NCBI GenBank assembly: GCA_045629165.1
Contig: JAZQQQ010000056.1
Location: forward strand, 14,531 to 78,530
DNA: 64,000 bases
Direction: 5' to 3'
Origin: Bacteroidaceae bacterium
GTDB lineage: Bacteria; Bacteroidota; Bacteroidia; Bacteroidales; Bacteroidaceae
The position numbers were made by a program, and so were the translations under genes. A model generated the notes under the pieces. It searched no databases, was not told the DNA's origin, and saw nothing but the letters and a program-made list of their open reading frames with translations. Positions 1 through 64,000 of this stretch are shown in pieces; positions within the stretch are counted from its first letter, which is position 1; every line of letters begins with the position of its first letter.

Positions 1-1
1 G

Positions 2-1861
2 ATTGGACCAGAATCAGGTGCCCTGGCTAAGGTTGATTTCCGCACAACAGCTATCAATCCTACCTTCGACTGGGCTGTTGGTGGCGGCGCAAATTATTGC
101 AGTCAGGAAATCTTCGATTGGGGTGATTTGGTTTTCAGCAATAACATCGCAGATAACACCTCCTTCAGTAAGCCTGACACCCGTATGGACTTTGATTGGG
201 ATACATCAAGTCCTACCTATCGCAAATTCGACAAGGGTGACCTCATCTTCTATCATGCCCTCTCAAAGGTTACCTTCCACGTTGTAATGGGCGAAGGATT
301 CAGTGAGAGTGATTTTAAGTTCAATACGAATACAAATATCAAGCTCCAAGGCTTCAACGGATCTGGTACATTTGACTTGGCTCAGGGTGAGTTTACATCA
401 ACCAACACTAAGGATTTTTACTACATAGCCCCTCAAAATCCAAGTCTTAAGACTGAAAGTACAAAGAAGTATTATGAGGTCTATTCATATCTGGTTCCTG
501 GCACCGACCTCAAGAACTCTACCGAGGCAGAGGCACTCACATTGCTTGTTAACAACAACAAGTATGTCATCCCAATGAGAACCCTTTATGATAAACTGCT
601 TGAAAAAACGGAAAACCAGCAAGATGCTTCTACCGTCAAGGAGTCAGTTCTGGCAGGTGGTACAAGTATGAAGGCCGGTGTAAACTATCTCTTCACCATC
701 AACATTGGCAAGACCAAGATTAACAACATCACAGCTCAGGTAACTGAATGGGAAAATGTAAGTGCAGAAGAGTTTACTCCAACCAATGCTCGCATAGAAC
801 TCAAACTTGAGGAGCGTGGCACTAATTTAACAATTTCCGACCAATTCTCCTTCTATCGTGCAGCAGATAATAATACAGGAGACATCAACGACAACTATGA
901 GGTTTATAATTGGACAACCGGTTATAACACATCTGGCGTCACGACACCTTCTTTTGTCGCTGCAACGTCAGACAAACCTGCCCATTGGACAACAACTTGG
1001 TACTGGGACAGCAACCTGAATTTCTACCATTTCCGTGCTCTTGCAAAGGATAATGGTTCTACGAAAGGAACCGTTACAGGTAGTGTTACGACAGATGCTG
1101 GCGGAGATTATTATACGCTGACATCCGCAGCAACCTATGATGACATCCTCTGGGGTGCGCCAATGCTTGATGATGGTGTCAACGAAACTGCCGGAACGTT
1201 CAAGTGGAACTATGGTCCAACATCAAAAGGCTTCGATGGTAAAGATGATGCAACAACTCACCAGATTTACAAAGCCATCGGTCCAACAGAAGACCCAATC
1301 AAGCTCATCCTCTTCCACATGATGAGTGAGTTGACCATTAACATCAAGACTTCAACCGGTAGTGATGCTGTTGATTTGGGTGATGATTCTTCAAATAAGA
1401 CAAAGGTAGAACTGGTTAATTACAAGACTGGAGGTAAGTTGTTGTTGGGTAATGGACTCGTCAAGTCAACCGGAGACCCAACAACCGCAGAAATTGCCCA
1501 GAAATCATTTACTGCAGCCGTTGCAACTCCTGCAACTTCAGCTATTGTAAAATATGTATATGGTGCAGTTCCCCAGGATCTCACCAACGTAACCCTCGTC
1601 ATCACCACCCCTGACCACAATCAGTATAAGATTGCAATGAAGGACGTGCTGGCGACTACTGTAACTAACAATAACATCGCCAATCCTTATATTCAGGTGT
1701 CAGGCTCTAGCCCTGCGAAGTACACCATCAACCGCTGGTATCCAGGCTTTAAGTACACCTATACCTTTACCCTCAAGAAGAAAGGTATTGTGGATCTTGA
1801 AGCGACCATCGTAGATTGGGAGAATGTTGAGGCTGGCGATGATAATGTTCAGATACAATAA
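2..1861 (+). CDS. Fimbrillin-family (type V pilin-like) protein with two tandem modules; the 5' end lies upstream of the window
   Basis: The frame is open from nt 2, with no stop before the TTG at 128 used by the ORF track. Module 1 has DLVFSNN, FYHALSKVTFHV and ITAQVTEWENV. Module 2 has DILWGAP, ILFHMMSELTINI and the C-terminal EATIVDWENVEAG. The same three-motif set recurs in the downstream paralogues. Confidence 0.7.
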   Translation: MGPESGALAKVDFRTTAINPTFDWAVGGGANYCSQEIFDWGDLVFSNNIADNTSFSKPDTRMDFDWDTSSPTYRKFDKGDLIFYHALSKVTFHVVMGEGFSESDFKFNTNTNIKLQGFNGSGTFDLAQGEFTSTNTKDFYYIAPQNPSLKTESTKKYYEVYSYLVPGTDLKNSTEAEALTLLVNNNKYVIPMRTLYDKLLEKTENQQDASTVKESVLAGGTSMKAGVNYLFTINIGKTKINNITAQVTEWENVSAEEFTPTNARIELKLEERGTNLTISDQFSFYRAADNNTGDINDNYEVYNWTTGYNTSGVTTPSFVAATSDKPAHWTTTWYWDSNLNFYHFRALAKDNGSTKGTVTGSVTTDAGGDYYTLTSAATYDDILWGAPMLDDGVNETAGTFKWNYGPTSKGFDGKDDATTHQIYKAIGPTEDPIKLILFHMMSELTINIKTSTGSDAVDLGDDSSNKTKVELVNYKTGGKLLLGNGLVKSTGDPTTAEIAQKSFTAAVATPATSAIVKYVYGAVPQDLTNVTLVITTPDHNQYKIAMKDVLATTVTNNNIANPYIQVSGSSPAKYTINRWYPGFKYTYTFTLKKKGIVDLEATIVDWENVEAGDDNVQIQ

Positions 1862-1867
1862 ATAAAA

Positions 1868-4072
1868 ATGAATATAAAGAATAACATACTACTCCTTGGA
1901 GCTACCCTATCCCTCCTCACTGCTTGCCGCGATGAGTTGTATGTCCCCACCTACACTGTTGGTGAGGCAATCAATGCAATTACAATCAAAGCCGGCATCA
2001 GCGAAGTTAGTGATGGTGTTATAACTAAGGCTGTGGATGGCAACCATGCCGGTAATGCCAATGGTGGCGCTCACACCAACTTCACTAACGGCACGCAACT
2101 CCGCTTGCGTGTTGATGGTACGTGGCATAGTTCTATCGTTTCAAAGCCCACCACTGCTACCACAGGTGCTCAGACAGGAGCTGACAATAAGCATAATAAG
2201 GTCGTTTTCTCAACCACCTCTACCCCAGTAGAACAACTCTATTGGGACGACTACGGCACAGCTGATCCAGATAATACTGCAGGTCGCACAGAAGGTCTTA
2301 CCATCTATGGTGTGGCTGTGGATGGCGTAACAGCAGCACCAACGGTTTCTTCTTGGACTACGCAGCCTTGGAACGTTGGAACTGTTAACACGGGTGTTAT
2401 TGACCAGACAGGAGGTTGGACAACAAAAGATCTCCTAACGAGCAACAATGTTACTGCCTCTACTGATGGCACTTACAAGTTCGATGATTATGTATATGAC
2501 CTCACAAATACGCCTAAGAGGTCAAGCAATATTCTTGAGTTCACCCACGCCATGACGAAGATTACAGTCAATCTGACTGCAGGCGAGGGATTCCCTGGAT
2601 GGAGTTCATCAAGTCCAACAGCTGGTAAATTCCAAAATGCGCCTACAGTTAAGCTATTAGGCTTTAATTATACCGGTACTGTCAGCGTGGAGGAAAAGAC
2701 TTCTACTCCGACGGCTTCAACTACTACTGACATCAAAATGCACTTGGCAAATGGCGGTGCAAGCAACCATACTGCACAACTTGATGCACTTGTATTCCCT
2801 GGCAATCAGTTCACAGCAACTATCGCTGCCGATGCTCCAACATACACCCCAACCAGCGCAACCAACATCCTCGAACTGAATGCTGATGGTAATATGTATA
2901 AGGTAACAGCAGCACAGTTGGTAAAAGCAATTGTAGGAACGAGTACAACAGGAACTCCTGTCAACGGCACTCTCGAGCAAGGCAAGAACTACATCCTCAA
3001 TATCATCGTCAACAAGACCAAGATCGAGGTTACAGCAACCATCAAGGATTGGGAGAATGTTCCTACAGAGGATGCTCTGCCAAAGATTAATGTAACTGCT
3101 ACTTATGGCTATACTGTAGGAACATTGAATTCTACAGCCTTTACACATGATTACGACCTCTTCCGCAGCACTACCAACAATGCAACAGGTTATGATGAAG
3201 ATGCAGATAACAGCAATGGCATTACTCCTGCCGCTCGATATGCTTCATCCGCATGGGACAAGTCAATTTATTGGCCTGACCATCAGACACACTATTTCTT
3301 CCGTGGAGTTTATCCGCAGGTAGGTACAAGCGTTACAGGACCCTCTGCATTGGCAACGGCAGAAGCGGTAAACACTGTAAACGGTAATGATGTCATCGCT
3401 GTGGCCAATTCAAAATATACAGCCGCAACTTACCCATCAGAATTGGCCATTGCCATTCCAAGAAAGACTGATGGCACTTTCGATGAGACTTGCAAAGAAA
3501 CCGGGCACACAGCTACCGAAGGTATTTGTGCAACCGAAGGCACTATCAACATGAACTTCGAGTATGCCATGAGTAAAGTGGAAGTTCGATTGAAATCAAG
3601 TGCTACAGACGCTAGCCATATCGCCATGACCAAAGACAATACCAAGGTTGAAATCATTGGTGGCTACAGCAAGGCTCGCATCAAACTGTCCGATGGTTTG
3701 CATGATGCCTACGCAGATGCAGATAAGGTAGATTATACACTTAGCAATCTAACAACATCTGAAAGCGGTTTTCTCGTTACTACACGTGATGCCATCGTGC
3801 CACAGGTAATTGGTAATGATGTAATATTCCGCATTACTGTTATTACAAATGATAAAGGTAATTCAGACCCTTCTGATGACGAAACAGATGTCTACGAGTG
3901 CAAGGTCAACCTAATCAATGTTAAGAATTCAAGTCCTGCCACCCCTGTCACCGAATGGGTACACGGCAAGCACTACATCTATGAACTTGACGTGAACAAG
4001 ACCGCCATCAACGTCACCGCGACCCTCAAAGACTGGATAGAGGTGACTGCAAGTGATAACATATGGTTCTAA
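1868..4072 (+). CDS. Fimbrillin-family surface lipoprotein, two tandem modules (734 aa)
   Basis: Lipobox LLTAC followed by acidic RDE. Module 1 has DLLTSNN, FTHAMTKITVNL and VTATIKDWENV (nt ~3046-3063). Module 2 has FEYAMSKVEVRL and the C-terminal VTATLKDWIEV. Starts 6 nt after the upstream gene. Confidence 0.75.
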   Translation: MNIKNNILLLGATLSLLTACRDELYVPTYTVGEAINAITIKAGISEVSDGVITKAVDGNHAGNANGGAHTNFTNGTQLRLRVDGTWHSSIVSKPTTATTGAQTGADNKHNKVVFSTTSTPVEQLYWDDYGTADPDNTAGRTEGLTIYGVAVDGVTAAPTVSSWTTQPWNVGTVNTGVIDQTGGWTTKDLLTSNNVTASTDGTYKFDDYVYDLTNTPKRSSNILEFTHAMTKITVNLTAGEGFPGWSSSSPTAGKFQNAPTVKLLGFNYTGTVSVEEKTSTPTASTTTDIKMHLANGGASNHTAQLDALVFPGNQFTATIAADAPTYTPTSATNILELNADGNMYKVTAAQLVKAIVGTSTTGTPVNGTLEQGKNYILNIIVNKTKIEVTATIKDWENVPTEDALPKINVTATYGYTVGTLNSTAFTHDYDLFRSTTNNATGYDEDADNSNGITPAARYASSAWDKSIYWPDHQTHYFFRGVYPQVGTSVTGPSALATAEAVNTVNGNDVIAVANSKYTAATYPSELAIAIPRKTDGTFDETCKETGHTATEGICATEGTINMNFEYAMSKVEVRLKSSATDASHIAMTKDNTKVEIIGGYSKARIKLSDGLHDAYADADKVDYTLSNLTTSESGFLVTTRDAIVPQVIGNDVIFRITVITNDKGNSDPSDDETDVYECKVNLINVKNSSPATPVTEWVHGKHYIYELDVNKTAINVTATLKDWIEVTASDNIWF

Positions 4073-4079
4073 AAATTTT

Positions 4080-4166
4080 AATATTAGTCGGATTTCAGCA
4101 AAAAGAAGTAAAATATTAGTCGGATTTCGACAAAAATCAAAGAATTATTTCTCGTATTTCGACAAA
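4080..4166 (+). repeat. Three direct repeats with exact 32-bp phasing (core TCGGATTTCGACAAA) upstream of the AAA+ ATPase gene
   Basis: AATATTAGTCGGATTTCAGCAAAAA at 4080-4104 and AATATTAGTCGGATTTCGACAAAAA at 4112-4136. A degenerate third core, TCGTATTTCGACAAA, sits at 4152-4166. The cores start at 4088, 4120 and 4152. Confidence 0.6.
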
Positions 4167-4207
4167 GTTTGGTAACTTTATAAAGTAATAAATAGTAGAA
4201 TACTGAA

Positions 4208-5581
4208 ATGACAAAGTATATTGATCGCATAATCGACAAATACCTTCTGGAATGGAAGGTAGAAGAGGACAGAAAACCTCTTCTCCTACGTGGCGCTCGT
4301 CAGGTGGGAAAATCGTCTGCGGTCAGAAACCTGGGTAAGTCGTTCAAGTATTTTGCTGAGCTGAATTTTGAGAAACAAAAGGCTGCAAAGACTTTCTTCC
4401 AAGGAGACATCGATGCAAAACTTATTGCAGGGAAAATATCCAACTATATTGGTACCCCGATAGAACCCGGTCAGACCCTGCTCTTCCTTGATGAGATACA
4501 GGATTGTCCTGAGGCTATCATGGCTCTTCGATTCTTCAGAGAGGATTATCCAGAGCTGCATGTCATCGCTGCCGGTTCGCTTTTGGAGTTCGCACTTGAA
4601 GAGCTACCTACCTTCGGAGTGGGAAGAATACGTTCCCTCTTCATGTATCCAATGACGTTCGACGAGTTCCTTGTTGCCACTGGCAATAGCGGCCTGATAA
4701 ATATGCGTGACATGTGTGATGCACAGCATCCTCTTGACGAAGCATTCCACATGAAGGCGATAGATTTGTTCCGCATATACCTGCTCGTGGGTGGTATGCC
4801 AGAAGCTGTTGCAAAATGGGTAGAAACGGGCGACTTCAACAAGTGTCATGGCGTGCATAATGATATAGTGTTGACATATCAGGACGATTTCAACAAATAC
4901 AAGAAACGTGTAGATCCGGAATTGCTCAGATGTACCATGCGTGGTGTCTGCCATCAGGTTGGAGGACCATTAACCTTCTCGCAAGTACCTGGCGATTACC
5001 GTAGTACTCAGATACGCGAAGCCCTTCGTCTGCTCACATTGGCAGGAATTATCATCCCTGTAGTTTCAAGTGCAGGTAATGGTGTGCCTCTTGACGCAGA
5101 ATCCAATGAAGATCGTTGCAAATATCTCTTCCTCGATACAGGATTGATGTTGAATGTGCTTGATATTGATGGAAACTCCTCACGTCAGATGGTAGAGCTC
5201 ATCATGGCAGGTACACCGCAGGATCTTGTTAATAAAGGAAATATAGTTGAAATGTTTGCCGGTAATGAGACTATGCGATACAAAGCACCAACCCAACGCT
5301 ACAAGTTGTTCTTTTGGGAACAGTCAGGAAAGAGTGTAGCAGAGGTTGATTATCTAGAGGCCCACGATTGTCAAGTCGTTCCTATTGAGGTAAAATCAAG
5401 CACCCAAGGTGGTATGAAGAGTCTTTGGATGTTTATGCGAGCCAAGCATCTTACCCGTGCCATTCGCACCAGTCTTGAGAACTTTGGTGAGTTCGACTAT
5501 ACAGACACCCTGGATGGTGATACCCAACGGCACGTAACCATCGTTCCGTTGTACGCCTTAAGCATTTTGAATAAAAGATAA
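4208..5581 (+). CDS. AAA+ family ATPase (COG1373 / AAA_14 + DUF4143-like)
   Basis: Walker A GARQVGKS (aa 29-36) and Walker B LLFLDEIQ (aa 91-98). It is 457 aa with a C-terminal region ending in a VVPIEVKSS-type segment, as in DUF4143 proteins as I remember them. Confidence 0.75.
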   Translation: MTKYIDRIIDKYLLEWKVEEDRKPLLLRGARQVGKSSAVRNLGKSFKYFAELNFEKQKAAKTFFQGDIDAKLIAGKISNYIGTPIEPGQTLLFLDEIQDCPEAIMALRFFREDYPELHVIAAGSLLEFALEELPTFGVGRIRSLFMYPMTFDEFLVATGNSGLINMRDMCDAQHPLDEAFHMKAIDLFRIYLLVGGMPEAVAKWVETGDFNKCHGVHNDIVLTYQDDFNKYKKRVDPELLRCTMRGVCHQVGGPLTFSQVPGDYRSTQIREALRLLTLAGIIIPVVSSAGNGVPLDAESNEDRCKYLFLDTGLMLNVLDIDGNSSRQMVELIMAGTPQDLVNKGNIVEMFAGNETMRYKAPTQRYKLFFWEQSGKSVAEVDYLEAHDCQVVPIEVKSSTQGGMKSLWMFMRAKHLTRAIRTSLENFGEFDYTDTLDGDTQRHVTIVPLYALSILNKR

Positions 5582-5596
5582 ACAACATCATAGATA

Positions 5597-8500
5597 ATGA
5601 AGAAAAAACTATTATATCGATTAAGGAGAACCCTCCTCACCCTCTGCTTGATGGCATCGGCCACCATGGTATGGGCGCTGGACGTTACCGATGAGGCGAG
5701 TCTGCGTACTGCTCTAGATGGTGTAGAAGCTAAACTCAAACTAACGCAGAACATTTCATTGACTAGTACACTTGAAATTAAGCGAGATGTTACTCTTGAT
5801 CTCAACGGTTACACTATTTCTGCAAATGGTTTCCGCGCTATACATATCACAACAGGTGCTAATGTATTAATTACCTCTGAAAAGCCTTCTGCGATTACCG
5901 TCAGCGGTAGCATTGCTGACAATAGTTCAGTAATTCGCCTTGGAAAAAATGGTGGTGACCCTATCAATATCTCTCTTACGATTGATGAGAATGTAACTAT
6001 TTATACTGACAAGTGTTACGGTATCACCGTTTTTGGTAATGCAACTACTGAGACCCTTGTTGTTAAAGGAACTGTCAGCACTACCAATGTTCCTGCAATA
6101 TCTGGCAATGGTTCAGCCGGTTATGGTGGCACAACTATAACAATTGCTCCCACTGCTCGCATAATAACCACAAATGAAGTTGCTATTTATCACCCACAGA
6201 GCGGTACGCTCACTGTTAATGGTACAGTGACAGGTGCAGGTGGTATAGAGATGAAAGGTGGTAAATTAGTTGTTGGTTCCGATGCTCAGATAACAGCCAC
6301 TGCTACCCCTTCCCATACCGCCAACAACGACGGAACATCAACCCGAGGCTATGCTGTTGCTATTGTAGAGAGCAACGGTGGATACGAGGGCGTAAGCATA
6401 GTAAATATTAGTTCCGATGCAGTGATTGATGGTTCTGTATCGATGCTTGTGGACTCTGAACATTCAGGCGTCACACCTCCAACATTTGACCCTGCAGGTG
6501 TGCAGATGAATGTCAGCGTGACCAGCGGAGGTGACGTGAAGAAGTATGCTTCCCTTCATGATGCGCTCAATGAGGCACCTGTTGGTGCTACAGTTTCTAT
6601 ATTGAATGACATCGCCTTAAAGGAGGCAACGGTTGTTGATAAGGACAACATCACTATAGACCTTAATGGTAAGAGTATAACAACAACAGGCGACCGTGCT
6701 TTCTGGGTAAAGAATACTGGTGCTTCTATAACTGGCACAGGTATTATCTCTGCTACAGGAATAGTAAATCCTGACTGGTCGGTAATACAGGTTGGCTCAG
6801 AGACTGCAAACGCAGCAAGTCTCACCATAGCAAATGGTGTTACCATTACTACCGACGATTGCTACGGTATCACCACCATTGGAACCGGTGCTTCAAGCCT
6901 CAACGTGAATGGCGCCGTTACCACCAAGGTACGCCCAGCAATTTGCTCAACCAATAGTTTCTCTACAACTGTTGGTTCGACTGCAAACATCACCACTACC
7001 GAGGAGGTTGCCATCTATTCTACTGGTGCAAGTCTCTCGGTTAGCGGTACTGTAACCGGACTTTCGGCCGTGGAGACTAAGAGCGGTACACTGACCATCG
7101 ATGGTGCGACCCTTGAAGCCACCGGCACACCATCGCATACTGCAAATAATAACGGTACCTCTACACGAGGCTATGCTGTGGCTATGGTTAAGAATACGAA
7201 CTTCACAGCAGTAAGCACCGCAAACTTTACAGGCACCAATAATATCACCGGCCCCGTGGCTACCCTCATTGATTCTGGTACTGCTGATGATCCTACCTTC
7301 ACCGGCATCACCATGCTGGCAGACATCAATGGCGAGCACTACTCTTCTGTTGTAGATGCAACGAACATTGTGCCTAACGATGGTACGGTGAAGTTAATGC
7401 AGAACCTCGCATTGTCGGCTCCGCTACCACTTGATCGCCATGCTTCATATAAGCTTGACCTTGATGGACATAACATTACAGCTACCAACAGCAGTGCCAT
7501 AGCATTAACAAGTGGTGATCTTATCATTACCAATTCAAATGCAACTACTGCTACTATCTCATCTACGGGAACTGTAGCAGCAACTGATGCTGTAATTCAT
7601 TTGGGTGACAACAATGGTGAAAACCGCAATATCTCGCTTGGTATTGACCAGAACGTAACTGTCAGCACTGACCAATGCCAGGGCGTTCTCCTTTCGGGAA
7701 CCAATACCCGCGAGTCACTTACCGTGAAGGGAACCATCTCAACCGATGGTCAGCCTGCCATTGCAGGTGACAAGGCCAATGGCGGTACAACCATCAATAT
7801 TGAGGAGAATGCTAATGTTACCTCTTCTAACAATGTGGCTATCTACCACCCACAGACAGGTACACTCACCGTGGAAGGTATAGCTGGTCATAATGCAGTA
7901 GTTCGCGGTACCACTGGTATCGAGATGAAGGCAGGCGACCTTATCGTAGGTGAGCATGCAACGATTACTGCAACGGCAGCATCGGCTTCTCATTCTGCCA
8001 ATAACAATGGTCCTTCAACCGCAGGTTATGGCATTGCCATCATCGAGAATGCAAACTTCGTAGGTGTAGGCAATGTGGATATTGAGACCACTGAGCATAT
8101 TACTGCTCCTGTGGCTGTGGCCATGTTGGTAGATTCTCGTCACCCAGGCGTGGCAGAACCTGAGTTCATAGGTAATGTATTGCTGGTGGCTGAGGTAACC
8201 GGCACCAATACCGACAAGTATGCTAATCTCGAGGATGCCTTCAAGGTGGCTCAGGATGACAATACCGTAAGGCTCCTTGAGGATGCTTCCATTGCCTCTA
8301 CGATCAACATTGCCAAGGCTATCACCGTTGACCTCAACGACTACACCATCACCGGCACACAAGCCAGTGGCAACTACGTGATAACAACCAGCGCTAACGT
8401 CACTATGAAGGATGGCGGTATCGTAGCCAGCAACGGTGGCGGTATCAGCAGTACTGCTGGAACGCTTACCATGCAGAAGATGAATGTGAGAGCGAAAGAG

Positions 8501-9745
8501 AATAGCCTCAACATTGCCGGTGCAACGGCAACCATCGATGCCAACTCTACATTGACCTCTACTACAAGCGAAACCATAGTAGCAGGCGATGGCGCTAACA
8601 TCACCGTCAATGGTAAGATTTATAATACCACAACCAATGCCATCGCGCACAGCGCCGGTTCTGCTACACTGACAGTCAACAACGGTGCAACCGTTTCAAC
8701 GGCTGCAGGCTATGCTATCAACTGGCAGAATGACGGTTCGCTGACTATTGAAGGTGGTCAGTTGCACGGCACTACAGCTGCTGTTCATGCCGACAAGGGA
8801 ATCGTAACCATCAATGGCGGTACGCTTACCGGAACGACTGATGCACTTGTGATAGAAAATGCAAACACTGATGACTGCACCGTATCGGTTAAGAACGGTA
8901 CATTCAACAGCGGTTCAGGAGATCCTATCAAATCAAGTGGAGCAAACAAAGTTACAGGCTTTGTTGAGGGTGATTACTTCAGCAAGGCTATTGAGCAGGA
9001 ATTGTGTGCTACGGGCTACATGATTTCCCCAACCACAAACAGCAATGGTATGTACTACCTTGTAAGCGAACTGGTTATCACGGACGCTACCATTTGGACT
9101 GTTCCTGGTACTGCTTACACCATCCATACGGCTAAGTACATCCGCAATACTGGCATGGGTACAACAAAGTTTGGAACACTCTGTCTGCCATTCTCGTTTA
9201 CTCCAGGTAATTCGGGAACGACAATACCAGAAGGCATGAAGTTCTATAAGGTGAACCATATAGCTGGTGACATCCTCTATCTTGATGAACTCACTGGAAC
9301 CATTACCGCAGGAACACCGGTTATCTTCCATAGAACAAGTTCTGAGACCTCATTCACCATTGAGAGTAAAGATGCCACAATTCCTGCATCAGGAACTATT
9401 AACGCCAATGGTCTCGTTGGTACTTTCGTGACAACAGACATATTATCTGGACTCGGAACCAAATACTTCCTCAATGATGACCACTTCCATCAGGCAACAG
9501 CAAAGATTACTGTTCCTGCTTTCCGTGCATATATTGAGTATACTTCTCCAAATCCAATTCAAGCAAGGAGATTGAATATTTACATGAATGACAACACTCC
9601 AACTCAGATTGACTCCGTATTTGACACGGAAGATTCTATTGAAGGAATGTATGATTTACAGGGAAGAAAAATCAATGAACTGCAGCCTGGTATGAATATC
9701 ATGAAGATGACTGATGGTAGAACAATCAAGGTTTATGTCAAGTAA
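5597..9745 (+). CDS. Large secreted repeat protein (predicted parallel beta-helix adhesin-like) with a T9SS type A C-terminal sorting domain
   Basis: Sec signal MKKKLLYRLRRTLLTLCLMASATMVWA. The body is Gly/Thr/Asn-rich tandem modules. The last ~75 aa (nt ~9518-9742, ..EGMYDLQGRKINELQPGMNIMKMTDGRTIKVYVK) match the Por_Secre_tail pattern. Starts 15 nt after the ATPase stop. Confidence 0.75.
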   Translation: MKKKLLYRLRRTLLTLCLMASATMVWALDVTDEASLRTALDGVEAKLKLTQNISLTSTLEIKRDVTLDLNGYTISANGFRAIHITTGANVLITSEKPSAITVSGSIADNSSVIRLGKNGGDPINISLTIDENVTIYTDKCYGITVFGNATTETLVVKGTVSTTNVPAISGNGSAGYGGTTITIAPTARIITTNEVAIYHPQSGTLTVNGTVTGAGGIEMKGGKLVVGSDAQITATATPSHTANNDGTSTRGYAVAIVESNGGYEGVSIVNISSDAVIDGSVSMLVDSEHSGVTPPTFDPAGVQMNVSVTSGGDVKKYASLHDALNEAPVGATVSILNDIALKEATVVDKDNITIDLNGKSITTTGDRAFWVKNTGASITGTGIISATGIVNPDWSVIQVGSETANAASLTIANGVTITTDDCYGITTIGTGASSLNVNGAVTTKVRPAICSTNSFSTTVGSTANITTTEEVAIYSTGASLSVSGTVTGLSAVETKSGTLTIDGATLEATGTPSHTANNNGTSTRGYAVAMVKNTNFTAVSTANFTGTNNITGPVATLIDSGTADDPTFTGITMLADINGEHYSSVVDATNIVPNDGTVKLMQNLALSAPLPLDRHASYKLDLDGHNITATNSSAIALTSGDLIITNSNATTATISSTGTVAATDAVIHLGDNNGENRNISLGIDQNVTVSTDQCQGVLLSGTNTRESLTVKGTISTDGQPAIAGDKANGGTTINIEENANVTSSNNVAIYHPQTGTLTVEGIAGHNAVVRGTTGIEMKAGDLIVGEHATITATAASASHSANNNGPSTAGYGIAIIENANFVGVGNVDIETTEHITAPVAVAMLVDSRHPGVAEPEFIGNVLLVAEVTGTNTDKYANLEDAFKVAQDDNTVRLLEDASIASTINIAKAITVDLNDYTITGTQASGNYVITTSANVTMKDGGIVASNGGGISSTAGTLTMQKMNVRAKENSLNIAGATATIDANSTLTSTTSETIVAGDGANITVNGKIYNTTTNAIAHSAGSATLTVNNGATVSTAAGYAINWQNDGSLTIEGGQLHGTTAAVHADKGIVTINGGTLTGTTDALVIENANTDDCTVSVKNGTFNSGSGDPIKSSGANKVTGFVEGDYFSKAIEQELCATGYMISPTTNSNGMYYLVSELVITDATIWTVPGTAYTIHTAKYIRNTGMGTTKFGTLCLPFSFTPGNSGTTIPEGMKFYKVNHIAGDILYLDELTGTITAGTPVIFHRTSSETSFTIESKDATIPASGTINANGLVGTFVTTDILSGLGTKYFLNDDHFHQATAKITVPAFRAYIEYTSPNPIQARRLNIYMNDNTPTQIDSVFDTEDSIEGMYDLQGRKINELQPGMNIMKMTDGRTIKVYVK
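5684..8212 (+). repeat. Three intragenic tandem modules of ~265-290 aa inside the T9SS cargo gene, with a fourth degenerate copy downstream
   Basis: DLNG/DLDG/DLND recur at aa 68, 355, 621 and 912. Each copy has CYGIT or CQGV, VAIYHPQ(S/T)GTLTV, GIEMK(G/A)G and TPSHTANN(D/N)GTSTRGYAVA (ASHSANNNGPSTAGYGIA in copy 3). DNA copies are diverged; the ~70 percent identity is judged by eye in one segment (6306-6370 vs 7128-7193). Confidence 0.8.
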
Positions 9746-9751
9746 ACGAAA

Positions 9752-12019
9752 ATGATCATGATGAGAATAAAGAAACATATATACTTAGGACTTTCGCTCT
9801 GCATTGCGATGCTGTCGGGATGCAGCGACGATGAAGCACCCTCAAAGACACTCAGCGGTGATGGGACTAAGACTCCCCTCTCTGTAACCGCTCTGCTCGA
9901 TGCAAGCAGTCCTGCATTGCAGACGCGTGCATCAAACATGGTGTTTGAAGAACATGACAATCTCCTGGCATACGTCCGCCATGTGACTTGGAACGGTCCT
10001 GTTTCTGCAGGACAGCCAGAGAATGCTCGTGAATCAGTCAGTGCCGATAAAGCCCCTGTTTTGATTACCTTCACCAAGGGAGGTGCTGATATGGTTGCTT
10101 ATTCCGGCAGTGATATTACCCCTATCGGCACAGGCGTTCGTCTTGGTTTGACCAGCGCCAATACCCGGCAAACCTCTGACCTCACCAACGACCTTGGCGT
10201 AGGTGGTGGTCATATCTATTGGGATGACTTCAGCGATGCTTCAAATGCGGCTACAGACTTGCATACGGCTAATCATTACTTGCAGTCTTATTATGGCTAC
10301 TGCTATAATGGAGGTACGCCAACAGAAGGACTTGAGACAGGAACCAATAAGGAGGATGGTATCATCAAATGGGCCGTACAGACCGATCAAACCAGTGGCT
10401 TCAAGACCAGCGATCTTCTCTGGTCAGCAGAGCAGACACCTATAGCATATAATCATGGTGCCACACCTGGCGACAACACTCGTGCCGGACTCGTCCTACC
10501 TTACACTCACGCTATGAGCAAGGTTACCATCAACGTAATTGCCGGTGATGGTTTTGAGACTGATTACAATTTTGCTAAAACCGGCGCTCAGCTCGACCAA
10601 GTGCGTACGTCTTGTAAGGCGACAGCTCCAACCGCCACTCTTGACTACGATGATTGCACGAAAGGCGACGTCACCATGATGCCGGGAGCTGTTGGCAAGA
10701 CCAATAATCTGCCAACAAAGTCATTCTCTGCAATCGTCGTTCCGTCGGTTCTTACCGTGGGCAACCGCTTTGGTACTGTAACAGCCATGGATGGCAACAA
10801 TTATTATATCCCTGTTACCCAGACTATCATTGATGGTTGGGCGTTGCAGTTGTCTGATGTTGATGAAGACATCAATAATGGTAGTGCACAAGCTCCATCT
10901 AGACTAAGAAATACTGTATATGCAGACATACCGGCCGGCAAAGGTCACCAGATGAAGTCTGGCGTACATTACATACTTAATGTGACAGTCAACAAGACTG
11001 AGGTAACGGTTTCGGCTGTTATCCGCGACTGGAATGAGGTGACTGCCGAAGGCGAAGGCGTGATTCATTTCAGCAATGATGTCACAGGTGCTGGTTATAC
11101 TGAACACACTATCGAAGAAACACTCAAGGCTCATGGCTTTGATATATACAAGTCAACCACAAATACCTTTGGAACCAAAGCTACTACTGTTCGTTGGAAC
11201 AAAGCCAGCCAGGTATGGCGCTTCAATCCAGTCATCTACTGGCAGGGAGGTGTAAGTGAGTATTTCCGTGCACTCTGGAATGCCCACACTGATACTCCGG
11301 GTACGGAAGATGTGAACGAGTCTCTTCAGATGGAGAACGGCCGTGATGTGCTTTGGGGTACAACCAAGGAACACAGCGGTACCGATGCAGACGGACAGCC
11401 ATTCAACTATGCAAAGGGAGCTGATCTGCCACCTCGAACTGGTGATGTGCCACTAGTATTCGAACATGCCATGTCGAAGATTACATTCTATTTGGAAGAT
11501 GCAGCCAAAGGATCTTCAAACGATGATTCAAAGCTTGACCTCAGCCGTGCTACCATTCAGTTGACCGATTTGGCCACAGGAGGTACCATAGAACTATACG
11601 AGGGAAATATTACTCCAGCCGCTATTACTGCAGGTCAGAAGACCTTCAGCGAAGATAATGGCGCTGTGCCTAAGCGTATGGGCTATTATGCAGCTCAGGA
11701 AAATGGTGTTGCCACCAGTTATAATGCTTCGCTGACACTGAAGGATTATTATGTTATCCCACAGACCATCACCGATAATGCCATGCTCATCATCACCCTT
11801 GCCAATGGTACTACCTATCGAGCAAAGCTGAACCTCTGCAGGGCCAAGAATGGCGTGGATGGCAATGGTATGGACCGATACGATTACGTAACCCAGTGGG
11901 AACGTGGCAATCATTACGTCTATACCATTACCCTGGCTAAGGATACCATAGAGTTCCGCGCTGAGATTAAGGAATGGGAAGAGATAAATGCCAGTGGAAC
12001 AATAACTCCAGAGTGGTAA
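9752..12019 (+). CDS. Fimbrillin-family surface lipoprotein, two tandem modules (755 aa)
   Basis: Lipobox MLSGC followed by SDDE. Module 1 has DLLWSAEQ, YTHAMSKVTINV and SAVIRDWNEV (nt ~11025-11042). Module 2 has DVLWGTTK, FEHAMSKITFYL and the C-terminal RAEIKEWEEI. Confidence 0.75.
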   Translation: MIMMRIKKHIYLGLSLCIAMLSGCSDDEAPSKTLSGDGTKTPLSVTALLDASSPALQTRASNMVFEEHDNLLAYVRHVTWNGPVSAGQPENARESVSADKAPVLITFTKGGADMVAYSGSDITPIGTGVRLGLTSANTRQTSDLTNDLGVGGGHIYWDDFSDASNAATDLHTANHYLQSYYGYCYNGGTPTEGLETGTNKEDGIIKWAVQTDQTSGFKTSDLLWSAEQTPIAYNHGATPGDNTRAGLVLPYTHAMSKVTINVIAGDGFETDYNFAKTGAQLDQVRTSCKATAPTATLDYDDCTKGDVTMMPGAVGKTNNLPTKSFSAIVVPSVLTVGNRFGTVTAMDGNNYYIPVTQTIIDGWALQLSDVDEDINNGSAQAPSRLRNTVYADIPAGKGHQMKSGVHYILNVTVNKTEVTVSAVIRDWNEVTAEGEGVIHFSNDVTGAGYTEHTIEETLKAHGFDIYKSTTNTFGTKATTVRWNKASQVWRFNPVIYWQGGVSEYFRALWNAHTDTPGTEDVNESLQMENGRDVLWGTTKEHSGTDADGQPFNYAKGADLPPRTGDVPLVFEHAMSKITFYLEDAAKGSSNDDSKLDLSRATIQLTDLATGGTIELYEGNITPAAITAGQKTFSEDNGAVPKRMGYYAAQENGVATSYNASLTLKDYYVIPQTITDNAMLIITLANGTTYRAKLNLCRAKNGVDGNGMDRYDYVTQWERGNHYVYTITLAKDTIEFRAEIKEWEEINASGTITPEW

Positions 12020-12090
12020 TGCCAAGAGTCTATTAGAGAATAGATTGATAGTAATGAGGAATCGAGAAATCGAGACAAAATAAAGATAAA

Positions 12091-13521
12091 GTGAAGAGCT
12101 TTAAGCTACATAGAATATACAATAGGATGGCACTGCTGATGGCGGCACTGCTGGCAGTGGCATGCACTGATGATATTGTTGGCAATGCTAGTAATACTGA
12201 TGTGCCAGAAGTTGAGCAGAAAGAACAGGTGCTGATGGCTGTGGGGACAGAAAAACCTGTAAACACCCGTGCCGGCAGCATTTCATACATGCCTAACCAT
12301 GTGCGCTTCACTGCCATGATGCTCACAAAGGCTGCTGCCGCAGAAGACTATATGTACGATAGGCCTTTCTACGCCAATATGCTTGTTGATGAATTTGGTG
12401 CTGGCAATAGTCTGTATTATCAAGACACATACGTAGCTCCTGCTACAAATAAGCAGGACAATTATCACAACGATGACGATGCCTCTATCTTTTACTGGCA
12501 AAACCGTTTGCCGCATGGGTTCATCGGTTATATAGATGATTACAACAAGGCATTGCCATGGGCTAAGCGCCAGATTGGAGATACAGAGTATACCTCTGCT
12601 ACAGAGTATTTCCCTCAGACGCTTGGCAGCTGGAACAATGCTGGTCCGGCTACTGCCGATGGCAAGAAGGACAATAGCATAGAGAACTTCCTCTACACCA
12701 TGAAGAAGGATGGTACCATCCTTAGTTGGCAACAGTATGTGAAAATAGACCTGCGCAATAACCCTGCCATCACCTCAATGAGCATGCAGAAGGATCCATT
12801 GATTGCCTGCGAGGAGAAAGTACCGGAGAGTTCGTCACCAGAGAAGAACCGCGTGTACCTCACCTTCCGCCACCAGTTGGCACAGGTGCAGGTGAACCTG
12901 AAGGGTAGTCCGGAGAGCGCAAATATTCTTGCTTCACAGATTGATAGCGTAGCCCTGTTGGGCGTATCGCTTGATGCGTACGTGTTCCCTTATCCTGAAT
13001 ACGGATTCACGGAAACTCAAACAACAAGACCAGCTAAGGATGCCGAGGGCAATCCTATTCTGGATGGCGAAGGCAATCCTACATACGAGGTTGACAAGAG
13101 TTGGGGTATCGTACGACAGGGTGAAGGAAAGAAAGATCTCCTGCGCAAGGCATATGCCGTACCACTCACCCTGGAGCAACAGAATGCCAATCCTCCGGCA
13201 GGCTCAAAATTTGACATGTTCCAGATGGCCGACGGCAAACAGGCTACGGGCTACCTGAAAGGTTTCGAGGCCATCGCTTTTGGTGACCTGAAATACCTGC
13301 GCATCGTGTGGCATGAGAATGATGAGCAAGGACAGCCTGATATCAAACACATAGTGCAGTTCCCTATCACCAACGACAACTTCAAGAAGTTGGAGAGCGG
13401 CAAGCGTTACATAATTAACCTGGAACTTCGTTTGGGATCAGTTGCCGTAGTGAAGACCGAAATCGTGGATTGGATTCCATATGAGACGGTCTACGAAAGC
13501 ACTGGTAACGTTGTGAAATAA
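12091..13521 (+). CDS. Fimbrillin-family surface lipoprotein, single module (476 aa)
   Basis: The GTG start gives a basic n-region plus lipobox (MKSFKLHRIYNRMALLMAALLAVAC-TDD). The first ATG (12127) would leave a signal peptide with no charged n-region. Carries FRHQLAQVQVNL and the C-terminal KTEIVDWIPYE. Confidence 0.65.
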   Translation: MKSFKLHRIYNRMALLMAALLAVACTDDIVGNASNTDVPEVEQKEQVLMAVGTEKPVNTRAGSISYMPNHVRFTAMMLTKAAAAEDYMYDRPFYANMLVDEFGAGNSLYYQDTYVAPATNKQDNYHNDDDASIFYWQNRLPHGFIGYIDDYNKALPWAKRQIGDTEYTSATEYFPQTLGSWNNAGPATADGKKDNSIENFLYTMKKDGTILSWQQYVKIDLRNNPAITSMSMQKDPLIACEEKVPESSSPEKNRVYLTFRHQLAQVQVNLKGSPESANILASQIDSVALLGVSLDAYVFPYPEYGFTETQTTRPAKDAEGNPILDGEGNPTYEVDKSWGIVRQGEGKKDLLRKAYAVPLTLEQQNANPPAGSKFDMFQMADGKQATGYLKGFEAIAFGDLKYLRIVWHENDEQGQPDIKHIVQFPITNDNFKKLESGKRYIINLELRLGSVAVVKTEIVDWIPYETVYESTGNVVK

Positions 13522-13552
13522 TTAAGTCAACAGGAAAAAATATTAGATTAAA

Positions 13553-16528
13553 TTGAAAAAGTATTTATCATACATATTGCTCATACTTGTCATGGTGAGT
13601 TGCCATGATAGAGTTGATAATACATGGGAAATAGATTACCCGGATATGACAGGTGAGTCTGTGGCTTTTTCCTCTGGGATTCGTACCGCTAAGGTTGCAA
13701 CACGAGCATATTTCGATGACCAGAGTGTATGGGCTACTGAATTGGGCAAGTTCCATCCTGTAGTGGAAACCTATAATGATTCTTTTTACCTCTACACCTT
13801 TGACATCAGCATGTTCCGCCAAAAGGATGGTGCGAATATGGGACATGCGAAGTATCAGTTGAAGAGTTCTGATGAGAATGTATATGATGATAAAGGCACA
13901 TTGGAACTTATGTTCATACAGGATGAGGCCAATACCCCACTCTACTGGCCAGACAACTCAAATCAGTATGGTTTCAAGGTCGATGCAGGCAACAAAGTCC
14001 TTGATACTGACCAACATGATGCCACCCTCTTCCTTGACAACGACCTCCTTCTTGGCTATGGCTTTGAGCCACTTTGGGACACTGAAAACGGTCAATCCGC
14101 TGATGACATTGATGCATTGAATTACCGTACCAGTCGTGAGTGGTATGCAGCTAACAAGCAGGCTCTGCCAAATGGTTCCGATGCAGATTGGCGCAAGATT
14201 CCTCTCTACCTTAAGCATCAGCGCTGCTGGGTAACAATTGTACTGAAGGCGGGTCGTGGCGTCCCTCGCGACATCTTGACTTATGATGCAACAGAGGAAA
14301 ACTTCACCAGCAAGATGTTCTCTTACGGAGAAAGTGGAAATATGGAAATTCAACCATGGCGTCGGGCTGCACAAGTTGAATACGATGCCGATAAGAATGG
14401 ACCTGCTGTAACACTTGATGAGTTACAGAATAGCGGTGAGACTAATACTATCACGCTGAATGCAATTGTCAATCCCCACAACTATCTGGAGGCAACCGAT
14501 GCACCTATCTCTCAATTCATACTGAATGACAGCAAATATGAGTTCATGCCGCAGAACGATTCGCATTATGCCGCATGGAACGAGGGACGTAATGCCACTC
14601 AGTCAGAGAAAGAGTCGTGGACACCAGAATACAGGGACGCGTTTGATGCTGCTGCAGAGGCTATGCAGGCCTACAACCTTACAGCAGGTAAGCACCTCAC
14701 CATCACCGCAACTCTTACAACTGACCGCATCGTGCTGATAACAGCCCTCCTTGAGGACTGGGAGGATATATCTATGTCCAGCATTTGTGACGACTTCGGT
14801 CAGCAGGGCGATCCGTTTGAGATTGACTCACGAGAGAAACTTTTGGAGTTTTTCAGCCGCTACAACAAACCTGGTAACATAGGTTTGGTATCTGCTCCGG
14901 AAATCAATCTGAATGGCGCTGATGGAAGTTTAACATGGACGCCTCAGAATCTGAATTGTATGCTCAACTTGGCTGGTGCCAAAATCACATGTAATGGAGC
15001 CGTTATTGCGAATATTGAGTCGGGTGCATCGTTGTTGAATGGTGAAATACAAATGACTGGCAACGGCTCGGTATATGCTTCGGTCTGCAACAATAATATG
15101 GGAACCATTGAACAGATTCATGTGAGTGTAGCAGAGAATTCAAACCCGAAAGCAACCAAGGGTGGAATGGTCGGTGTCAACTATGGCACCATATATAACT
15201 GTGTATGTGACCTGCAGGTGATAGGTACTGAAGGCTATATTGGTGGCATTGCCGGCGAATCGAAGAAACACGAGACGCTCAACATTCAACCTGTCATCGA
15301 CCAATGCGTGATGAATGGAAAGGTGGATGGTAGCGAAGGAATCACTGGCGCTGGTGGTATCGTAGGTTATGCTGAGAATATTGTGAGCCGCAACACCTTC
15401 AACTATGGTATGACACTGATGCAACAGAACAACGATAAGTTCAAGAACATCATTCAGTCGACCAATACTTCCGATGATAATTTTACAGTGACTGCTTACG
15501 GCAATAGTTGGCCAACAACAGTTAGCAACCAGATAGGTAAGCATACCACAGAGAACAGCAACAACAATACAGCTGCCCGCTATCAGGCTACCATTGATAG
15601 TCAGGAAGAACTTTATGAACTGCTGGTAAATACCACCCATTCTCAAGGTGCTCGTTACCGCATTGCCAATGACTTTTCTGTGGACAACACATGGGCTCTC
15701 GGCGTGGGTGATACGCAAGAATACTCATCAAATGAGCGTAAGTTCAACCTCAACTTTGAACTTGATGGCAATGACAAGACCATCACAACTAACGGTCAGC
15801 GACTTTTCTCACACATCAACGGTTACTTCCATGATATGACTATCTATTGTGCAGAGTCTATCATCACCACTCCTTATGAGGACGGTACAGACATGATCTC
15901 ACCTTTTGCTTACGCTGTTAATGGCGAAAATTCAATGATAAAAAACATAAAGGTGAAAATGGCACCAGAAAAGTATATTCAGGCGGCCAATCCAGCAGGA
16001 CTTATTTGCCGTGCATACGGAGGTGCACAGATTATCGACTGCGAGGTGCTTGTTGATTTACGTGTGAAGTTCAGAGACGGATATAGCAATCATGATTCCT
16101 ATCGTTTTGCTGGTGGCATCTCTGCAGTTTCAGTTGACGCATCGTTCATAGGCTGTAAGGTACACACCGGTACAAAAATCCTGCAGGATGGCACTTTGAC
16201 ATTCAACCGTCAGGCTCAGTATCGTGGTGGTATCGTCGGTGGTATAGTTACCGAGAGTGGTTACATTCCTGGTACGGTCATTGAAGACTGCATCTCTTGG
16301 TGGAACTATGGTACACTGAGAGACGGTGATTCTCCTGCTGGTGCCATAATTGGCTCAACTCAGTATTTCGACATCACCAGTACGCTGCAGCAAGGACTGT
16401 TACCAGCCAACGGCGGTAACTGGTGGAGCGATCAACTTCGCCCGGCAGCAGATATTACAGGCGATGACGTAATCACAGTGCTTGGTCGCCGTAATAATGT
16501 GGTACCTTCGGAAGAAACAAACTTTTAA
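13553..16528 (+). CDS. Chimeric lipoprotein: N-terminal fimbrillin-like module plus a C-terminal GLUG-motif / beta-helix head (991 aa)
   Basis: Only a TTG start yields the signal and lipobox MKKYLSYILLILVMVSC-HD. Carries DLLLGYG, LKHQRCWVTIVL and ALLEDWEDI (nt 14756-14767). The head starts with PFEIDSREKLLEFF and FELDGNDKTITT, followed by GLUG-like repeats GGMVGVNYG, IGGIAGES, AGGIVGYA, AGGISAV and RGGIVGGIV. Confidence 0.7.
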   Translation: MKKYLSYILLILVMVSCHDRVDNTWEIDYPDMTGESVAFSSGIRTAKVATRAYFDDQSVWATELGKFHPVVETYNDSFYLYTFDISMFRQKDGANMGHAKYQLKSSDENVYDDKGTLELMFIQDEANTPLYWPDNSNQYGFKVDAGNKVLDTDQHDATLFLDNDLLLGYGFEPLWDTENGQSADDIDALNYRTSREWYAANKQALPNGSDADWRKIPLYLKHQRCWVTIVLKAGRGVPRDILTYDATEENFTSKMFSYGESGNMEIQPWRRAAQVEYDADKNGPAVTLDELQNSGETNTITLNAIVNPHNYLEATDAPISQFILNDSKYEFMPQNDSHYAAWNEGRNATQSEKESWTPEYRDAFDAAAEAMQAYNLTAGKHLTITATLTTDRIVLITALLEDWEDISMSSICDDFGQQGDPFEIDSREKLLEFFSRYNKPGNIGLVSAPEINLNGADGSLTWTPQNLNCMLNLAGAKITCNGAVIANIESGASLLNGEIQMTGNGSVYASVCNNNMGTIEQIHVSVAENSNPKATKGGMVGVNYGTIYNCVCDLQVIGTEGYIGGIAGESKKHETLNIQPVIDQCVMNGKVDGSEGITGAGGIVGYAENIVSRNTFNYGMTLMQQNNDKFKNIIQSTNTSDDNFTVTAYGNSWPTTVSNQIGKHTTENSNNNTAARYQATIDSQEELYELLVNTTHSQGARYRIANDFSVDNTWALGVGDTQEYSSNERKFNLNFELDGNDKTITTNGQRLFSHINGYFHDMTIYCAESIITTPYEDGTDMISPFAYAVNGENSMIKNIKVKMAPEKYIQAANPAGLICRAYGGAQIIDCEVLVDLRVKFRDGYSNHDSYRFAGGISAVSVDASFIGCKVHTGTKILQDGTLTFNRQAQYRGGIVGGIVTESGYIPGTVIEDCISWWNYGTLRDGDSPAGAIIGSTQYFDITSTLQQGLLPANGGNWWSDQLRPAADITGDDVITVLGRRNNVVPSEETNF

Positions 16529-16592
16529 CCCTCAGCCTACCCTATATTGGTGAAAGTGGAGTAAGGTAAGACTTATGAATTAGATAATAGAA

Positions 16593-19028
16593 ATGAGAAG
16601 AAACATATATTATTTTTTACTGATAATAAGTACTCTGTTGGTTGGTTGTAAAGACTCACTGACAGATGATATACATGATATTACAGGTACCCATATAATC
16701 CGTGTGGGTGGTGTTGTGTCGGATGATGTCATTACAGTGCTGACACGTGCCGGCGAGACTACCGATACAGTACGCGCTGAAACTGTTGATTGGATGAAGG
16801 GCGCATTGCTAAAAGGATTGGATATTACATATTCGAACCTCAAATCTGATGGCGGTCATGATATTGACAACCAGCATGTGGCAATACTGAAATGGACGGG
16901 CACAATTAATCAAACGAGTAACCGTGGTGATTATACCTTCAAGTACAAGAGTTTTAATGGCCAGGCTGATGCCGAATGGTATGATAACGGTCCTCATTTC
17001 TTTGAGGGCGAGTACGTGCCGGAAGAAATTCGTACCACAGGGTCTACTATCACTGCCGTAAATCTAGTATCCGATCAGCACGATGATACTGACCATACAT
17101 ACAACACAACAGGTGATGCCAGCGGTACAATTGGTAATTATACCTTACTATCGCACTATGTGGGAATGCCGCCTAACTGGACTACTTCTGCAACCGTTGA
17201 CCAGGTGCTCCTGCCATTCAAGCATCGTTTGGCGCGCGTTATCGCCTATATCCTTATTGACCCAGATTTGAAGGATAAGTCAGGTACGGCAACAGCAACG
17301 CTGAAAGGATATAAGAAGGATGCAAGTGGAAATGATATGAGTACCGAAGATCCTTCTACCACCGAGCTTCGTTTTGCCAACGTTAAGGTTCTGGAAAAGG
17401 TAAATGAGGTCGCTTCCACTGGTGGCAGTGATGCTGCAGCATCTTTGACCCCGGTGTGGACCGAAGCACGCCGTGTGATTCCTCATTTTGAAATGGAACT
17501 CACCAAAAGTGTGAACAATAAACAGGAGTTGGCCACGCCTGAAAGCGCCACCCAAGCAGAGAAGGATGCAGCACAATCTGGATTCATAGTCTACAAACGC
17601 AAACGCGATGAGAGACTCTTCCATCCTCGTGAGGAGGGCTGGTACGAAGCACATAAGGATTATGTGCAAAAAGGTCAGAATAGTGCTTATACGCAAAAGA
17701 AATATCTCTCTGTTCCAGTATATGATGTCATTGTACGTCCAACTTATGAGACAACCGATGATGTGATGTATGACGAGGCTGGATACTATAATGATGACAA
17801 AACACTCAACAATGAAAACATTGTCAATTTAGCCAAGGTGAGCAATTCCATTGAGTTTGAGATGACCCTCAATAACGACCTTGTATATACCAAGAAGTTT
17901 GAGTTCGACCTCAATGCCAACCAGCAGACAATCGTATATATAACCATCGACCGTGAGAGCATCGACTATGATGAGTCAACATCAGAGAAGTGGGTCAGCA
18001 CGAATACCACTGATGATTACTATGGTGTGAACAACGACCTTGGCCATAACATGTCGATGGCAGGCAACAGTTGGCAGCGTGCCTTCCGCAACAGTACCTC
18101 AAGTATTAATGTTACTGACGGTAATGGATACGGTGCACAGGAGAATGGCGAGGATGTTGGCCAGTACGTAAGTGATGAAACATGGATAAAGGCTTTCGCC
18201 CAGGCATACCAGATTGGCGCACATCATGGAGACTATTTTATCCTTGATAGGGATATCACTATCAATGCCACACTCCTCCCGGATAACTTCGTTTTTACAG
18301 GTCATCTGGACGGAAGGGGACATACGATAACTGTTACAGGTTTGAATACTTCATGGAGTGAGGATCATTACACTTATGATGTAATAACAGACTTTAGCAA
18401 CCTTCCTGCTACTATATATAAGCAGGTTGGTGAAAACTATGAAGTGTTTACTCTCCCAACTTTATATACTGCAAACTATTATACACAGGATGAAATAGAT
18501 GTAGCACAACAAGGTGATCCAGCCTATGGCAAGACAACAAATGATATTAATAACTATAGCCCAACCTCGCCATCCTTGAGTGAGGTAATGACCGGAAGCA
18601 CAACCTACTATACTTTCGATGGTCAGAACTATTCTCCATACAGTCGTCCAACAGAGTTGTATGCTTATGTAAACCATCCTATCCCTCATACCAGTGGAAG
18701 CTCGCTCTTCGCTGGCCTCAATGCCATTTATACCACTGCACAGGAGAGTGCTACAAATCCTACGGCAAAAGACCCAACGACGGGATTGCCAGTTGTAACG
18801 TGGGAGGCAAACGTACACAAGGAGAATGGTAAATGGGTGCCAGTAGCAGGCTATCGTGCCGAGTTATACAATGTGAAACTCTCAGGAGGAACCTTCTTCC
18901 CTGTAGGAACTGTTCTTGATGGCAGTTTGTCAAACCAGACTGTCAATGGCTATATTTACAACTGTTGGGAATTGGACTCTGATCCTGATACCTATATCAG
19001 CAACAAGGTACCCCTACCTCAATATTGA
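16593..19028 (+). CDS. Lipoprotein with a divergent fimbrillin-like N-terminal part and a short C-terminal head module (811 aa)
   Basis: Lipobox LLVGC followed by KDSLTDD. Carries FKHRLARVIAYI and TIVYITIDRESIDYDE (a weak version of the DW strand). The head signature is DYFILDRDITI..FVFTGHLDGRGHTITVTGL..SSLFAGLNA. Confidence 0.6.
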   Translation: MRRNIYYFLLIISTLLVGCKDSLTDDIHDITGTHIIRVGGVVSDDVITVLTRAGETTDTVRAETVDWMKGALLKGLDITYSNLKSDGGHDIDNQHVAILKWTGTINQTSNRGDYTFKYKSFNGQADAEWYDNGPHFFEGEYVPEEIRTTGSTITAVNLVSDQHDDTDHTYNTTGDASGTIGNYTLLSHYVGMPPNWTTSATVDQVLLPFKHRLARVIAYILIDPDLKDKSGTATATLKGYKKDASGNDMSTEDPSTTELRFANVKVLEKVNEVASTGGSDAAASLTPVWTEARRVIPHFEMELTKSVNNKQELATPESATQAEKDAAQSGFIVYKRKRDERLFHPREEGWYEAHKDYVQKGQNSAYTQKKYLSVPVYDVIVRPTYETTDDVMYDEAGYYNDDKTLNNENIVNLAKVSNSIEFEMTLNNDLVYTKKFEFDLNANQQTIVYITIDRESIDYDESTSEKWVSTNTTDDYYGVNNDLGHNMSMAGNSWQRAFRNSTSSINVTDGNGYGAQENGEDVGQYVSDETWIKAFAQAYQIGAHHGDYFILDRDITINATLLPDNFVFTGHLDGRGHTITVTGLNTSWSEDHYTYDVITDFSNLPATIYKQVGENYEVFTLPTLYTANYYTQDEIDVAQQGDPAYGKTTNDINNYSPTSPSLSEVMTGSTTYYTFDGQNYSPYSRPTELYAYVNHPIPHTSGSSLFAGLNAIYTTAQESATNPTAKDPTTGLPVVTWEANVHKENGKWVPVAGYRAELYNVKLSGGTFFPVGTVLDGSLSNQTVNGYIYNCWELDSDPDTYISNKVPLPQY

Positions 19029-19034
19029 TAAAAG

Positions 19035-21800
19035 ATGAAGAAGTCATATTACATAATACTACTTTCACTGTGCTGCATGCTTGTAGGATGCAGTGAAGAA
19101 CCGCTTGATACATCATTGACTATCGAACAGCGCAATCTGATTGGCACAGCAGTGAACTTCAGTCCCTATGTTGCCAACTTTAATATTACTCGTGCCGAAC
19201 CTTCCAAACCTACAGGTAATTCCAACAATCATGAAGGCGGATTCAATGCCAACGACATGATGTATATCTATCGTCAGTATTGGGACGAAACAACGGGAAC
19301 ATGGGTATACAGAAATCCTCCAGGAACTATCTATAAATACACCGATTTGAACCTTGGTGAGTCAGGTGTCTTTGACAAGACAAGTTGGCGCGTGTATGAG
19401 GGTAAGACTTTCCGTTTCTACGACTCTGATTACGAGAATCCCGAGAACTCCCTTTACGACACTTCCTTACCGGCAGACCAGCAAGTGCACTCATATAGAA
19501 AAACACTCACTAAGGGAGACTCCATCATATGGGAGACCGGTTCTACGGTCCGCTTCCGTGCATGGGCCTTGAGCAGAATGGGTAATGACCTTTCCGATAA
19601 AACCGATGTTTCTGGTGCTATCGAACCAAGGACCATTAATTATCCGGACTATATGGTCTGCGACTGGGTAACAGTATCCGGTCCTACACAGGCCATTCCA
19701 TTGGCCATGCGTCATCTGGGTTGCCGTATAGGCTTTACACCCCGTGAGAACAACCAGTTTGTGAAGATTGAACTTTGTACCGATCCTGCTGACTATATGC
19801 GTGATGACAACGCTCAGTCCGATGCTGATGATGCCCTTGACAAGCATCCAGAATTTGCAGATCCAGAACACCCAGAAATACTAACTGCGGCACAATGTGC
19901 AGCCAATGTTGCAGATGCTTTTGACCGTATGTGCTGGCCGGCAGGTGTGGATATGGAAACATTGTCTCTGCTGACATGTTCGACTGACGAAAAGACAAAG
20001 TACAGTTACAAAAGTCAAGAGATGAATATTGACTTCATTAAGGAAAAGAATGAAAACGGCACCTACAAGAATGTGAAGCATGCTCAGTTTTCAAGTTCCT
20101 CTGATAGTCGCTATTACCTCATATCCATTCCTTTTGATATGACCACAATGGAGCCAATAACTCTACCACCATACACGCGTTTCAAGGTCTGGCTGCGCGA
20201 TGTGAACAGTGGTGATGCTGGTACCAGTGAGCAGACGGGCTCAAGCGAGAACCGCTATCACATCTTCCAGTTAAGTGATGTCAAGAAGAGCGGCAGCACC
20301 GAGCCAGCCTTCCCTGATGGCTTTACTATGCTTGCCGGTTACAGTGCAACCTTCTCAGTAGGTTATCACTATAATAATCTGGAAGTATATGCAGAGGATA
20401 GCTTTACATGGGACGAAAGTCCACTCAATTCTACTATCTCTGAGGACGAGCATAAAGAATCAGACCAGCCTATCGCTTCTTCATATAATTGGTGGACGTC
20501 GGCTATCAAGGCTGCCTGCGAAAATGCAAAGTCAGGCAAGTCTTATAAACCTGATTTCAAAATCAGTAACAAGAATGAGTTGCTGGAGTTGGCCAATCTT
20601 GTGAATGGAAACTTTACGACATCTCCAGATATATTCAAAGAATGGGTTATTACCACTGACGAAAGAGGAGTTGAAATTAGTCGTGAGTTGAAATGGTACA
20701 CTGGTACTCATGTTAATGGTGATGGTTCTATTGATAAAGATTATGTTGACAAGAGTGTCCTTCAAAGTCAAGGATATATTTTCTACGATAAATATACACC
20801 ATCAATTGCAGACCGACCAGCAACTGTTGAGGAGGATTACCTCAAGGCACCTTACAACTTCTACGACGATCAGGTGAAGAGTCGTTGGACGGTAACACTT
20901 AGTGAAGACATTGATCTGAAAGACTGGAAACTTCCAACCATCGGTTCGGAGGAAAATCCCTTCTGCGGTTACTTTTACGGAGCTGGACACACCCTTACCA
21001 ACCTCTACATGACGAACAACGGGCAGATCTTCGGATATGCCATGAACGGTACTATAGCCAGCCTTAAAGTGGTGTCAACGCATCCTGTGAGCATCACTGG
21101 TACTTGCGAGAACGAACGTATAATTGGTTGCTCTGTTATAGCACCCTCAACTACGGCTACACTGGCCAACAAGACCAAGGGCTACTGCTATTTTGTGGGT
21201 TGCTTCCATCAGGGCAGTTCCGCAGCTCCGCTCGTCTACGACAGTCAGGATAAGGGATTCGAGATGTATGGTTGTATGCAGGCCAATGACGGTATAGCCC
21301 CAGGTAGTGCTGCTCTTGCCAATATCTCAACATCGGAAGCAATTGTTGGTAGTATCAGTGATGAGACTGAACTGGAAGAAATCAAATGGGGTCTGGTGTC
21401 ATGTAACTACTACGATACGGAACTCTCTCCTGGTTCGGTGGCATTCCACTCACCTTCCGGAAACTTGTCTGCATTCCATCGTCTTCAGTATATCCGTGGT
21501 TCAAAGACCCACATCTTGTGTGCCAAGAACGACTTCCTTGTAGATAGTAAAACAGAATGGAAGAAACTTGCCCAGCAGCGTAAGGACGAACTTTACGGAG
21601 TGGCACCTTGGCGTGCTATGAACTATGGTATCTTTGTGTATAACAGTACCGTACGAGAGGATATCGATCGATGCAAGATGCATTACGAACCTGCTACAAC
21701 TGTGGGATATGCACACTTGTATCCAGAACTTAAGACTGGTTTGCTTACTGCTGCAGATGAGGGTTCTAAGTATCTCAACGTGCTTGACCAGTTTAACTAA
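19035..21800 (+). CDS. Lipoprotein with a divergent fimbrillin-like N-terminal part and a C-terminal head module (921 aa)
   Basis: Lipobox MLVGC followed by SEE. Carries MRHLGCRIGFTP and YAEDSFTWDESP. The head signature is NKNELLELANLVNG..DIDLKDWKLPTIGSEENPFCGYFYGAGHTLTNLYM..GQIFGYAMNGTI. Confidence 0.6.
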   Translation: MKKSYYIILLSLCCMLVGCSEEPLDTSLTIEQRNLIGTAVNFSPYVANFNITRAEPSKPTGNSNNHEGGFNANDMMYIYRQYWDETTGTWVYRNPPGTIYKYTDLNLGESGVFDKTSWRVYEGKTFRFYDSDYENPENSLYDTSLPADQQVHSYRKTLTKGDSIIWETGSTVRFRAWALSRMGNDLSDKTDVSGAIEPRTINYPDYMVCDWVTVSGPTQAIPLAMRHLGCRIGFTPRENNQFVKIELCTDPADYMRDDNAQSDADDALDKHPEFADPEHPEILTAAQCAANVADAFDRMCWPAGVDMETLSLLTCSTDEKTKYSYKSQEMNIDFIKEKNENGTYKNVKHAQFSSSSDSRYYLISIPFDMTTMEPITLPPYTRFKVWLRDVNSGDAGTSEQTGSSENRYHIFQLSDVKKSGSTEPAFPDGFTMLAGYSATFSVGYHYNNLEVYAEDSFTWDESPLNSTISEDEHKESDQPIASSYNWWTSAIKAACENAKSGKSYKPDFKISNKNELLELANLVNGNFTTSPDIFKEWVITTDERGVEISRELKWYTGTHVNGDGSIDKDYVDKSVLQSQGYIFYDKYTPSIADRPATVEEDYLKAPYNFYDDQVKSRWTVTLSEDIDLKDWKLPTIGSEENPFCGYFYGAGHTLTNLYMTNNGQIFGYAMNGTIASLKVVSTHPVSITGTCENERIIGCSVIAPSTTATLANKTKGYCYFVGCFHQGSSAAPLVYDSQDKGFEMYGCMQANDGIAPGSAALANISTSEAIVGSISDETELEEIKWGLVSCNYYDTELSPGSVAFHSPSGNLSAFHRLQYIRGSKTHILCAKNDFLVDSKTEWKKLAQQRKDELYGVAPWRAMNYGIFVYNSTVREDIDRCKMHYEPATTVGYAHLYPELKTGLLTAADEGSKYLNVLDQFN

Positions 21801-21835
21801 TATCCAATGAGGAGCTGAAATTGATTATTATAAGG

Positions 21836-23005
21836 ATGAGAAGTATAAAGAAATACATATATTTAGCTCTGCCTCTGCTATGTTTTGGCTGCACAGTTGA
21901 CAATGCGGAGCAACAGCAACAACCGCTGGTCACTATGGACTGCGATATGTTCAATGCAAGCATTGTGCCATTTGTTGAAGATGGCGACAATGGCTGTGCA
22001 ACTCGTGTGAATGTAGCGGGCGATAGTTTCGTAGCGGGCGATCTGATACGTGTACGCATCATTGCTCCTTACGTATCATCAAACGAATATGGTGAGAGTA
22101 CCTGGGGTGGAACATACGATAACTTCCGCATATGGCAGTGGTCTGCAAACCACGCTGCATGGGCTTCAGTTGGTTCAGACCGAGGTTTCGACTTTGATAA
22201 TGACTTCTATCCAAGCGGTGCATCAAGCTCAATAACCATGCCACAGGCTACACCTTTTGTCTTCACGGCTACCACATGGACCGAGGAGATACACTACATA
22301 CTCTCTGAATATGGCAAAGTGGGCGGTACTTCCGTAATATCATTCAGCAACATCTTCAAGGCCGACCAGCGCAAGGAGGAGAACTACCGTGCAAGCGATG
22401 TGCTTTGGGCACAGCAGTATATGGAGACGGGAACAGACCGTGTATGCCTCAGTTTCGAGCATAAGATGGCTGCACTGAAGATTGACATAAGCGAATTTGC
22501 CAGCGAACTGACAGGTTCGGAAGAGATTATCCTGACATTAGAGAACATGCCAGACATCAATCAGCAGGAGGTGACCATCGGAAACTATTATGCCGAGAAG
22601 ATGAAGGACAAGAAGGCATATGGCGACTATTGGCGCACCAAGTGCGAGTATGCAGATAACGGCAAGGTGCTGGGCATCGTGGTGCCAAACGAGAGTGTTG
22701 GACATCTTGAGCAGATTCTGTTCACTTCATTGACACAGGATGGTGTCTATACGGCGTACAAGCAGGATGCCAACACATTCCTGCTCATCATTCCACCATA
22801 CACAGTACCAGATGGCATTACCCCTACTCTTTGGCTTCGTCAAGGCGAAAAGAGATGGTCAGCACCGCTGACATTGCCTAATAGCACTGTCACCCCCACT
22901 CAGATTGACCGCACCTTTGAATCGGGAAAGCGCTATTCTGTGGTGATGCAGATGCCTGCTACTCCTGACCCTACGCCAAATCCTGATCCAACGCCTCAAC
23001 CTTAA
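21836..23005 (+). CDS. Fimbrillin-family surface lipoprotein, single module, with a Pro/Thr-rich C-terminal tail
   Basis: The ATG at 21836 gives MRSIKKYIYLALPLLCFGC-TVDN; the track's TTG at 21821 adds only 5 aa. Carries SDVLWAQQ and FEHKMAALKIDI. The tail is PATPDPTPNPDPTPQP (nt 22955-23002). Confidence 0.65.
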   Translation: MRSIKKYIYLALPLLCFGCTVDNAEQQQQPLVTMDCDMFNASIVPFVEDGDNGCATRVNVAGDSFVAGDLIRVRIIAPYVSSNEYGESTWGGTYDNFRIWQWSANHAAWASVGSDRGFDFDNDFYPSGASSSITMPQATPFVFTATTWTEEIHYILSEYGKVGGTSVISFSNIFKADQRKEENYRASDVLWAQQYMETGTDRVCLSFEHKMAALKIDISEFASELTGSEEIILTLENMPDINQQEVTIGNYYAEKMKDKKAYGDYWRTKCEYADNGKVLGIVVPNESVGHLEQILFTSLTQDGVYTAYKQDANTFLLIIPPYTVPDGITPTLWLRQGEKRWSAPLTLPNSTVTPTQIDRTFESGKRYSVVMQMPATPDPTPNPDPTPQP

Positions 23006-23031
23006 TCCGAGAAATACTATAGAATTATCAT

Positions 23032-25500
23032 ATGCAGACAAGACTATATTATACCGCCATACCTTATGCTATTCCCTGCTCTAAGTGGGTCAGATGGGTA
23101 CTGATTTGCACGTTCTTTGCATTCCTTGCATCTTGTAGGAATGAACTTGAAGACATTACTCCTGAAGCAGTTAATGAAATTGCCAACGTCCAGGCAGAGA
23201 TCGGCTTGGGTATGGAGACGCGTGCTGCACAGCCGACTAATAACGTGGACTATATAGGTCGCGATAAGTTCGTGGAGAACGATGTGATGGTGCTGACTAA
23301 AATAAAACGTACCACCAAACCTCTTTCTGATTTCACCTACACGAATGTTCACTATACCAGCAATAACAACCGCGCATGGTCGAGAGATACAGATCTTGAT
23401 GGTTTCGATAAGCATGACCGAATCTATTGGTCGGACAACAAGAACGGACATACATTTATCGGTTACAGTATTCCTCAGACATGGGATAAGACTACAAAGT
23501 GGGTGCAAGCTGGCAACGAATATTCCGGTCAGTTCTCATATACAGAAGAAAATGGTATCAAGATTGTTGATTTCACAGTCAATACTGGGGATCTCAAAGA
23601 CGAGAAGGTGAAGAACTCCAATGGTGCATACGTAGCAACAGGCAACAAGGTGGACAGTACCGGAACCAAACTTAAGAATGAAGACCTCTTGCTGACATAC
23701 AACACTGAGCAGAAAGCAGATGTAAGTGGTCTCAATACTACCATTTATTATCGTCATGCGTTGGCATCGCTTCGCGTTATTGTCGATATTCAGGGCTTCT
23801 CACCAAGTTCCACGGCTCAGGATACCAAAACCACTGTTCACGACCTAGTGGTCAAGAATCAGCCTTGGAAATACAAATGGACACAAGCTCCACAAACTGG
23901 TGCTCATGGCATAGCTATCCCTGGTTGGGGTGTGGACAATATCACTACACAAGGAGATGGAACTGTAGATATCAAGACCTGGCAGCCACGTCCTTCTGGT
24001 GAAGGTACAGGACAGGCGAAGAAGTTCACTTTCTATTCGCTTATAGTGCCAGGAAAACAGGAGAATCTCACGCTCGATTTCCAGGTTACCTATCCGAATT
24101 ATCTGAATCCGGCAGAGAAGCAGACAAAGAATTACAGCACAAGATTATCTGTAATAGACTTTCTCCCGGGATATACCACCACTATTCTCCTCTCTCTTAA
24201 CCACGACGGAGAGCCGGTATATATTGGTGCGGAGTATATCGACTGGGAGAATGTGGAAACACCTGACCGAAGCGAGTTGCAGAAGATTTCCATCTTCCTT
24301 GATACCTCAGGCACAACGGATGCATCTGGAAAGACCATTGTATCTATAGCCAAAGATCCGGTTGCTACCAAGGACGATGCCACATGGCTCTATTATCTTG
24401 ATGGCATCAAAACAGATGAAACAAACGTCAGAGATATCTATGGACATACTGGTACACCGGCAGATCCGTTCATCATCAAGACTGCTCGACAACTTCTCTC
24501 ATTTGCTTATGAGGTAAAGAGCGGACGAGTGTTCTCTGGTCAGTATATTAAACTTGACAGTGATATATTTCTACAGAAGACAACAAGTGGTGAGGATATC
24601 ATCTGGCCGGGTGTAGGAGATGAAACCCATGCCTTTGAAGGTGTATTCCTTGGAGACAGCCGTTACATTAAGGGACTCAAGGGACAACCTTTCTTCAACG
24701 TGATTGGTGACTATGCAGTAGTTGACAAAGTGAACTTCTCTAAAGTTATCGATGTTGTCGGTTCTGGCGTAGTTGCCAACATCAATAAGGGACTCATTGC
24801 CGGTTGCAATGTAGAAGGTAAGGTTACTCAGGCTAATCCTGGCAGCAGCGAATCGTATTGCGGTAGTATTGTTGGCGACAACCAGAGCTTCATTGTGGCT
24901 TGCACCCATGTAGGTGATGTGGCCGGCTATGGTTATGTGGGCGGACTTGTTGGTCGCAATGCCGGTGCCCTCGTAGCTTCATACCACGCAGGTGCTGTGG
25001 CCTATGCATTGAATGCAACTGCTGACCAAAAGAAAGGTATTGGTGGTTCGACAGGTTTGAAGGATGCGACCAAGAGCATAGTCTTCAGTTGTTACCAGAA
25101 CAGCGATCTTACTTCCCATACTCCTGACTTGCAGTCATGCCGTGCTGCTTGGCCATTGACAACAATACAGATACAGTCTGAAGATTTTGTTAGTTCAATA
25201 GATGATAATATATTTGGTTTGGAAACATCAACACCAGAATCAGGGTATAATGAATACATTACAGGTGCGCGATATCATTATAGTTTGAACAATGCTTTGC
25301 AAAAATTCAGTAGTTGGGTAAATACAGTTGCTATTGAAGCGGCAAGAACAGGTGAAAATGTAGTCCTTCCTTGCCATACATTCTCTGCTCGACAAGTGCA
25401 AGTCCTGAACAACCTATTCAGTAAGGATCCAACGAATGGAAACCTTGCACCTGCCCACTTGTACAAATATGTGCCAGGTACCTATCCTAAGGTACAATAA
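23032..25500 (+). CDS. Chimeric lipoprotein: fimbrillin-like module plus a C-terminal GLUG-motif head (822 aa)
   Basis: Lipobox FLASC followed by RNELED. Carries EDLLLTYN, YRHALASLRVIV and GAEYIDWENVETPD. The head starts with ADPFIIKTARQLLSFAYEV, IKLDSDIFL and HAFEGVFLGDSRYIKGL, followed by CGSIVGDN and YVGGLVGRNAG. Confidence 0.7.
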   Translation: MQTRLYYTAIPYAIPCSKWVRWVLICTFFAFLASCRNELEDITPEAVNEIANVQAEIGLGMETRAAQPTNNVDYIGRDKFVENDVMVLTKIKRTTKPLSDFTYTNVHYTSNNNRAWSRDTDLDGFDKHDRIYWSDNKNGHTFIGYSIPQTWDKTTKWVQAGNEYSGQFSYTEENGIKIVDFTVNTGDLKDEKVKNSNGAYVATGNKVDSTGTKLKNEDLLLTYNTEQKADVSGLNTTIYYRHALASLRVIVDIQGFSPSSTAQDTKTTVHDLVVKNQPWKYKWTQAPQTGAHGIAIPGWGVDNITTQGDGTVDIKTWQPRPSGEGTGQAKKFTFYSLIVPGKQENLTLDFQVTYPNYLNPAEKQTKNYSTRLSVIDFLPGYTTTILLSLNHDGEPVYIGAEYIDWENVETPDRSELQKISIFLDTSGTTDASGKTIVSIAKDPVATKDDATWLYYLDGIKTDETNVRDIYGHTGTPADPFIIKTARQLLSFAYEVKSGRVFSGQYIKLDSDIFLQKTTSGEDIIWPGVGDETHAFEGVFLGDSRYIKGLKGQPFFNVIGDYAVVDKVNFSKVIDVVGSGVVANINKGLIAGCNVEGKVTQANPGSSESYCGSIVGDNQSFIVACTHVGDVAGYGYVGGLVGRNAGALVASYHAGAVAYALNATADQKKGIGGSTGLKDATKSIVFSCYQNSDLTSHTPDLQSCRAAWPLTTIQIQSEDFVSSIDDNIFGLETSTPESGYNEYITGARYHYSLNNALQKFSSWVNTVAIEAARTGENVVLPCHTFSARQVQVLNNLFSKDPTNGNLAPAHLYKYVPGTYPKVQ

Positions 25501-25554
25501 AAAAGTACTAGAATTGGATAGGAGTCGCCGCTATGCCAAGAATCACCCCAAGAT

Positions 25555-25818
25555 TCAGTGACGGAGAAGGTGGAGCAGGTTTTGGCCGTTTTCGGCAAAC
25601 CATGAATGCGGTTCGTATACGCAGAGTTCTTCGGGGTTGATTACTTCAGGACAATCGCTGATTGCGTAGCTGGCTCCGGCAACAAAGTCGAAGTCAACTT
25701 CTGATGATGGGTCCTGGTCGGTTACAATACTTTTTCCCATAAGGGCGCTCATGAGCACCCATGTAGCTGTCACTGCTATTCCTGTAAGCGTGAGCTTTGT
25801 TTCTATCTTTGCTTTCAT
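25555..25818 (-). CDS. Hypothetical small membrane or secreted protein (87 aa)
   Basis: The ATG at 25818 gives MKAKIETKLTLTGIAVTATWVLMSALMG, one hydrophobic helix, followed by an acidic ~55-aa tail with two Cys. I recognise no family. The coding call rests only on ORF length and position downstream of the WYL gene. Confidence 0.35.
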   Translation of the reverse strand: MKAKIETKLTLTGIAVTATWVLMSALMGKSIVTDQDPSSEVDFDFVAGASYAISDCPEVINPEELCVYEPHSWFAENGQNLLHLLRH

Positions 25819-25821
25819 GCT

Positions 25822-25892
25822 GCAAATTTGCCCCCGCTTTTTGACAGTTCTTGTCAATGGCGGAAAATTTGCAGAAAATTTGCAGAAAATTT
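25822..25892 (-). promoter_or_regulatory. Operator-like cluster between the WYL gene and the small ORF: a palindrome, an inverted repeat and an 11-bp tandem repeat
   Basis: Perfect palindrome GCAAATTTGC at 25822-25831. Inverted repeat TTGACA-gttct-TGTCAA at 25841-25857. GAAAATTTGCA occurs twice, plus a partial copy, at 25863-25892. The core AAATTTGC occurs three times in 70 nt. Confidence 0.45.
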
Positions 25893-26793
25893 ATAAGTCT
25901 GAAAGGTTTCTGCCTACATACTCTTTTACGTAGTTGCGGAATTCTGCTGATTCCACAATCCTGATCTGGCCTGCCAGGCCTGTATAGAACCGGCATGCAC
26001 CGGCAAAGCTGAAAACTTCAGTCTGCAGTATCCATTTGTCGCCACTCTTGTGTATCTGCTTTTCGGCAAGCGGATACTCTTCAAGCAGAAGGTCCTTGGC
26101 GTACATTGTCATTTCAAGTATTATCTTCTTTCCTTCATACCCTGTCATACGGAATATATCCATGCCATTCTGGATATGACCTTCTTCATTGGTCCACTCT
26201 TCTTCACAGATTTCAACCGTTTCAATACGGGATATCTTGAATGTCTTGACACGGTTGTCATCAAGGTCAAAAGCCCAAACGTCAATGAAGTTGGTCGTGA
26301 ATGCGAAAGGTTCCACATGCCTGTCCCTGACGGTATGGGAATTACCCGATTCGTAATTATGAAGTATGGCCTTTCTCTTTCCCTTGACAGCCTTTCCAAG
26401 CGCCTCTACATTGGCTGCATTGGACCGCTTGTCAACAAAATCAGCTATAGAAGTGGTGTTGTATATGACGGCAAGTTTCTTCTTCAGGTCAGTCTTCAGG
26501 GCATTTGTAGGGTCAAGCCTGTCAAGCAGGCTGTTCACAAGGATTGCCTCTTCTTCACTGAAATAGAGAAGCTTGTCCAGGTTCGGGTATGACTTGGGCA
26601 TGGTGGTCATCTTATAGACGTTGCCGTACAGTTTCTCAACTACGAATCCGCTCTCCTTGAAGGTGTCAATGTACCTGTAGATTGAACGGTATGAAGTGTC
26701 AAGCTTGCGTGCCAGTTCATCTATGGTATAGTCAACATTGCTGGCCAGTAGCTGCATCAGTCGCAGCACTCTTTCAATCTTGGGCTGGTCCAT
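25891..26793 (-). CDS. HTH + WYL domain transcriptional regulator (YafY/BrxR-like architecture, 300 aa)
   Basis: N-terminal wHTH (IERVLRLMQLLASNVDYTIDELARKLDTSYRSIYRYIDTF). Central WYL-type segment (RDRHVEPFAFTTNFIDVWAFDLDDNRVKTFKISRIETVEI). Also a C-terminal extension of ~90 aa. Confidence 0.8.
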   Translation of the reverse strand: MDQPKIERVLRLMQLLASNVDYTIDELARKLDTSYRSIYRYIDTFKESGFVVEKLYGNVYKMTTMPKSYPNLDKLLYFSEEEAILVNSLLDRLDPTNALKTDLKKKLAVIYNTTSIADFVDKRSNAANVEALGKAVKGKRKAILHNYESGNSHTVRDRHVEPFAFTTNFIDVWAFDLDDNRVKTFKISRIETVEICEEEWTNEEGHIQNGMDIFRMTGYEGKKIILEMTMYAKDLLLEEYPLAEKQIHKSGDKWILQTEVFSFAGACRFYTGLAGQIRIVESAEFRNYVKEYVGRNLSDL

Positions 26794-26794
26794 A

Positions 26795-29179
26795 TTACTT
26801 CACCCTCTTTGAAAAGTATGTTGAACGGAGGTCCTTTGTTACTGTACCTCCAGTGAGTTCAATTTCCTGTGCCAGTCTTATGTCTTCCGATGATGCACCG
26901 ACCTTGATTATATATCGGCCCGGAGCCACGTTCCATTTACCGTTCTCGTAATAGCCGAACTGTTCGGTTGCAAGTTCGAATTCCATTGTCTCTTCCTGAC
27001 CAGGACGGAGTCCCATGCGGCCGAATCCCTGAAGCTGTATTGGCCTTATGTTCTGTGAATAAGGCTGCCCAGGCTCTACTGATGCAGGTGAAATGTAGAT
27101 CTGCGCAATTTCATCGGCATTGAAAGAACCTGTGTTCTTTATGCTGAATGACAGCCTGATGCTTTCAGAATCGGTTCGGGCGCTCTTGGCCACTGACAGG
27201 TCTGAGTATTCGAATTTGCTGTAGCTTAGTCCGTAACCGAATGGCCACTCTATCCTGGAATCGGGTTCAGCGGAATAGTTGTAACTTATTGGTTCCTTGA
27301 CTTCTACGTTAGGATAGCTTACGCTGAGCTTGCCTGAAGGCGATACGTTGCCGAATAGTATGTCTGCAACAGCATTTCCTCCCTCTTCGCCCGGATACCA
27401 GGCCTGGATTACCGCAGCGCACCTGTCTGCAATCCTTGATATTACCTGGGCACGACCACCGAATACTATAAGGATTACAGGCTTTCCAGTGGCAATCAGG
27501 CTCTCAACATACTCTTCCTGACGGCCAGGCAGATATAATGTAGGGCGCTCACGACTCTCACCGCACAGCAGTACGTTTTCGCCCATTGCTGCAATTATTA
27601 CGTCGCTTTGGGCGGCCATTTTCAGTGCCTCTGCGGTATTGGCATCTTCAGGATGTATGACCTTGCGGTCCAGAATTCTTCGCAGCCAGTCAGCACGCTG
27701 GTCTCCGCCTTCATCAATCCATGTCTCAATAATCTCAGTCCAGTCACAGCCACGACTGTATGACATGGTGAAACCTTGTGGAAGTTTTGTCTCAAGACCC
27801 TCTTTAAGTCCAACTATCTTTGGATGCATGTCATCTTCATTCTGGACCTGCCAGAAATATCTCATGGACTGGAAAGTGTAGTCGCCAAGCATTGCCCACA
27901 TGGTGTTGGCATCAGGTCCAGTCAGGAAAATCTTTTTGTTGCCGCTTCCAAGTATATCATTAAGTCTGGCGTTCTTAGCCGGATCAAGCGGAAGTATTCC
28001 ATTGTTTTCAAGCAGTACGATGGACTGCGATGCAAGTGTGTATGCAGTCTGTCGCTCTTCCGGAGCATCGAACACAATGTTTTCCTTTGAATACATGATA
28101 GGATCTTTGTCAAGCAGGCCTACCCTGGCCTTGTATGTCAGCACATTCTTGACTGCCTGTTCAAAGCGCTCTGGTGAAACTAGCCCCTTGTCAAATGCCT
28201 CCTGCATGTATATGTAGCTTTCACCCTTTGGGAAATCAACGTCGTTGCCTGCGTTCATGGCAGCTACGCCTCTCTCCAGATTTGATTTAAGACCTGGAAT
28301 CTGATCAATTGATCCATAGTCACTTACCATCATTCCGTCAAATCCAAGATAGTTTCGCAGAATGCCTTCCTGAATCTCTTCATTGGCAACACAGTTTGTA
28401 CCGTGGACTGCATGGTAGCCAGTCATTACAACTTTGCTTCCTGCAAGACGGATCATGGTTTCATGGGGTAGAAGAATCTCCTCCATGAGTTCCTTCTCAC
28501 TTGCATCACCGCCACCGCCGTAGCCCAGGAAATGCTTGCTGCAGGTTCCTACACCTTCTCTCAAGCCACCTTTCTGCAGTCCGTTTACAAATGCTGTTCC
28601 GAATACGGCTGACAGGTATGCATCTTCACCGTATGATTCTTCCAAACGGTTGAATGACGGGGTCCTGACTACATCGACCATCGGAGACAGTGACAGCAAT
28701 CCGCCAATCTGCCTGAGTGTCCTGCCTGTCTGGACAGCCTTGAGTTCTGCCAGTTCCGGGTTGAATGAACAGGCCAGTCCAATCTGCTGCGGATAGACCG
28801 TAGCATCGCGCGTGCAGGCTCCTGTCAGGACCTCTTCGTGGAAAAGTGCCGGTATGCCGTTGGGAGTATTGTTTATGAGCCATTCCTGCATTATGGCCAC
28901 TTTGTCACGGATTACATTCGGGTCTTCTGACATCTGGCTGGCAAACTGTGAGAAATGGCCTATGCCGTCAGACAGTTCAGCCTGGCACTTCTCTTCGTTC
29001 AGGGTTCCGTCTTCATTGAAGTAGTCATTCATGTATGTACTTCTCAACTGGGCTATGCGTTCGCCCTGAGTCATCTTTGCGTAGAGAGCATTTACCTGTC
29101 TCTCAATTTCATTCACGTTGTTGCTGCATGATCCTGCCATGACTGATAGTATTATTGGTATGATTGTTTTCTTTTTCAT
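26795..29179 (-). CDS. Glycoside hydrolase family 3 (beta-glucosidase / beta-xylosidase-like) lipoprotein
   Basis: Carries KHFLGYGGGG and GMMVSDYGSI (the GH3 nucleophile Asp region). I moved the start to the ATG at 29179 (MKKKTIIPIILSVMAGSC). The longer track ORF would cross the divergent promoter and the opposite gene. The stop codon (26795-26797) is 1 nt from the WYL ATG (26793). Confidence 0.85.
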   Translation of the reverse strand: MKKKTIIPIILSVMAGSCSNNVNEIERQVNALYAKMTQGERIAQLRSTYMNDYFNEDGTLNEEKCQAELSDGIGHFSQFASQMSEDPNVIRDKVAIMQEWLINNTPNGIPALFHEEVLTGACTRDATVYPQQIGLACSFNPELAELKAVQTGRTLRQIGGLLSLSPMVDVVRTPSFNRLEESYGEDAYLSAVFGTAFVNGLQKGGLREGVGTCSKHFLGYGGGGDASEKELMEEILLPHETMIRLAGSKVVMTGYHAVHGTNCVANEEIQEGILRNYLGFDGMMVSDYGSIDQIPGLKSNLERGVAAMNAGNDVDFPKGESYIYMQEAFDKGLVSPERFEQAVKNVLTYKARVGLLDKDPIMYSKENIVFDAPEERQTAYTLASQSIVLLENNGILPLDPAKNARLNDILGSGNKKIFLTGPDANTMWAMLGDYTFQSMRYFWQVQNEDDMHPKIVGLKEGLETKLPQGFTMSYSRGCDWTEIIETWIDEGGDQRADWLRRILDRKVIHPEDANTAEALKMAAQSDVIIAAMGENVLLCGESRERPTLYLPGRQEEYVESLIATGKPVILIVFGGRAQVISRIADRCAAVIQAWYPGEEGGNAVADILFGNVSPSGKLSVSYPNVEVKEPISYNYSAEPDSRIEWPFGYGLSYSKFEYSDLSVAKSARTDSESIRLSFSIKNTGSFNADEIAQIYISPASVEPGQPYSQNIRPIQLQGFGRMGLRPGQEETMEFELATEQFGYYENGKWNVAPGRYIIKVGASSEDIRLAQEIELTGGTVTKDLRSTYFSKRVK

Positions 29180-29213
29180 AAATATGTGAAACAAGTCCGT
29201 TTGATTCTCTTCC

Positions 29214-29221
29214 AAAAGTAC
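29214..29221 (-). promoter_or_regulatory. Bacteroidota -7 box TACTTTTG (TAnnTTTG) for the GH3 gene
   Basis: The plus strand reads CAAAAGTA, 35 nt upstream of the ATG at 29179. Confidence 0.4.
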
Positions 29222-29254
29222 AATAAAAATGGAATTGAATGAAACATATGTCCT

Positions 29255-29262
29255 ACCTTTGC
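29255..29262 (+). promoter_or_regulatory. Bacteroidota -7 box TACCTTTG for the HExxH membrane protein gene
   Basis: Matches TAnnTTTG, 21 nt upstream of the ATG at 29283. Confidence 0.4.
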
Positions 29263-29282
29263 AAATACTAAAAACAGGAACA

Positions 29283-30407
29283 ATGAAGAAAATATTGATT
29301 ATTATTGCTACGGTCATTGTCAGCATGGGCGTAGGATATCTGGTTGGAATGGGACTGTCATATATGTTCGGTGACAGTACCGGTTCGCATGATATTGAAG
29401 TGTCCAAGATGCTATGGGCTCTGTTTATTTCACTTTGCTCATTCATCATATCATTCTTTGCCAATACGGTCCTGCACGAGGCCGGACACATGATATTCGG
29501 TTTGATGACCGGCTATAAGTTTATGTCTTTCAGGATTTTAAACCTTACTCTCTACAAGTCCGATGAAGGCATGAAGTTTGGAAAGTTCAATGTTGGAGGC
29601 ACTCTTGGCCAGTGTCTTATGGTTCCTCCTTCAACCCAGCCGCTTCCATATTTCTGGTACAATTTCGGCGGCGTTTTCATGAATCTCGCAGTCATACTGA
29701 TTGCCTGCATTCTCATAGGGAAGCTTGACATGCCGTTAATCCCGTTTGAATTCTCCATTATGATGCTGGCAACGGCGGCATGGATGTTCCTTATGAACGG
29801 AATCCCCATGACACTGGGCGTTCCCAACGACGGAAAGAACATTATGGTTTTGTGGCGCCACCCCGAGAAGAGGAAGGATTTCTACAACATGCTGGCAGTC
29901 GCATCAGAAATGTACAGCGGCAAGCGCCTTTATGAAATGCCGGCAGAATGGTTCATTTCAAGCCCTCTGACTGAAAAGTCCGATGCCATGGATCTATCGG
30001 CCCGCAACCTTACATACTCGCTGCTTGTTGACAAGATGGAGTTCGATGCCGCACGCCAGATAACCGAGGAGTTTCAGGTCCTTGGAAAGAATCTGCCCGA
30101 AATGTTCAGGTGCGAGGTAGCATCGGACCGCCTCTTTCTTGAACTGGCAACGCTCAACAGAATTGAGGTCGTTTCGGAACTCTATGACAAGAAACTGCAG
30201 AAATACATTGAGACCTTCTCAAAGTACAGTCCATTGAAGAGTGCAGTGCTTTTTGCGTATGAACTCATCAATAACCAGAACCCCGTTGCCGCCCAGGCTC
30301 ATTACGACAAGGTTGCTGCCCATAGTGGCAAGTACCTGAACACATGCGAGACCAAGACAGCCCTCGATATAATGAATGAATTGAAGAAAAGGCAGAACTT
30401 GGATTGA
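29283..30407 (+). CDS. Polytopic membrane protein with an HExxH zinc-metalloprotease motif (S2P/M50-like) and a soluble C-terminal helical domain
   Basis: The ATG at 29283 gives MKKILIIIATVIVSMG. HEAGHMIFG sits in or next to a hydrophobic segment. There are ~5 hydrophobic helices in the first ~200 aa. The family assignment is tentative. Confidence 0.5.
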   Translation: MKKILIIIATVIVSMGVGYLVGMGLSYMFGDSTGSHDIEVSKMLWALFISLCSFIISFFANTVLHEAGHMIFGLMTGYKFMSFRILNLTLYKSDEGMKFGKFNVGGTLGQCLMVPPSTQPLPYFWYNFGGVFMNLAVILIACILIGKLDMPLIPFEFSIMMLATAAWMFLMNGIPMTLGVPNDGKNIMVLWRHPEKRKDFYNMLAVASEMYSGKRLYEMPAEWFISSPLTEKSDAMDLSARNLTYSLLVDKMEFDAARQITEEFQVLGKNLPEMFRCEVASDRLFLELATLNRIEVVSELYDKKLQKYIETFSKYSPLKSAVLFAYELINNQNPVAAQAHYDKVAAHSGKYLNTCETKTALDIMNELKKRQNLD

Positions 30408-30410
30408 ACT

Positions 30411-30917
30411 ATGGCAGAACATTTGGAAATAAGTGGAAACAGCAAGGAGGAACTCTACTCTACCCTTTACCCGCAGTTGGTTTGCCTGGCTGAAGATGAG
30501 CCTGACCTTATTGCAAACATGGCCAATTTCGCAGCCTGCATAAAGGAGACCTTCAATTTCTGGTGGGTTGGATTCTACCTGGTAGGACCATCGGCAAGCA
30601 AGCCAGGTTCAGAAGAACTGATACTGGGACCGTTCCAGGGACCATTGGCTTGTACGCGCATACGAAAGGGAAAAGGTGTCTGCGGCACTACATGGGACCG
30701 TGCGGAAACTGTCATTGTTCCCGATGTGGAGAAGTTCCCCGGACACATAGCATGCAGCAGTGCATCGAAGTCCGAAATAGTTGTACCTCTTGTAAGGGAT
30801 GGCGTTGTCTATGCCGTTCTTGACATTGACAGTGAGTTCCTGAACACCTTTGACCAAACTGACAGGAGATGGCTGGAAAAGATTGCCGTCATACTGGACA
30901 ACAGTAAAATGCACTAA
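30411..30917 (+). CDS. msrC: GAF-domain free methionine-(R)-sulfoxide reductase
   Basis: Carries GPFQGPLACTRIRKGKGVCGTTW and HIACSSASKSEIVVPL, matching the conserved Cys-containing motifs of YebR/fRMsr as I remember them. 168 aa. Starts 3 nt after the upstream stop. Confidence 0.75.
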   Translation: MAEHLEISGNSKEELYSTLYPQLVCLAEDEPDLIANMANFAACIKETFNFWWVGFYLVGPSASKPGSEELILGPFQGPLACTRIRKGKGVCGTTWDRAETVIVPDVEKFPGHIACSSASKSEIVVPLVRDGVVYAVLDIDSEFLNTFDQTDRRWLEKIAVILDNSKMH

Positions 30918-31051
30918 CCAGTTAGGGGGCTGTAGATAAGCCGATTATACGTATTGTTAGTGCTTTCCTGCAAAGATTTTGATGGAAATCTTGCCTAATG
31001 CTGACTTTTGTTGTTACTTTGGCTTCCAGATAATACATACAAAAACTGCAT

Positions 31052-31975
31052 ATGAAGAAATTTTATTTCCTTGCTACCGTACTGGCAGCAACAATGGCTT
31101 TTACAGCCTGTGAGAAAAGTGGGGCCGAAGATGAAGGCGGTGAAGGCGGAAATGGCACCGATGTCAAGAACGCCATGGTGATTGGTGACAAGGTCTACTC
31201 TCTTGAAATGGGAACTGATACGGTTCTCTACAATGATGGACTTTGGGAAATCTATCTCAACGGATATGAATGGGGTGCAATTGGTCATGGCGCTCCAAAC
31301 AGTGGCGACATAAATTTCACCGAGGGACTTCTTGGACAGGAGGTTGACCTTATGGAAGTACAGGATAAAGAGGCAGACCGTTCTGGTGAATTCTGGAACA
31401 TATTCTATGAAAGGGATACAATCATGACCCTCGAAGGCTATATGAATGAGGGACTTTTTGTAAACGTTGACGGCACAACACAACTTACCTTCAAGAAGGC
31501 AGTCATGAAGACCAGCTATGACGAAAAGACCAACTCATTTACCGTCGATATCAACGGTGAGTTCTCAAATGGCCAGAAGTTCTCCCTTAACAAGGAATTC
31601 AAGACTGTCATTGCAAGCTATGCCTTCAACACTTCAGATAATTATTATGATTATAGCCCTTCTGACTCTGTTTCATACAATGCTTTATTCAAGCCTTTCA
31701 CTGGCAATATGTTCAAGTTAGTGGCACCTTCTCCTTCGAAGGCCGACAAGGAGGCTGCCTATAACCAGGCACGTGCAATTTTCAAGGGTTTGGTTGAAAG
31801 TATTGACCAGGAAAAAATACGTCCGGTACAATATGCAACCACTTGCTATCGTGTTGAGTTGCTTACATGGGGATACAGGACTGACAATACTATGATTGCG
31901 TACGTTCAGCTCACATCAAGCGGCTTTAGTTATGTTGAGTCTTGCAACAGAAAGCCTTTTGAGGGAGCATATTGA
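31052..31975 (+). CDS. Hypothetical lipoprotein (307 aa)
   Basis: Lipobox in MKKFYFLATVLAATMAFTAC-EKSGAEDEGGEGG. No family recognised. Confidence 0.55.
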   Translation: MKKFYFLATVLAATMAFTACEKSGAEDEGGEGGNGTDVKNAMVIGDKVYSLEMGTDTVLYNDGLWEIYLNGYEWGAIGHGAPNSGDINFTEGLLGQEVDLMEVQDKEADRSGEFWNIFYERDTIMTLEGYMNEGLFVNVDGTTQLTFKKAVMKTSYDEKTNSFTVDINGEFSNGQKFSLNKEFKTVIASYAFNTSDNYYDYSPSDSVSYNALFKPFTGNMFKLVAPSPSKADKEAAYNQARAIFKGLVESIDQEKIRPVQYATTCYRVELLTWGYRTDNTMIAYVQLTSSGFSYVESCNRKPFEGAY

Positions 31976-31994
31976 TTTCCCAATATGATATGAC

Positions 31995-32030
31995 AATCCC
32001 CCGAAAGTTTCAATGAGCTTTCGGGGGATT
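31995..32030. terminator. Bidirectional intrinsic terminator hairpin between convergent genes
   Basis: Perfect 13-bp stem AATCCCCCGAAAG / CTTTCGGGGGATT with a 10-nt loop. The flanks are T-rich on the plus side. Confidence 0.7.
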
Positions 32031-32078
32031 GTTATTTATGTGTTATATACTGGAATTGACCAGGAAAAAAAGACCGTA

Positions 32079-33443
32079 TTACTTCTTGGTAATGGTTGGT
32101 GAAGTCCAGCTGTCAACTGCCTTCAGGTCTGGCAGGTAGAGACGCATGAACAGATGGAAGCCCTTGTCACCGGTTGGCAACCAGAATGAACCGTCGGTAG
32201 GCTCAGTTGCTGACAGGGTAACGTCAAGAGAACCGTCTTCATTCAGCTTGAAATTGCTGCGGTCTGTAACATTGTAACGGTCAATTGGATTTGCAATCAG
32301 GTAGTCGTTGTCACCGTATGCTGTGATTGACCAGAAACCGCCCTCCTCAACTGGTGGAAGTGAGCTGAAATGCAGGGTGTATGTGTTTGCACCGTTCAGC
32401 AGATTTCCTTCAGAGTCATTGTCGGTACGTGGGTAGATTGCTACTTCATTGGTATTTGCGCCAAGGCCTACCAGTGCAACAGCTGCACGGAATGCGTATT
32501 CAGGACCGAAGTCACCGATTGGATCCATGAAATATGACCATATACCACCCATGCTCTTCTTGTGATGTGCTGCAACTGCTACGGCATCGGTCTTGAAAAC
32601 GGCCTTGATGTTACGGAACATTTCGTCGCCCTGCTCAATGTCAACAAGCTTCAGGCCAGGACCAACGCCAAGCTTCTTCAGGCGGTTAATGATTTCTGTA
32701 TCAAAGCTGAGTGGAGGGTTCTCTTCCATGAGTTCATTTGCCTTGGCAAAGTAGTCCTGCAGTGACATGGTCATGCATTTCTGTACAGGGTTGAATTCCT
32801 TTGCAGAATCGTATGTGCCCTTTGGAGCAACATAATTTGCGTTTCCGTATGCTGAAAGCGGATATGCCTTCATGGCATCCTGTATCTTCTTGACTTCCGG
32901 GTAGTCGCCCTCACCCTTGTTTACGATCCTGAAGATGCACCATCCAAGTGAGGTTGGAAGCTCAACAAGTGTAGCACCTGCAGGAACGTCTGCCTTCTGG
33001 CCCTTCTTGGCAAATACATATGTACCGCCATCATAGATGACCTTGGTGGTGTTTGTCCATGCATCAAGAACCTGAATGTTGCAGAAACGGTCTTTTACGT
33101 CTGGAAATTCCAGCACAAGAGGTTCCTTGCTCAGGTCCATCCACAAACGTGTATAGTATGTGTCAACGTTTGGTGTAACGACTGATGTGCTGGTTGCATC
33201 GGCCATCTTTATGGCGTGGATGAGCTGGTTTACCGGAGCGCGTGGAACGCCTGGTACGAATGTTTCCGCATTGGTTTCAACTGCCTCAGTGGCATCCATG
33301 ATCATGAGAGGGAAAGTGTAATAGAATGCTTCCTTCAGGTCATCCTGTGTGATGATTACGTTTTCTTCACTCCCTTTTTCCTTTGTGCACCCTACAAGCG
33401 CAGCCATGGCGGTGAGTGCAACGATTAATAGATTCTTTTTCAT
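32079..33443 (-). CDS. DUF1254 + DUF1214 domain lipoprotein (454 aa)
   Basis: Lipobox ALVGC. VTPNVDTYYTRLWMDL and RFCNIQVLDAWTN are DUF1254-like. LPPVEEGGFWSITAYG is DUF1214-like. Confidence 0.7.
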   Translation of the reverse strand: MKKNLLIVALTAMAALVGCTKEKGSEENVIITQDDLKEAFYYTFPLMIMDATEAVETNAETFVPGVPRAPVNQLIHAIKMADATSTSVVTPNVDTYYTRLWMDLSKEPLVLEFPDVKDRFCNIQVLDAWTNTTKVIYDGGTYVFAKKGQKADVPAGATLVELPTSLGWCIFRIVNKGEGDYPEVKKIQDAMKAYPLSAYGNANYVAPKGTYDSAKEFNPVQKCMTMSLQDYFAKANELMEENPPLSFDTEIINRLKKLGVGPGLKLVDIEQGDEMFRNIKAVFKTDAVAVAAHHKKSMGGIWSYFMDPIGDFGPEYAFRAAVALVGLGANTNEVAIYPRTDNDSEGNLLNGANTYTLHFSSLPPVEEGGFWSITAYGDNDYLIANPIDRYNVTDRSNFKLNEDGSLDVTLSATEPTDGSFWLPTGDKGFHLFMRLYLPDLKAVDSWTSPTITKK

Positions 33444-33461
33444 AACTTATAATAATGATTG

Positions 33462-33587
33462 TTAGTTGTTGTCCCAGTTGTTACGGTCTATAAGTATGAT
33501 CACTATGCCTGCTATCAACACAATGATGATTCCCAAGATTATGGTTGCTACCATCTGTCCATCTGTCAGATTGATCTTTTCAGGCAT
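33462..33587 (-). CDS. Unannotated 41-aa single-pass membrane peptide
   Basis: Below the ORF-track size cut-off. My translation is MPEKINLTDGQMVATIILGIIIVLIAGIVIILIDRNNWDNN. It lies 16 nt downstream of the sulfatase stop and 18 nt upstream of the DUF1254 start, on the same strand. Confidence 0.45.
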   Translation of the reverse strand: MPEKINLTDGQMVATIILGIIIVLIAGIVIILIDRNNWDNN

Positions 33588-33603
33588 GTTTCAATTCTGT
33601 TAT

Positions 33604-35718
33604 TTATGGTTCAATGATTCCGAAATTCGCCGGGCCTTCAAGCGTATGTGGCATCAGGCTTATTACGGCTTCGCTGTTTCCGCTAATTGTCATGCCCGTG
33701 TAATTGCCTGTGAAGTAGTTGCAAAGTCCCTGCCTGCTACCAGTGGCAGTGGCATCTGCATCGGCCCTGTTCTCTCCCATATAGGTAAGCACGACACCGT
33801 TGCGGCGTACAACACAGCATTTCTGACCGTCAATTATGAAGTTCACCTTCACGTCGTTGTCCTGAAGTTCGTAGCTGTCATTGATGATTGCTGCAAATTC
33901 AAAGAGCATGTCCATAGTGCCTCCACCCACAATCTGGTTGACAATGTTTGTCATTGAGAATGTCTTTGGCTCTGGGGTTCCGGCACGCAGTTCCATGGCT
34001 CCTGTCAGGTACACGTTTCTCCATGGGCCGCTCTCACTCTGGTAGCCTAACTGCTCAAGTGCGTCTGCACACAGATGGCGGGCCTCCATGTTTGAAGGGT
34101 CGGCATATACAAGTTCCTTGGTCACCTGTGCTACCCATTGGTATTCACCGTTTGCAAAATCGGCCCTTGCCAGGTTAAGCACGCGCTGGGCATCGCCCAT
34201 GTACTGGACAATCTTTTTGGCAGTCTCCTCTGGTGGAAGCAGGTCCAGGTTAACCGGATTCGCATCATACCAACCCATATATCTCTGATATACAGCCTTG
34301 ATGTTGTGTGACAGCGTTCCATAGTACTGACGGGTGTACCACACCTTGTCAAGCTTTTCAGGCAGCTGCAGCATGTTTGAGATTTCTGTTGACGTATATC
34401 CAAGATTTATGTAGTGAAGCGTCTGGTCGTGTATGTACTTGTAGATCGATGCCGTGTTCTCAAGATATTCATTCAGGACGTCGTTGCCCCAGTGTGGCCA
34501 GTTGTGGCTCTGGAAGACAACCTGTGCATCATGGCCGAACATCTGCTGTGCCTGTAGAATGTAGTTGCACCAAGCTTCGGCATCGCGGACCTGTGCGCCG
34601 CGCAGGGTGTAGAGGTTGTGCAGTGTACCTGTACAGTTCTCGGCCATCCACAGGGCCTTGTAGTCGTGGAAATAGGCATTCATCTCTACAGGAGCCTCAG
34701 TACCCGGCGTAACCTGGAATGTCACCTTCAGACCGTCAATTACATAATCCTCTGTTTCAGAAATCTGGAATGTCGGTGGTACTATGCCTCCGGTGTCATT
34801 TATGGATTGGCCCATGCCTATGCCCATTGCCATACGTCCAGTGACTCCCTTTGGAAGGAATGCACCGTACTGATAGTTGGCACGGCGCTTCATGGCTGGT
34901 CCACAGTATGCGTTTTCTGATATGATATTCTTTATGAATCCCTGAGGTACTACCACGGCAGTCTTGCCGTTCCTGACCTGCTCTTCAAGTGGAAGTGAAC
35001 GGTCTGCTATTTCAGACCCCTTCAGCACTTCTGCCATGCCACCGTAATGGTCTGCGTGGCTGTGGCTGATAATGACAGCTGCCAGGCTTGGATTTGGATC
35101 AATGTTCTCCTTGAAGAGATTCATTGCAGCCCGGGCCACACTGTTTCCCATCAGGACGTCAAATATGATCCAACGGTTGTTTGGAGTCTTTATGAAAGTC
35201 ATGTTGGCCATGTCATAGCCGCGTACCTGATAGATTTTGTCAGGAACGACCTCAAACAGGCCCGCGCGCACGTTGCAGAGTGCATTTTGCCAAAGGCTTG
35301 GGTTCACAGTTGCCGGGGCACTGCCCTCTTCGTAAAGGAACTTGAAGTCTGCCATATTCCATACCTCATCACCTTTATCATTATAGATAACAAGCTCCGG
35401 GGTAAGCTTTATACAGCCGCGTTTGGCATTCTCAAGTTCTGACAGGTCATCAAAATCAAGACGCTCATACCATGCATCGTTTATTTCCTTTGTCCTGTCA
35501 GTTGCATTCTTGGCCTGATCTGGCTTTTCCGGATCAATAGGGTCAACAAGTTCAGTTTGGTTTTCAATTTCTTTACTGAAGAATACCAGACTGTCCATGT
35601 CACTTGCCAGTACTGTCTGCCTGGTCTGGCCATTCTTGTAAATATAGTATCCCTGTGAACTGGCTTTCTGTGCCATTGCACAAAATACAAGCATGAAGCA
35701 TATCAGATACTTTTTCAT
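33604..35718 (-). CDS. MBL-fold alkyl/aryl sulfatase (SdsA1 / YjcS / Bds1 family, type III sulfatase)
   Basis: Signal peptide present. Metallo-beta-lactamase motif SHSHADHYGG. The dimerisation-domain stretch HNWPHWGNDVLNEYLENTASIYKYIHDQTLHYINLGYT..YYGTLSHNIKAVYQRYMGWYDANPVNL closely resembles SdsA1-type proteins. Has an SCP2-like C-terminus. Confidence 0.85.
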   Translation of the reverse strand: MKKYLICFMLVFCAMAQKASSQGYYIYKNGQTRQTVLASDMDSLVFFSKEIENQTELVDPIDPEKPDQAKNATDRTKEINDAWYERLDFDDLSELENAKRGCIKLTPELVIYNDKGDEVWNMADFKFLYEEGSAPATVNPSLWQNALCNVRAGLFEVVPDKIYQVRGYDMANMTFIKTPNNRWIIFDVLMGNSVARAAMNLFKENIDPNPSLAAVIISHSHADHYGGMAEVLKGSEIADRSLPLEEQVRNGKTAVVVPQGFIKNIISENAYCGPAMKRRANYQYGAFLPKGVTGRMAMGIGMGQSINDTGGIVPPTFQISETEDYVIDGLKVTFQVTPGTEAPVEMNAYFHDYKALWMAENCTGTLHNLYTLRGAQVRDAEAWCNYILQAQQMFGHDAQVVFQSHNWPHWGNDVLNEYLENTASIYKYIHDQTLHYINLGYTSTEISNMLQLPEKLDKVWYTRQYYGTLSHNIKAVYQRYMGWYDANPVNLDLLPPEETAKKIVQYMGDAQRVLNLARADFANGEYQWVAQVTKELVYADPSNMEARHLCADALEQLGYQSESGPWRNVYLTGAMELRAGTPEPKTFSMTNIVNQIVGGGTMDMLFEFAAIINDSYELQDNDVKVNFIIDGQKCCVVRRNGVVLTYMGENRADADATATGSRQGLCNYFTGNYTGMTISGNSEAVISLMPHTLEGPANFGIIEP

Positions 35719-36185
35719 TTCCTGATGATTTTGAATGATTTATTTCCAGCTTTTACCAAATACACACCTGTTCCCAGATTTCCGGTCGACAAGGTCACGG
35801 TTCCGTCTGCATGGGCATTCTCCTTAGCAATGATCTTGCCGTCAACAGTGTAGAGTTCCATGCTGTTGCACCCATGGGCAAGTATTCCGTTCTCTGTAAT
35901 TGAGAACGATGCATCGGGAATGTGTTCAGTTGAAGTTTCCAGATCAGCTTCCTGGATTGTCATTTTCAGATAACTGTCCAGTGGGTACAGTATGTCTGTA
36001 TTGTCACAGACCAATCTTATATCATTGTCCATGAATGATACGGTTGGTCTCAGCTCAAGGTCAAATGTTGCGGTCTGCCCCTGCTTCTCATAGATTACTA
36101 CACAGAGTCTGTTCTCTGCGTAGCTGGGCATTGCCAATAGACATGCAATTGCGGTGACGGTGAATAATGGAATGTTTCTCTTCAT
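35715..36185 (-). CDS. Small secreted protein with a T9SS type A C-terminal sorting domain
   Basis: The ATG at 36185 gives MKRNIPLFTVTAIACLLAMPSYA. The C-terminus ..MELYTVDGKIIAKENAHADGTVTLSTGNLGTGVYLVKAGNKSFKIIRK fits the Por_Secre_tail pattern. It overlaps the sulfatase start by 4 nt. Confidence 0.6.
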   Translation of the reverse strand: MKRNIPLFTVTAIACLLAMPSYAENRLCVVIYEKQGQTATFDLELRPTVSFMDNDIRLVCDNTDILYPLDSYLKMTIQEADLETSTEHIPDASFSITENGILAHGCNSMELYTVDGKIIAKENAHADGTVTLSTGNLGTGVYLVKAGNKSFKIIRK

Positions 36186-36212
36186 CTTTCGTGTCTGTTT
36201 GTTGAACGGACA

Positions 36213-36220
36213 CAAAAGTA
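36213..36220 (-). promoter_or_regulatory. Bacteroidota -7 box TACTTTTG for the T9SS-protein/sulfatase operon
   Basis: The plus strand reads CAAAAGTA, 28 nt upstream of the ATG at 36185. Confidence 0.4.
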
Positions 36221-36253
36221 GATGCCTGATTTCTGTCAGGTGTTATAAAATTG

Positions 36254-36306
36254 CTGTTAGATGTTAGAATGCAATGTGTTAGATGTTAGAAAATACCGTT
36301 TTCTAA
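36254..36306 (-). promoter_or_regulatory. Two 15-bp direct repeats with 22-bp phasing, overlapping a 9-bp-stem hairpin, between the AraC gene and the sulfatase operon promoter
   Basis: TGTTAGATGTTAGAA occurs at 36254-36268 and 36276-36290. The hairpin GTTAGAAAA-taccg-TTTTCTAAC is at 36284-36306, just downstream of the AraC stop (36323). Confidence 0.5.
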
Positions 36307-36322
36307 CAGTCAATGGCAGATA

Positions 36323-37453
36323 TCACATTTGCTGTGACTCCTTCCACTCGTTTGGAGTCATGCCGGTAGTGGCTTTGAATTTCTGCTGCATCCAGCTGCG
36401 TGAAGAGAATCCACATTCAATTGATATGGTCTCGTTGTTATAACTTGTAGTCAGAAGCATTCTCTTGGCCTCTTCTATGCGGATGTTTGACAGCCAGACA
36501 CGGAAAGTCTGCCCCTTTTGTTCTGTCAGGTATTGTGTAAAGATCCCCTTGGATATGCCTAATCTTCTGGCAACGACCGATGCTGTCAGGTTCTGGTCAT
36601 TGTATCCGTGGTCATGGACGAACTGTGCAATTGCGGTTTCAATTGATCTGATATCATTGGAATCGATCTTGTCCTGTGGGCGGCCAATGCTGTCATCCTT
36701 GCCTTCCCAAATGTATGAATGCTGACTGTCTTCTGGTTCTTCATCAATCATTTCTGTAACTTGGTTCTGGCTGAAGCCCAGTGCAATGAAGCTGAAGACA
36801 TAGAATAGAATTGCAACCAGGAAGATTGGGCCAATGAAAATCAGCAGCTTTGAAGAGAATATGATGGCAGGCAGAAGGAATGCTACAGTGAAAAGCAGGA
36901 ACGTACCGGTCGTCATATACATGTTGTAGTTGCTTAGGTCACTGGCAGTCTCTGCTTCAATCTGGTTCCTGCGCTTGCGTATCTCTCTGGCCGGATAGAC
37001 TATGAAGAAAACTACTGTTGCCATGAATAGGCCAGCCATGGTGTAGAGGGCGTTTGGCATGTGCAGGCTGTGGTATGAGAACCATCCAAGAATGAAGGTC
37101 GTCATTATGGCCAGGAAACTGCATGAACTCAGGATTATGTATAACCTGTTTTTTTGGCTGATTCCGGCCATACTGAGTGTCACGTATGAGATGATATAGA
37201 CTACCGGAGAGTAGAATATAATGTTGATTAGGGCACCAACGTCATCACCTTTTGCACGTAGCCCGCAGTGAATCTGCAGCTGGTAGTGCAGGGCGTAGAG
37301 TGACATTGCAATGAACAGCATCCAGCGTGACCTCTCGTAACTGCGGCTAAGGCGCTGTGTATGTATGCGTGAAAATACCAACAGCAGGGCCATTATGACC
37401 GATGCTGTGAAACTGATATACTGTAGTCCTAGGATTATTGACGTGGTTTCCAT
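36323..37453 (-). CDS. AraC-family transcriptional regulator with a polytopic N-terminal membrane domain
   Basis: About 230 aa with ~6-7 hydrophobic helices, then a C-terminal AraC HTH (IFTQYLTEQKGQTFRVWLSNIRIEEAKRMLLTT..ISIECGFSSRSWMQQKFKATTGMTPNEW). Confidence 0.75.
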   Translation of the reverse strand: METTSIILGLQYISFTASVIMALLLVFSRIHTQRLSRSYERSRWMLFIAMSLYALHYQLQIHCGLRAKGDDVGALINIIFYSPVVYIISYVTLSMAGISQKNRLYIILSSCSFLAIMTTFILGWFSYHSLHMPNALYTMAGLFMATVVFFIVYPAREIRKRRNQIEAETASDLSNYNMYMTTGTFLLFTVAFLLPAIIFSSKLLIFIGPIFLVAILFYVFSFIALGFSQNQVTEMIDEEPEDSQHSYIWEGKDDSIGRPQDKIDSNDIRSIETAIAQFVHDHGYNDQNLTASVVARRLGISKGIFTQYLTEQKGQTFRVWLSNIRIEEAKRMLLTTSYNNETISIECGFSSRSWMQQKFKATTGMTPNEWKESQQM

Positions 37454-37499
37454 TACTGACTGGTCTCCTGGGGGGTGGCTGAGGGATTGAATATTCTGG

Positions 37500-38255
37500 T
37501 TATCTTATGAAATTGGTGAACTGGCCTCGCTCTCTCTCTGGGAACTCAGCCTTGCCTGTAGCGAACTGCTTGAGCATGTAGGCCATGTTGTCTGCCAGGG
37601 TGCGCATGGTCTGCAGACCTTCGGCATCCTGTGATACCTGACCCGGAGCAGAGCCGTAGGCAATGATCCAGTACTGCGACGTGACAATAGGCATGTTAAG
37701 CATCTGGAATGGCATCTGGAGCGTCTGGAATGCTGCGCTTGCACCGCCACGGCGGCAGACGGCGATGCCTGCAGCCGGCTTGCCCTGCATGTAGGTGCCA
37801 CCTGCATAAGCCATGCGCTGCAGTATGGACAGCACGGCACCGTTCGGCTGGCCGTAATAGACCGGAGAACCGACAATGACGGCATCGGACTGCTTCATGG
37901 CATCAATCAGCTGATTGCAGATGTCGTCGTCAAATACGCAGTGATGCTCGGCATTCTGATGGCATGAACCACATGCGGAGCAACCGTGTATAGCCCTACC
38001 TCCTATATTCACAATCTCACTTCTTATTCCGTTCTTTTCAAGTTGTGCTGCAACTTCTCTGAGAAGAGTTGCCGTGTTTCCGTTTGGGCGCGGACTGCCA
38101 TTTATCAGGAGTACTGTCATGTCTTTGATTGTTTTTGCTGTTGGGGTACATGCGGCAAGTGCTTCGACGCCGCTGGTTGCTATCGCTGTTGACGCTGCTA
38201 TCATGCCCATCTTCTTCAGGGCATCGCGCCTGGTCATATTGTCTTTTGTTTCCAT
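37500..38255 (-). CDS. Flavodoxin-fold FMN reductase / iron-sulfur flavoprotein-like protein with a twin-arginine signal and lipobox
   Basis: TAT motif TRRDALKKMGMIAAS and possible lipobox LAAC. MTVLLINGSPRPNGNT is the NADPH-dependent FMN reductase fold. The compact Cys motif is CSACGSCHQNAEHHC (C-x2-C-x2-C-x7-C). Confidence 0.65.
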   Translation of the reverse strand: METKDNMTRRDALKKMGMIAASTAIATSGVEALAACTPTAKTIKDMTVLLINGSPRPNGNTATLLREVAAQLEKNGIRSEIVNIGGRAIHGCSACGSCHQNAEHHCVFDDDICNQLIDAMKQSDAVIVGSPVYYGQPNGAVLSILQRMAYAGGTYMQGKPAAGIAVCRRGGASAAFQTLQMPFQMLNMPIVTSQYWIIAYGSAPGQVSQDAEGLQTMRTLADNMAYMLKQFATGKAEFPERERGQFTNFIR

Positions 38256-38311
38256 TCTTAGTTAAGGTCCTTACTTCGTTGATTTTTCTACCGTTGGCTC
38301 TTTCTGCTTTT

Positions 38312-39868
38312 TTATTTCAGTGAGCCTGTTGCGCGGAAGGCATCAAGTTTCTTGAAGTTGTACTTGTTGATGATCTCTTCAAGGCCACGGTCAAAGTTGT
38401 TGCGGACCTCAATTTCTGGTCCGAACATAAAGCATTCTCCGTTCTGTGCAGTGTATGGATGCCACTCGGGAAGGCCCTCTACGTTAGGATTGCCTGTGTG
38501 TGCAAAGTTTGCCCAGGACTGTGCCATGCGGTCAGCCAGCCTAAGGTCTGACTCGCTTGGGTTCGGCAGGTCACGGCCGGCCAGGTGCAGTGTGTTGAAG
38601 CAGAAGTTCAGCTCAGCGCCATGGGCTGAAACACCGTTCAGCGGGGACTTCCATGTGAACATGTAGTTATAGACCGGAGCGCTCTTTGAGGCCGATGCGG
38701 CATCGGCAGTTATGATGGTCTTAGGCCTGAACATGTTGTCAATTGATGGCAGGTCCTGGGGAACGTAGTCCGGCCATGCCTTGGCAAGCTCTGCTGCAAA
38801 TGCCTCGGTGTCATCGCCATAGACTGACTGGACTGATGCCTTGGCGGCTTCAAGGTCCATTTCACGGCCGTACTGACCACGGACAAGTTCGTTGAATGTG
38901 GTGCCTATGATAAGAGGTATGTCTGCCGATATGCTGGCAAAATCAGGCTGGAACGGCTGCTGAAGCAGTACTTCTCCGTCTGGCGTAGGTCCGAATCCCC
39001 ACATCATTGGAGTGCCCGGCGTACGTGTGCCGATGCTTGCAGCAAGTGCACGCTGGCCTGCCTGATACAGCTTGTCATATGGAACGTCCTTGATACGGTC
39101 AACTTCACTTGCAGGAATGCCCAGCTGGTCAAGTACAGCCAGTCCCAGTTCTTCGGTCATGGCCTTGTTGTTGACATTCAGTATGGTTCCGCTCATTATG
39201 ATGGCCTTGTGATAGAGTCCCTGCGCAGCCGGCATGCACATGAGCGTGCCAACCTTGCCGCCACCACCCGATTCTCCGAATACTGTGACATTGTCAGGGT
39301 CGCCGCCGAACTTGCTGATGTTGTCACGCACCCACTCAAGAGCCGCAACCACATCCATCATTCCCACGTTGCCGGAATACTTGTATTTAGGATTGCCTGT
39401 TGCTGAAAGGTCAAGGAAACCTACAATGTTCAGCCTATGGTTAAGGCTTACAACAACCACGTCCTTCTTGGCCAGACCCATGCCCGGGTTCCATGCCGAT
39501 GTTCCGGAATCAAATCCGCCGCCGTGGCACCAGAACATGACAGGCTTCTTGCCCTTGGTGTCAGTTGTCCATACATTCAGCACGCAGCATTCCTCTGAGC
39601 TTCCGTCCTGTATGCGTCCGCCCTGAAGGGACTGAGGTCCCCACTCGCTGCAAACCATCACAGTGTCCCACTTGTCAACCGGCTGCGGTGGCATGCACCT
39701 TTCTGCCTTTGCGTATGGAATACCCTTGAAGGCCATGGTGCCCTCCTCTTCAAATCCCTTTACCTTACCGTTTGTGGTACTGATTACAAAAGGGTCAGCC
39801 TGGCAGCTCATGAACATTGCTGCTGCAAACAAGGCCGATGCAATTCTGGTAAATATATTCTGATTCAT
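38312..39868 (-). CDS. Type B carboxylesterase/lipase family protein (secreted)
   Basis: Signal peptide present. Oxyanion-hole region WCHGGGFDSG and nucleophile elbow FGESGGG. Confidence 0.8.
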   Translation of the reverse strand: MNQNIFTRIASALFAAAMFMSCQADPFVISTTNGKVKGFEEEGTMAFKGIPYAKAERCMPPQPVDKWDTVMVCSEWGPQSLQGGRIQDGSSEECCVLNVWTTDTKGKKPVMFWCHGGGFDSGTSAWNPGMGLAKKDVVVVSLNHRLNIVGFLDLSATGNPKYKYSGNVGMMDVVAALEWVRDNISKFGGDPDNVTVFGESGGGGKVGTLMCMPAAQGLYHKAIIMSGTILNVNNKAMTEELGLAVLDQLGIPASEVDRIKDVPYDKLYQAGQRALAASIGTRTPGTPMMWGFGPTPDGEVLLQQPFQPDFASISADIPLIIGTTFNELVRGQYGREMDLEAAKASVQSVYGDDTEAFAAELAKAWPDYVPQDLPSIDNMFRPKTIITADAASASKSAPVYNYMFTWKSPLNGVSAHGAELNFCFNTLHLAGRDLPNPSESDLRLADRMAQSWANFAHTGNPNVEGLPEWHPYTAQNGECFMFGPEIEVRNNFDRGLEEIINKYNFKKLDAFRATGSLK

Positions 39869-39892
39869 TCGTAGTTGTAAATTTCTTTATCA

Positions 39893-39900
39893 CAAAGATA
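39893..39900 (-). promoter_or_regulatory. Bacteroidota -7 box TATCTTTG for the carboxylesterase gene
   Basis: The plus strand reads CAAAGATA, 25 nt upstream of the ATG at 39868. Confidence 0.4.
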
Positions 39901-39932
39901 TGAAATTGTATGCCGTCAAGTGACAAAATGGG

Positions 39933-39968
39933 CAAAAAAAAGCAAAGGTCCCTTTTGGGGACCCTTGC
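39933..39968 (-). terminator. Intrinsic terminator downstream of the GH10-esterase gene
   Basis: The minus strand reads GCAAGGGTCCCCAAAAGGGACCTTTGC followed by TTTTTTTT. Confidence 0.65.
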
Positions 39969-39994
39969 ATGGCTTTTCATGAATGTGTGCCTGA

Positions 39995-42169
<2,175 letters not shown>

Positions 42170-42181
42170 CTATATCCTTTG

Positions 42182-42189
42182 CAAATATA
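42182..42189 (-). promoter_or_regulatory. Bacteroidota -7 box TATATTTG for the GH10-esterase gene
   Basis: The plus strand reads CAAATATA, 76 nt upstream of the ATG at 42106. Confidence 0.35.
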
Positions 42190-42271
42190 AAGTAATATTC
42201 AAAAGAACCAATATTAATAAAAAATAAAAACTTATACCTTTTATTAGTCAGATAGTAGTTACCGGCATTTA

Positions 42272-42463
42272 TTACCAGTATTTTTTCTGCTGCTCAGAGT
42301 ATTCAAATCCCTGTGATTGCATCTTTGCATCAAGTTCATCCTTTGTTATACCGAAGTGTTCACATAACTCTTCAATTGTATCGAATTCGTTGTCTCTGAG
42401 CAGTGTATTCACTACCGAGAGGAGCATTGGTACGTCGTTAAGTGGAAGATTGTCCATGTCCAA
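42272..42463 (-). CDS. DUF4250 domain-containing protein (63 aa)
   Basis: MLLSVVNTLLRDNEFDTIEELCEHFGITKDELDAKMQSQGFEY matches my memory of the DUF4250 family pattern. Confidence 0.6.
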   Translation of the reverse strand: MDMDNLPLNDVPMLLSVVNTLLRDNEFDTIEELCEHFGITKDELDAKMQSQGFEYSEQQKKYW

Positions 42464-42484
42464 AATGTATTTCTGTTATTTTTT

Positions 42485-43507
42485 TTATTCCATGACCTCA
42501 GCCCTTGCCTTTTCCTGGGCTGCAATTATGCGATCGCACCATGCATCGAATTCAGGGTCTTCTACCTGGAGTTCAGGGTGTGACAGCATGTGCTGTACTG
42601 TCATGCGTGAACCCTGGTCAAAACGGGTCGTGGCAACGAACTCAGGTACAGCTCTCTTCAGTTTGGAGTTGTCAAATATCACCGTATTGGCCTTGTCTCC
42701 AATCAGGTTTCCCTCCATGTCGAACTTGCTTCCGACAGCTGCTATGAAGTCCGATGCCACATGGTATGGCTTCAATTCTACGCCAAGTGCGCTGGCTACA
42801 CATTCATAAATCTGGTTCCAGGTCAGGTTTTCGTCACCTGTTATGTGGAATGTTTCGCCTATGGCATGCTTATTGCCCATCAGTCCTACGAATGCCTTGG
42901 CAAAATCGCTGTTGTGCGTAACTGTCCACAGTGTGGTTCCGTCGCCGGGAATAATTACCGGCTTGCCCTCAAGCATGCGCCTCAGGACCTGCCAGCAGCC
43001 CTTCGTGCCGTGTATGGCTACAGGCACGCCGCGCTCACAGTATGTATGGCTTGGACGTATGATTGTTATGGGGAACCCGTTCTGGCGGTATTCATTCACA
43101 AGCAGTTCCTCACACGCAATCTTGTTGCGCGAATATTCCCAGTAAGGATTGCTCAGCGGAGTTCCCTCAGTAATATAAGGTGATGACAATGGCTTCTGGT
43201 AGGCCGATGCTGAGCTTATGTACATGTACTGTCTGGTACGTCCCTTGAAGAGCCTTATGTCACGTTCAACCTGGCTGGTCACGAATCCTATGAAATCGCA
43301 GACAACATCGAACTGCATGCCTTCTATGAGCCTGCTGACTGATTCCTCGTCATTGATGTCGGCAATCAGGGTGTGTACGCCAGAAGGTACTTCGTCAATG
43401 TGGTTACCCCTGTTCAGCAGATACAGTTCCCACCCATCGGTTTGGCTTACAAGACGCGTAATGGCAGTACTTATGGTTCCGGTTCCTCCAATAAAGAGTG
43501 CTTTCAT
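42485..43507 (-). CDS. NAD-dependent epimerase/dehydratase (extended SDR) family protein
   Basis: N-terminal Rossmann motif MKALFIGGTGTIS. 340 aa. Confidence 0.75.
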   Translation of the reverse strand: MKALFIGGTGTISTAITRLVSQTDGWELYLLNRGNHIDEVPSGVHTLIADINDEESVSRLIEGMQFDVVCDFIGFVTSQVERDIRLFKGRTRQYMYISSASAYQKPLSSPYITEGTPLSNPYWEYSRNKIACEELLVNEYRQNGFPITIIRPSHTYCERGVPVAIHGTKGCWQVLRRMLEGKPVIIPGDGTTLWTVTHNSDFAKAFVGLMGNKHAIGETFHITGDENLTWNQIYECVASALGVELKPYHVASDFIAAVGSKFDMEGNLIGDKANTVIFDNSKLKRAVPEFVATTRFDQGSRMTVQHMLSHPELQVEDPEFDAWCDRIIAAQEKARAEVME

Positions 43508-43541
43508 TTAGTTTGTATTGATTATGATTAGTGAACTGCCC

Positions 43542-43549
43542 CAAATTTA
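43542..43549 (-). promoter_or_regulatory. Bacteroidota -7 box TAAATTTG for the epimerase-DUF4250 unit
   Basis: The plus strand reads CAAATTTA, 35 nt upstream of the ATG at 43507. Confidence 0.4.
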
Positions 43550-43630
43550 GTTATAGTTTAATAGCTATCCTTGCTTGACTATTCAGTTTTTTGTTTTTTA
43601 ATTTGCGTTATGATTTCGAAATAAAACTTT

Positions 43631-44371
43631 ATGAATAGGTCTTTTTTCAATTCCCGCATGTTCTCCCGACTTGCCTGTGCTTTCTCGGTATGTATGCTAA
43701 CCTCTTGTGGCAGTGTACTTTACATGCCTCCAATGCCAAGTGTTCCCCTTCTTGAGGAAAAGGGCGATGTCAGAGTTGACGCAAAGCTTGAATTACCCAC
43801 AACTCTACTTCCCTTCGCCATTGATGCCGATGCAGGCTATGCAGTAAGCGAACACGTAGGCATAACCGCTTCAGGACAGTATGTCAGCAATGATTTCAAT
43901 TACTTCCAGGCTGGAGCCGGCTACCATACACGCATGAAAGGCAAACAGATTATGGAATCATATGTAACAGCCGGCAAGGGACTGCAGGTAAACCGCCCCG
44001 ATAATTCGGGAAGCGGCGGACAGCTTGCCGACAAGGAGTATACCAGGTTTGATTACGGACAGTACTGCATTCAGGTAAACTACGGCCTTGCCAACCTGAC
44101 AAAAGCGAATATTGACCTTGGCCTGTCACTCCGTGGCGGATTAATGTCATACAGGCTATATGGAACAACTGACGAAATAGAAAAAGTAAACATGCGCAGG
44201 AATGTGCCGATAGCTGAACCGATGGCATTTTTCCGCATTGGAAGCAAACCGGTCAAATTCCAGATAGAAGTAGCATATTCCACATTCAGCAAATATGTAG
44301 AAAACAATAATGTTCCACGCATAATCAATTCTCCGGTAAGTGCCACTTGTGGCCTGAGCTTTAATTTTTAA
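43631..44371 (+). CDS. Hypothetical lipoprotein (246 aa), possibly a beta-barrel
   Basis: Lipobox MLTSC. Has an alternating-polarity, Tyr/Gly-rich sequence and ends in an aromatic residue (..GLSFNF). Confidence 0.5.
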   Translation: MNRSFFNSRMFSRLACAFSVCMLTSCGSVLYMPPMPSVPLLEEKGDVRVDAKLELPTTLLPFAIDADAGYAVSEHVGITASGQYVSNDFNYFQAGAGYHTRMKGKQIMESYVTAGKGLQVNRPDNSGSGGQLADKEYTRFDYGQYCIQVNYGLANLTKANIDLGLSLRGGLMSYRLYGTTDEIEKVNMRRNVPIAEPMAFFRIGSKPVKFQIEVAYSTFSKYVENNNVPRIINSPVSATCGLSFNF

Positions 44372-44392
44372 TAATACTTAAAACCCTGTAGA

Positions 44393-44421
44393 AACAGCTC
44401 CGCCATACGGGGCTGTTTTTG
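44393..44421 (+). terminator. Intrinsic terminator
   Basis: AACAGCTCCG..CGGGGCTGTT stem followed by TTTTTG. Confidence 0.6.
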
Positions 44422-44431
44422 TTATTTGCCC

Positions 44432-44439
44432 TAAATTTG
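44432..44439 (+). promoter_or_regulatory. Bacteroidota -7 box TAAATTTG for the GH9 gene
   Basis: 34 nt upstream of the ATG at 44473. Confidence 0.4.
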
Positions 44440-44472
44440 GCGCTTTGGGAATCAACATCATAAATAATTTAT

Positions 44473-47019
44473 ATGAAGAAAATTGCATCATTGATGTTTC
44501 TTGGAATGCTTGTTGCCGGTACCGCAAGTGCCCAGACATTCAGGCTGAACGAGAAAGGCTATTATGAAGAAGGTGGCGTAAATGTCATTTTCTTCCAGGA
44601 TTACTATCCTGAAGGACACCAGAGCGGTGTCAGTGTGATCATGAACGGAAACCGTGTGGCAACCAACGGTGACCTGCGCCTTGAGGCAACTCCCGGCCAG
44701 TGGCAGCCGCTTCCAAAACAGGGAAGGAAAGTAACAGAAGGCAACTCCATTACCCAGTATATGTCATACCCTGACTCAACAAAGCACGAGACAGGCTTCA
44801 ACCCTATGCTCTACCCTGACCTTCAGCTGAAGTATTCAGTACGCATTGAAGGAACTGACGGAGGTGTACTGGTAACCGTTGACCTGGACCAGCCGGTACC
44901 TGAAGAGTATCTGGGAAAGGTAGGTTTCAATTTTGAGTTCTTCCCTGGCAGCCTGTTCGGCAAGCCTTGGATAATGGATGACCAGGTTGGCATTTACCCG
45001 CAGCAGCCAAACAGCCCGCTGGAAATCACAAAGTCAAACCTTGACCACATTGGAAACTATCACCTGAACGGCCGTTCAATCATTGACCGTGAGCATTTCC
45101 TTGGTGACCCTGACGTGTTCAACCCTATCAAGGCCGATGACATTATTGCCCTTCCATACGCAGTTGGCCGCACATTTACATCACGTCCCGATGACAACCT
45201 GAACAGGCTTACAGTCCAGGCCCTGACCGATACTGACCTCAAGCTCTACGACGGCCGCCTGAACCACAACAACGGTTGGTTCGTACTCCGATCTGAGGTA
45301 CCTGCAGGCGCAACCAAGGGAGCCATCAAATGGCTTATCAAGCCAACCGTTACCAAGGAGTGGATGTACAAGCCAGTTGTCCAGACATCGCAGGTAGGCT
45401 ACATGCCTGGCCAGAGAAAGGTTGCAATCATTGAGCTTGACTCACGTGACAAGGCTCAGTCAACTGCCAGGCTCTATAAGTTTACAGCCAATGGCGAACA
45501 GCTTGTCAAGACAATCGAGACAACATCATGGGGCTCATTCCTGCGTTACAACTATCTGCAGGCCGATTTCACCGACATCAAGGAAGAGGGTCTCTACCAG
45601 GTCCGCTATGCTGACAGCGAATCTCCAGTATTCAGCATAGGCCAGAATGTTTATGACCGTGGCGTATGGCAGCCTGTTATCGAGTACTTTCTGCCAGTAC
45701 AGATGTGCCACATGCGTGTTAATGAGAAATACAAGGTATGGCACGACGCATGTCACATGGATGACGCACAGATGGCATCGGCCTACAACCTTTTCGACGG
45801 CTATGACCAGAAGCCTGGCATTTCAAAGTACAATGCTGGCGATCTGGTGCCTGGAGTAAACGTGGGCGGATGGCATGACGCAGGTGACTTTGACTTGAGA
45901 ATTGAGTCACAGGCCGGTGAAACCTACATTCTCTCACTTGCCTATGAGGCATTCAAGCCGGAAATCGATGCTACCGCAATTGATTTCAACAAGCATGTCT
46001 GCGAGATTCATCAGCCTGACGGAAAGAACGATATGATTCAGCAGGTTGAGAATGGTGCGCTGACTGTAATCAACACCTGGCTCGCACTGGGCAGGCCTTA
46101 CCGCGGAATCATTTGCAACAGCCTGCGCCAGTATGTTCACCTGGGCGACGCCGCTGCAATGACTGACGGAATCATTGGTAATGAAGATGACCGTTGGATT
46201 TTCACCGAAGACAATCCTGGACGTGCCGTATCGGCCGCTGCCGGAATGGCCGCTGCATACCGTGTCCTCAAGGGCCACAACGATACTCTGGCCGTTCACT
46301 GTCTTGACTTTGCAAAGGCCATATATAATGAGGTGACTGAAATGAACAAGACCTCACGCCGTCAGACAGGCCTGAACCAGCTTGCAGTTGAGCTCTACCT
46401 GGCAACTGAAGAGGCAGAATATCATGACTACCTTATAAACAACCAGGAAAGCATAATCCACGGCATTAACGGAAATGCCTGGTACATGGCAAGAGTAGCC
46501 AAGAAGTTTGAGAACCTGAAGAAGGACAAGAAAGCCAAGAAGTTTGCCGATGAGTTCAAGAAAGCACTTCCTGGCATGGTAGAGGGCATTCAGAGACAGG
46601 CAAGCGCTACACCTTACGGTGTTCCTTATACTCCTGATATCTGGGGTGCTGGCTGGAACATTCAGTCATTCGGATACCAGCAGTATTTCCTGGTTTCAGC
46701 ATATCCTGAAATATTCGACATCAATCCTCTACTCAGTGCCCTGAATTTCATACTGGGTTGCCATCCTGGCAGCAATCAGGCTTCATTCGCAGGTGGTGTT
46801 GGTGCTGAATCAGCAATCGTGGGCTATGGCCTGAACCGTGCAGACTGGAGCTACATACCTGGCGGTGTAATATCAGGTACTGCCATGATCCGTCCTGATT
46901 TCCCTGAACTGCTCACATGGCCATTCCTGTGGCAGCAGACTGAATATGTTCTTGGCGGTGGTTCAAGTCACTACATGTTCCTGGTTCTTGCCGCCCAGCA
47001 GCTTCTCGGAGGTAAGTAA
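44473..47019 (+). CDS. Glycoside hydrolase family 9 (endoglucanase-like) with an N-terminal Ig-like region
   Basis: Signal peptide present. GH9 signature GGWHDAGDFD. 848 aa. Confidence 0.8.
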   Translation: MKKIASLMFLGMLVAGTASAQTFRLNEKGYYEEGGVNVIFFQDYYPEGHQSGVSVIMNGNRVATNGDLRLEATPGQWQPLPKQGRKVTEGNSITQYMSYPDSTKHETGFNPMLYPDLQLKYSVRIEGTDGGVLVTVDLDQPVPEEYLGKVGFNFEFFPGSLFGKPWIMDDQVGIYPQQPNSPLEITKSNLDHIGNYHLNGRSIIDREHFLGDPDVFNPIKADDIIALPYAVGRTFTSRPDDNLNRLTVQALTDTDLKLYDGRLNHNNGWFVLRSEVPAGATKGAIKWLIKPTVTKEWMYKPVVQTSQVGYMPGQRKVAIIELDSRDKAQSTARLYKFTANGEQLVKTIETTSWGSFLRYNYLQADFTDIKEEGLYQVRYADSESPVFSIGQNVYDRGVWQPVIEYFLPVQMCHMRVNEKYKVWHDACHMDDAQMASAYNLFDGYDQKPGISKYNAGDLVPGVNVGGWHDAGDFDLRIESQAGETYILSLAYEAFKPEIDATAIDFNKHVCEIHQPDGKNDMIQQVENGALTVINTWLALGRPYRGIICNSLRQYVHLGDAAAMTDGIIGNEDDRWIFTEDNPGRAVSAAAGMAAAYRVLKGHNDTLAVHCLDFAKAIYNEVTEMNKTSRRQTGLNQLAVELYLATEEAEYHDYLINNQESIIHGINGNAWYMARVAKKFENLKKDKKAKKFADEFKKALPGMVEGIQRQASATPYGVPYTPDIWGAGWNIQSFGYQQYFLVSAYPEIFDINPLLSALNFILGCHPGSNQASFAGGVGAESAIVGYGLNRADWSYIPGGVISGTAMIRPDFPELLTWPFLWQQTEYVLGGGSSHYMFLVLAAQQLLGGK

Positions 47020-47039
47020 GAACACCCCCTAAATTTTAA

Positions 47040-47079
47040 AATCGTGCCTAATGTCTGTCATTATGCACGATTTTTTTTG
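47040..47079 (+). terminator. Intrinsic terminator after the GH9 gene
   Basis: Stem AATCGTGC / GCACGATT with an inner TAATG / CATTA extension, followed by TTTTTTTT. Confidence 0.7.
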
Positions 47080-47108
47080 TTTTTCATTGTCATTCCAAGC
47101 AAATGACA

Positions 47109-47116
47109 TAATTTTG
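47109..47116 (+). promoter_or_regulatory. Bacteroidota -7 box TAATTTTG
   Basis: 60 nt upstream of the ATG at 47176. Confidence 0.35.
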
Positions 47117-47175
47117 TAACGCCTGTTTTGAAACGGGTGTTGTGAAATAATTGTTTTATCTTAATACCATTTATT

Positions 47176-47664
47176 ATGAAGCTGCTAAAACTATCATCTG
47201 TATTATCGCTTTTCCTGGCACTGTACTCATGTGGAGATATGGAGGATTTGCTCTATATGTTCGACAAGACCCGATATGACGCATATATTACCAACGAAAC
47301 GGATTGCGATGTAACCATACGGCGCAAGTATTTCTATAAATCCGATGATGGATCATATGACAGTCTCTACCATATCAAGGCCGGCCAGGAACTGGAAATT
47401 CCAATAACAGACCGCTGGAGCATGTCACTCCATACCTTCGAATATGATACCGTATGGTTCTATTTCTCAGACAGTACCACCTGCATTCATACTGCACATA
47501 GATTGCGTGACATAAAAGGTTTTGACAGCATGGTGTATGTGCCTAAAGACTACAATATTCTGAAAATTGACAATCTCAGCACAAATCCTGAAGACAATTG
47601 CTGGGCGAAATCAAAAATAAAGGGCCGTCACTACAGGTATGACTTCTATATTACGGAAAAGTAA
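47176..47664 (+). CDS. Hypothetical lipoprotein (162 aa)
   Basis: Lipobox ALYSC. No family recognised. Confidence 0.5.
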   Translation: MKLLKLSSVLSLFLALYSCGDMEDLLYMFDKTRYDAYITNETDCDVTIRRKYFYKSDDGSYDSLYHIKAGQELEIPITDRWSMSLHTFEYDTVWFYFSDSTTCIHTAHRLRDIKGFDSMVYVPKDYNILKIDNLSTNPEDNCWAKSKIKGRHYRYDFYITEK

Positions 47665-47706
47665 CAGGTTACTTTCTGGATACGTTAATGTACCTGTTGG
47701 TTGGAA

Positions 47707-48429
47707 TTACGCGAATAGTCCTTTTATCAGGTAGAATAGTACCGGAACAAGCAGGCTTGGCAACAGATTTACAGTCTTTGTATCCTTTATTCCCAGGATA
47801 CCCAGGCCTGAACTTACAATAAGGACACCTCCTACTATGCTCAGTTCGGTACGCATTGGTTCCGGCATGGCACTTCCAAAGAAGAATGCTATTGCATAGA
47901 ACATGCCCTGCCAGCAGAACAGGACAGGTGCGGCCAGCAGCATGATCCATCCGTATGAGGCAGCAAGTACTGCGCTGGTTACCAGGTCAAGAGTAGCATT
48001 CGTATAAAGGAATGTGTTGCCCGGTTCGTTTATTGCCCATCCGTGGCTTGGTGAAAGACAGGAAAGTACAGGACCGACTATGCTGAAAGTTCCTATGCAG
48101 TATAGCAGAATGCCTGTCATGAGGCCCTGAAGACCGTTGTTCTCATTCCCATTGCGTTTGTTCAGCTTATTGTTGAGCCTGTCAATCTTTCCCGAAAGGT
48201 CAAGCTTGGTTCCTACCACACCGCCTATGGCCAGGCTGAGTATGAACATTACAGGATACTCGCTCTTGGGCATGTTTGGGAGCGATGCGTTCATTCCGAG
48301 AACCAGACAACAAAGACCGAGTGCGGTAAAAAGTGCGTTCTTGTATTTTTCACCGATTCCAGTCCTGAGTAATGCGCCTATGGTACCACCTATGATTATA
48401 GTACTTGTGTTAACGATTGTGCCTAACAT
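47707..48429 (-). CDS. DUF554 family membrane protein
   Basis: The N-terminus MLGTIVNTSTIIIGGTIGALL and the polytopic hydrophobic profile are typical of DUF554 (YdfK/YqgA-like). Confidence 0.7.
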   Translation of the reverse strand: MLGTIVNTSTIIIGGTIGALLRTGIGEKYKNALFTALGLCCLVLGMNASLPNMPKSEYPVMFILSLAIGGVVGTKLDLSGKIDRLNNKLNKRNGNENNGLQGLMTGILLYCIGTFSIVGPVLSCLSPSHGWAINEPGNTFLYTNATLDLVTSAVLAASYGWIMLLAAPVLFCWQGMFYAIAFFFGSAMPEPMRTELSIVGGVLIVSSGLGILGIKDTKTVNLLPSLLVPVLFYLIKGLFA

Positions 48430-48460
48430 TGTTTTGTGTTTTTATAGTTTTGATGATTAT

Positions 48461-49384
48461 TTATAGTCTATTTTTAATATTCTGCTTCTTGAATTCCGTA
48501 GGTGACATTCCTGTCTTGGTTCTGAAAAAACGGGTAAAGTGGTTTGAATAGTCAAATCCAAGCTGTTCTGCCACATTGCTTATAGACATTGACGGTATTG
48601 CCAGCAGAGACTTGGCTTTTTCAATTGTCTTTCCCTGAATATATTCCTGGGCTGTCATGTGAATCTGGCGTTTAAGCATTTCGCCGAAATAGTTTGGCGA
48701 CAGATGGAATTGGCTTGCGCACCATGCTACTGTAGGCTGACCATACCTTCTTGTATTTTCCGCTGATGATAGATATGCATCAAGTATAGAATCAAGTTTC
48801 ATTATTAGATCGGAATTGCGTAACTGTCTTGTATCGAACTGCCTTTCATAATATCGGCGGCAATAGCTCAGCAACTGACCTATTCCAAGCCTGAGCATAT
48901 GACCTGTGAGTTCATCATTCGGCGCATTCAGTTCCGCATTGATGTTTGAAAAGCAGTTGAGCATAATTTTCCTTTCAACTTCTTGCAATTCAAGCGCTTC
49001 ACAAACATCATAGTCGAAGAAGTTGAACATGTAAAAATCTCTGCCAAGTCCTGTGTTTTCTATGAGTTCAGGCCTGAATGCAAGCATCCATCCGCATGGT
49101 TTGACGTTCGGGTCAAGTCTCATTGATACCACATCACCGGGTTTCATGTTGAAAATAGTTCCGGCCTTGTATCTTACGCTTGAACCTCTAAGATTAAGCT
49201 CGCCAAAATCAACATCCATAAGGACCGTACAATACATTCCGAAATCTGTTGGCTCAAATAGGGTTAGATCAGCCTTGCTCAAGTCCGCTACACTGACTAG
49301 CGGATGCAGTGTGGGTTGATGAAAATATCTATTAAATTCATCGACTCCAGTTACCCGTACAACACTGTCTTCTTTCTGTACCAT
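48461..49384 (-). CDS. AraC-family transcriptional regulator (cupin-like N-terminal domain plus HTH)
   Basis: C-terminal HTH region NYFGEMLKRQIHMTAQEYIQGKTIEKAKSLL..ISNVAEQLGFDYSNHFTRFFRTKTGMSPTEF. Confidence 0.8.
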   Translation of the reverse strand: MVQKEDSVVRVTGVDEFNRYFHQPTLHPLVSVADLSKADLTLFEPTDFGMYCTVLMDVDFGELNLRGSSVRYKAGTIFNMKPGDVVSMRLDPNVKPCGWMLAFRPELIENTGLGRDFYMFNFFDYDVCEALELQEVERKIMLNCFSNINAELNAPNDELTGHMLRLGIGQLLSYCRRYYERQFDTRQLRNSDLIMKLDSILDAYLSSAENTRRYGQPTVAWCASQFHLSPNYFGEMLKRQIHMTAQEYIQGKTIEKAKSLLAIPSMSISNVAEQLGFDYSNHFTRFFRTKTGMSPTEFKKQNIKNRL

Positions 49385-49402
49385 TATTTTGCAATTTATG
49401 TT

Positions 49403-49590
49403 TTGGTATGTAATTGTGGTACATAGTTACAACTTTTGCTTTAATAAACAAAGATATTGGTATGTTAAAATGGTATATTATAGGCAATTCGGTAAAATTG
49501 GTATTTAATTCAGTAAAAATGTTCGCGTGAAATCACCTACTCTGTTGCTCTTTTGCAATCGGAAAAATTACTAAACTAACTATATACCAA
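49403..49590. promoter_or_regulatory. Divergent control region with multiple TTGGTAT boxes
   Basis: TTGGTATG at 49403-49410, ATTGGTATG at 49456-49464, AATGGTATA at 49469-49477 and ATTGGTATT at 49497-49505. An inverted ATACCAA sits at ~49582-49588, directly before the lyase ATG. A -7 box TATCTTTG for the AraC gene is at 49449-49456 on the minus strand. Confidence 0.45.
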
Positions 49591-49591
49591 A

Positions 49592-51040
49592 ATGGCAGTA
49601 AAATTCTACAAGAGTGAGAACCAGGTTCCACTCGAAATGCACAAGGTGAGAATGGTCCAGAAGCTGAATCTGCTTCCAGTTGACGAACGTCTTCGCAAGA
49701 TGCAGGAGGCAGGTAACAATACCTTCCTTCTCCAGAACCGTGACGTATTCCTGGATATGCTGACTGACTCTGGCGTAAACGCTATGTCAGACCTGCAGTT
49801 CGCTGCAATGATGAAGGCCGATGATGCTTATGCAGGTTGCGAGACCTTCAACCGCGTCAAGGATGCAGTAAAGGAACTGTTCGGTTGCGAGAACGTACTT
49901 CCAACCCACCAGGGCCGTGCATGTGAGAATATTCTGGCTGAGGCATTCTGCGCTCCAGGCAAGGTAGCTATCATGAACTTCCACTTCACTACAACCAAGG
50001 CTCATGCAACACGTTGCGGTGCTACAGTTGAGGAGCTTGTCCAGCCAAAGGGTCTTATCCCACAGAGCAATGATCCTTTCAAGGGTGACTATGACCTGGA
50101 CCTGCTCAGAAAGCGCATCAGCGAGATTGGCAGCGAGAACGTTGCTTACGTTCGTGTTGAGGCTGGTACAAACCTCATCGGTGGTCAGCCAGTATCACTT
50201 GAGAACATGCTCGCAGTAACTGACATCTGCCATGAGACAGGCTGTCTTTCAGTTCTCGATGCTTCACTGCTCCAGGACAACATCTACTTCATGAAGACCC
50301 GCGAGGCTCGCTGCAAGTACATGGAAGTCAAGGATATCTATCACCTGCTTGCTGACCACTTCGACCTGATCTACTTCTCAGCCCGTAAGCTCAGCTTCTC
50401 TAAGGGTGGTATCATCTGCTCAAAGGATCCTAAGTGGACCAAGATGCTCCAGCCATTCATTCCTCTGTACGAAGGCTTCCTGACATACGGTGGTATTGAC
50501 GTACGCACCATGGAGGCTATGGCTCAGGGTCTTTACGAGTCAATGGATATGGATTACATCAGCCAGGGCCCTATGTTCATTGAGGCTCTTGCAAAGGAAC
50601 TCGATGCTTACGGCGTTCCTGTAATTCTTCCTGCCGGCGGTCTGGGATGTCACCTGAATGCTGGTGCATTCGTTCCTGACATGCCACACAACCAGTATCC
50701 TGCTGCTGCAGTAGGTTGCGCACTCTACATCATCTCAGGTATCCGTGGTATGGAGCGTGGTACCGTTTCTGAGCAGCGTGAGCCAGACGGAACAGAGCGT
50801 TATGCTGAGCTTGAGCTCCAGCGTCTTGCTGTTCCACGCCGTGTATTCACCCTGTCACAGATCAAGTATGTTGCTGACCGTGTTAAGTGGCTATGGGATA
50901 ACCGCAACCTCATCGGTGGTCTTGAGTGGACTGAGGAGCCAGAAGTTCTCCGCTTCTTCTTCGGCCGCATGAAGCAGATTGGCAACTGGCAGGAGCAGCT
51001 TGTTGAGAAGTTCAAGAAGGACTTCGGTGACAGCCTTTGA
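49592..51040 (+). CDS. tpl: PLP-dependent beta-eliminating lyase with a tyrosine phenol-lyase-like residue pattern (tryptophanase/TPL family)
   Basis: DERLRKMQEAGNNTFLL, DMLTDSG, DDAYAG and THQGR match the family. PLP Lys is in FSARK (K266). The specificity positions read T133 (FTTT), R389 (MERG) and F455 (LRFF). These correspond, from memory, to TPL T124/R381/F448 rather than tryptophanase D137/I396/H463. Confidence 0.6.
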   Translation: MAVKFYKSENQVPLEMHKVRMVQKLNLLPVDERLRKMQEAGNNTFLLQNRDVFLDMLTDSGVNAMSDLQFAAMMKADDAYAGCETFNRVKDAVKELFGCENVLPTHQGRACENILAEAFCAPGKVAIMNFHFTTTKAHATRCGATVEELVQPKGLIPQSNDPFKGDYDLDLLRKRISEIGSENVAYVRVEAGTNLIGGQPVSLENMLAVTDICHETGCLSVLDASLLQDNIYFMKTREARCKYMEVKDIYHLLADHFDLIYFSARKLSFSKGGIICSKDPKWTKMLQPFIPLYEGFLTYGGIDVRTMEAMAQGLYESMDMDYISQGPMFIEALAKELDAYGVPVILPAGGLGCHLNAGAFVPDMPHNQYPAAAVGCALYIISGIRGMERGTVSEQREPDGTERYAELELQRLAVPRRVFTLSQIKYVADRVKWLWDNRNLIGGLEWTEEPEVLRFFFGRMKQIGNWQEQLVEKFKKDFGDSL

Positions 51041-51062
51041 TTACCAGAAGCATATATGCAAC

Positions 51063-51099
51063 AAGAAGAGCAACCGTAAGGCTGCTCTTCTTTATTTTT
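51063..51099 (+). terminator. Intrinsic terminator after the lyase gene
   Basis: AAGAAGAGCAACC-gtaa-GGCTGCTCTTCTT stem running into TTTATTTTTG. Confidence 0.7.
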
Positions 51100-51178
51100 G
51101 TTCTTCTTGATTTTGACTATGATGTTTCAGCTGCGTGAATCCGGATTCTTCCCGAAGTTCAGTTTGTCTTACTGAATA

Positions 51179-52156
51179 TCAGTTTGTCTGCCTGAAATAC
51201 TTGTCGAGAACCATCAGCGAAATGATTGATTCACGCTTACTGTCCGTGAACTGGCTTATGTACTGGTGTGCATTTGAAATAATTGTTTCAGCCTTTTCAG
51301 GGTTTGAAATATAATAATTCAGTTTTTCTTCAAGGTCACTGAAGTCATCACGTATTTCTATATAGTGGAAGTCGGGAATGAGTTTTCCTTCCATGAACCA
51401 AGTCTCAAATTTTGGACGCGGCATTACGGCAATGCTGTTGCTTGACATAATCCATTTCAGGTTGCTTGCTACATCATTTCCCTCAAGTGCCATAATGAAC
51501 TTGTACTCCAGGTGATCCATCAGTGAAATCTTGGGCTTGGCCCATGATTCATTAATATACTTCCCGCCTTCCATGACTTCACCCAGATCGCACATGGGAT
51601 TGCCGAAATACATCTGCATGAACCTGTATCGGTTTTCCTTGAATGCAACACCCTCCATCTGTCCTATGGCTCCGCGGAATATAACCTGATTCTTCTTGTC
51701 ACTCCAATTGGTCTTATCATTGAGGAATATGAAATGGCGTACCAGGTCAAGTTTCATGATTACCGAATTCTCATTTCCTGGACCGATGGGACGGCTTTTC
51801 ACTACAGATGGCAATTCCGGTACATAATTCACATCGCCCCAGCACAGTTTCCATCTTGATGATGGCGCGAAATACCTTGCATATTTCAGGGAATCAAGGT
51901 AGTAAACTTTTGGGTGTCTTATCCTTTCATTGCAGAGCAGTACCGATTCCTGCTGCCATTTCTGCGAAGACCTGTCAAATCCAGTCAGGTCCTTGCAGTA
52001 GTAGTCTACCCTATCCCTTATATATTGCAAGTCATCCCGTTTTTCAGATTCCCTGAACAGTCGCCTGCGCCTTATTTTCAGGATAAGGCGCGGCACAAAT
52101 ACGTGGAAATAACTTCTGGCGTAGTATGCTATCTTGGAATTCTTGCCTGATCTCAT
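51179..52156 (-). CDS. Glycosyltransferase family 90 (CAP10 / lipopolysaccharide-modifying) protein
   Basis: KFIMALEGNDVASNLKWIMSSNSIAVMPRPKFETWFMEGKLIPDFHYIEI resembles Glyco_transf_90. I moved the start to the ATG at 52156 so it does not overlap the upstream porin-like gene. Confidence 0.6.
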   Translation of the reverse strand: MRSGKNSKIAYYARSYFHVFVPRLILKIRRRRLFRESEKRDDLQYIRDRVDYYCKDLTGFDRSSQKWQQESVLLCNERIRHPKVYYLDSLKYARYFAPSSRWKLCWGDVNYVPELPSVVKSRPIGPGNENSVIMKLDLVRHFIFLNDKTNWSDKKNQVIFRGAIGQMEGVAFKENRYRFMQMYFGNPMCDLGEVMEGGKYINESWAKPKISLMDHLEYKFIMALEGNDVASNLKWIMSSNSIAVMPRPKFETWFMEGKLIPDFHYIEIRDDFSDLEEKLNYYISNPEKAETIISNAHQYISQFTDSKRESIISLMVLDKYFRQTN

Positions 52157-52157
52157 G

Positions 52158-52784
52158 TCAGAACTTGAATACAAGTCCGAGTGACAGTACGTCATTCTTA
52201 CCTGCATCATCGGCACTGCCATATGTGAATACTGGCATTGTGCCACGTGTCCAGCGGGCGTCTATGCCAAGGAAATCAGTCATCATGAGTTCTGCACCGA
52301 TTACTCCGGCAAGATCGAAGTTGTTGTATGCATCCTTATCATATGTCCTGTCGTTTGTTGAATCACCGAGTGATGACTTTACGACAGTATTCACCTTGCC
52401 GCCAAGGCAGTAACCCATCTGGATACCTGCATATACCTTGAAGTGCTCATCAAGGAAAGGAAGAGCGTATTCACAGAGAACTGGAACTGCAAGATAGTTG
52501 AGTGTTGCCTTGGTTGTAGTGGTTACACCAGCAGTAGTGTTCTCAAACTTGAATCCGTTTGTCTGGAAAAGCAACTCACCACGAAGGCCTACGCCAAGTA
52601 TTACAGGATATTCAGCAACAAGACCTGCATTGAAGCCGAGATTGCGATTGACATCATCTGATGAAACTCCGGTAAGGTCATTGATTTTTGACATGTTAAG
52701 TCCACCTTTAACACCCAGGTTTACCTGAGCTGAAGCGCTTACTGCAATGATTGCAGCAGCTGCAAATGCAAGAATTTTCTTCAT
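52158..52784 (-). CDS. Outer-membrane beta-barrel (porin-family / OmpW-like) protein
   Basis: The ATG at 52784 gives MKKILAFAAAAIIAVSASAQ, followed by alternating beta-strand-like repeats. It ends in the aromatic ..GLVFKF. Confidence 0.65.
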   Translation of the reverse strand: MKKILAFAAAAIIAVSASAQVNLGVKGGLNMSKINDLTGVSSDDVNRNLGFNAGLVAEYPVILGVGLRGELLFQTNGFKFENTTAGVTTTTKATLNYLAVPVLCEYALPFLDEHFKVYAGIQMGYCLGGKVNTVVKSSLGDSTNDRTYDKDAYNNFDLAGVIGAELMMTDFLGIDARWTRGTMPVFTYGSADDAGKNDVLSLGLVFKF

Positions 52785-52815
52785 GACTTTTATTGTTTTG
52801 ACGATAATTATACCA

Positions 52816-52823
52816 CAAATATA
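52816..52823 (-). promoter_or_regulatory. Bacteroidota -7 box TATATTTG for the porin-GT90 unit
   Basis: The plus strand reads CAAATATA, 32 nt upstream of the ATG at 52784. Confidence 0.4.
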
Positions 52824-52894
52824 CAATATATACTGGTAAACTATGCTTCCTTAACCGAAATAATCCTCTTTAACTAAAAAAAACAAAAAACATC

Positions 52895-54259
52895 TCAGTT
52901 CTTGAAACTGTGTATTGGAGCAGGAATCCTGCCGGTCCTGCCTACAAAATCGGCACATCCGAACTTGCTTACCTGCATGATTGGAGCATGTCCCAGCAAT
53001 CCTCCGAATTCCACGTTGTCTCCCACCTTTTTGCCTATGACTGGAATGATCCTCACTGCCGTAGTCTTCTGGTTCACCATTCCGATTGCTGCTTCATCGG
53101 CAATTATACCGGAAATAGTTGTAGCAGGAGTATCACCTGGTATGGCAATCATGTCAAGTCCTACTGAACATACACAAGTCATGGCCTCAAGCTTTTCAAG
53201 TGAAAGGGCTCCTGCAAGCACTGAATCAATCATACCCTGGTCTTCTGAAACAGGTATGAATGCTCCGCTCAGTCCACCAACATATGACGATGCCATTACA
53301 CCACCCTTCTTCACCTGGTCGTTGAGTAATGCCAGGCAAGCCGTTGTACCTGGAGCGCCGGCCATTTCCACACCGATTTCCTGCAGTATATCGGCTACGC
53401 TGTCACCTATGGCCGGTGTCGGGGCCAGTGAAAGGTCAATAATTCCGAATGGGATTCCAAGTCTTCTCGAAGCTTCCTGAGCAACAAGTTGTCCCACACG
53501 CGTTATCTTGAAGGCGGTCTTCTTAATGGTTTCACAAAGGATTTCGAAGTTCTCACCGCGGACACTCTGGAGTGCATGCTTGACTACTCCAGGACCGCTC
53601 ACGCCTACATTGATTATTGCATCGGGTTCGGTAACACCGTGGAATGCACCGGCCATGAAGGGATTGTCATCGGGCGCATTGCAAAGCACAACCAGCTTGG
53701 CACACCCGAGAGATTCCCTGTCCGATGTCGCCAATGCAGTCTTCCTTACTATTTCACCCATCAGCCTGACTGCATCCATGTTTATGCCTGTCTTTGTTGA
53801 ACCCACATTGACGCTGCTGCAGATTGATTCTGTTCTGGACATTGCCTCAGGAATACTCTCAATGAGCAGCCTGTCACTCATGGTCATGCCCTTTGAAACT
53901 ATTGCAGAATATCCTCCAAGGAAGTTTATGCCTATTTCATGGGCTACTTCGTCAAGTGCTTCAGCAATAGTCACATAATCACCCGGAGTCTTGCAGCATG
54001 CAGCACCAACCAGTGAAATGGGCGTTACTGAAACTCGCTTGTTTACAATAGGTATTCCGTATTCTCTTGAAATCTCCTCACCGGTGCTTACAAGGTTGCT
54101 TGCATAGCGGCGTATCTTGTCCTGTATTTTCTTGCAAGTCTTCTCAAGGCTGGCATCGGCACAGTCAAGAAGGCTTATTCCTATCGTGATGGTGCGGACG
54201 TCAAGATTCTCTTCCGCAATCATCTTGTTGGTCTCAATGACCTCTCTCTGCGTTATCAT
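52895..54259 (-). CDS. UPF0210 / PFL-like (DUF711) family protein
   Basis: The N-terminus ..[27 protein letters not shown] is characteristic of UPF0210. 454 aa. Confidence 0.75.
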
Positions 54260-54273
54260 TGTCTGTAACGGTT

Positions 54274-54546
54274 TCAGATTCTGTGCATCTTGTCAAAAAT
54301 CTCCTCCTTCTGGCAGAGTATGCGCACGCCCATTTCGCTGCCTGCCTCCTGAAGCTTTGCTATGAGTTCATCATAGACAATCGGTGACTTGTCCGTATCG
54401 ACAATCATCATCATGTTGAAAATGCCTCCCACGATTGTCTGTGAAATGTCCAGTATGTTAATATGGTTGTCTGCCAGTATGGTACATACCTTTGCTATGA
54501 TTCCCACAGTGTCCTTTCCTGTAACCGTTATTATACTTTTGTCCAT
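54274..54546 (-). CDS. ACT domain-containing protein (UPF0237)
   Basis: [50 protein letters not shown]. 90 aa. It precedes the UPF0210 gene by 14 nt. Confidence 0.75.
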
Positions 54547-54605
54547 ATTTCGTTGATTTCCTAAAAGTTATATCATAAAATGCTAAAATATCCAGCATGT
54601 AACGG

Positions 54606-54613
54606 CAAATATA
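54606..54613 (-). promoter_or_regulatory. Bacteroidota -7 box TATATTTG for the ACT-UPF0210 unit
   Basis: The plus strand reads CAAATATA, 60 nt upstream of the ATG at 54546. Confidence 0.35.
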
Positions 54614-54625
54614 TTCAAAAAATCG

Positions 54626-54633
54626 TATTTTTG
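54626..54633 (+). promoter_or_regulatory. Bacteroidota -7 box TATTTTTG for the histidine kinase gene
   Basis: 48 nt upstream of the ATG at 54681. Confidence 0.35.
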
Positions 54634-54680
54634 GCCTTTAATAGGTTAATTACCGCTGATTTATGTTGTTTTAAGATGTC

Positions 54681-57419
54681 ATGATCATGAATAAAGGTAT
54701 ATCATATTTCTTCCTCAGGACAGTACTCCTGCTGGTACTGCTGATTTCCCCGTTATCGGCTTCTGCACAGGATGCCTCTGTGAATTTCAATGATATAACA
54801 TCGGAATTCAAGGTTTCACACTCTGATGTGCTTGTCATATCGACATATTCATCGAACTACACATGGAGCCTGGAGATAATCAACTACCTCAAGAAAAACC
54901 TGAATGAACAGAAGAACCTTACCCTGAGTTCTCTTGAAATACCGCTTGTGATGGTTCGGGACAAGAAGGAGGCCGATGATATTATTGACCACATAAATAC
55001 ATGCATAGACAACATTTCACCGAAGACAGTGGTTTTCCTGGGAAGTCAGGCCCTGAACCTGATAGACCGCATCTGCGAGAGCAATCCCGGTCTGCAGGTG
55101 CTGCTGGTGAGTGGTCACGATTATGCTATAGAGGACCATGTTTTTCTTGATTCAGTAAATTGGAGTGGCTCAGACATTATTTCGATAGAGTCGGTCCGCG
55201 AAAGAACCGGCATAACCGCAATGACTATTCCTCTTTATATACCGCAGGCAATAGACATGATTGCCGGAATGAGGCCTGAACTGAACATACTCTATTTCAT
55301 TGCCGGTGAAGACCATTTCAGCCTTACCCTGTGCGATGAAATCAAGAATTATGTGGCAGCGAATTATCCGCAGTTACAGACAAGAGTCATTACTCCTGAC
55401 AGGATGAGCGAATCAGACCTCATCAATATAACAGCCAATTCTGACCCGAACAAGTGTGCGGCCATTTACAGCTCATGGGTTAACCGCGAAGACGTCATCC
55501 TGGGTAAATCGGCCATGATGAACAACGTGCTCTTTACCGTTGCGTCACAGAATATTCCTGTATTCACACTGCGTGACAATGGATGGATGGAACGTTCCAA
55601 GGATATTGTAGGCGGATGTTTTGTCGATGACCAGAAAACATTTGAACTGATGACAAACATCATTTCAAGTATTTGCGATGGAAAGAAAACTGCCGAATTT
55701 GACCCGGTTGTAGCTGATTTCATGATATACAAGATCAACTTCATGAAAATGCGTTCTTTCGGAATCACATCATATGTATGCCCTCCTTCAACGGTTTTCA
55801 TTGACAGTCCGATATCGGTAATCGAAAAGAATCCTCTCCTTGTAATTGTCTACATCATAATAATCACTGCAGCCTTTACACTGTTGATACTTGTCTACAG
55901 GCTCTTCCGCAGAAGGCTCAATGCCATCAGGGACAAGGAGGACTACTTCATAAATGCCCTTCCTCTTACATTCATAGAGATTGAGCCAATATATTCATCA
56001 GATGGCGTAGTTAGGGATGGACTTGTTGTCAGGATGAATAAGATGGCAAAAGAGATGATTGCGACTGATTCCATAGGAAAGCGCCTGAGCGTAATCTATC
56101 CATTCTCATATGTGGAACTGTTTGAGAAGATAAACATGTCCACCAAGAACCATAAGATAGGCTCTGAGTTCAATCTGTACCACAAGCAGTCTGACAGACA
56201 CCTGATTTTCATCACAATATCAATGGAGAATGGAAGATTGGGCATAGCCTGCATTGACAACACTGCAGCAGCCAAGGCAGACCGGATGAGCAAGGAGGTT
56301 ACAGAATTCATGAAGAAACAGCAGCAGTTCCTTGAATATCTTCCATACAGTTACATTGTCATGGAGCTTGTCAAGGACAAGAAGGGCAATATTGTTGACG
56401 GTATTGTTGAGTATTGCAACGAACATTCATCAAAGGTGCTTGCCGAAAGTGAGGAAAACATTCTTGGAGAATCGGCAAAGAAGACATGGCCGAACCTGTA
56501 CAAGAACTCAATTGACAAGTTGAATGAAGCAGTAAAGAACAGGCAGCCCTTGTCACTCGAGGCAGTATATTCCACCAAGTATAACAAGTACTACGATATT
56601 GTTTTCCGAATTACCGATGCTGACCATGTAGGTGTCATGCTCATTGACCGAACAGCCGAGGTGACATCACGCGAGAAGATAATAAGCACCAATGAGGAAC
56701 TTATAGCCGCCAAGGTAAGGGCTGAGGCTTCAGACAAGGCCAAGAACTCGTTTATTCACAACATGTCTCATGAAATCAGGACTCCGCTCAATGCCATCGT
56801 CGGATTTGCCCAGCTTCTTTCATTGCCTGATTCTTTCCTCACCGAGGAAGAGAAGATACAGTATCGTGAGTATATCCTGAACAGTTCTGAAATGCTGTCA
56901 ATGCTTATTGATGACATGCTTGCTCTTTCAGACAACAAGGCCGACAAGTACAGGGTTGAGAATTCAGAATGCCTGTGCAATGAACTCTGCCTGAAGGCAA
57001 ACAAGACGGTTGAATACAGGATTCCTGAAGGAGTCCGCCTGGAATTCCTTACAGAGATTGACAATGACTACAAGATCATGTCTGACCCGAAGAGAATACA
57101 GCAGGTACTCATTAACTTCCTGACAAATGCCTCAAAGCATACTGAAAAGGGTTACATAAGGACTGGTGTATCAACATCAATGAATCCTGGCAAGCTTACA
57201 TTCTATGTTGAAGATACCGGATGTGGTGTTGATCCGAAGGATTCTGAAAGAATATTCGAACAGTTTGTCATGCTCAATCCTGGAAAGGAGGGCAAGGGCC
57301 TGGGACTCCACATATGCAAGGATGTAGCCAAGCTGCTCAATGGTGAAGTGAAGCTTGATACAAGCTATACCGGTGGCGCAAGGTTCGTATTCATACTCAA
57401 TATAGACAAAAAGAACTGA
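54681..57419 (+). CDS. Sensor histidine kinase with a large extracytoplasmic domain and PAS-like region; no receiver domain
   Basis: Signal-anchor, an ~350-aa extracytoplasmic part, and TM helix LLVIVYIIIITAAFTLLILVY. H-box SHEIRTPLNAIVGF, N-box NFLTNASKHT, G1 DTGCGV and G2 GKGLGL. Confidence 0.85.
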   Translation: MIMNKGISYFFLRTVLLLVLLISPLSASAQDASVNFNDITSEFKVSHSDVLVISTYSSNYTWSLEIINYLKKNLNEQKNLTLSSLEIPLVMVRDKKEADDIIDHINTCIDNISPKTVVFLGSQALNLIDRICESNPGLQVLLVSGHDYAIEDHVFLDSVNWSGSDIISIESVRERTGITAMTIPLYIPQAIDMIAGMRPELNILYFIAGEDHFSLTLCDEIKNYVAANYPQLQTRVITPDRMSESDLINITANSDPNKCAAIYSSWVNREDVILGKSAMMNNVLFTVASQNIPVFTLRDNGWMERSKDIVGGCFVDDQKTFELMTNIISSICDGKKTAEFDPVVADFMIYKINFMKMRSFGITSYVCPPSTVFIDSPISVIEKNPLLVIVYIIIITAAFTLLILVYRLFRRRLNAIRDKEDYFINALPLTFIEIEPIYSSDGVVRDGLVVRMNKMAKEMIATDSIGKRLSVIYPFSYVELFEKINMSTKNHKIGSEFNLYHKQSDRHLIFITISMENGRLGIACIDNTAAAKADRMSKEVTEFMKKQQQFLEYLPYSYIVMELVKDKKGNIVDGIVEYCNEHSSKVLAESEENILGESAKKTWPNLYKNSIDKLNEAVKNRQPLSLEAVYSTKYNKYYDIVFRITDADHVGVMLIDRTAEVTSREKIISTNEELIAAKVRAEASDKAKNSFIHNMSHEIRTPLNAIVGFAQLLSLPDSFLTEEEKIQYREYILNSSEMLSMLIDDMLALSDNKADKYRVENSECLCNELCLKANKTVEYRIPEGVRLEFLTEIDNDYKIMSDPKRIQQVLINFLTNASKHTEKGYIRTGVSTSMNPGKLTFYVEDTGCGVDPKDSERIFEQFVMLNPGKEGKGLGLHICKDVAKLLNGEVKLDTSYTGGARFVFILNIDKKN

Positions 57420-57494
57420 TCCGGAGTGTTGAAAATAAATAGCCCCAGTCGGAACAGAAAGAACAATCCCTGACTGACAGGAAAACATAAAAGT

Positions 57495-57528
57495 AATCCC
57501 CGGTAACAGATGCCTGTTTCCGGGGATT
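57495..57528. terminator. Bidirectional intrinsic terminator between the kinase gene and carB
   Basis: AATCCCCGGTAACAG-atgc-CTGTTTCCGGGGATT: 14 paired positions with one mismatch. Confidence 0.65.
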
Positions 57529-57557
57529 TGCCTATTGATAGAAACTCAAAAGTCGTA

Positions 57558-60500
57558 TCAATTGTATTCAGCCCATGACTTGATGCCAAGACCCTCCTCG
57601 CCTATCTGGCATACTGAACGTATGTAGGCGCTTGCCAGTCTTGCATTGGTAATCAGTGGTATGTTCATGTCAGTTGCTATGCGTCGGATTTTGTATCCGT
57701 TTTCAAGCTCACGCTGGGTAAGGTTCTTCGGAATGTTTACAACCAGGTCAACCTGACGGTTCATCAGACAGTCAAGGACTGAAGGCTTCTTGTCAGAATC
57801 GGGCCAGTGGACAACCTCTGATTCAATTCCGTTGTCGGCCAGGTAAGCGGCGGTACCGCCTGTTGCATAGATTCTGTAACCGCTGTCACGCAGCATGCGG
57901 CACGCGTCAATAAGTTCCACCTTTGACTTGGAGTAACCTGATGATATGAGTACACCCTTATCCTTTGAAGGAATCCTGTGTCCTACGGAAAGCATACCCT
58001 TCAGCAGTGCTTCATCATATGTTACGCCTATGCAGGCTGCCTCACCTGTTGAAGCCATGTCAACGCCCAGGACCGGGTCAGCCTTCAGGAGGCGGGCAAA
58101 TGAGAACTGTGAGCACTTTACGCCAACATAGTCAATGTCTGCAAAGCTCTTTCCGTAAGGCTCAACCTCCTTGCCAAGCATGATTTCAGTGGCCATGCCA
58201 ATAAAATTGAACTTGGTTATCTTGGAAACGAACGGGAAGCTTCTTGATGCACGCAGGTTACATTCAATGACACGCAGCTTGTTGTCCTTGGCCAGGAACT
58301 GAATGTTGAATGGACCTGATATGTTGAGTGCCTCGGCAATCTGGCGCGAAATCTTCTTGATTCTCCTGATTGTCTCGTAATAGAGCTTCTGTGCAGGGAA
58401 TACCACTGTAGCATCGCCTGAGTGAACACCGGCAAATTCAATGTGCTCACTTATGGCGTAGCACTTGATGACGCCATTCTGTGCAACTGCATCGATTTCG
58501 ACCTCCTTGGTTCTCTGCATGAATTCTGTTACAACTACCGGGTGCTCCTGACTTACTTCAGCAGCATTGCTAAGGGCCTCTTCTAGTTCGTCGCGGCTCG
58601 ATACTACTCGCATGGCAGCACCTGAAAGGACGTATGAAGGACGAATCATTACAGGCAGTCCTACCTCATCGACGAATCCATAGATGTCATCCATGTTGGT
58701 AAGCTCTCTCCAGCGTGGCTGGTCTATTCCCAGGCTGTCGCACATTTCGGAGAATTTCTGGCGGTCTTCGGCCATGTCAATTGACTTGGCAGGAGTACCC
58801 AGAATCTGAATTCCGTGCTGATCAAGAGGCAGTGCCAGGTTGTTTGGAATCTGGCCGCCGGTCGAAACAATCACACCCTTCGGACACTCCAGGTCACATA
58901 TGTCAAGAACCCTTTCGAGTGAAAGCTCGTCAAAGAAGAGCCTGTCGCATACGTCATAGTCAGTACTTACGGTCTCAGGGTTGTAGTTTATCATTATTGA
59001 ACGGTAACCCATTTCCTGGACCTTCTTGACAGCTGTTACGCCGCACCAGTCAAACTCAACGCTGCTACCTATGCGGTAAGCGCCGGAACCGAGAACTATT
59101 ACAGACTTGCCGTCATTCTCAAAGTCAATGTCATTCTCGTCACCGTTGTATGTAAGGTACAGGTAGTTAGTCTGTGCCGGGTATTCGCCGGCAAGAGTAT
59201 CAATCTGCTTGACTGAAGGAACTACGCCCAGTGACTTTCTGTATTCCCTGATCTTGTCTTCAAGAGCTGCCGGACAGCGCTTTTCATGGCTTATCAGAAG
59301 TCCAATCTGGATATCGGAATAACCCATTCGCTTTATGTCAAGCATGAAATCGCGGTCAATCCTCTCAATGGAACCTACATTCTCAAGAACGCACTTCATG
59401 CTGTGGATATTCTCAAGCCTGTACAGGAACCATTTGTCAATCCTGGTAATCTCATGCAGGCGGTCGGTGGTATATCCTTTGTCAAATGCCAACTCAATTG
59501 CAGCTATTCGGCGGTCCGTTGGGTTCTGAAGCTCATAGTCAAGGTCCGGTATGTTAATGTCATTTCCCACAAAACCGTTCATGCCCTGTCCTACCATTCG
59601 AAGGCCCTTCTGTATGGCTTCTTCGAAGGTTCGTCCAATTGACATGACCTCACCTACTGACTTCATGGAAGAGCCGAGCAGCTTTGATACGCCCTCGAAC
59701 TTTCCAAGGTCCCAGCGTGGAATCTTGCAGACAACATAGTCCAGGGCTGGCTCAAAGCAAGCGCTTGTAACCTTGGTCACGGCATTGGCAATCTCGTCAA
59801 GGCCGAATCCAAGACCGAGCTTGGCAGCAACTGAAGCAAGCGGATAGCCGGTTGCCTTTGATGCCAGGGCCGATGATCGGCTAAGGCGTGCATTGACCTC
59901 AATGACGCGGTAGTCATCGGAATCAGGGTCAAGCGCATACTGTACGTTGCACTCTCCCACTATGCCTACATGGCGCACAATCCTGATTGCAATCTCACGC
60001 AGGCGGTGGTACTCATGGTCACTCAGTGTCTGTGAAGGAGCCACGACAATACTTTCACCGGTATGAATGCCCAGAGGGTCAAAGTTCTCCATGTTACATA
60101 CCGTAATGCAGTTGTCGTACCTGTCTCGTACTACTTCGTACTCAATTTCCTTCCATCCCTTGAGTGATTCCTCAACGAGAATCTGTGGTGAATATGTGAA
60201 GGCCGATGCTGCCAGCCTCTTAAGTTCTTCGTCATTAGAACAGAAACCCGAGCCAAGACCGCCCAGGGTATATGCAGCACGTACGATTACCGGGTAGCCA
60301 ATCTCCTTTACAACCTGAAGTGCCTCTTCAATGCTGTTGACAGCCTCGCTGCGGGCGGTCTTCACATTGATGTCACGCATCATGCTTGCAAAGAGTTCAC
60401 GGTCTTCTGTGTTTATGATTGCCTGTACCGGTGTTCCCAGTACCTTTATTCCATATTTTTCAAGAATGCCCTTCTCATACAGCTCAACACCGCAGTTAAG

Positions 60501-60776
60501 CGCTGTCTGGCCGCCGAATGCCAGCATAATGCCATCGGGCTTCTCCTTCTGGATGACCTGTTCTACAAAATAAGGTGTAACAGGCAGGAAATAGGTAACG
60601 TCTGATACACCTTCCGAAGTCTGGACGGTTGCAATGTTCGGGTTTATGAGAATGGTATATTTGCCCTCTTCATGCAAAGCCTTGAGTGCATGTGAGCCTG
60701 AATAGTCAAATTCACCGGACTGACCTATCTTCAATGCGCCTGAACCCAGGACAAGTATTCTTTTTGCTTCTTCCAT
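57558..60776 (-). CDS. carB: Carbamoyl-phosphate synthase large subunit
   Basis: 1072 aa. The N-terminus ILVLGSGALKIGQSGEFDYSG and a duplicated ATP-grasp organisation. It follows carA with a 2-nt gap. Confidence 0.95.
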   Translation of the reverse strand: MEEAKRILVLGSGALKIGQSGEFDYSGSHALKALHEEGKYTILINPNIATVQTSEGVSDVTYFLPVTPYFVEQVIQKEKPDGIMLAFGGQTALNCGVELYEKGILEKYGIKVLGTPVQAIINTEDRELFASMMRDINVKTARSEAVNSIEEALQVVKEIGYPVIVRAAYTLGGLGSGFCSNDEELKRLAASAFTYSPQILVEESLKGWKEIEYEVVRDRYDNCITVCNMENFDPLGIHTGESIVVAPSQTLSDHEYHRLREIAIRIVRHVGIVGECNVQYALDPDSDDYRVIEVNARLSRSSALASKATGYPLASVAAKLGLGFGLDEIANAVTKVTSACFEPALDYVVCKIPRWDLGKFEGVSKLLGSSMKSVGEVMSIGRTFEEAIQKGLRMVGQGMNGFVGNDINIPDLDYELQNPTDRRIAAIELAFDKGYTTDRLHEITRIDKWFLYRLENIHSMKCVLENVGSIERIDRDFMLDIKRMGYSDIQIGLLISHEKRCPAALEDKIREYRKSLGVVPSVKQIDTLAGEYPAQTNYLYLTYNGDENDIDFENDGKSVIVLGSGAYRIGSSVEFDWCGVTAVKKVQEMGYRSIMINYNPETVSTDYDVCDRLFFDELSLERVLDICDLECPKGVIVSTGGQIPNNLALPLDQHGIQILGTPAKSIDMAEDRQKFSEMCDSLGIDQPRWRELTNMDDIYGFVDEVGLPVMIRPSYVLSGAAMRVVSSRDELEEALSNAAEVSQEHPVVVTEFMQRTKEVEIDAVAQNGVIKCYAISEHIEFAGVHSGDATVVFPAQKLYYETIRRIKKISRQIAEALNISGPFNIQFLAKDNKLRVIECNLRASRSFPFVSKITKFNFIGMATEIMLGKEVEPYGKSFADIDYVGVKCSQFSFARLLKADPVLGVDMASTGEAACIGVTYDEALLKGMLSVGHRIPSKDKGVLISSGYSKSKVELIDACRMLRDSGYRIYATGGTAAYLADNGIESEVVHWPDSDKKPSVLDCLMNRQVDLVVNIPKNLTQRELENGYKIRRIATDMNIPLITNARLASAYIRSVCQIGEEGLGIKSWAEYN

Positions 60777-60778
60777 AA

Positions 60779-61861
60779 TTACTTCTGTTTCCTGTATTCA
60801 ACCATATTGTTAAAGAACTGTGCAAAGAGTGACTCAGTGTCAACAGGTCCGCTCGATGCTTCCGGATGGAACTGGGTTGAGAAGAAAGGCTTCGTTTTGT
60901 GGCGTATGCCCTCGTTGGTTCCGTCATTGAGGTTCAGGAATGAAGCTTCCCAGTCCGATGGGAGTGTTGATTCGTCAATTGCGAATCCGTGGTTCTGCGA
61001 AGTAATGTAGCACTTGTGCGTACCCGGTACCTGAACCGGCTGGTTATGGCCGCGGTGACCATACTTGAGCTTGTATGTCTTGGCACCTGCTGCAAGGGCT
61101 AGTAGCTGGTTGCCCAGGCAGATACCCATGATTGGACGGTCATCGGCCAGTGCCTTCTTGAGATTCTCAATGGTTTCGGTACACATTGATGGGTCACCGG
61201 GGCCATTTGAGACGAACAGGCCATCGTACTCCATTCCAGAGAAGTCGTAGTTCCAGGGAACTCGGGTAATGGTCACGTCATGCTTGAGCAGACAGCGCAG
61301 AATGTTGTTCTTCATGCCGCAGTCAACCATGACTACCTTGTACTTTCCGTTTCCGTAGGTCGATATCTCCTTGGTTGAAACCAGTGAAACCAGATTGTCA
61401 AGATTCGGATTGTAGAAAGGAATGTCCTCTTCACCCTCAAAGAGAATCTTGCCCGGCATGGAACCGCATTCGCGCAGTTTCTTCACAAGTGCACGGGTGT
61501 CTATGCCGCAAAGGCCAGGCACTTTCCACTCTTTCAGCCAGTCACCAAGGCTTCGGGTGGAATCCCAGTGATTGTACTTGTCAGAATAGTCACTTATGAC
61601 AAGTGCAGTGCAATGGATGCGCTCTGATTCATAAAAACGTGATACTCCGTTGTCACGGACGTCGGCCGGAACACCGTAATTACCAATCATTGGATAAGTG
61701 GGCACTAGAATCTGACCCTTGTATGACGGGTCGGTAAGACTCTCTGGATAACCTGTCATGGCCGTGTAGAAGACCAATTCGCCGGAGACCGGCTTTTCAT
61801 AACCGAATGACCTGCCCTGGTACTCGGTCCCGTCTTCAAGCCTTAGAATAGCTTTTCTCAC
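60779..61861 (-). CDS. carA: Carbamoyl-phosphate synthase small (glutamine-hydrolysing) subunit
   Basis: 360 aa. Class I GATase motifs GICLGNQLL and SQNHGFAI. Confidence 0.95.
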   Translation of the reverse strand: MRKAILRLEDGTEYQGRSFGYEKPVSGELVFYTAMTGYPESLTDPSYKGQILVPTYPMIGNYGVPADVRDNGVSRFYESERIHCTALVISDYSDKYNHWDSTRSLGDWLKEWKVPGLCGIDTRALVKKLRECGSMPGKILFEGEEDIPFYNPNLDNLVSLVSTKEISTYGNGKYKVVMVDCGMKNNILRCLLKHDVTITRVPWNYDFSGMEYDGLFVSNGPGDPSMCTETIENLKKALADDRPIMGICLGNQLLALAAGAKTYKLKYGHRGHNQPVQVPGTHKCYITSQNHGFAIDESTLPSDWEASFLNLNDGTNEGIRHKTKPFFSTQFHPEASSGPVDTESLFAQFFNNMVEYRKQK

Positions 61862-61891
61862 TTAATTGTATTTAGTGTTTTTCCGGGAGTG

Positions 61892-61899
61892 CAAAGGTA
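61892..61899 (-). promoter_or_regulatory. Bacteroidota -7 box TACCTTTG for carAB
   Basis: The plus strand reads CAAAGGTA, 31 nt upstream of the ATG at 61861. Confidence 0.4.
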
Positions 61900-61939
61900 C
61901 GGAAAACATACCGTTTTCACTCATGCGGAAGCCTGTTTT

Positions 61940-63550
61940 TTACAAATCTCTGACCGTCCTGACGAAATCGAGGAACAGAGGGTGCGGATTCAGTACGGAA
62001 CTTGAATATTCCGGATGGAACTGGGTTCCAATGAACCACTTGAGACCCGGTATTTCGACCACCTCAACGAGGTCCGATTCCGGATTCCTGCCAACGCACA
62101 TCATGCCTGCATTCTCGTATTCGCTCTCATACTTGTTGTTGAATTCGTAGCGGTGGCGGTGGCGTTCGCTTATCTGTTCGCTGCCGTATGCAGCCCTTGC
62201 ACGGCTTCCTTCACGGAGATTGCAATTGTAGGCACCCAGACGCATGGTTCCACCCATGTTTCCACCATGAACGTTCTGCTTCTGGCTCTCCATGATGTCT
62301 ATCACGTTGTTCTTCGTGTTCGGGTCCATCTCGGCGCTGTTGGCATCGGCATATCCAAGTACATTCCTGGCAAACTCAATTACCATCATCTGCATGCCCA
62401 GGCAAATGCCGAAGCACGGTATGTCATTTTCACGTGCATACTGTGTAGCTACGATCTTGCCTTCAATTCCACGCTGTCCGAATCCTGGACATATGACCAT
62501 TCCCTGAACATTGGAAAGCTTTGACTTTACATTACTCTTTGTGATGTCTTCAGAATTCACGAATACCAGGTTAAGCTTGACATCATTGTATACACCTGCC
62601 AGGTTAAGTGACTCGCGGATTGACTTGTAGGCATCCTGAAGGTCGTATTTTCCTACAAGTCCAATGCTTATCTGGCGGGTTGCATTCTTCTGCTTCTCCA
62701 GGAATGCCTTCCAGTTGTTCATTGAAGGGGTCTCGCCTACCGGTATGCGGAACTTGCGCAGGACTGCTGCATCGAGTCCCTGGCGCTGCATGTTGACCGG
62801 AACCTCATAGATGCTTGGCATATCTTCGGACTGGACTACGCACTCAAGGTCTACATTGCAGAACGATGCCACCTTGAGCCTGAGTTCATCGCTCAAGTGA
62901 ACTTCGGTCCTGAGAATCAGAATGTCCGGTTGGATACCCATTCCCTGCATCTCCTTGACGGAGTGCTGGGTAGGCTTGGTCTTGAGTTCCTTGGCTGCCT
63001 TCAGGTACGGAACATATGTAAGGTGTACATTGATTGCGTCTTTGCCCAGTTCCCAGCGAAGCTGTCGTATGGCCTCCATGAACGGGGCCGATTCAATGTC
63101 ACCAATTGTACCGCCAACCTCGGTGATTATGAAGTCGAACTTGTCGGCATCAATCTCACGGCGGAGCATGCGGCGCTTGATTTCATCAGTAATATGAGGT
63201 ACAACCTGTATGGTCTTTCCAAGATAGTCTCCGTGACGCTCGCGGTCAATTACGGTCTTGTATATCCTGCCGGTAGTAACTGAATTGTTGCGGGTAGTCC
63301 TGATGCCGGTAAAACGCTCGTAGTGGCCAAGGTCAAGGTCAGTCTCCATGCCGTCTTCAGTGACGTAGCACTCTCCGTGTTCGTATGGATTGAGCGTGCC
63401 TGGGTCAATGTTTATGTATGGATCGAACTTCTGTATGGTTATGCTGTAGCCGCGCGCCTGGAGAAGCTTTCCTATTGAAGACGAGATGATGCCCTTTCCC
63501 AGGGAACTGACCACACCGCCAGTTACGAATATGTATTTAGTACACCTCAT
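61940..63550 (-). CDS. pyrG: CTP synthase
   Basis: The N-terminus KYIFVTGGVVSSLGKGI and the GATase region GICLGMQ. 536 aa. Confidence 0.95.
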   Translation of the reverse strand: MRCTKYIFVTGGVVSSLGKGIISSSIGKLLQARGYSITIQKFDPYINIDPGTLNPYEHGECYVTEDGMETDLDLGHYERFTGIRTTRNNSVTTGRIYKTVIDRERHGDYLGKTIQVVPHITDEIKRRMLRREIDADKFDFIITEVGGTIGDIESAPFMEAIRQLRWELGKDAINVHLTYVPYLKAAKELKTKPTQHSVKEMQGMGIQPDILILRTEVHLSDELRLKVASFCNVDLECVVQSEDMPSIYEVPVNMQRQGLDAAVLRKFRIPVGETPSMNNWKAFLEKQKNATRQISIGLVGKYDLQDAYKSIRESLNLAGVYNDVKLNLVFVNSEDITKSNVKSKLSNVQGMVICPGFGQRGIEGKIVATQYARENDIPCFGICLGMQMMVIEFARNVLGYADANSAEMDPNTKNNVIDIMESQKQNVHGGNMGGTMRLGAYNCNLREGSRARAAYGSEQISERHRHRYEFNNKYESEYENAGMMCVGRNPESDLVEVVEIPGLKWFIGTQFHPEYSSSVLNPHPLFLDFVRTVRDL

Positions 63551-63577
63551 ATTATATCTGTTTAGTAAATTATCGGA

Positions 63578-64000
63578 TTATTTTATCCATTTGGCAATGC
63601 GCTCCATTGCACGCAGGCAGTCCTCACGCTCGCCAAAGGCCGTAAGTCTGAAGTATCCTTCACCTGAAGGGCCGAATCCAACGCCCGGTGTGCCAACAAT
63701 GTGAACCTCATTGAGAAGCTGCTCAAAGAATTCCCATGAAGTTGTGTTGCCCGGAGTCTTGAGCCATATGTATGGGGCATTCACGCCACCGTAAACCTGG
63801 AATCCAAGTGCAGTGAGTGACTCTCTCATAATCCTTGCATTCTCCATGTAGTAGTCTATGGTAGCCTTTACCTGCTTCTTTCCTTCAGGAGTGTAGATTG
63901 CGGCAGCTGCGCGCTGCTGAATATAGCTGGTACCGTTGAACTTGGTACACTGACGGCGGTTCCAGAGTGCATTAAGTGCAACCTTTTCACCTGAGGCCGA
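63578..64000 (-). CDS. dapL: LL-diaminopimelate aminotransferase; C-terminal part only, the 5' end lies beyond the window
   Basis: The frame stays open upstream of the track's Met to nt 64000. My translation is ..[51 protein letters not shown].. followed by [13 protein letters not shown] and [21 protein letters not shown], which is typical of DapL. Confidence 0.8.

Follow-up and report, generated by a model that had tools for sequence, protein, structure and literature searches.

A large, conserved type V pilus operon of Bacteroidales and its probable distal part in a 64-kb window

Known type V pilus systems and the present locus

The fim and mfa operons of Porphyromonas gingivalis each comprise five genes (PMC13655056). 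In such systems the anchor pilin has no cleavage site, C-terminal donor strands are carried by the stalk and anchor pilins, and tip pilins lack a donor strand and often feature an extra C-terminal binding domain (PMC13655056, PMC12632263). Bacteroides tip pilin genes are located distally in operons that also encode anchor and stalk pilins (bioRxiv 10.1101/2024.11.15.621889; PMC12632263), and B. fragilis 638R encodes 93 pilus genes in 22 operons (bioRxiv 10.1101/2024.11.15.621889).

The window analysed here is a stretch of 64,000 nucleotides whose positions 1-25500 are filled by eleven co-directional open reading frames on the + strand (g1 to g11), nine of which encode lipoproteins with the type V (FimA/Mfa) pilin fold. 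We consider it probable that this block represents the accessory, distal portion of a single large type V (Mfa-like) pilus operon on the chromosome. The locus is an unusually large (at least 13 genes) Bacteroidales pilus operon of type V that has been conserved in evolution, and its host is probably a fibre-degrading gut or rumen member of the order; the kind of system is already known, while its present elaborate form is undescribed.

As in the Mfa1-5 and FimA-E proteins of P. gingivalis, the pilins here are lipoproteins with a two-domain beta-sandwich fold and, following the anchor strand, a predicted site of cleavage at Arg. Both systems have C-terminal donor strands (here putative) on stalk, adaptor and anchor proteins and donor-less accessory (tip) genes downstream, although here the anchor without a cleavage site is found only in related loci. 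Fold matches were obtained to FimA (6KMF), Mfa3 (5NF4), Mfa4 (5DHM) and Mfa1 (5NF3), with identity at background level (7-12% in the fold alignments). The P. gingivalis locus has five genes versus 13-14 conserved genes here (16 with g3 and g4), and the description of this locus as atypically large in an earlier note, made from the DNA alone, is fair in comparison with the five-gene fim and mfa operons and the B. fragilis 638R set. Tandem double pilins are present here but not in Mfa/Fim, and in related loci a DUF3575 gene leads the locus, unlike in P. gingivalis. Mfa5, a large tip protein, features a von Willebrand domain and is T9SS-dependent, whereas here there are four lipoprotein pilins with large heads, apparently of beta-helix/GLUG type in g7, g9 and g11.

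The layout of a pilin followed by a head resembles that of Bacteroides tip pilins (BovFim1C, PDB 4EPS; the DGR-diversified three-domain BfrT and BthT), which combine a pilin with a globular ligand-binding head. Those heads are lectin-like (C-type lectin fold), in contrast to the 300-580 aa heads of g7, g8, g9 and g11. Each Bacteroides operon has one tip gene, compared with four head-bearing genes plus g10 here, and no DGR was seen here. For g8 and g9, the best-matching folds (E = 1e-4 to 5e-7) are those of structural-genomics proteins of the Mfa_like_1 family (PF13149; 4H40 BF2867, 3UFI BACOVA_04980, 4K4K BACUNI_00621 and 3T2L BF1858), the same Pfam family as matched by g1, g2, g5, g6 and g10. 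These crystallised proteins are single modules of 255-305 aa, whereas the modules here span 380-450 aa with insertions and occur as tandem duplicates in g1, g2 and g5 or joined to a large C-terminal domain in g7, g8, g9 and g11.

Gene order, promoter and insertions

The gene set and its order, u1-u2-u3-u4-g1-g2-g5-g6-g7-g8-g9-g10-g11, are conserved across approximately 85 related loci from Xylanibacter ruminicola, MAGs and metagenomes, with adjacency counts of 48, 47, 46, 40, 30, 24, 9 and 10 across the window genes; past g11, the flanking genes vary between loci. The relatives feature four extra co-directional genes upstream of g1, so the window holds only the distal part of the locus. In these relatives, u1 encodes a DUF3575 protein and u2 an anchor-like, DUF5119-like lipoprotein (SCIEPPLHLPG) with a conserved C-terminal strand and no T-R-A site, while the two further genes encode Mfa_like_1 lipoproteins (ordinary pilins). 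Because the window starts inside g1, which is truncated and open from base 2, the anchor, main stalk pilin, DUF3575 gene and promoter are seen only in the related loci.

The coordinates bear out the eleven-gene, co-directional arrangement and the gene sizes given previously, along with the range of intergenic gaps (6, 135, 15, 6, 71, 31, 64, 6, 20 and 26 nt from g1 to g11). No TAnnTTTG box is present on the + strand of these gaps, as was claimed; the + strand copies at 367, 4761, 11164, 14880, 21629 and 25209 are all intragenic. The window contains 34 such boxes versus 38 expected, which is not above chance, so that their absence from the gaps carries little weight by itself. A promoter upstream of the window, as proposed, would agree with the relatives, where the box occurs no more than 150 nt upstream of u1, the first of the four genes before g1, in 20 of 20 loci and in only 2 of 261 internal gaps.

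Two genes of the block are non-pilin insertions. The first, g3 (4208..5581), encodes an AAA_14 and DUF4143 ATPase according to Pfam and is seen in this window only, being absent from all 86 related loci. On its 5' side lie a tandem repeat of 32 nt (4071-4134) and TAACTTTA (4174-4181); the g3 insertion, possibly with its own promoter, may split transcription of the locus. The second, g4 (5597..9745), encodes a secreted protein of 1382 aa that has an ordinary signal peptide but no match in Pfam, NCBIfam or PDB. Only the closest relatives (L004, L005, L006, L029 and L086) have this gene between g2 and g5, and Xylanibacter-type loci lack it. Segments of g4 look repeated by eye; BLASTP of the protein against itself detected no internal repeat at E < 1e-3. 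Elsewhere in the window are genes for GH3, GH10 plus esterase, GH9 and carboxylesterase proteins.

Pilin modules, processing signals and heads

The type V pilin fold is common to all nine proteins, in g8 and g9 as a predicted fold. At levels far above chance, Mfa_like_1 was matched by g1 (E = about 1e-26 to 1e-25, in two stretches), g2 (E = 3e-26, three stretches), g5 (E = 1e-32, two stretches), g10 (E = 4e-10) and, barely passing, g6 (E = 3e-6; 28.1 bits against a cut-off of 27). Pfam searches with g7, g8, g9 and g11 themselves gave no match, so their pilin nature needed other evidence. PF13149 is matched by 6 of 27 g7 orthologues (Glug by 5 of the 27) and by about a third of the 120 listed g11 homologues (303 found). 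A Foldseek search of the PDB with the AlphaFold2 model of g8 returned 4H40 (E = 5e-7), followed by 3UFI, 4K4K, 3T2L, 3SY6, 4RDB, 4EPS, Mfa3 5NF4 and Mfa4 5DHM, while the N-terminal module of g9 matched 4H40 (E = 1e-6) and then 3T2L, 4K4K, 3UFI, FimA 6KMF and 4EPS. The Mfa_like_1/type V assignment made from the DNA alone thus holds: five genes are covered by their own profile matches, g7 and g11 by those of family members, and g8 and g9 by the match of their models to Bacteroides pilin crystal structures.

The motif strings quoted in the earlier note are all present in the proteins, and its claim of three ordered motifs in nine genes stands for g1, g2, g5, g7 and g11. In a pattern search, g6 lacked a strict first motif, g10 lacked the third and g8 had only the second, while the motifs of g9 are only degenerate (AMRHLGCRIGF, SFTWDES). 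The set is present twice in g1, g2 and g5 because each is a tandem double pilin. The D/E-W strand, which had been taken as a terminal donor strand, could serve as such only in g1, g2, g5 and g6; it is absent from g10 and not free in g7 and g11, where it is internal and followed by a domain of 400-580 aa.

As previously claimed, a lipobox Cys followed by mostly acidic residues occurs in all eight complete pilin-like proteins (CRDE, CSDDE, CTDD, CHDR, CKDS, CSEE, CTVDN and CRNE). A search for an Arg/Lys maturation site, suggested alongside that claim, located a conserved T-R/K-A site (T-R-V in g10) 29-38 residues past the Cys in each of these proteins. Arg or Lys occupies the site in 100% of the sequences compared for g5, g6, g7, g9, g10 and g11, in 51 of 52 for g2 (the remaining one is a gap) and in 14 of 19 for g8. 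A free donor-type tail ends only g1, g2, g5 and g6, with conserved patterns specific to each family: ...V.IQ/K in g1, ...VWF in g2, ...GSGNAxLEW in g5 and ...DGTI.. in g6.

The oversized genes follow one of two layouts: a tandem fusion of two pilins, or one pilin with a C-terminal head domain. The double pilin g1 (2..1861) retains 619 of approximately 720-740 codons, has orthologues of 720-740 aa in more than 50 loci, and ends in a D-W strand and conserved tail (...IVDWENVEAGDDNVQIQ). In g2 (1868..4072; 734 aa), the lipobox Cys ends LLTAC and is followed by RDE, with a T-K-A site 34 aa beyond it; the two modules match each other by hhalign (98%), and the C-terminal ...VWF is invariant among the orthologues displayed from a comparison of 52 sequences. 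The modules of g5 (9752..12019; 755 aa) match each other by hhalign (99%), no conserved cleavage-type site was found between them, and the protein features MLSGC followed by SDDE, a T-R-A site 35 aa past the Cys and a conserved C-terminal tail (...GTITPEW). Its family comprises 328 clusters at 50% identity, nearly all of 600-1100 aa. Two proteins are single pilins: g6 (12091..13521; 476 aa) matches the second module of g2 by hhalign (95%) and has a T-R-A site, a D-W strand and the tail ...DGT[IV].. (33 orthologues), while g10 (21821..23005; 394 aa) matches the second module of g5 by hhalign (92-94%) and has the T-R-V site with neither a D-W strand nor a donor-type tail when the C-termini of its orthologues are compared.

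In g7 (13553..16528), the pilin module covers approximately aa 18-410 (nt 13604-14782), ends with LEDWEDI and matches the double-pilin modules by hhalign (96-97%); it is followed by a 580-aa GLUG-type head (nt 14783-16525), a putative beta-helix. The last gene of the locus, g11 (23032..25500), has a pilin module at approximately aa 36-412 that ends with YIDWENV and matches the first module of g5 by hhalign (55%), followed by a 410-aa head that matches those of g7 and g9 in the same way (97%); by profile comparison, these three heads are a shared predicted domain. The AlphaFold2 model of g8 (16593..19028; mean pLDDT 79) has a pilin at approximately aa 20-461, a disordered linker (aa 461-518) and a beta-rich C-terminal domain (aa 519-811), and no Pfam domain occurs among 120 listed members of its family of 896. 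In g9 (19035..21800; mean pLDDT 84), a pilin at approximately aa 20-446 is joined by a low-confidence linker (aa 447-468) containing SFTWDES to a domain that models as a right-handed beta-helix (aa 469-921). NCBI labels its Xylanibacter homologues 'fimbrillin family protein'.

Proposed assembly and alternative readings

The assembly steps proposed here follow the established mechanism in P. gingivalis and Bacteroides. Each protein would be exported, lipidated and flipped to the cell surface, where an Arg-specific cysteine protease (gingipain- or clostripain-like) would cut after the conserved Arg, freeing the lipidated anchor strand and opening a groove. Its gene would lie elsewhere. Acting as stalk or adaptor units, g1, g2, g5 and g6 would insert their C-terminal tails into the groove of the preceding subunit, although which strand fills which groove we infer from sequence. 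The double pilins would enter the fibre as four-domain blocks; the stretch that joins their two modules has no conserved cleavage-type site. The head-bearing g7, g8, g9 and g11, together with the tail-less g10, would be acceptor-only, tip-type subunits. Fibres would then either differ in their tips or share a tip complex of several proteins, as with Mfa3-5. Adhesion is the likely function, with glycans of plant fibre, host or microbes as the targets.

Several observations count against this fibre model: the window encodes no maturation protease, the anchor, main stalk pilin, DUF3575 gene and promoter come from relatives, and the g3 insertion may interrupt transcription. A free donor strand is also missing from five of the nine proteins, yet a linear fibre has a single tip. 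The same count would suit nine independent, non-polymerising surface lipoproteins, that is, pilin-fold adhesins or glycan binders displayed singly on the outer membrane or vesicles and merely co-regulated by the operon, which we consider unlikely but worth weighing. The best fold matches are crystallised 'putative cell adhesion proteins' of Mfa_like_1, and to our knowledge most members of that family, crystallised ones included, have never been shown to polymerise. Furthermore, antisera showed no typical fimbriae for one B. fragilis locus (PMC12632263). However, conservation is strong in the tails at the very C-terminus of g1, g2, g5 and g6, and the locus is constantly linked to DUF3575 and to an anchor-like lipoprotein without the Arg site. 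The Arg site itself lies at a fixed distance from the Cys and is conserved in all eight families, and we know of no role for it other than releasing the anchor strand for strand exchange.

It is less probable still, in our judgement, that the beta-helix heads are polysaccharide lyases or hydrolases displayed on pilin scaffolds for plant cell-wall breakdown and nutrient capture, as opposed to the adhesins of a pilus. Folds of pectate lyase (3ZSC), polysaccharide lyase and tailspike (HK620) proteins, besides that of IgA1 protease (7UVL), are matched by the g9 head, the GH3, GH10 plus esterase, GH9 and carboxylesterase genes share the window, and the relatives come from Xylanibacter, MAG and metagenome assemblies. 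Nevertheless, those fold matches reach only probabilities of 0.2-0.5 and TM-scores of 0.1-0.25, and no lyase or glycoside hydrolase family was matched even at E = 10. The GLUG motif is the one signal present in the sequence and is no signature of catalysis, the residues invariant in the g9 head are mostly Gly and aromatic, and a SusC/SusD pair adjoins the locus in no relative.

Finally, a recent tandem expansion of one pilin gene, whether into paralogues that are redundant or decaying or into a store of cassettes for antigenic variation, is very improbable despite the co-directional genes, common motifs and mutual similarity of g1, g2 and g5, given that pairwise identity is at most 22-25% with few pairs detected by BLASTP, the reading frames are all intact with conserved signal, cleavage and tail features, and no invertible or repeated DNA links the genes (searched at 3900-5800). 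Recent expansion is refuted by one-to-one orthology and conserved synteny, since up to 48 other loci carry, in matching order, orthologues particular to each gene (30-97% identity); the array of the earlier note is a fixed set of distinct components.

Nine pilins in the window locus

Window positions 1-25500 are filled by eleven co-directional open reading frames on the + strand (g1 to g11, numbered 5' to 3') with gaps of 6-135 nt, and the gene sizes and gaps given in the earlier note match these coordinates. Converging evidence from sequence and predicted structure identifies nine of the encoded proteins as type V pilins: g1 (<2-1861, cut by the window start, its frame open from there), g2 (1868-4072), g5 (9752-12019), g6 (12091-13521), g7 (13553-16528), g8 (16593-19028, 811 aa), g9 (19035-21800), g10 (21821-23005) and g11 (23032-25500). 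The same nine had been proposed as fimbrillin-like from the sequence alone, and the proposal is now borne out by Mfa_like_1 matches for five genes, family members for g7 and g11, and predicted fold for g8 and g9. Pfam Mfa_like_1 (PF13149, gathering cut-off 27 bits) matches g1 (91.7 bits, E = 1e-25), g2 (93.4 bits, E = 3e-26), g5 (114.1 bits, E = 1e-32) and g10 (40.6 bits, E = 4e-10), and g6 lies marginally over the cut-off at 28.1 bits. Pfam is blank for g7, g8, g9 and g11 even at E = 10, with the exception of a faint GLUG match in g7 and g11. Among g7 orthologues, 6 of 27 match PF13149 (best 2e-10), and a profile of the g7 N-terminal module aligns with the modules of the double pilins described below at 96-97% probability (hhalign). 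For g11, about a third of the 120 homologues listed carry PF13149.

The listed homologues of g8 and g9 are without any Pfam domain, so structures of both proteins were predicted with AlphaFold2 from alignments of ~60 homologues each (mean pLDDT 79 for g8 and 84 for g9) and compared with known structures using Foldseek. The N-terminal modules of both models match the Bacteroides pilin-fold crystal structures 4H40, 3UFI, 4K4K, 3T2L, 3SY6, 4RDB and 4EPS, as well as polymerised FimA (6KMF), Mfa3 (5NF4) and Mfa4 (5DHM), with best E values to 4H40 of 5e-7 (g8) and 1e-6 (g9) at a probability of 1.00; the two-domain transthyretin-like beta-sandwich of the pilins is thus present. Pilin structures were reached by fold comparison only, as PDB sequence searches with g4 (one of the two remaining genes), g5, g7, g11 and a g7-orthologue profile returned nothing meaningful. 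NCBIfam holds no family for any of the ten proteins searched or for the upstream genes of relatives. The family assignment agrees with public annotation, in which NCBI applies the name 'fimbrillin family protein' to the g9 homologues of Xylanibacter ruminicola and X. brevis. The earlier note had also described three ordered motifs as shared by all nine genes. Every string that it quoted is present, but the full set occurs only in g1, g2, g5, g7 and g11; in a pattern search, a strict motif 1 was missing from g6 and motif 3 from g10, g8 had motif 2 only and g9 had degenerate versions.

Three of the pilins, g1, g2 and g5, are tandem double pilins, in which Pfam matches fall in two or three stretches of each protein, the halves align with one another at 98-99% (hhalign) and the motif set is present twice. 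An exhaustive search for relatives of g5 found just 328 clusters at 50% identity among 1.84 billion, and nearly all of these are 600-1100 aa long, which therefore defines a distinct family of multi-module pilins. Representatives of 900-1100 aa could contain triple modules or added domains. No conserved T-R-A-like cleavage site was found between the two modules of the double pilins, which probably stay uncut. In L010, L013, L015, L017, L024, L025, L029 and other related loci, a fourth double pilin (~800 aa) directly precedes the g1 orthologue; since many relatives share this arrangement, the genome of the window may encode such a protein as well, immediately before the first base of the window.

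A conserved locus of 13-14 pilus genes

Type V pili serve Bacteroidota as their main adhesive organelles, and detailed work on their assembly and structure has mainly addressed the five-gene fim and mfa operons of Porphyromonas gingivalis, while the ligands of gut and rumen type V pili are largely unknown (PMC12632263). Pilus genes can be abundant within one genome, with 93 of them in 22 operons in B. fragilis 638R (bioRxiv 10.1101/2024.11.15.621889). In contrast to fim and mfa, with five genes each, the locus described here has 13-14 conserved genes. The g6-g11 block has the same order in two NCBI metagenome-assembled genomes (MAGs), and (g4-)g5-g11 was found in four Bacteroidales or Bacteroidaceae MAGs by a scan of one genome per species. 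An X. ruminicola contig carries g1-g2-g5-g6-g7-g8-g9-g10-g11 without g3 and g4, and a metagenome scan added 77 further loci. Over all 86 loci, the order is u1-u2-u3-u4-g1(-extra g1-like gene)-g2-g5-g6-g7-g8-g9-g10-g11, where u1-u4 are four genes upstream of g1 that are seen in related loci only. The u4-g1 adjacency was counted 33 times, and successive adjacencies from g1 to g11 were counted 48, 47, 46, 40, 30, 24, 9 and 10 times. Of the 13-14 conserved pilus genes, the window therefore contains the nine at the distal end, together with two inserted genes (g3 and g4). This type of locus is widespread, occurring in the cultivable X. ruminicola and X. brevis, in related MAGs and on metagenome contigs.

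The window begins inside g1, and the region upstream of this gene was read from relatives. There, u1 encodes a DUF3575 protein that has an ordinary signal peptide, resembles an outer-membrane barrel towards its C-terminus and in some loci has a 240-aa N-terminal extension. DUF3575 may be an outer-membrane partner in the assembly of type V pili, and no functional study of it was found in the literature searched. The second gene, u2, encodes a DUF5119-like lipoprotein (SCIEPPLHLPG) with a conserved C-terminal strand and without a T-R-A site, features that at the sequence level are the signature of an anchor pilin, while u3 and u4 encode ordinary Mfa_like_1 lipoproteins with an Arg site. All four genes precede the g1 homologue in related loci such as L046 (4307-9525) and L010 (1767-6371), and in ~20 related loci the anchor-like u2 and both Mfa_like_1 pilins were seen immediately before that homologue.

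A Bacteroidota promoter box, TAnnTTTG, lies 25-120 nt ahead of the u1 start in 20 of 20 loci in a scan covering 150 nt upstream, and was found in just 2 of 261 internal gaps of related loci. It is absent from the + strand of every intergenic gap of the window, as the earlier note had reported, and its count over the whole window (34, with 38 expected) shows no enrichment. By analogy with these relatives, it is well supported that the promoter of the window locus lies upstream of the window, which agrees with the earlier proposal. One exact TAnnTTTG, TATCTTTG, occurs on the + strand at 21629-21636, within the 3' end of g9 and 185 nt ahead of g10; it may act as an internal promoter of g10-g11 or have arisen by chance. 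Scans for sigma-70 promoters and terminators performed no better than shuffled controls and are not applicable to Bacteroidota promoters. The flanks before u1 and after g11 vary among loci. In the window, a convergent gene for a regulator with HTH_11 and WYL domains (25891-26793, - strand) directly follows g11 and is itself followed by a GH3 gene; as the flank after g11 differs among related loci, nothing ties this regulator to control of the pilus genes.

Maturation signals, donor strands and heads

The conservation of maturation signals was measured across orthologue alignments. A lipobox Cys followed by acidic residues, as previously described for this locus, is present in all eight complete pilins, and the Cys column is kept in 96-100% of the sequences compared. 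These proteins have lipoprotein signal peptides, and surface export is predicted. The Arg/Lys maturation site that the earlier note had suggested searching for is also found in all eight, as a T-R/K-A motif 29-38 residues past the Cys. This predicted protease site has R or K in 98-100% of sequences for g2, g5, g6, g7, g9, g10 and g11, and in 14 of 19 sequences for g8. The same position is the gingipain site in P. gingivalis, where the cut frees the anchor strand and starts strand exchange (PMC13655056), while in Bacteroides the cut is made by a surface clostripain (PMC12632263). No maturation protease (C11 or gingipain) is encoded in the window.

At their C-termini, g1, g2, g5 and g6 end in a D/E-W strand and a tail of 10-15 aa that is strongly conserved within each family (g1, ...V.IQ/K; g2, ...VWF; g5, ...GSGNAxLEW(D); g6, ...DGTI..). 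This layout is that of the two-strand donor of Mfa1, the very last residues of which are essential (PMC13655056). The g10 protein stops right after the preceding strand, with neither the D/E-W strand nor a tail, and therefore has no donor. The D/E-W strand of g7 and g11 lies within the chain, ahead of a large C-terminal domain (the head), while g9 has a degenerate copy in a low-confidence flexible linker and g8 has none. By published criteria for tip, stalk and anchor classes, taken from papers citing Xu et al. 2016, the sequences of g1, g2, g5 and g6 resemble those of stalk or adaptor units and the sequences of g7-g11 those of tip-type, acceptor-only units; the donor-strand pattern fits a mixture of these classes.

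Four of the pilins, g7, g8, g9 and g11, consist of a pilin module, a linker and a C-terminal domain of 300-580 aa, and the linker is of low confidence in both models (447-468 in g9 and 461-518 in g8). Profile comparison (hhalign, 97%) links the heads of g7, g9 and g11 to each other. In its model, the g9 head is a right-handed beta-helix, which weakly resembles pectate lyases, phage tailspikes and the IgA1 protease 7UVL (Foldseek, low probability), and the g8 head is beta-rich. The GLUG matches (PF07581) in g7 and g11 reach 9-11.6 bits, below the cut-off of 20.5 bits, and GLUG was found in 5 of 27 g7 orthologues (best E = 2.4e-6). Head size varies between lineages. The g8 protein has 811 aa in the window compared with ~575 aa in Xylanibacter-type loci, and the alignment skips aa 584-692 (window 18342-18668), which indicates an extra segment in the g8 head of the window lineage; g7 has just ~670-680 aa in L010, L015, L017 and L062. 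A binding domain appended to the C-terminus is known from tip pilins, namely 4EPS and the DGR-diversified BfrT and BthT (PMC12632263; bioRxiv 10.1101/2024.11.15.621889). We found no description, in the literature searched, of this locus type (DUF3575, DUF5119, Mfa_like_1, Prevotella/rumen type V pili), of a conserved pilus locus of 13 or more genes, of tandem-fused pilins as a family, of beta-helix/GLUG-type heads on pilins or of four head-bearing pilins in one operon.

Proposed assembly, alternatives and insertions

By fold and signals, this system is assigned to the type V pilus family, and polymerisation is predicted. In the proposed and most likely mechanism, the nine proteins would be exported as surface lipoproteins and cut after the conserved Arg by a protease encoded elsewhere. 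Strand exchange would then follow, with the tails of g1, g2, g5 and g6 slotting into the grooves that the cut has opened in preceding subunits, and the double pilins would enter the fibre as four-domain blocks. The g7-g11 proteins may cap fibres as alternative tips or form a multi-protein tip complex like Mfa3-5, and a u2-like anchor would close the fibre at the membrane. The presence of five donor-less proteins poses a stoichiometry puzzle against a single tip per fibre. Their presence is also consistent with a locus that instead encodes independent, non-polymerising surface adhesins, as is the small number of Mfa_like_1 proteins shown to polymerise. We nevertheless regard this explanation as unlikely, since it leaves the conserved Arg site, the conserved tails and the anchor-like partner unexplained.

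Within the polymerising reading, a more speculative and rather improbable version is that the locus builds one ordered hetero-polymeric fibre, not a homopolymer with a tip. Some ten distinct pilins would each be used once, in an order set by family-specific pairs of tail and groove, with the fused double pilins as rigid spacers. The head-bearing g7, g8, g9 and g11 would join through the internal D/E-W strand of the linker, so that one stalk would bear several different heads, for binding or catalysis, as branches. If true, this would represent a pilus-based, cellulosome-like scaffold for plant-fibre attachment in rumen Prevotellaceae.

That the locus serves to display enzymes is improbable: weak beta-helix fold matches and the fibre-degrading genome are all that speak for it, and no lyase or hydrolase family was matched. 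Recent paralogue expansion or a cassette store is refuted by one-to-one orthology and synteny. As a conserved 13-14 gene unit with three to four covalently duplicated pilins and four different large-headed pilins, the locus indicates that type V systems can be far more elaborate than the five-gene operons. This architecture poses testable questions of type V assembly that are accessible in cultured Xylanibacter: how five donor-less subunits are accommodated, whether a donor strand can work from inside a polypeptide and whether family-specific tails set the assembly order. Should the heads bind or cut polymers of the plant cell wall, the locus would matter for the colonisation of fibre in ruminants.

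The remainder of the window belongs to the chromosome of a fibre-degrading Bacteroidales and carries genes for GH3, GH10 plus esterase, GH9, a carboxylesterase, AraC-type regulators, carAB and pyrG. A plant cell-wall enzyme cluster spans 26795-47019, with GH3 (26795-29491, - strand), the carboxylesterase (38312-39868, - strand), a GH10 xylanase fused to an esterase (39995-42157, - strand) and GH9 with a CelD_N domain (44473-47019, + strand). A small protein with a Por_Secre_tail domain is encoded at 35715-36215 (- strand), which indicates that the organism has type IX secretion system (T9SS) cargo.

The first of the two insertions, g3 (4208-5581, + strand), encodes an AAA_14 and DUF4143 ATPase inside the pilus operon and has no counterpart in any of the 86 related loci. 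Ahead of it, the 135-nt gap contains a tandem direct repeat of 32 nt (4071-4102 and 4103-4134, 81% identical) and, at 4174-4181, TAACTTTA, which differs from the Bacteroidota -7 box at a single position and stands 27 nt before the g3 ATG. The insertion may thus bring its own promoter, which may also be able to drive g4-g11.

The second insertion, g4 (5597-9745, + strand), encodes a secreted protein of 1382 aa whose signal peptide is of the ordinary type. Among the related loci, only the five closest (L004, L005, L006, L029 and L086) have it, again between g2 and g5. It has no match in Pfam, NCBIfam or PDB, and a relationship to the pilin heads was rejected (hhalign probabilities < 3%). On inspection by eye, some of its segments appear repetitive, such as ...TPSHTANN.GTSTRGYAVA..., which is seen three times, and BLASTP of g4 against itself detected no internal repeat at E < 1e-3. 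By analogy with Mfa5, g4 was also considered as T9SS cargo, and the search for a C-terminal sorting domain gave this no support: Por_Secre_tail/TIGR04183 was not found in its last 121 or 282 residues, Pfam and NCBIfam were blank there at E = 10 or 1, and BLASTP gave no similarity to the window's own Por_Secre_tail protein. The C-terminus (...MYDLQGRKI...GMNIMKM...KVYVK) resembles a short T9SS sorting tail by eye only; if it does belong to the T9SS cargo, g4 could be an accessory protein similar to Mfa5.
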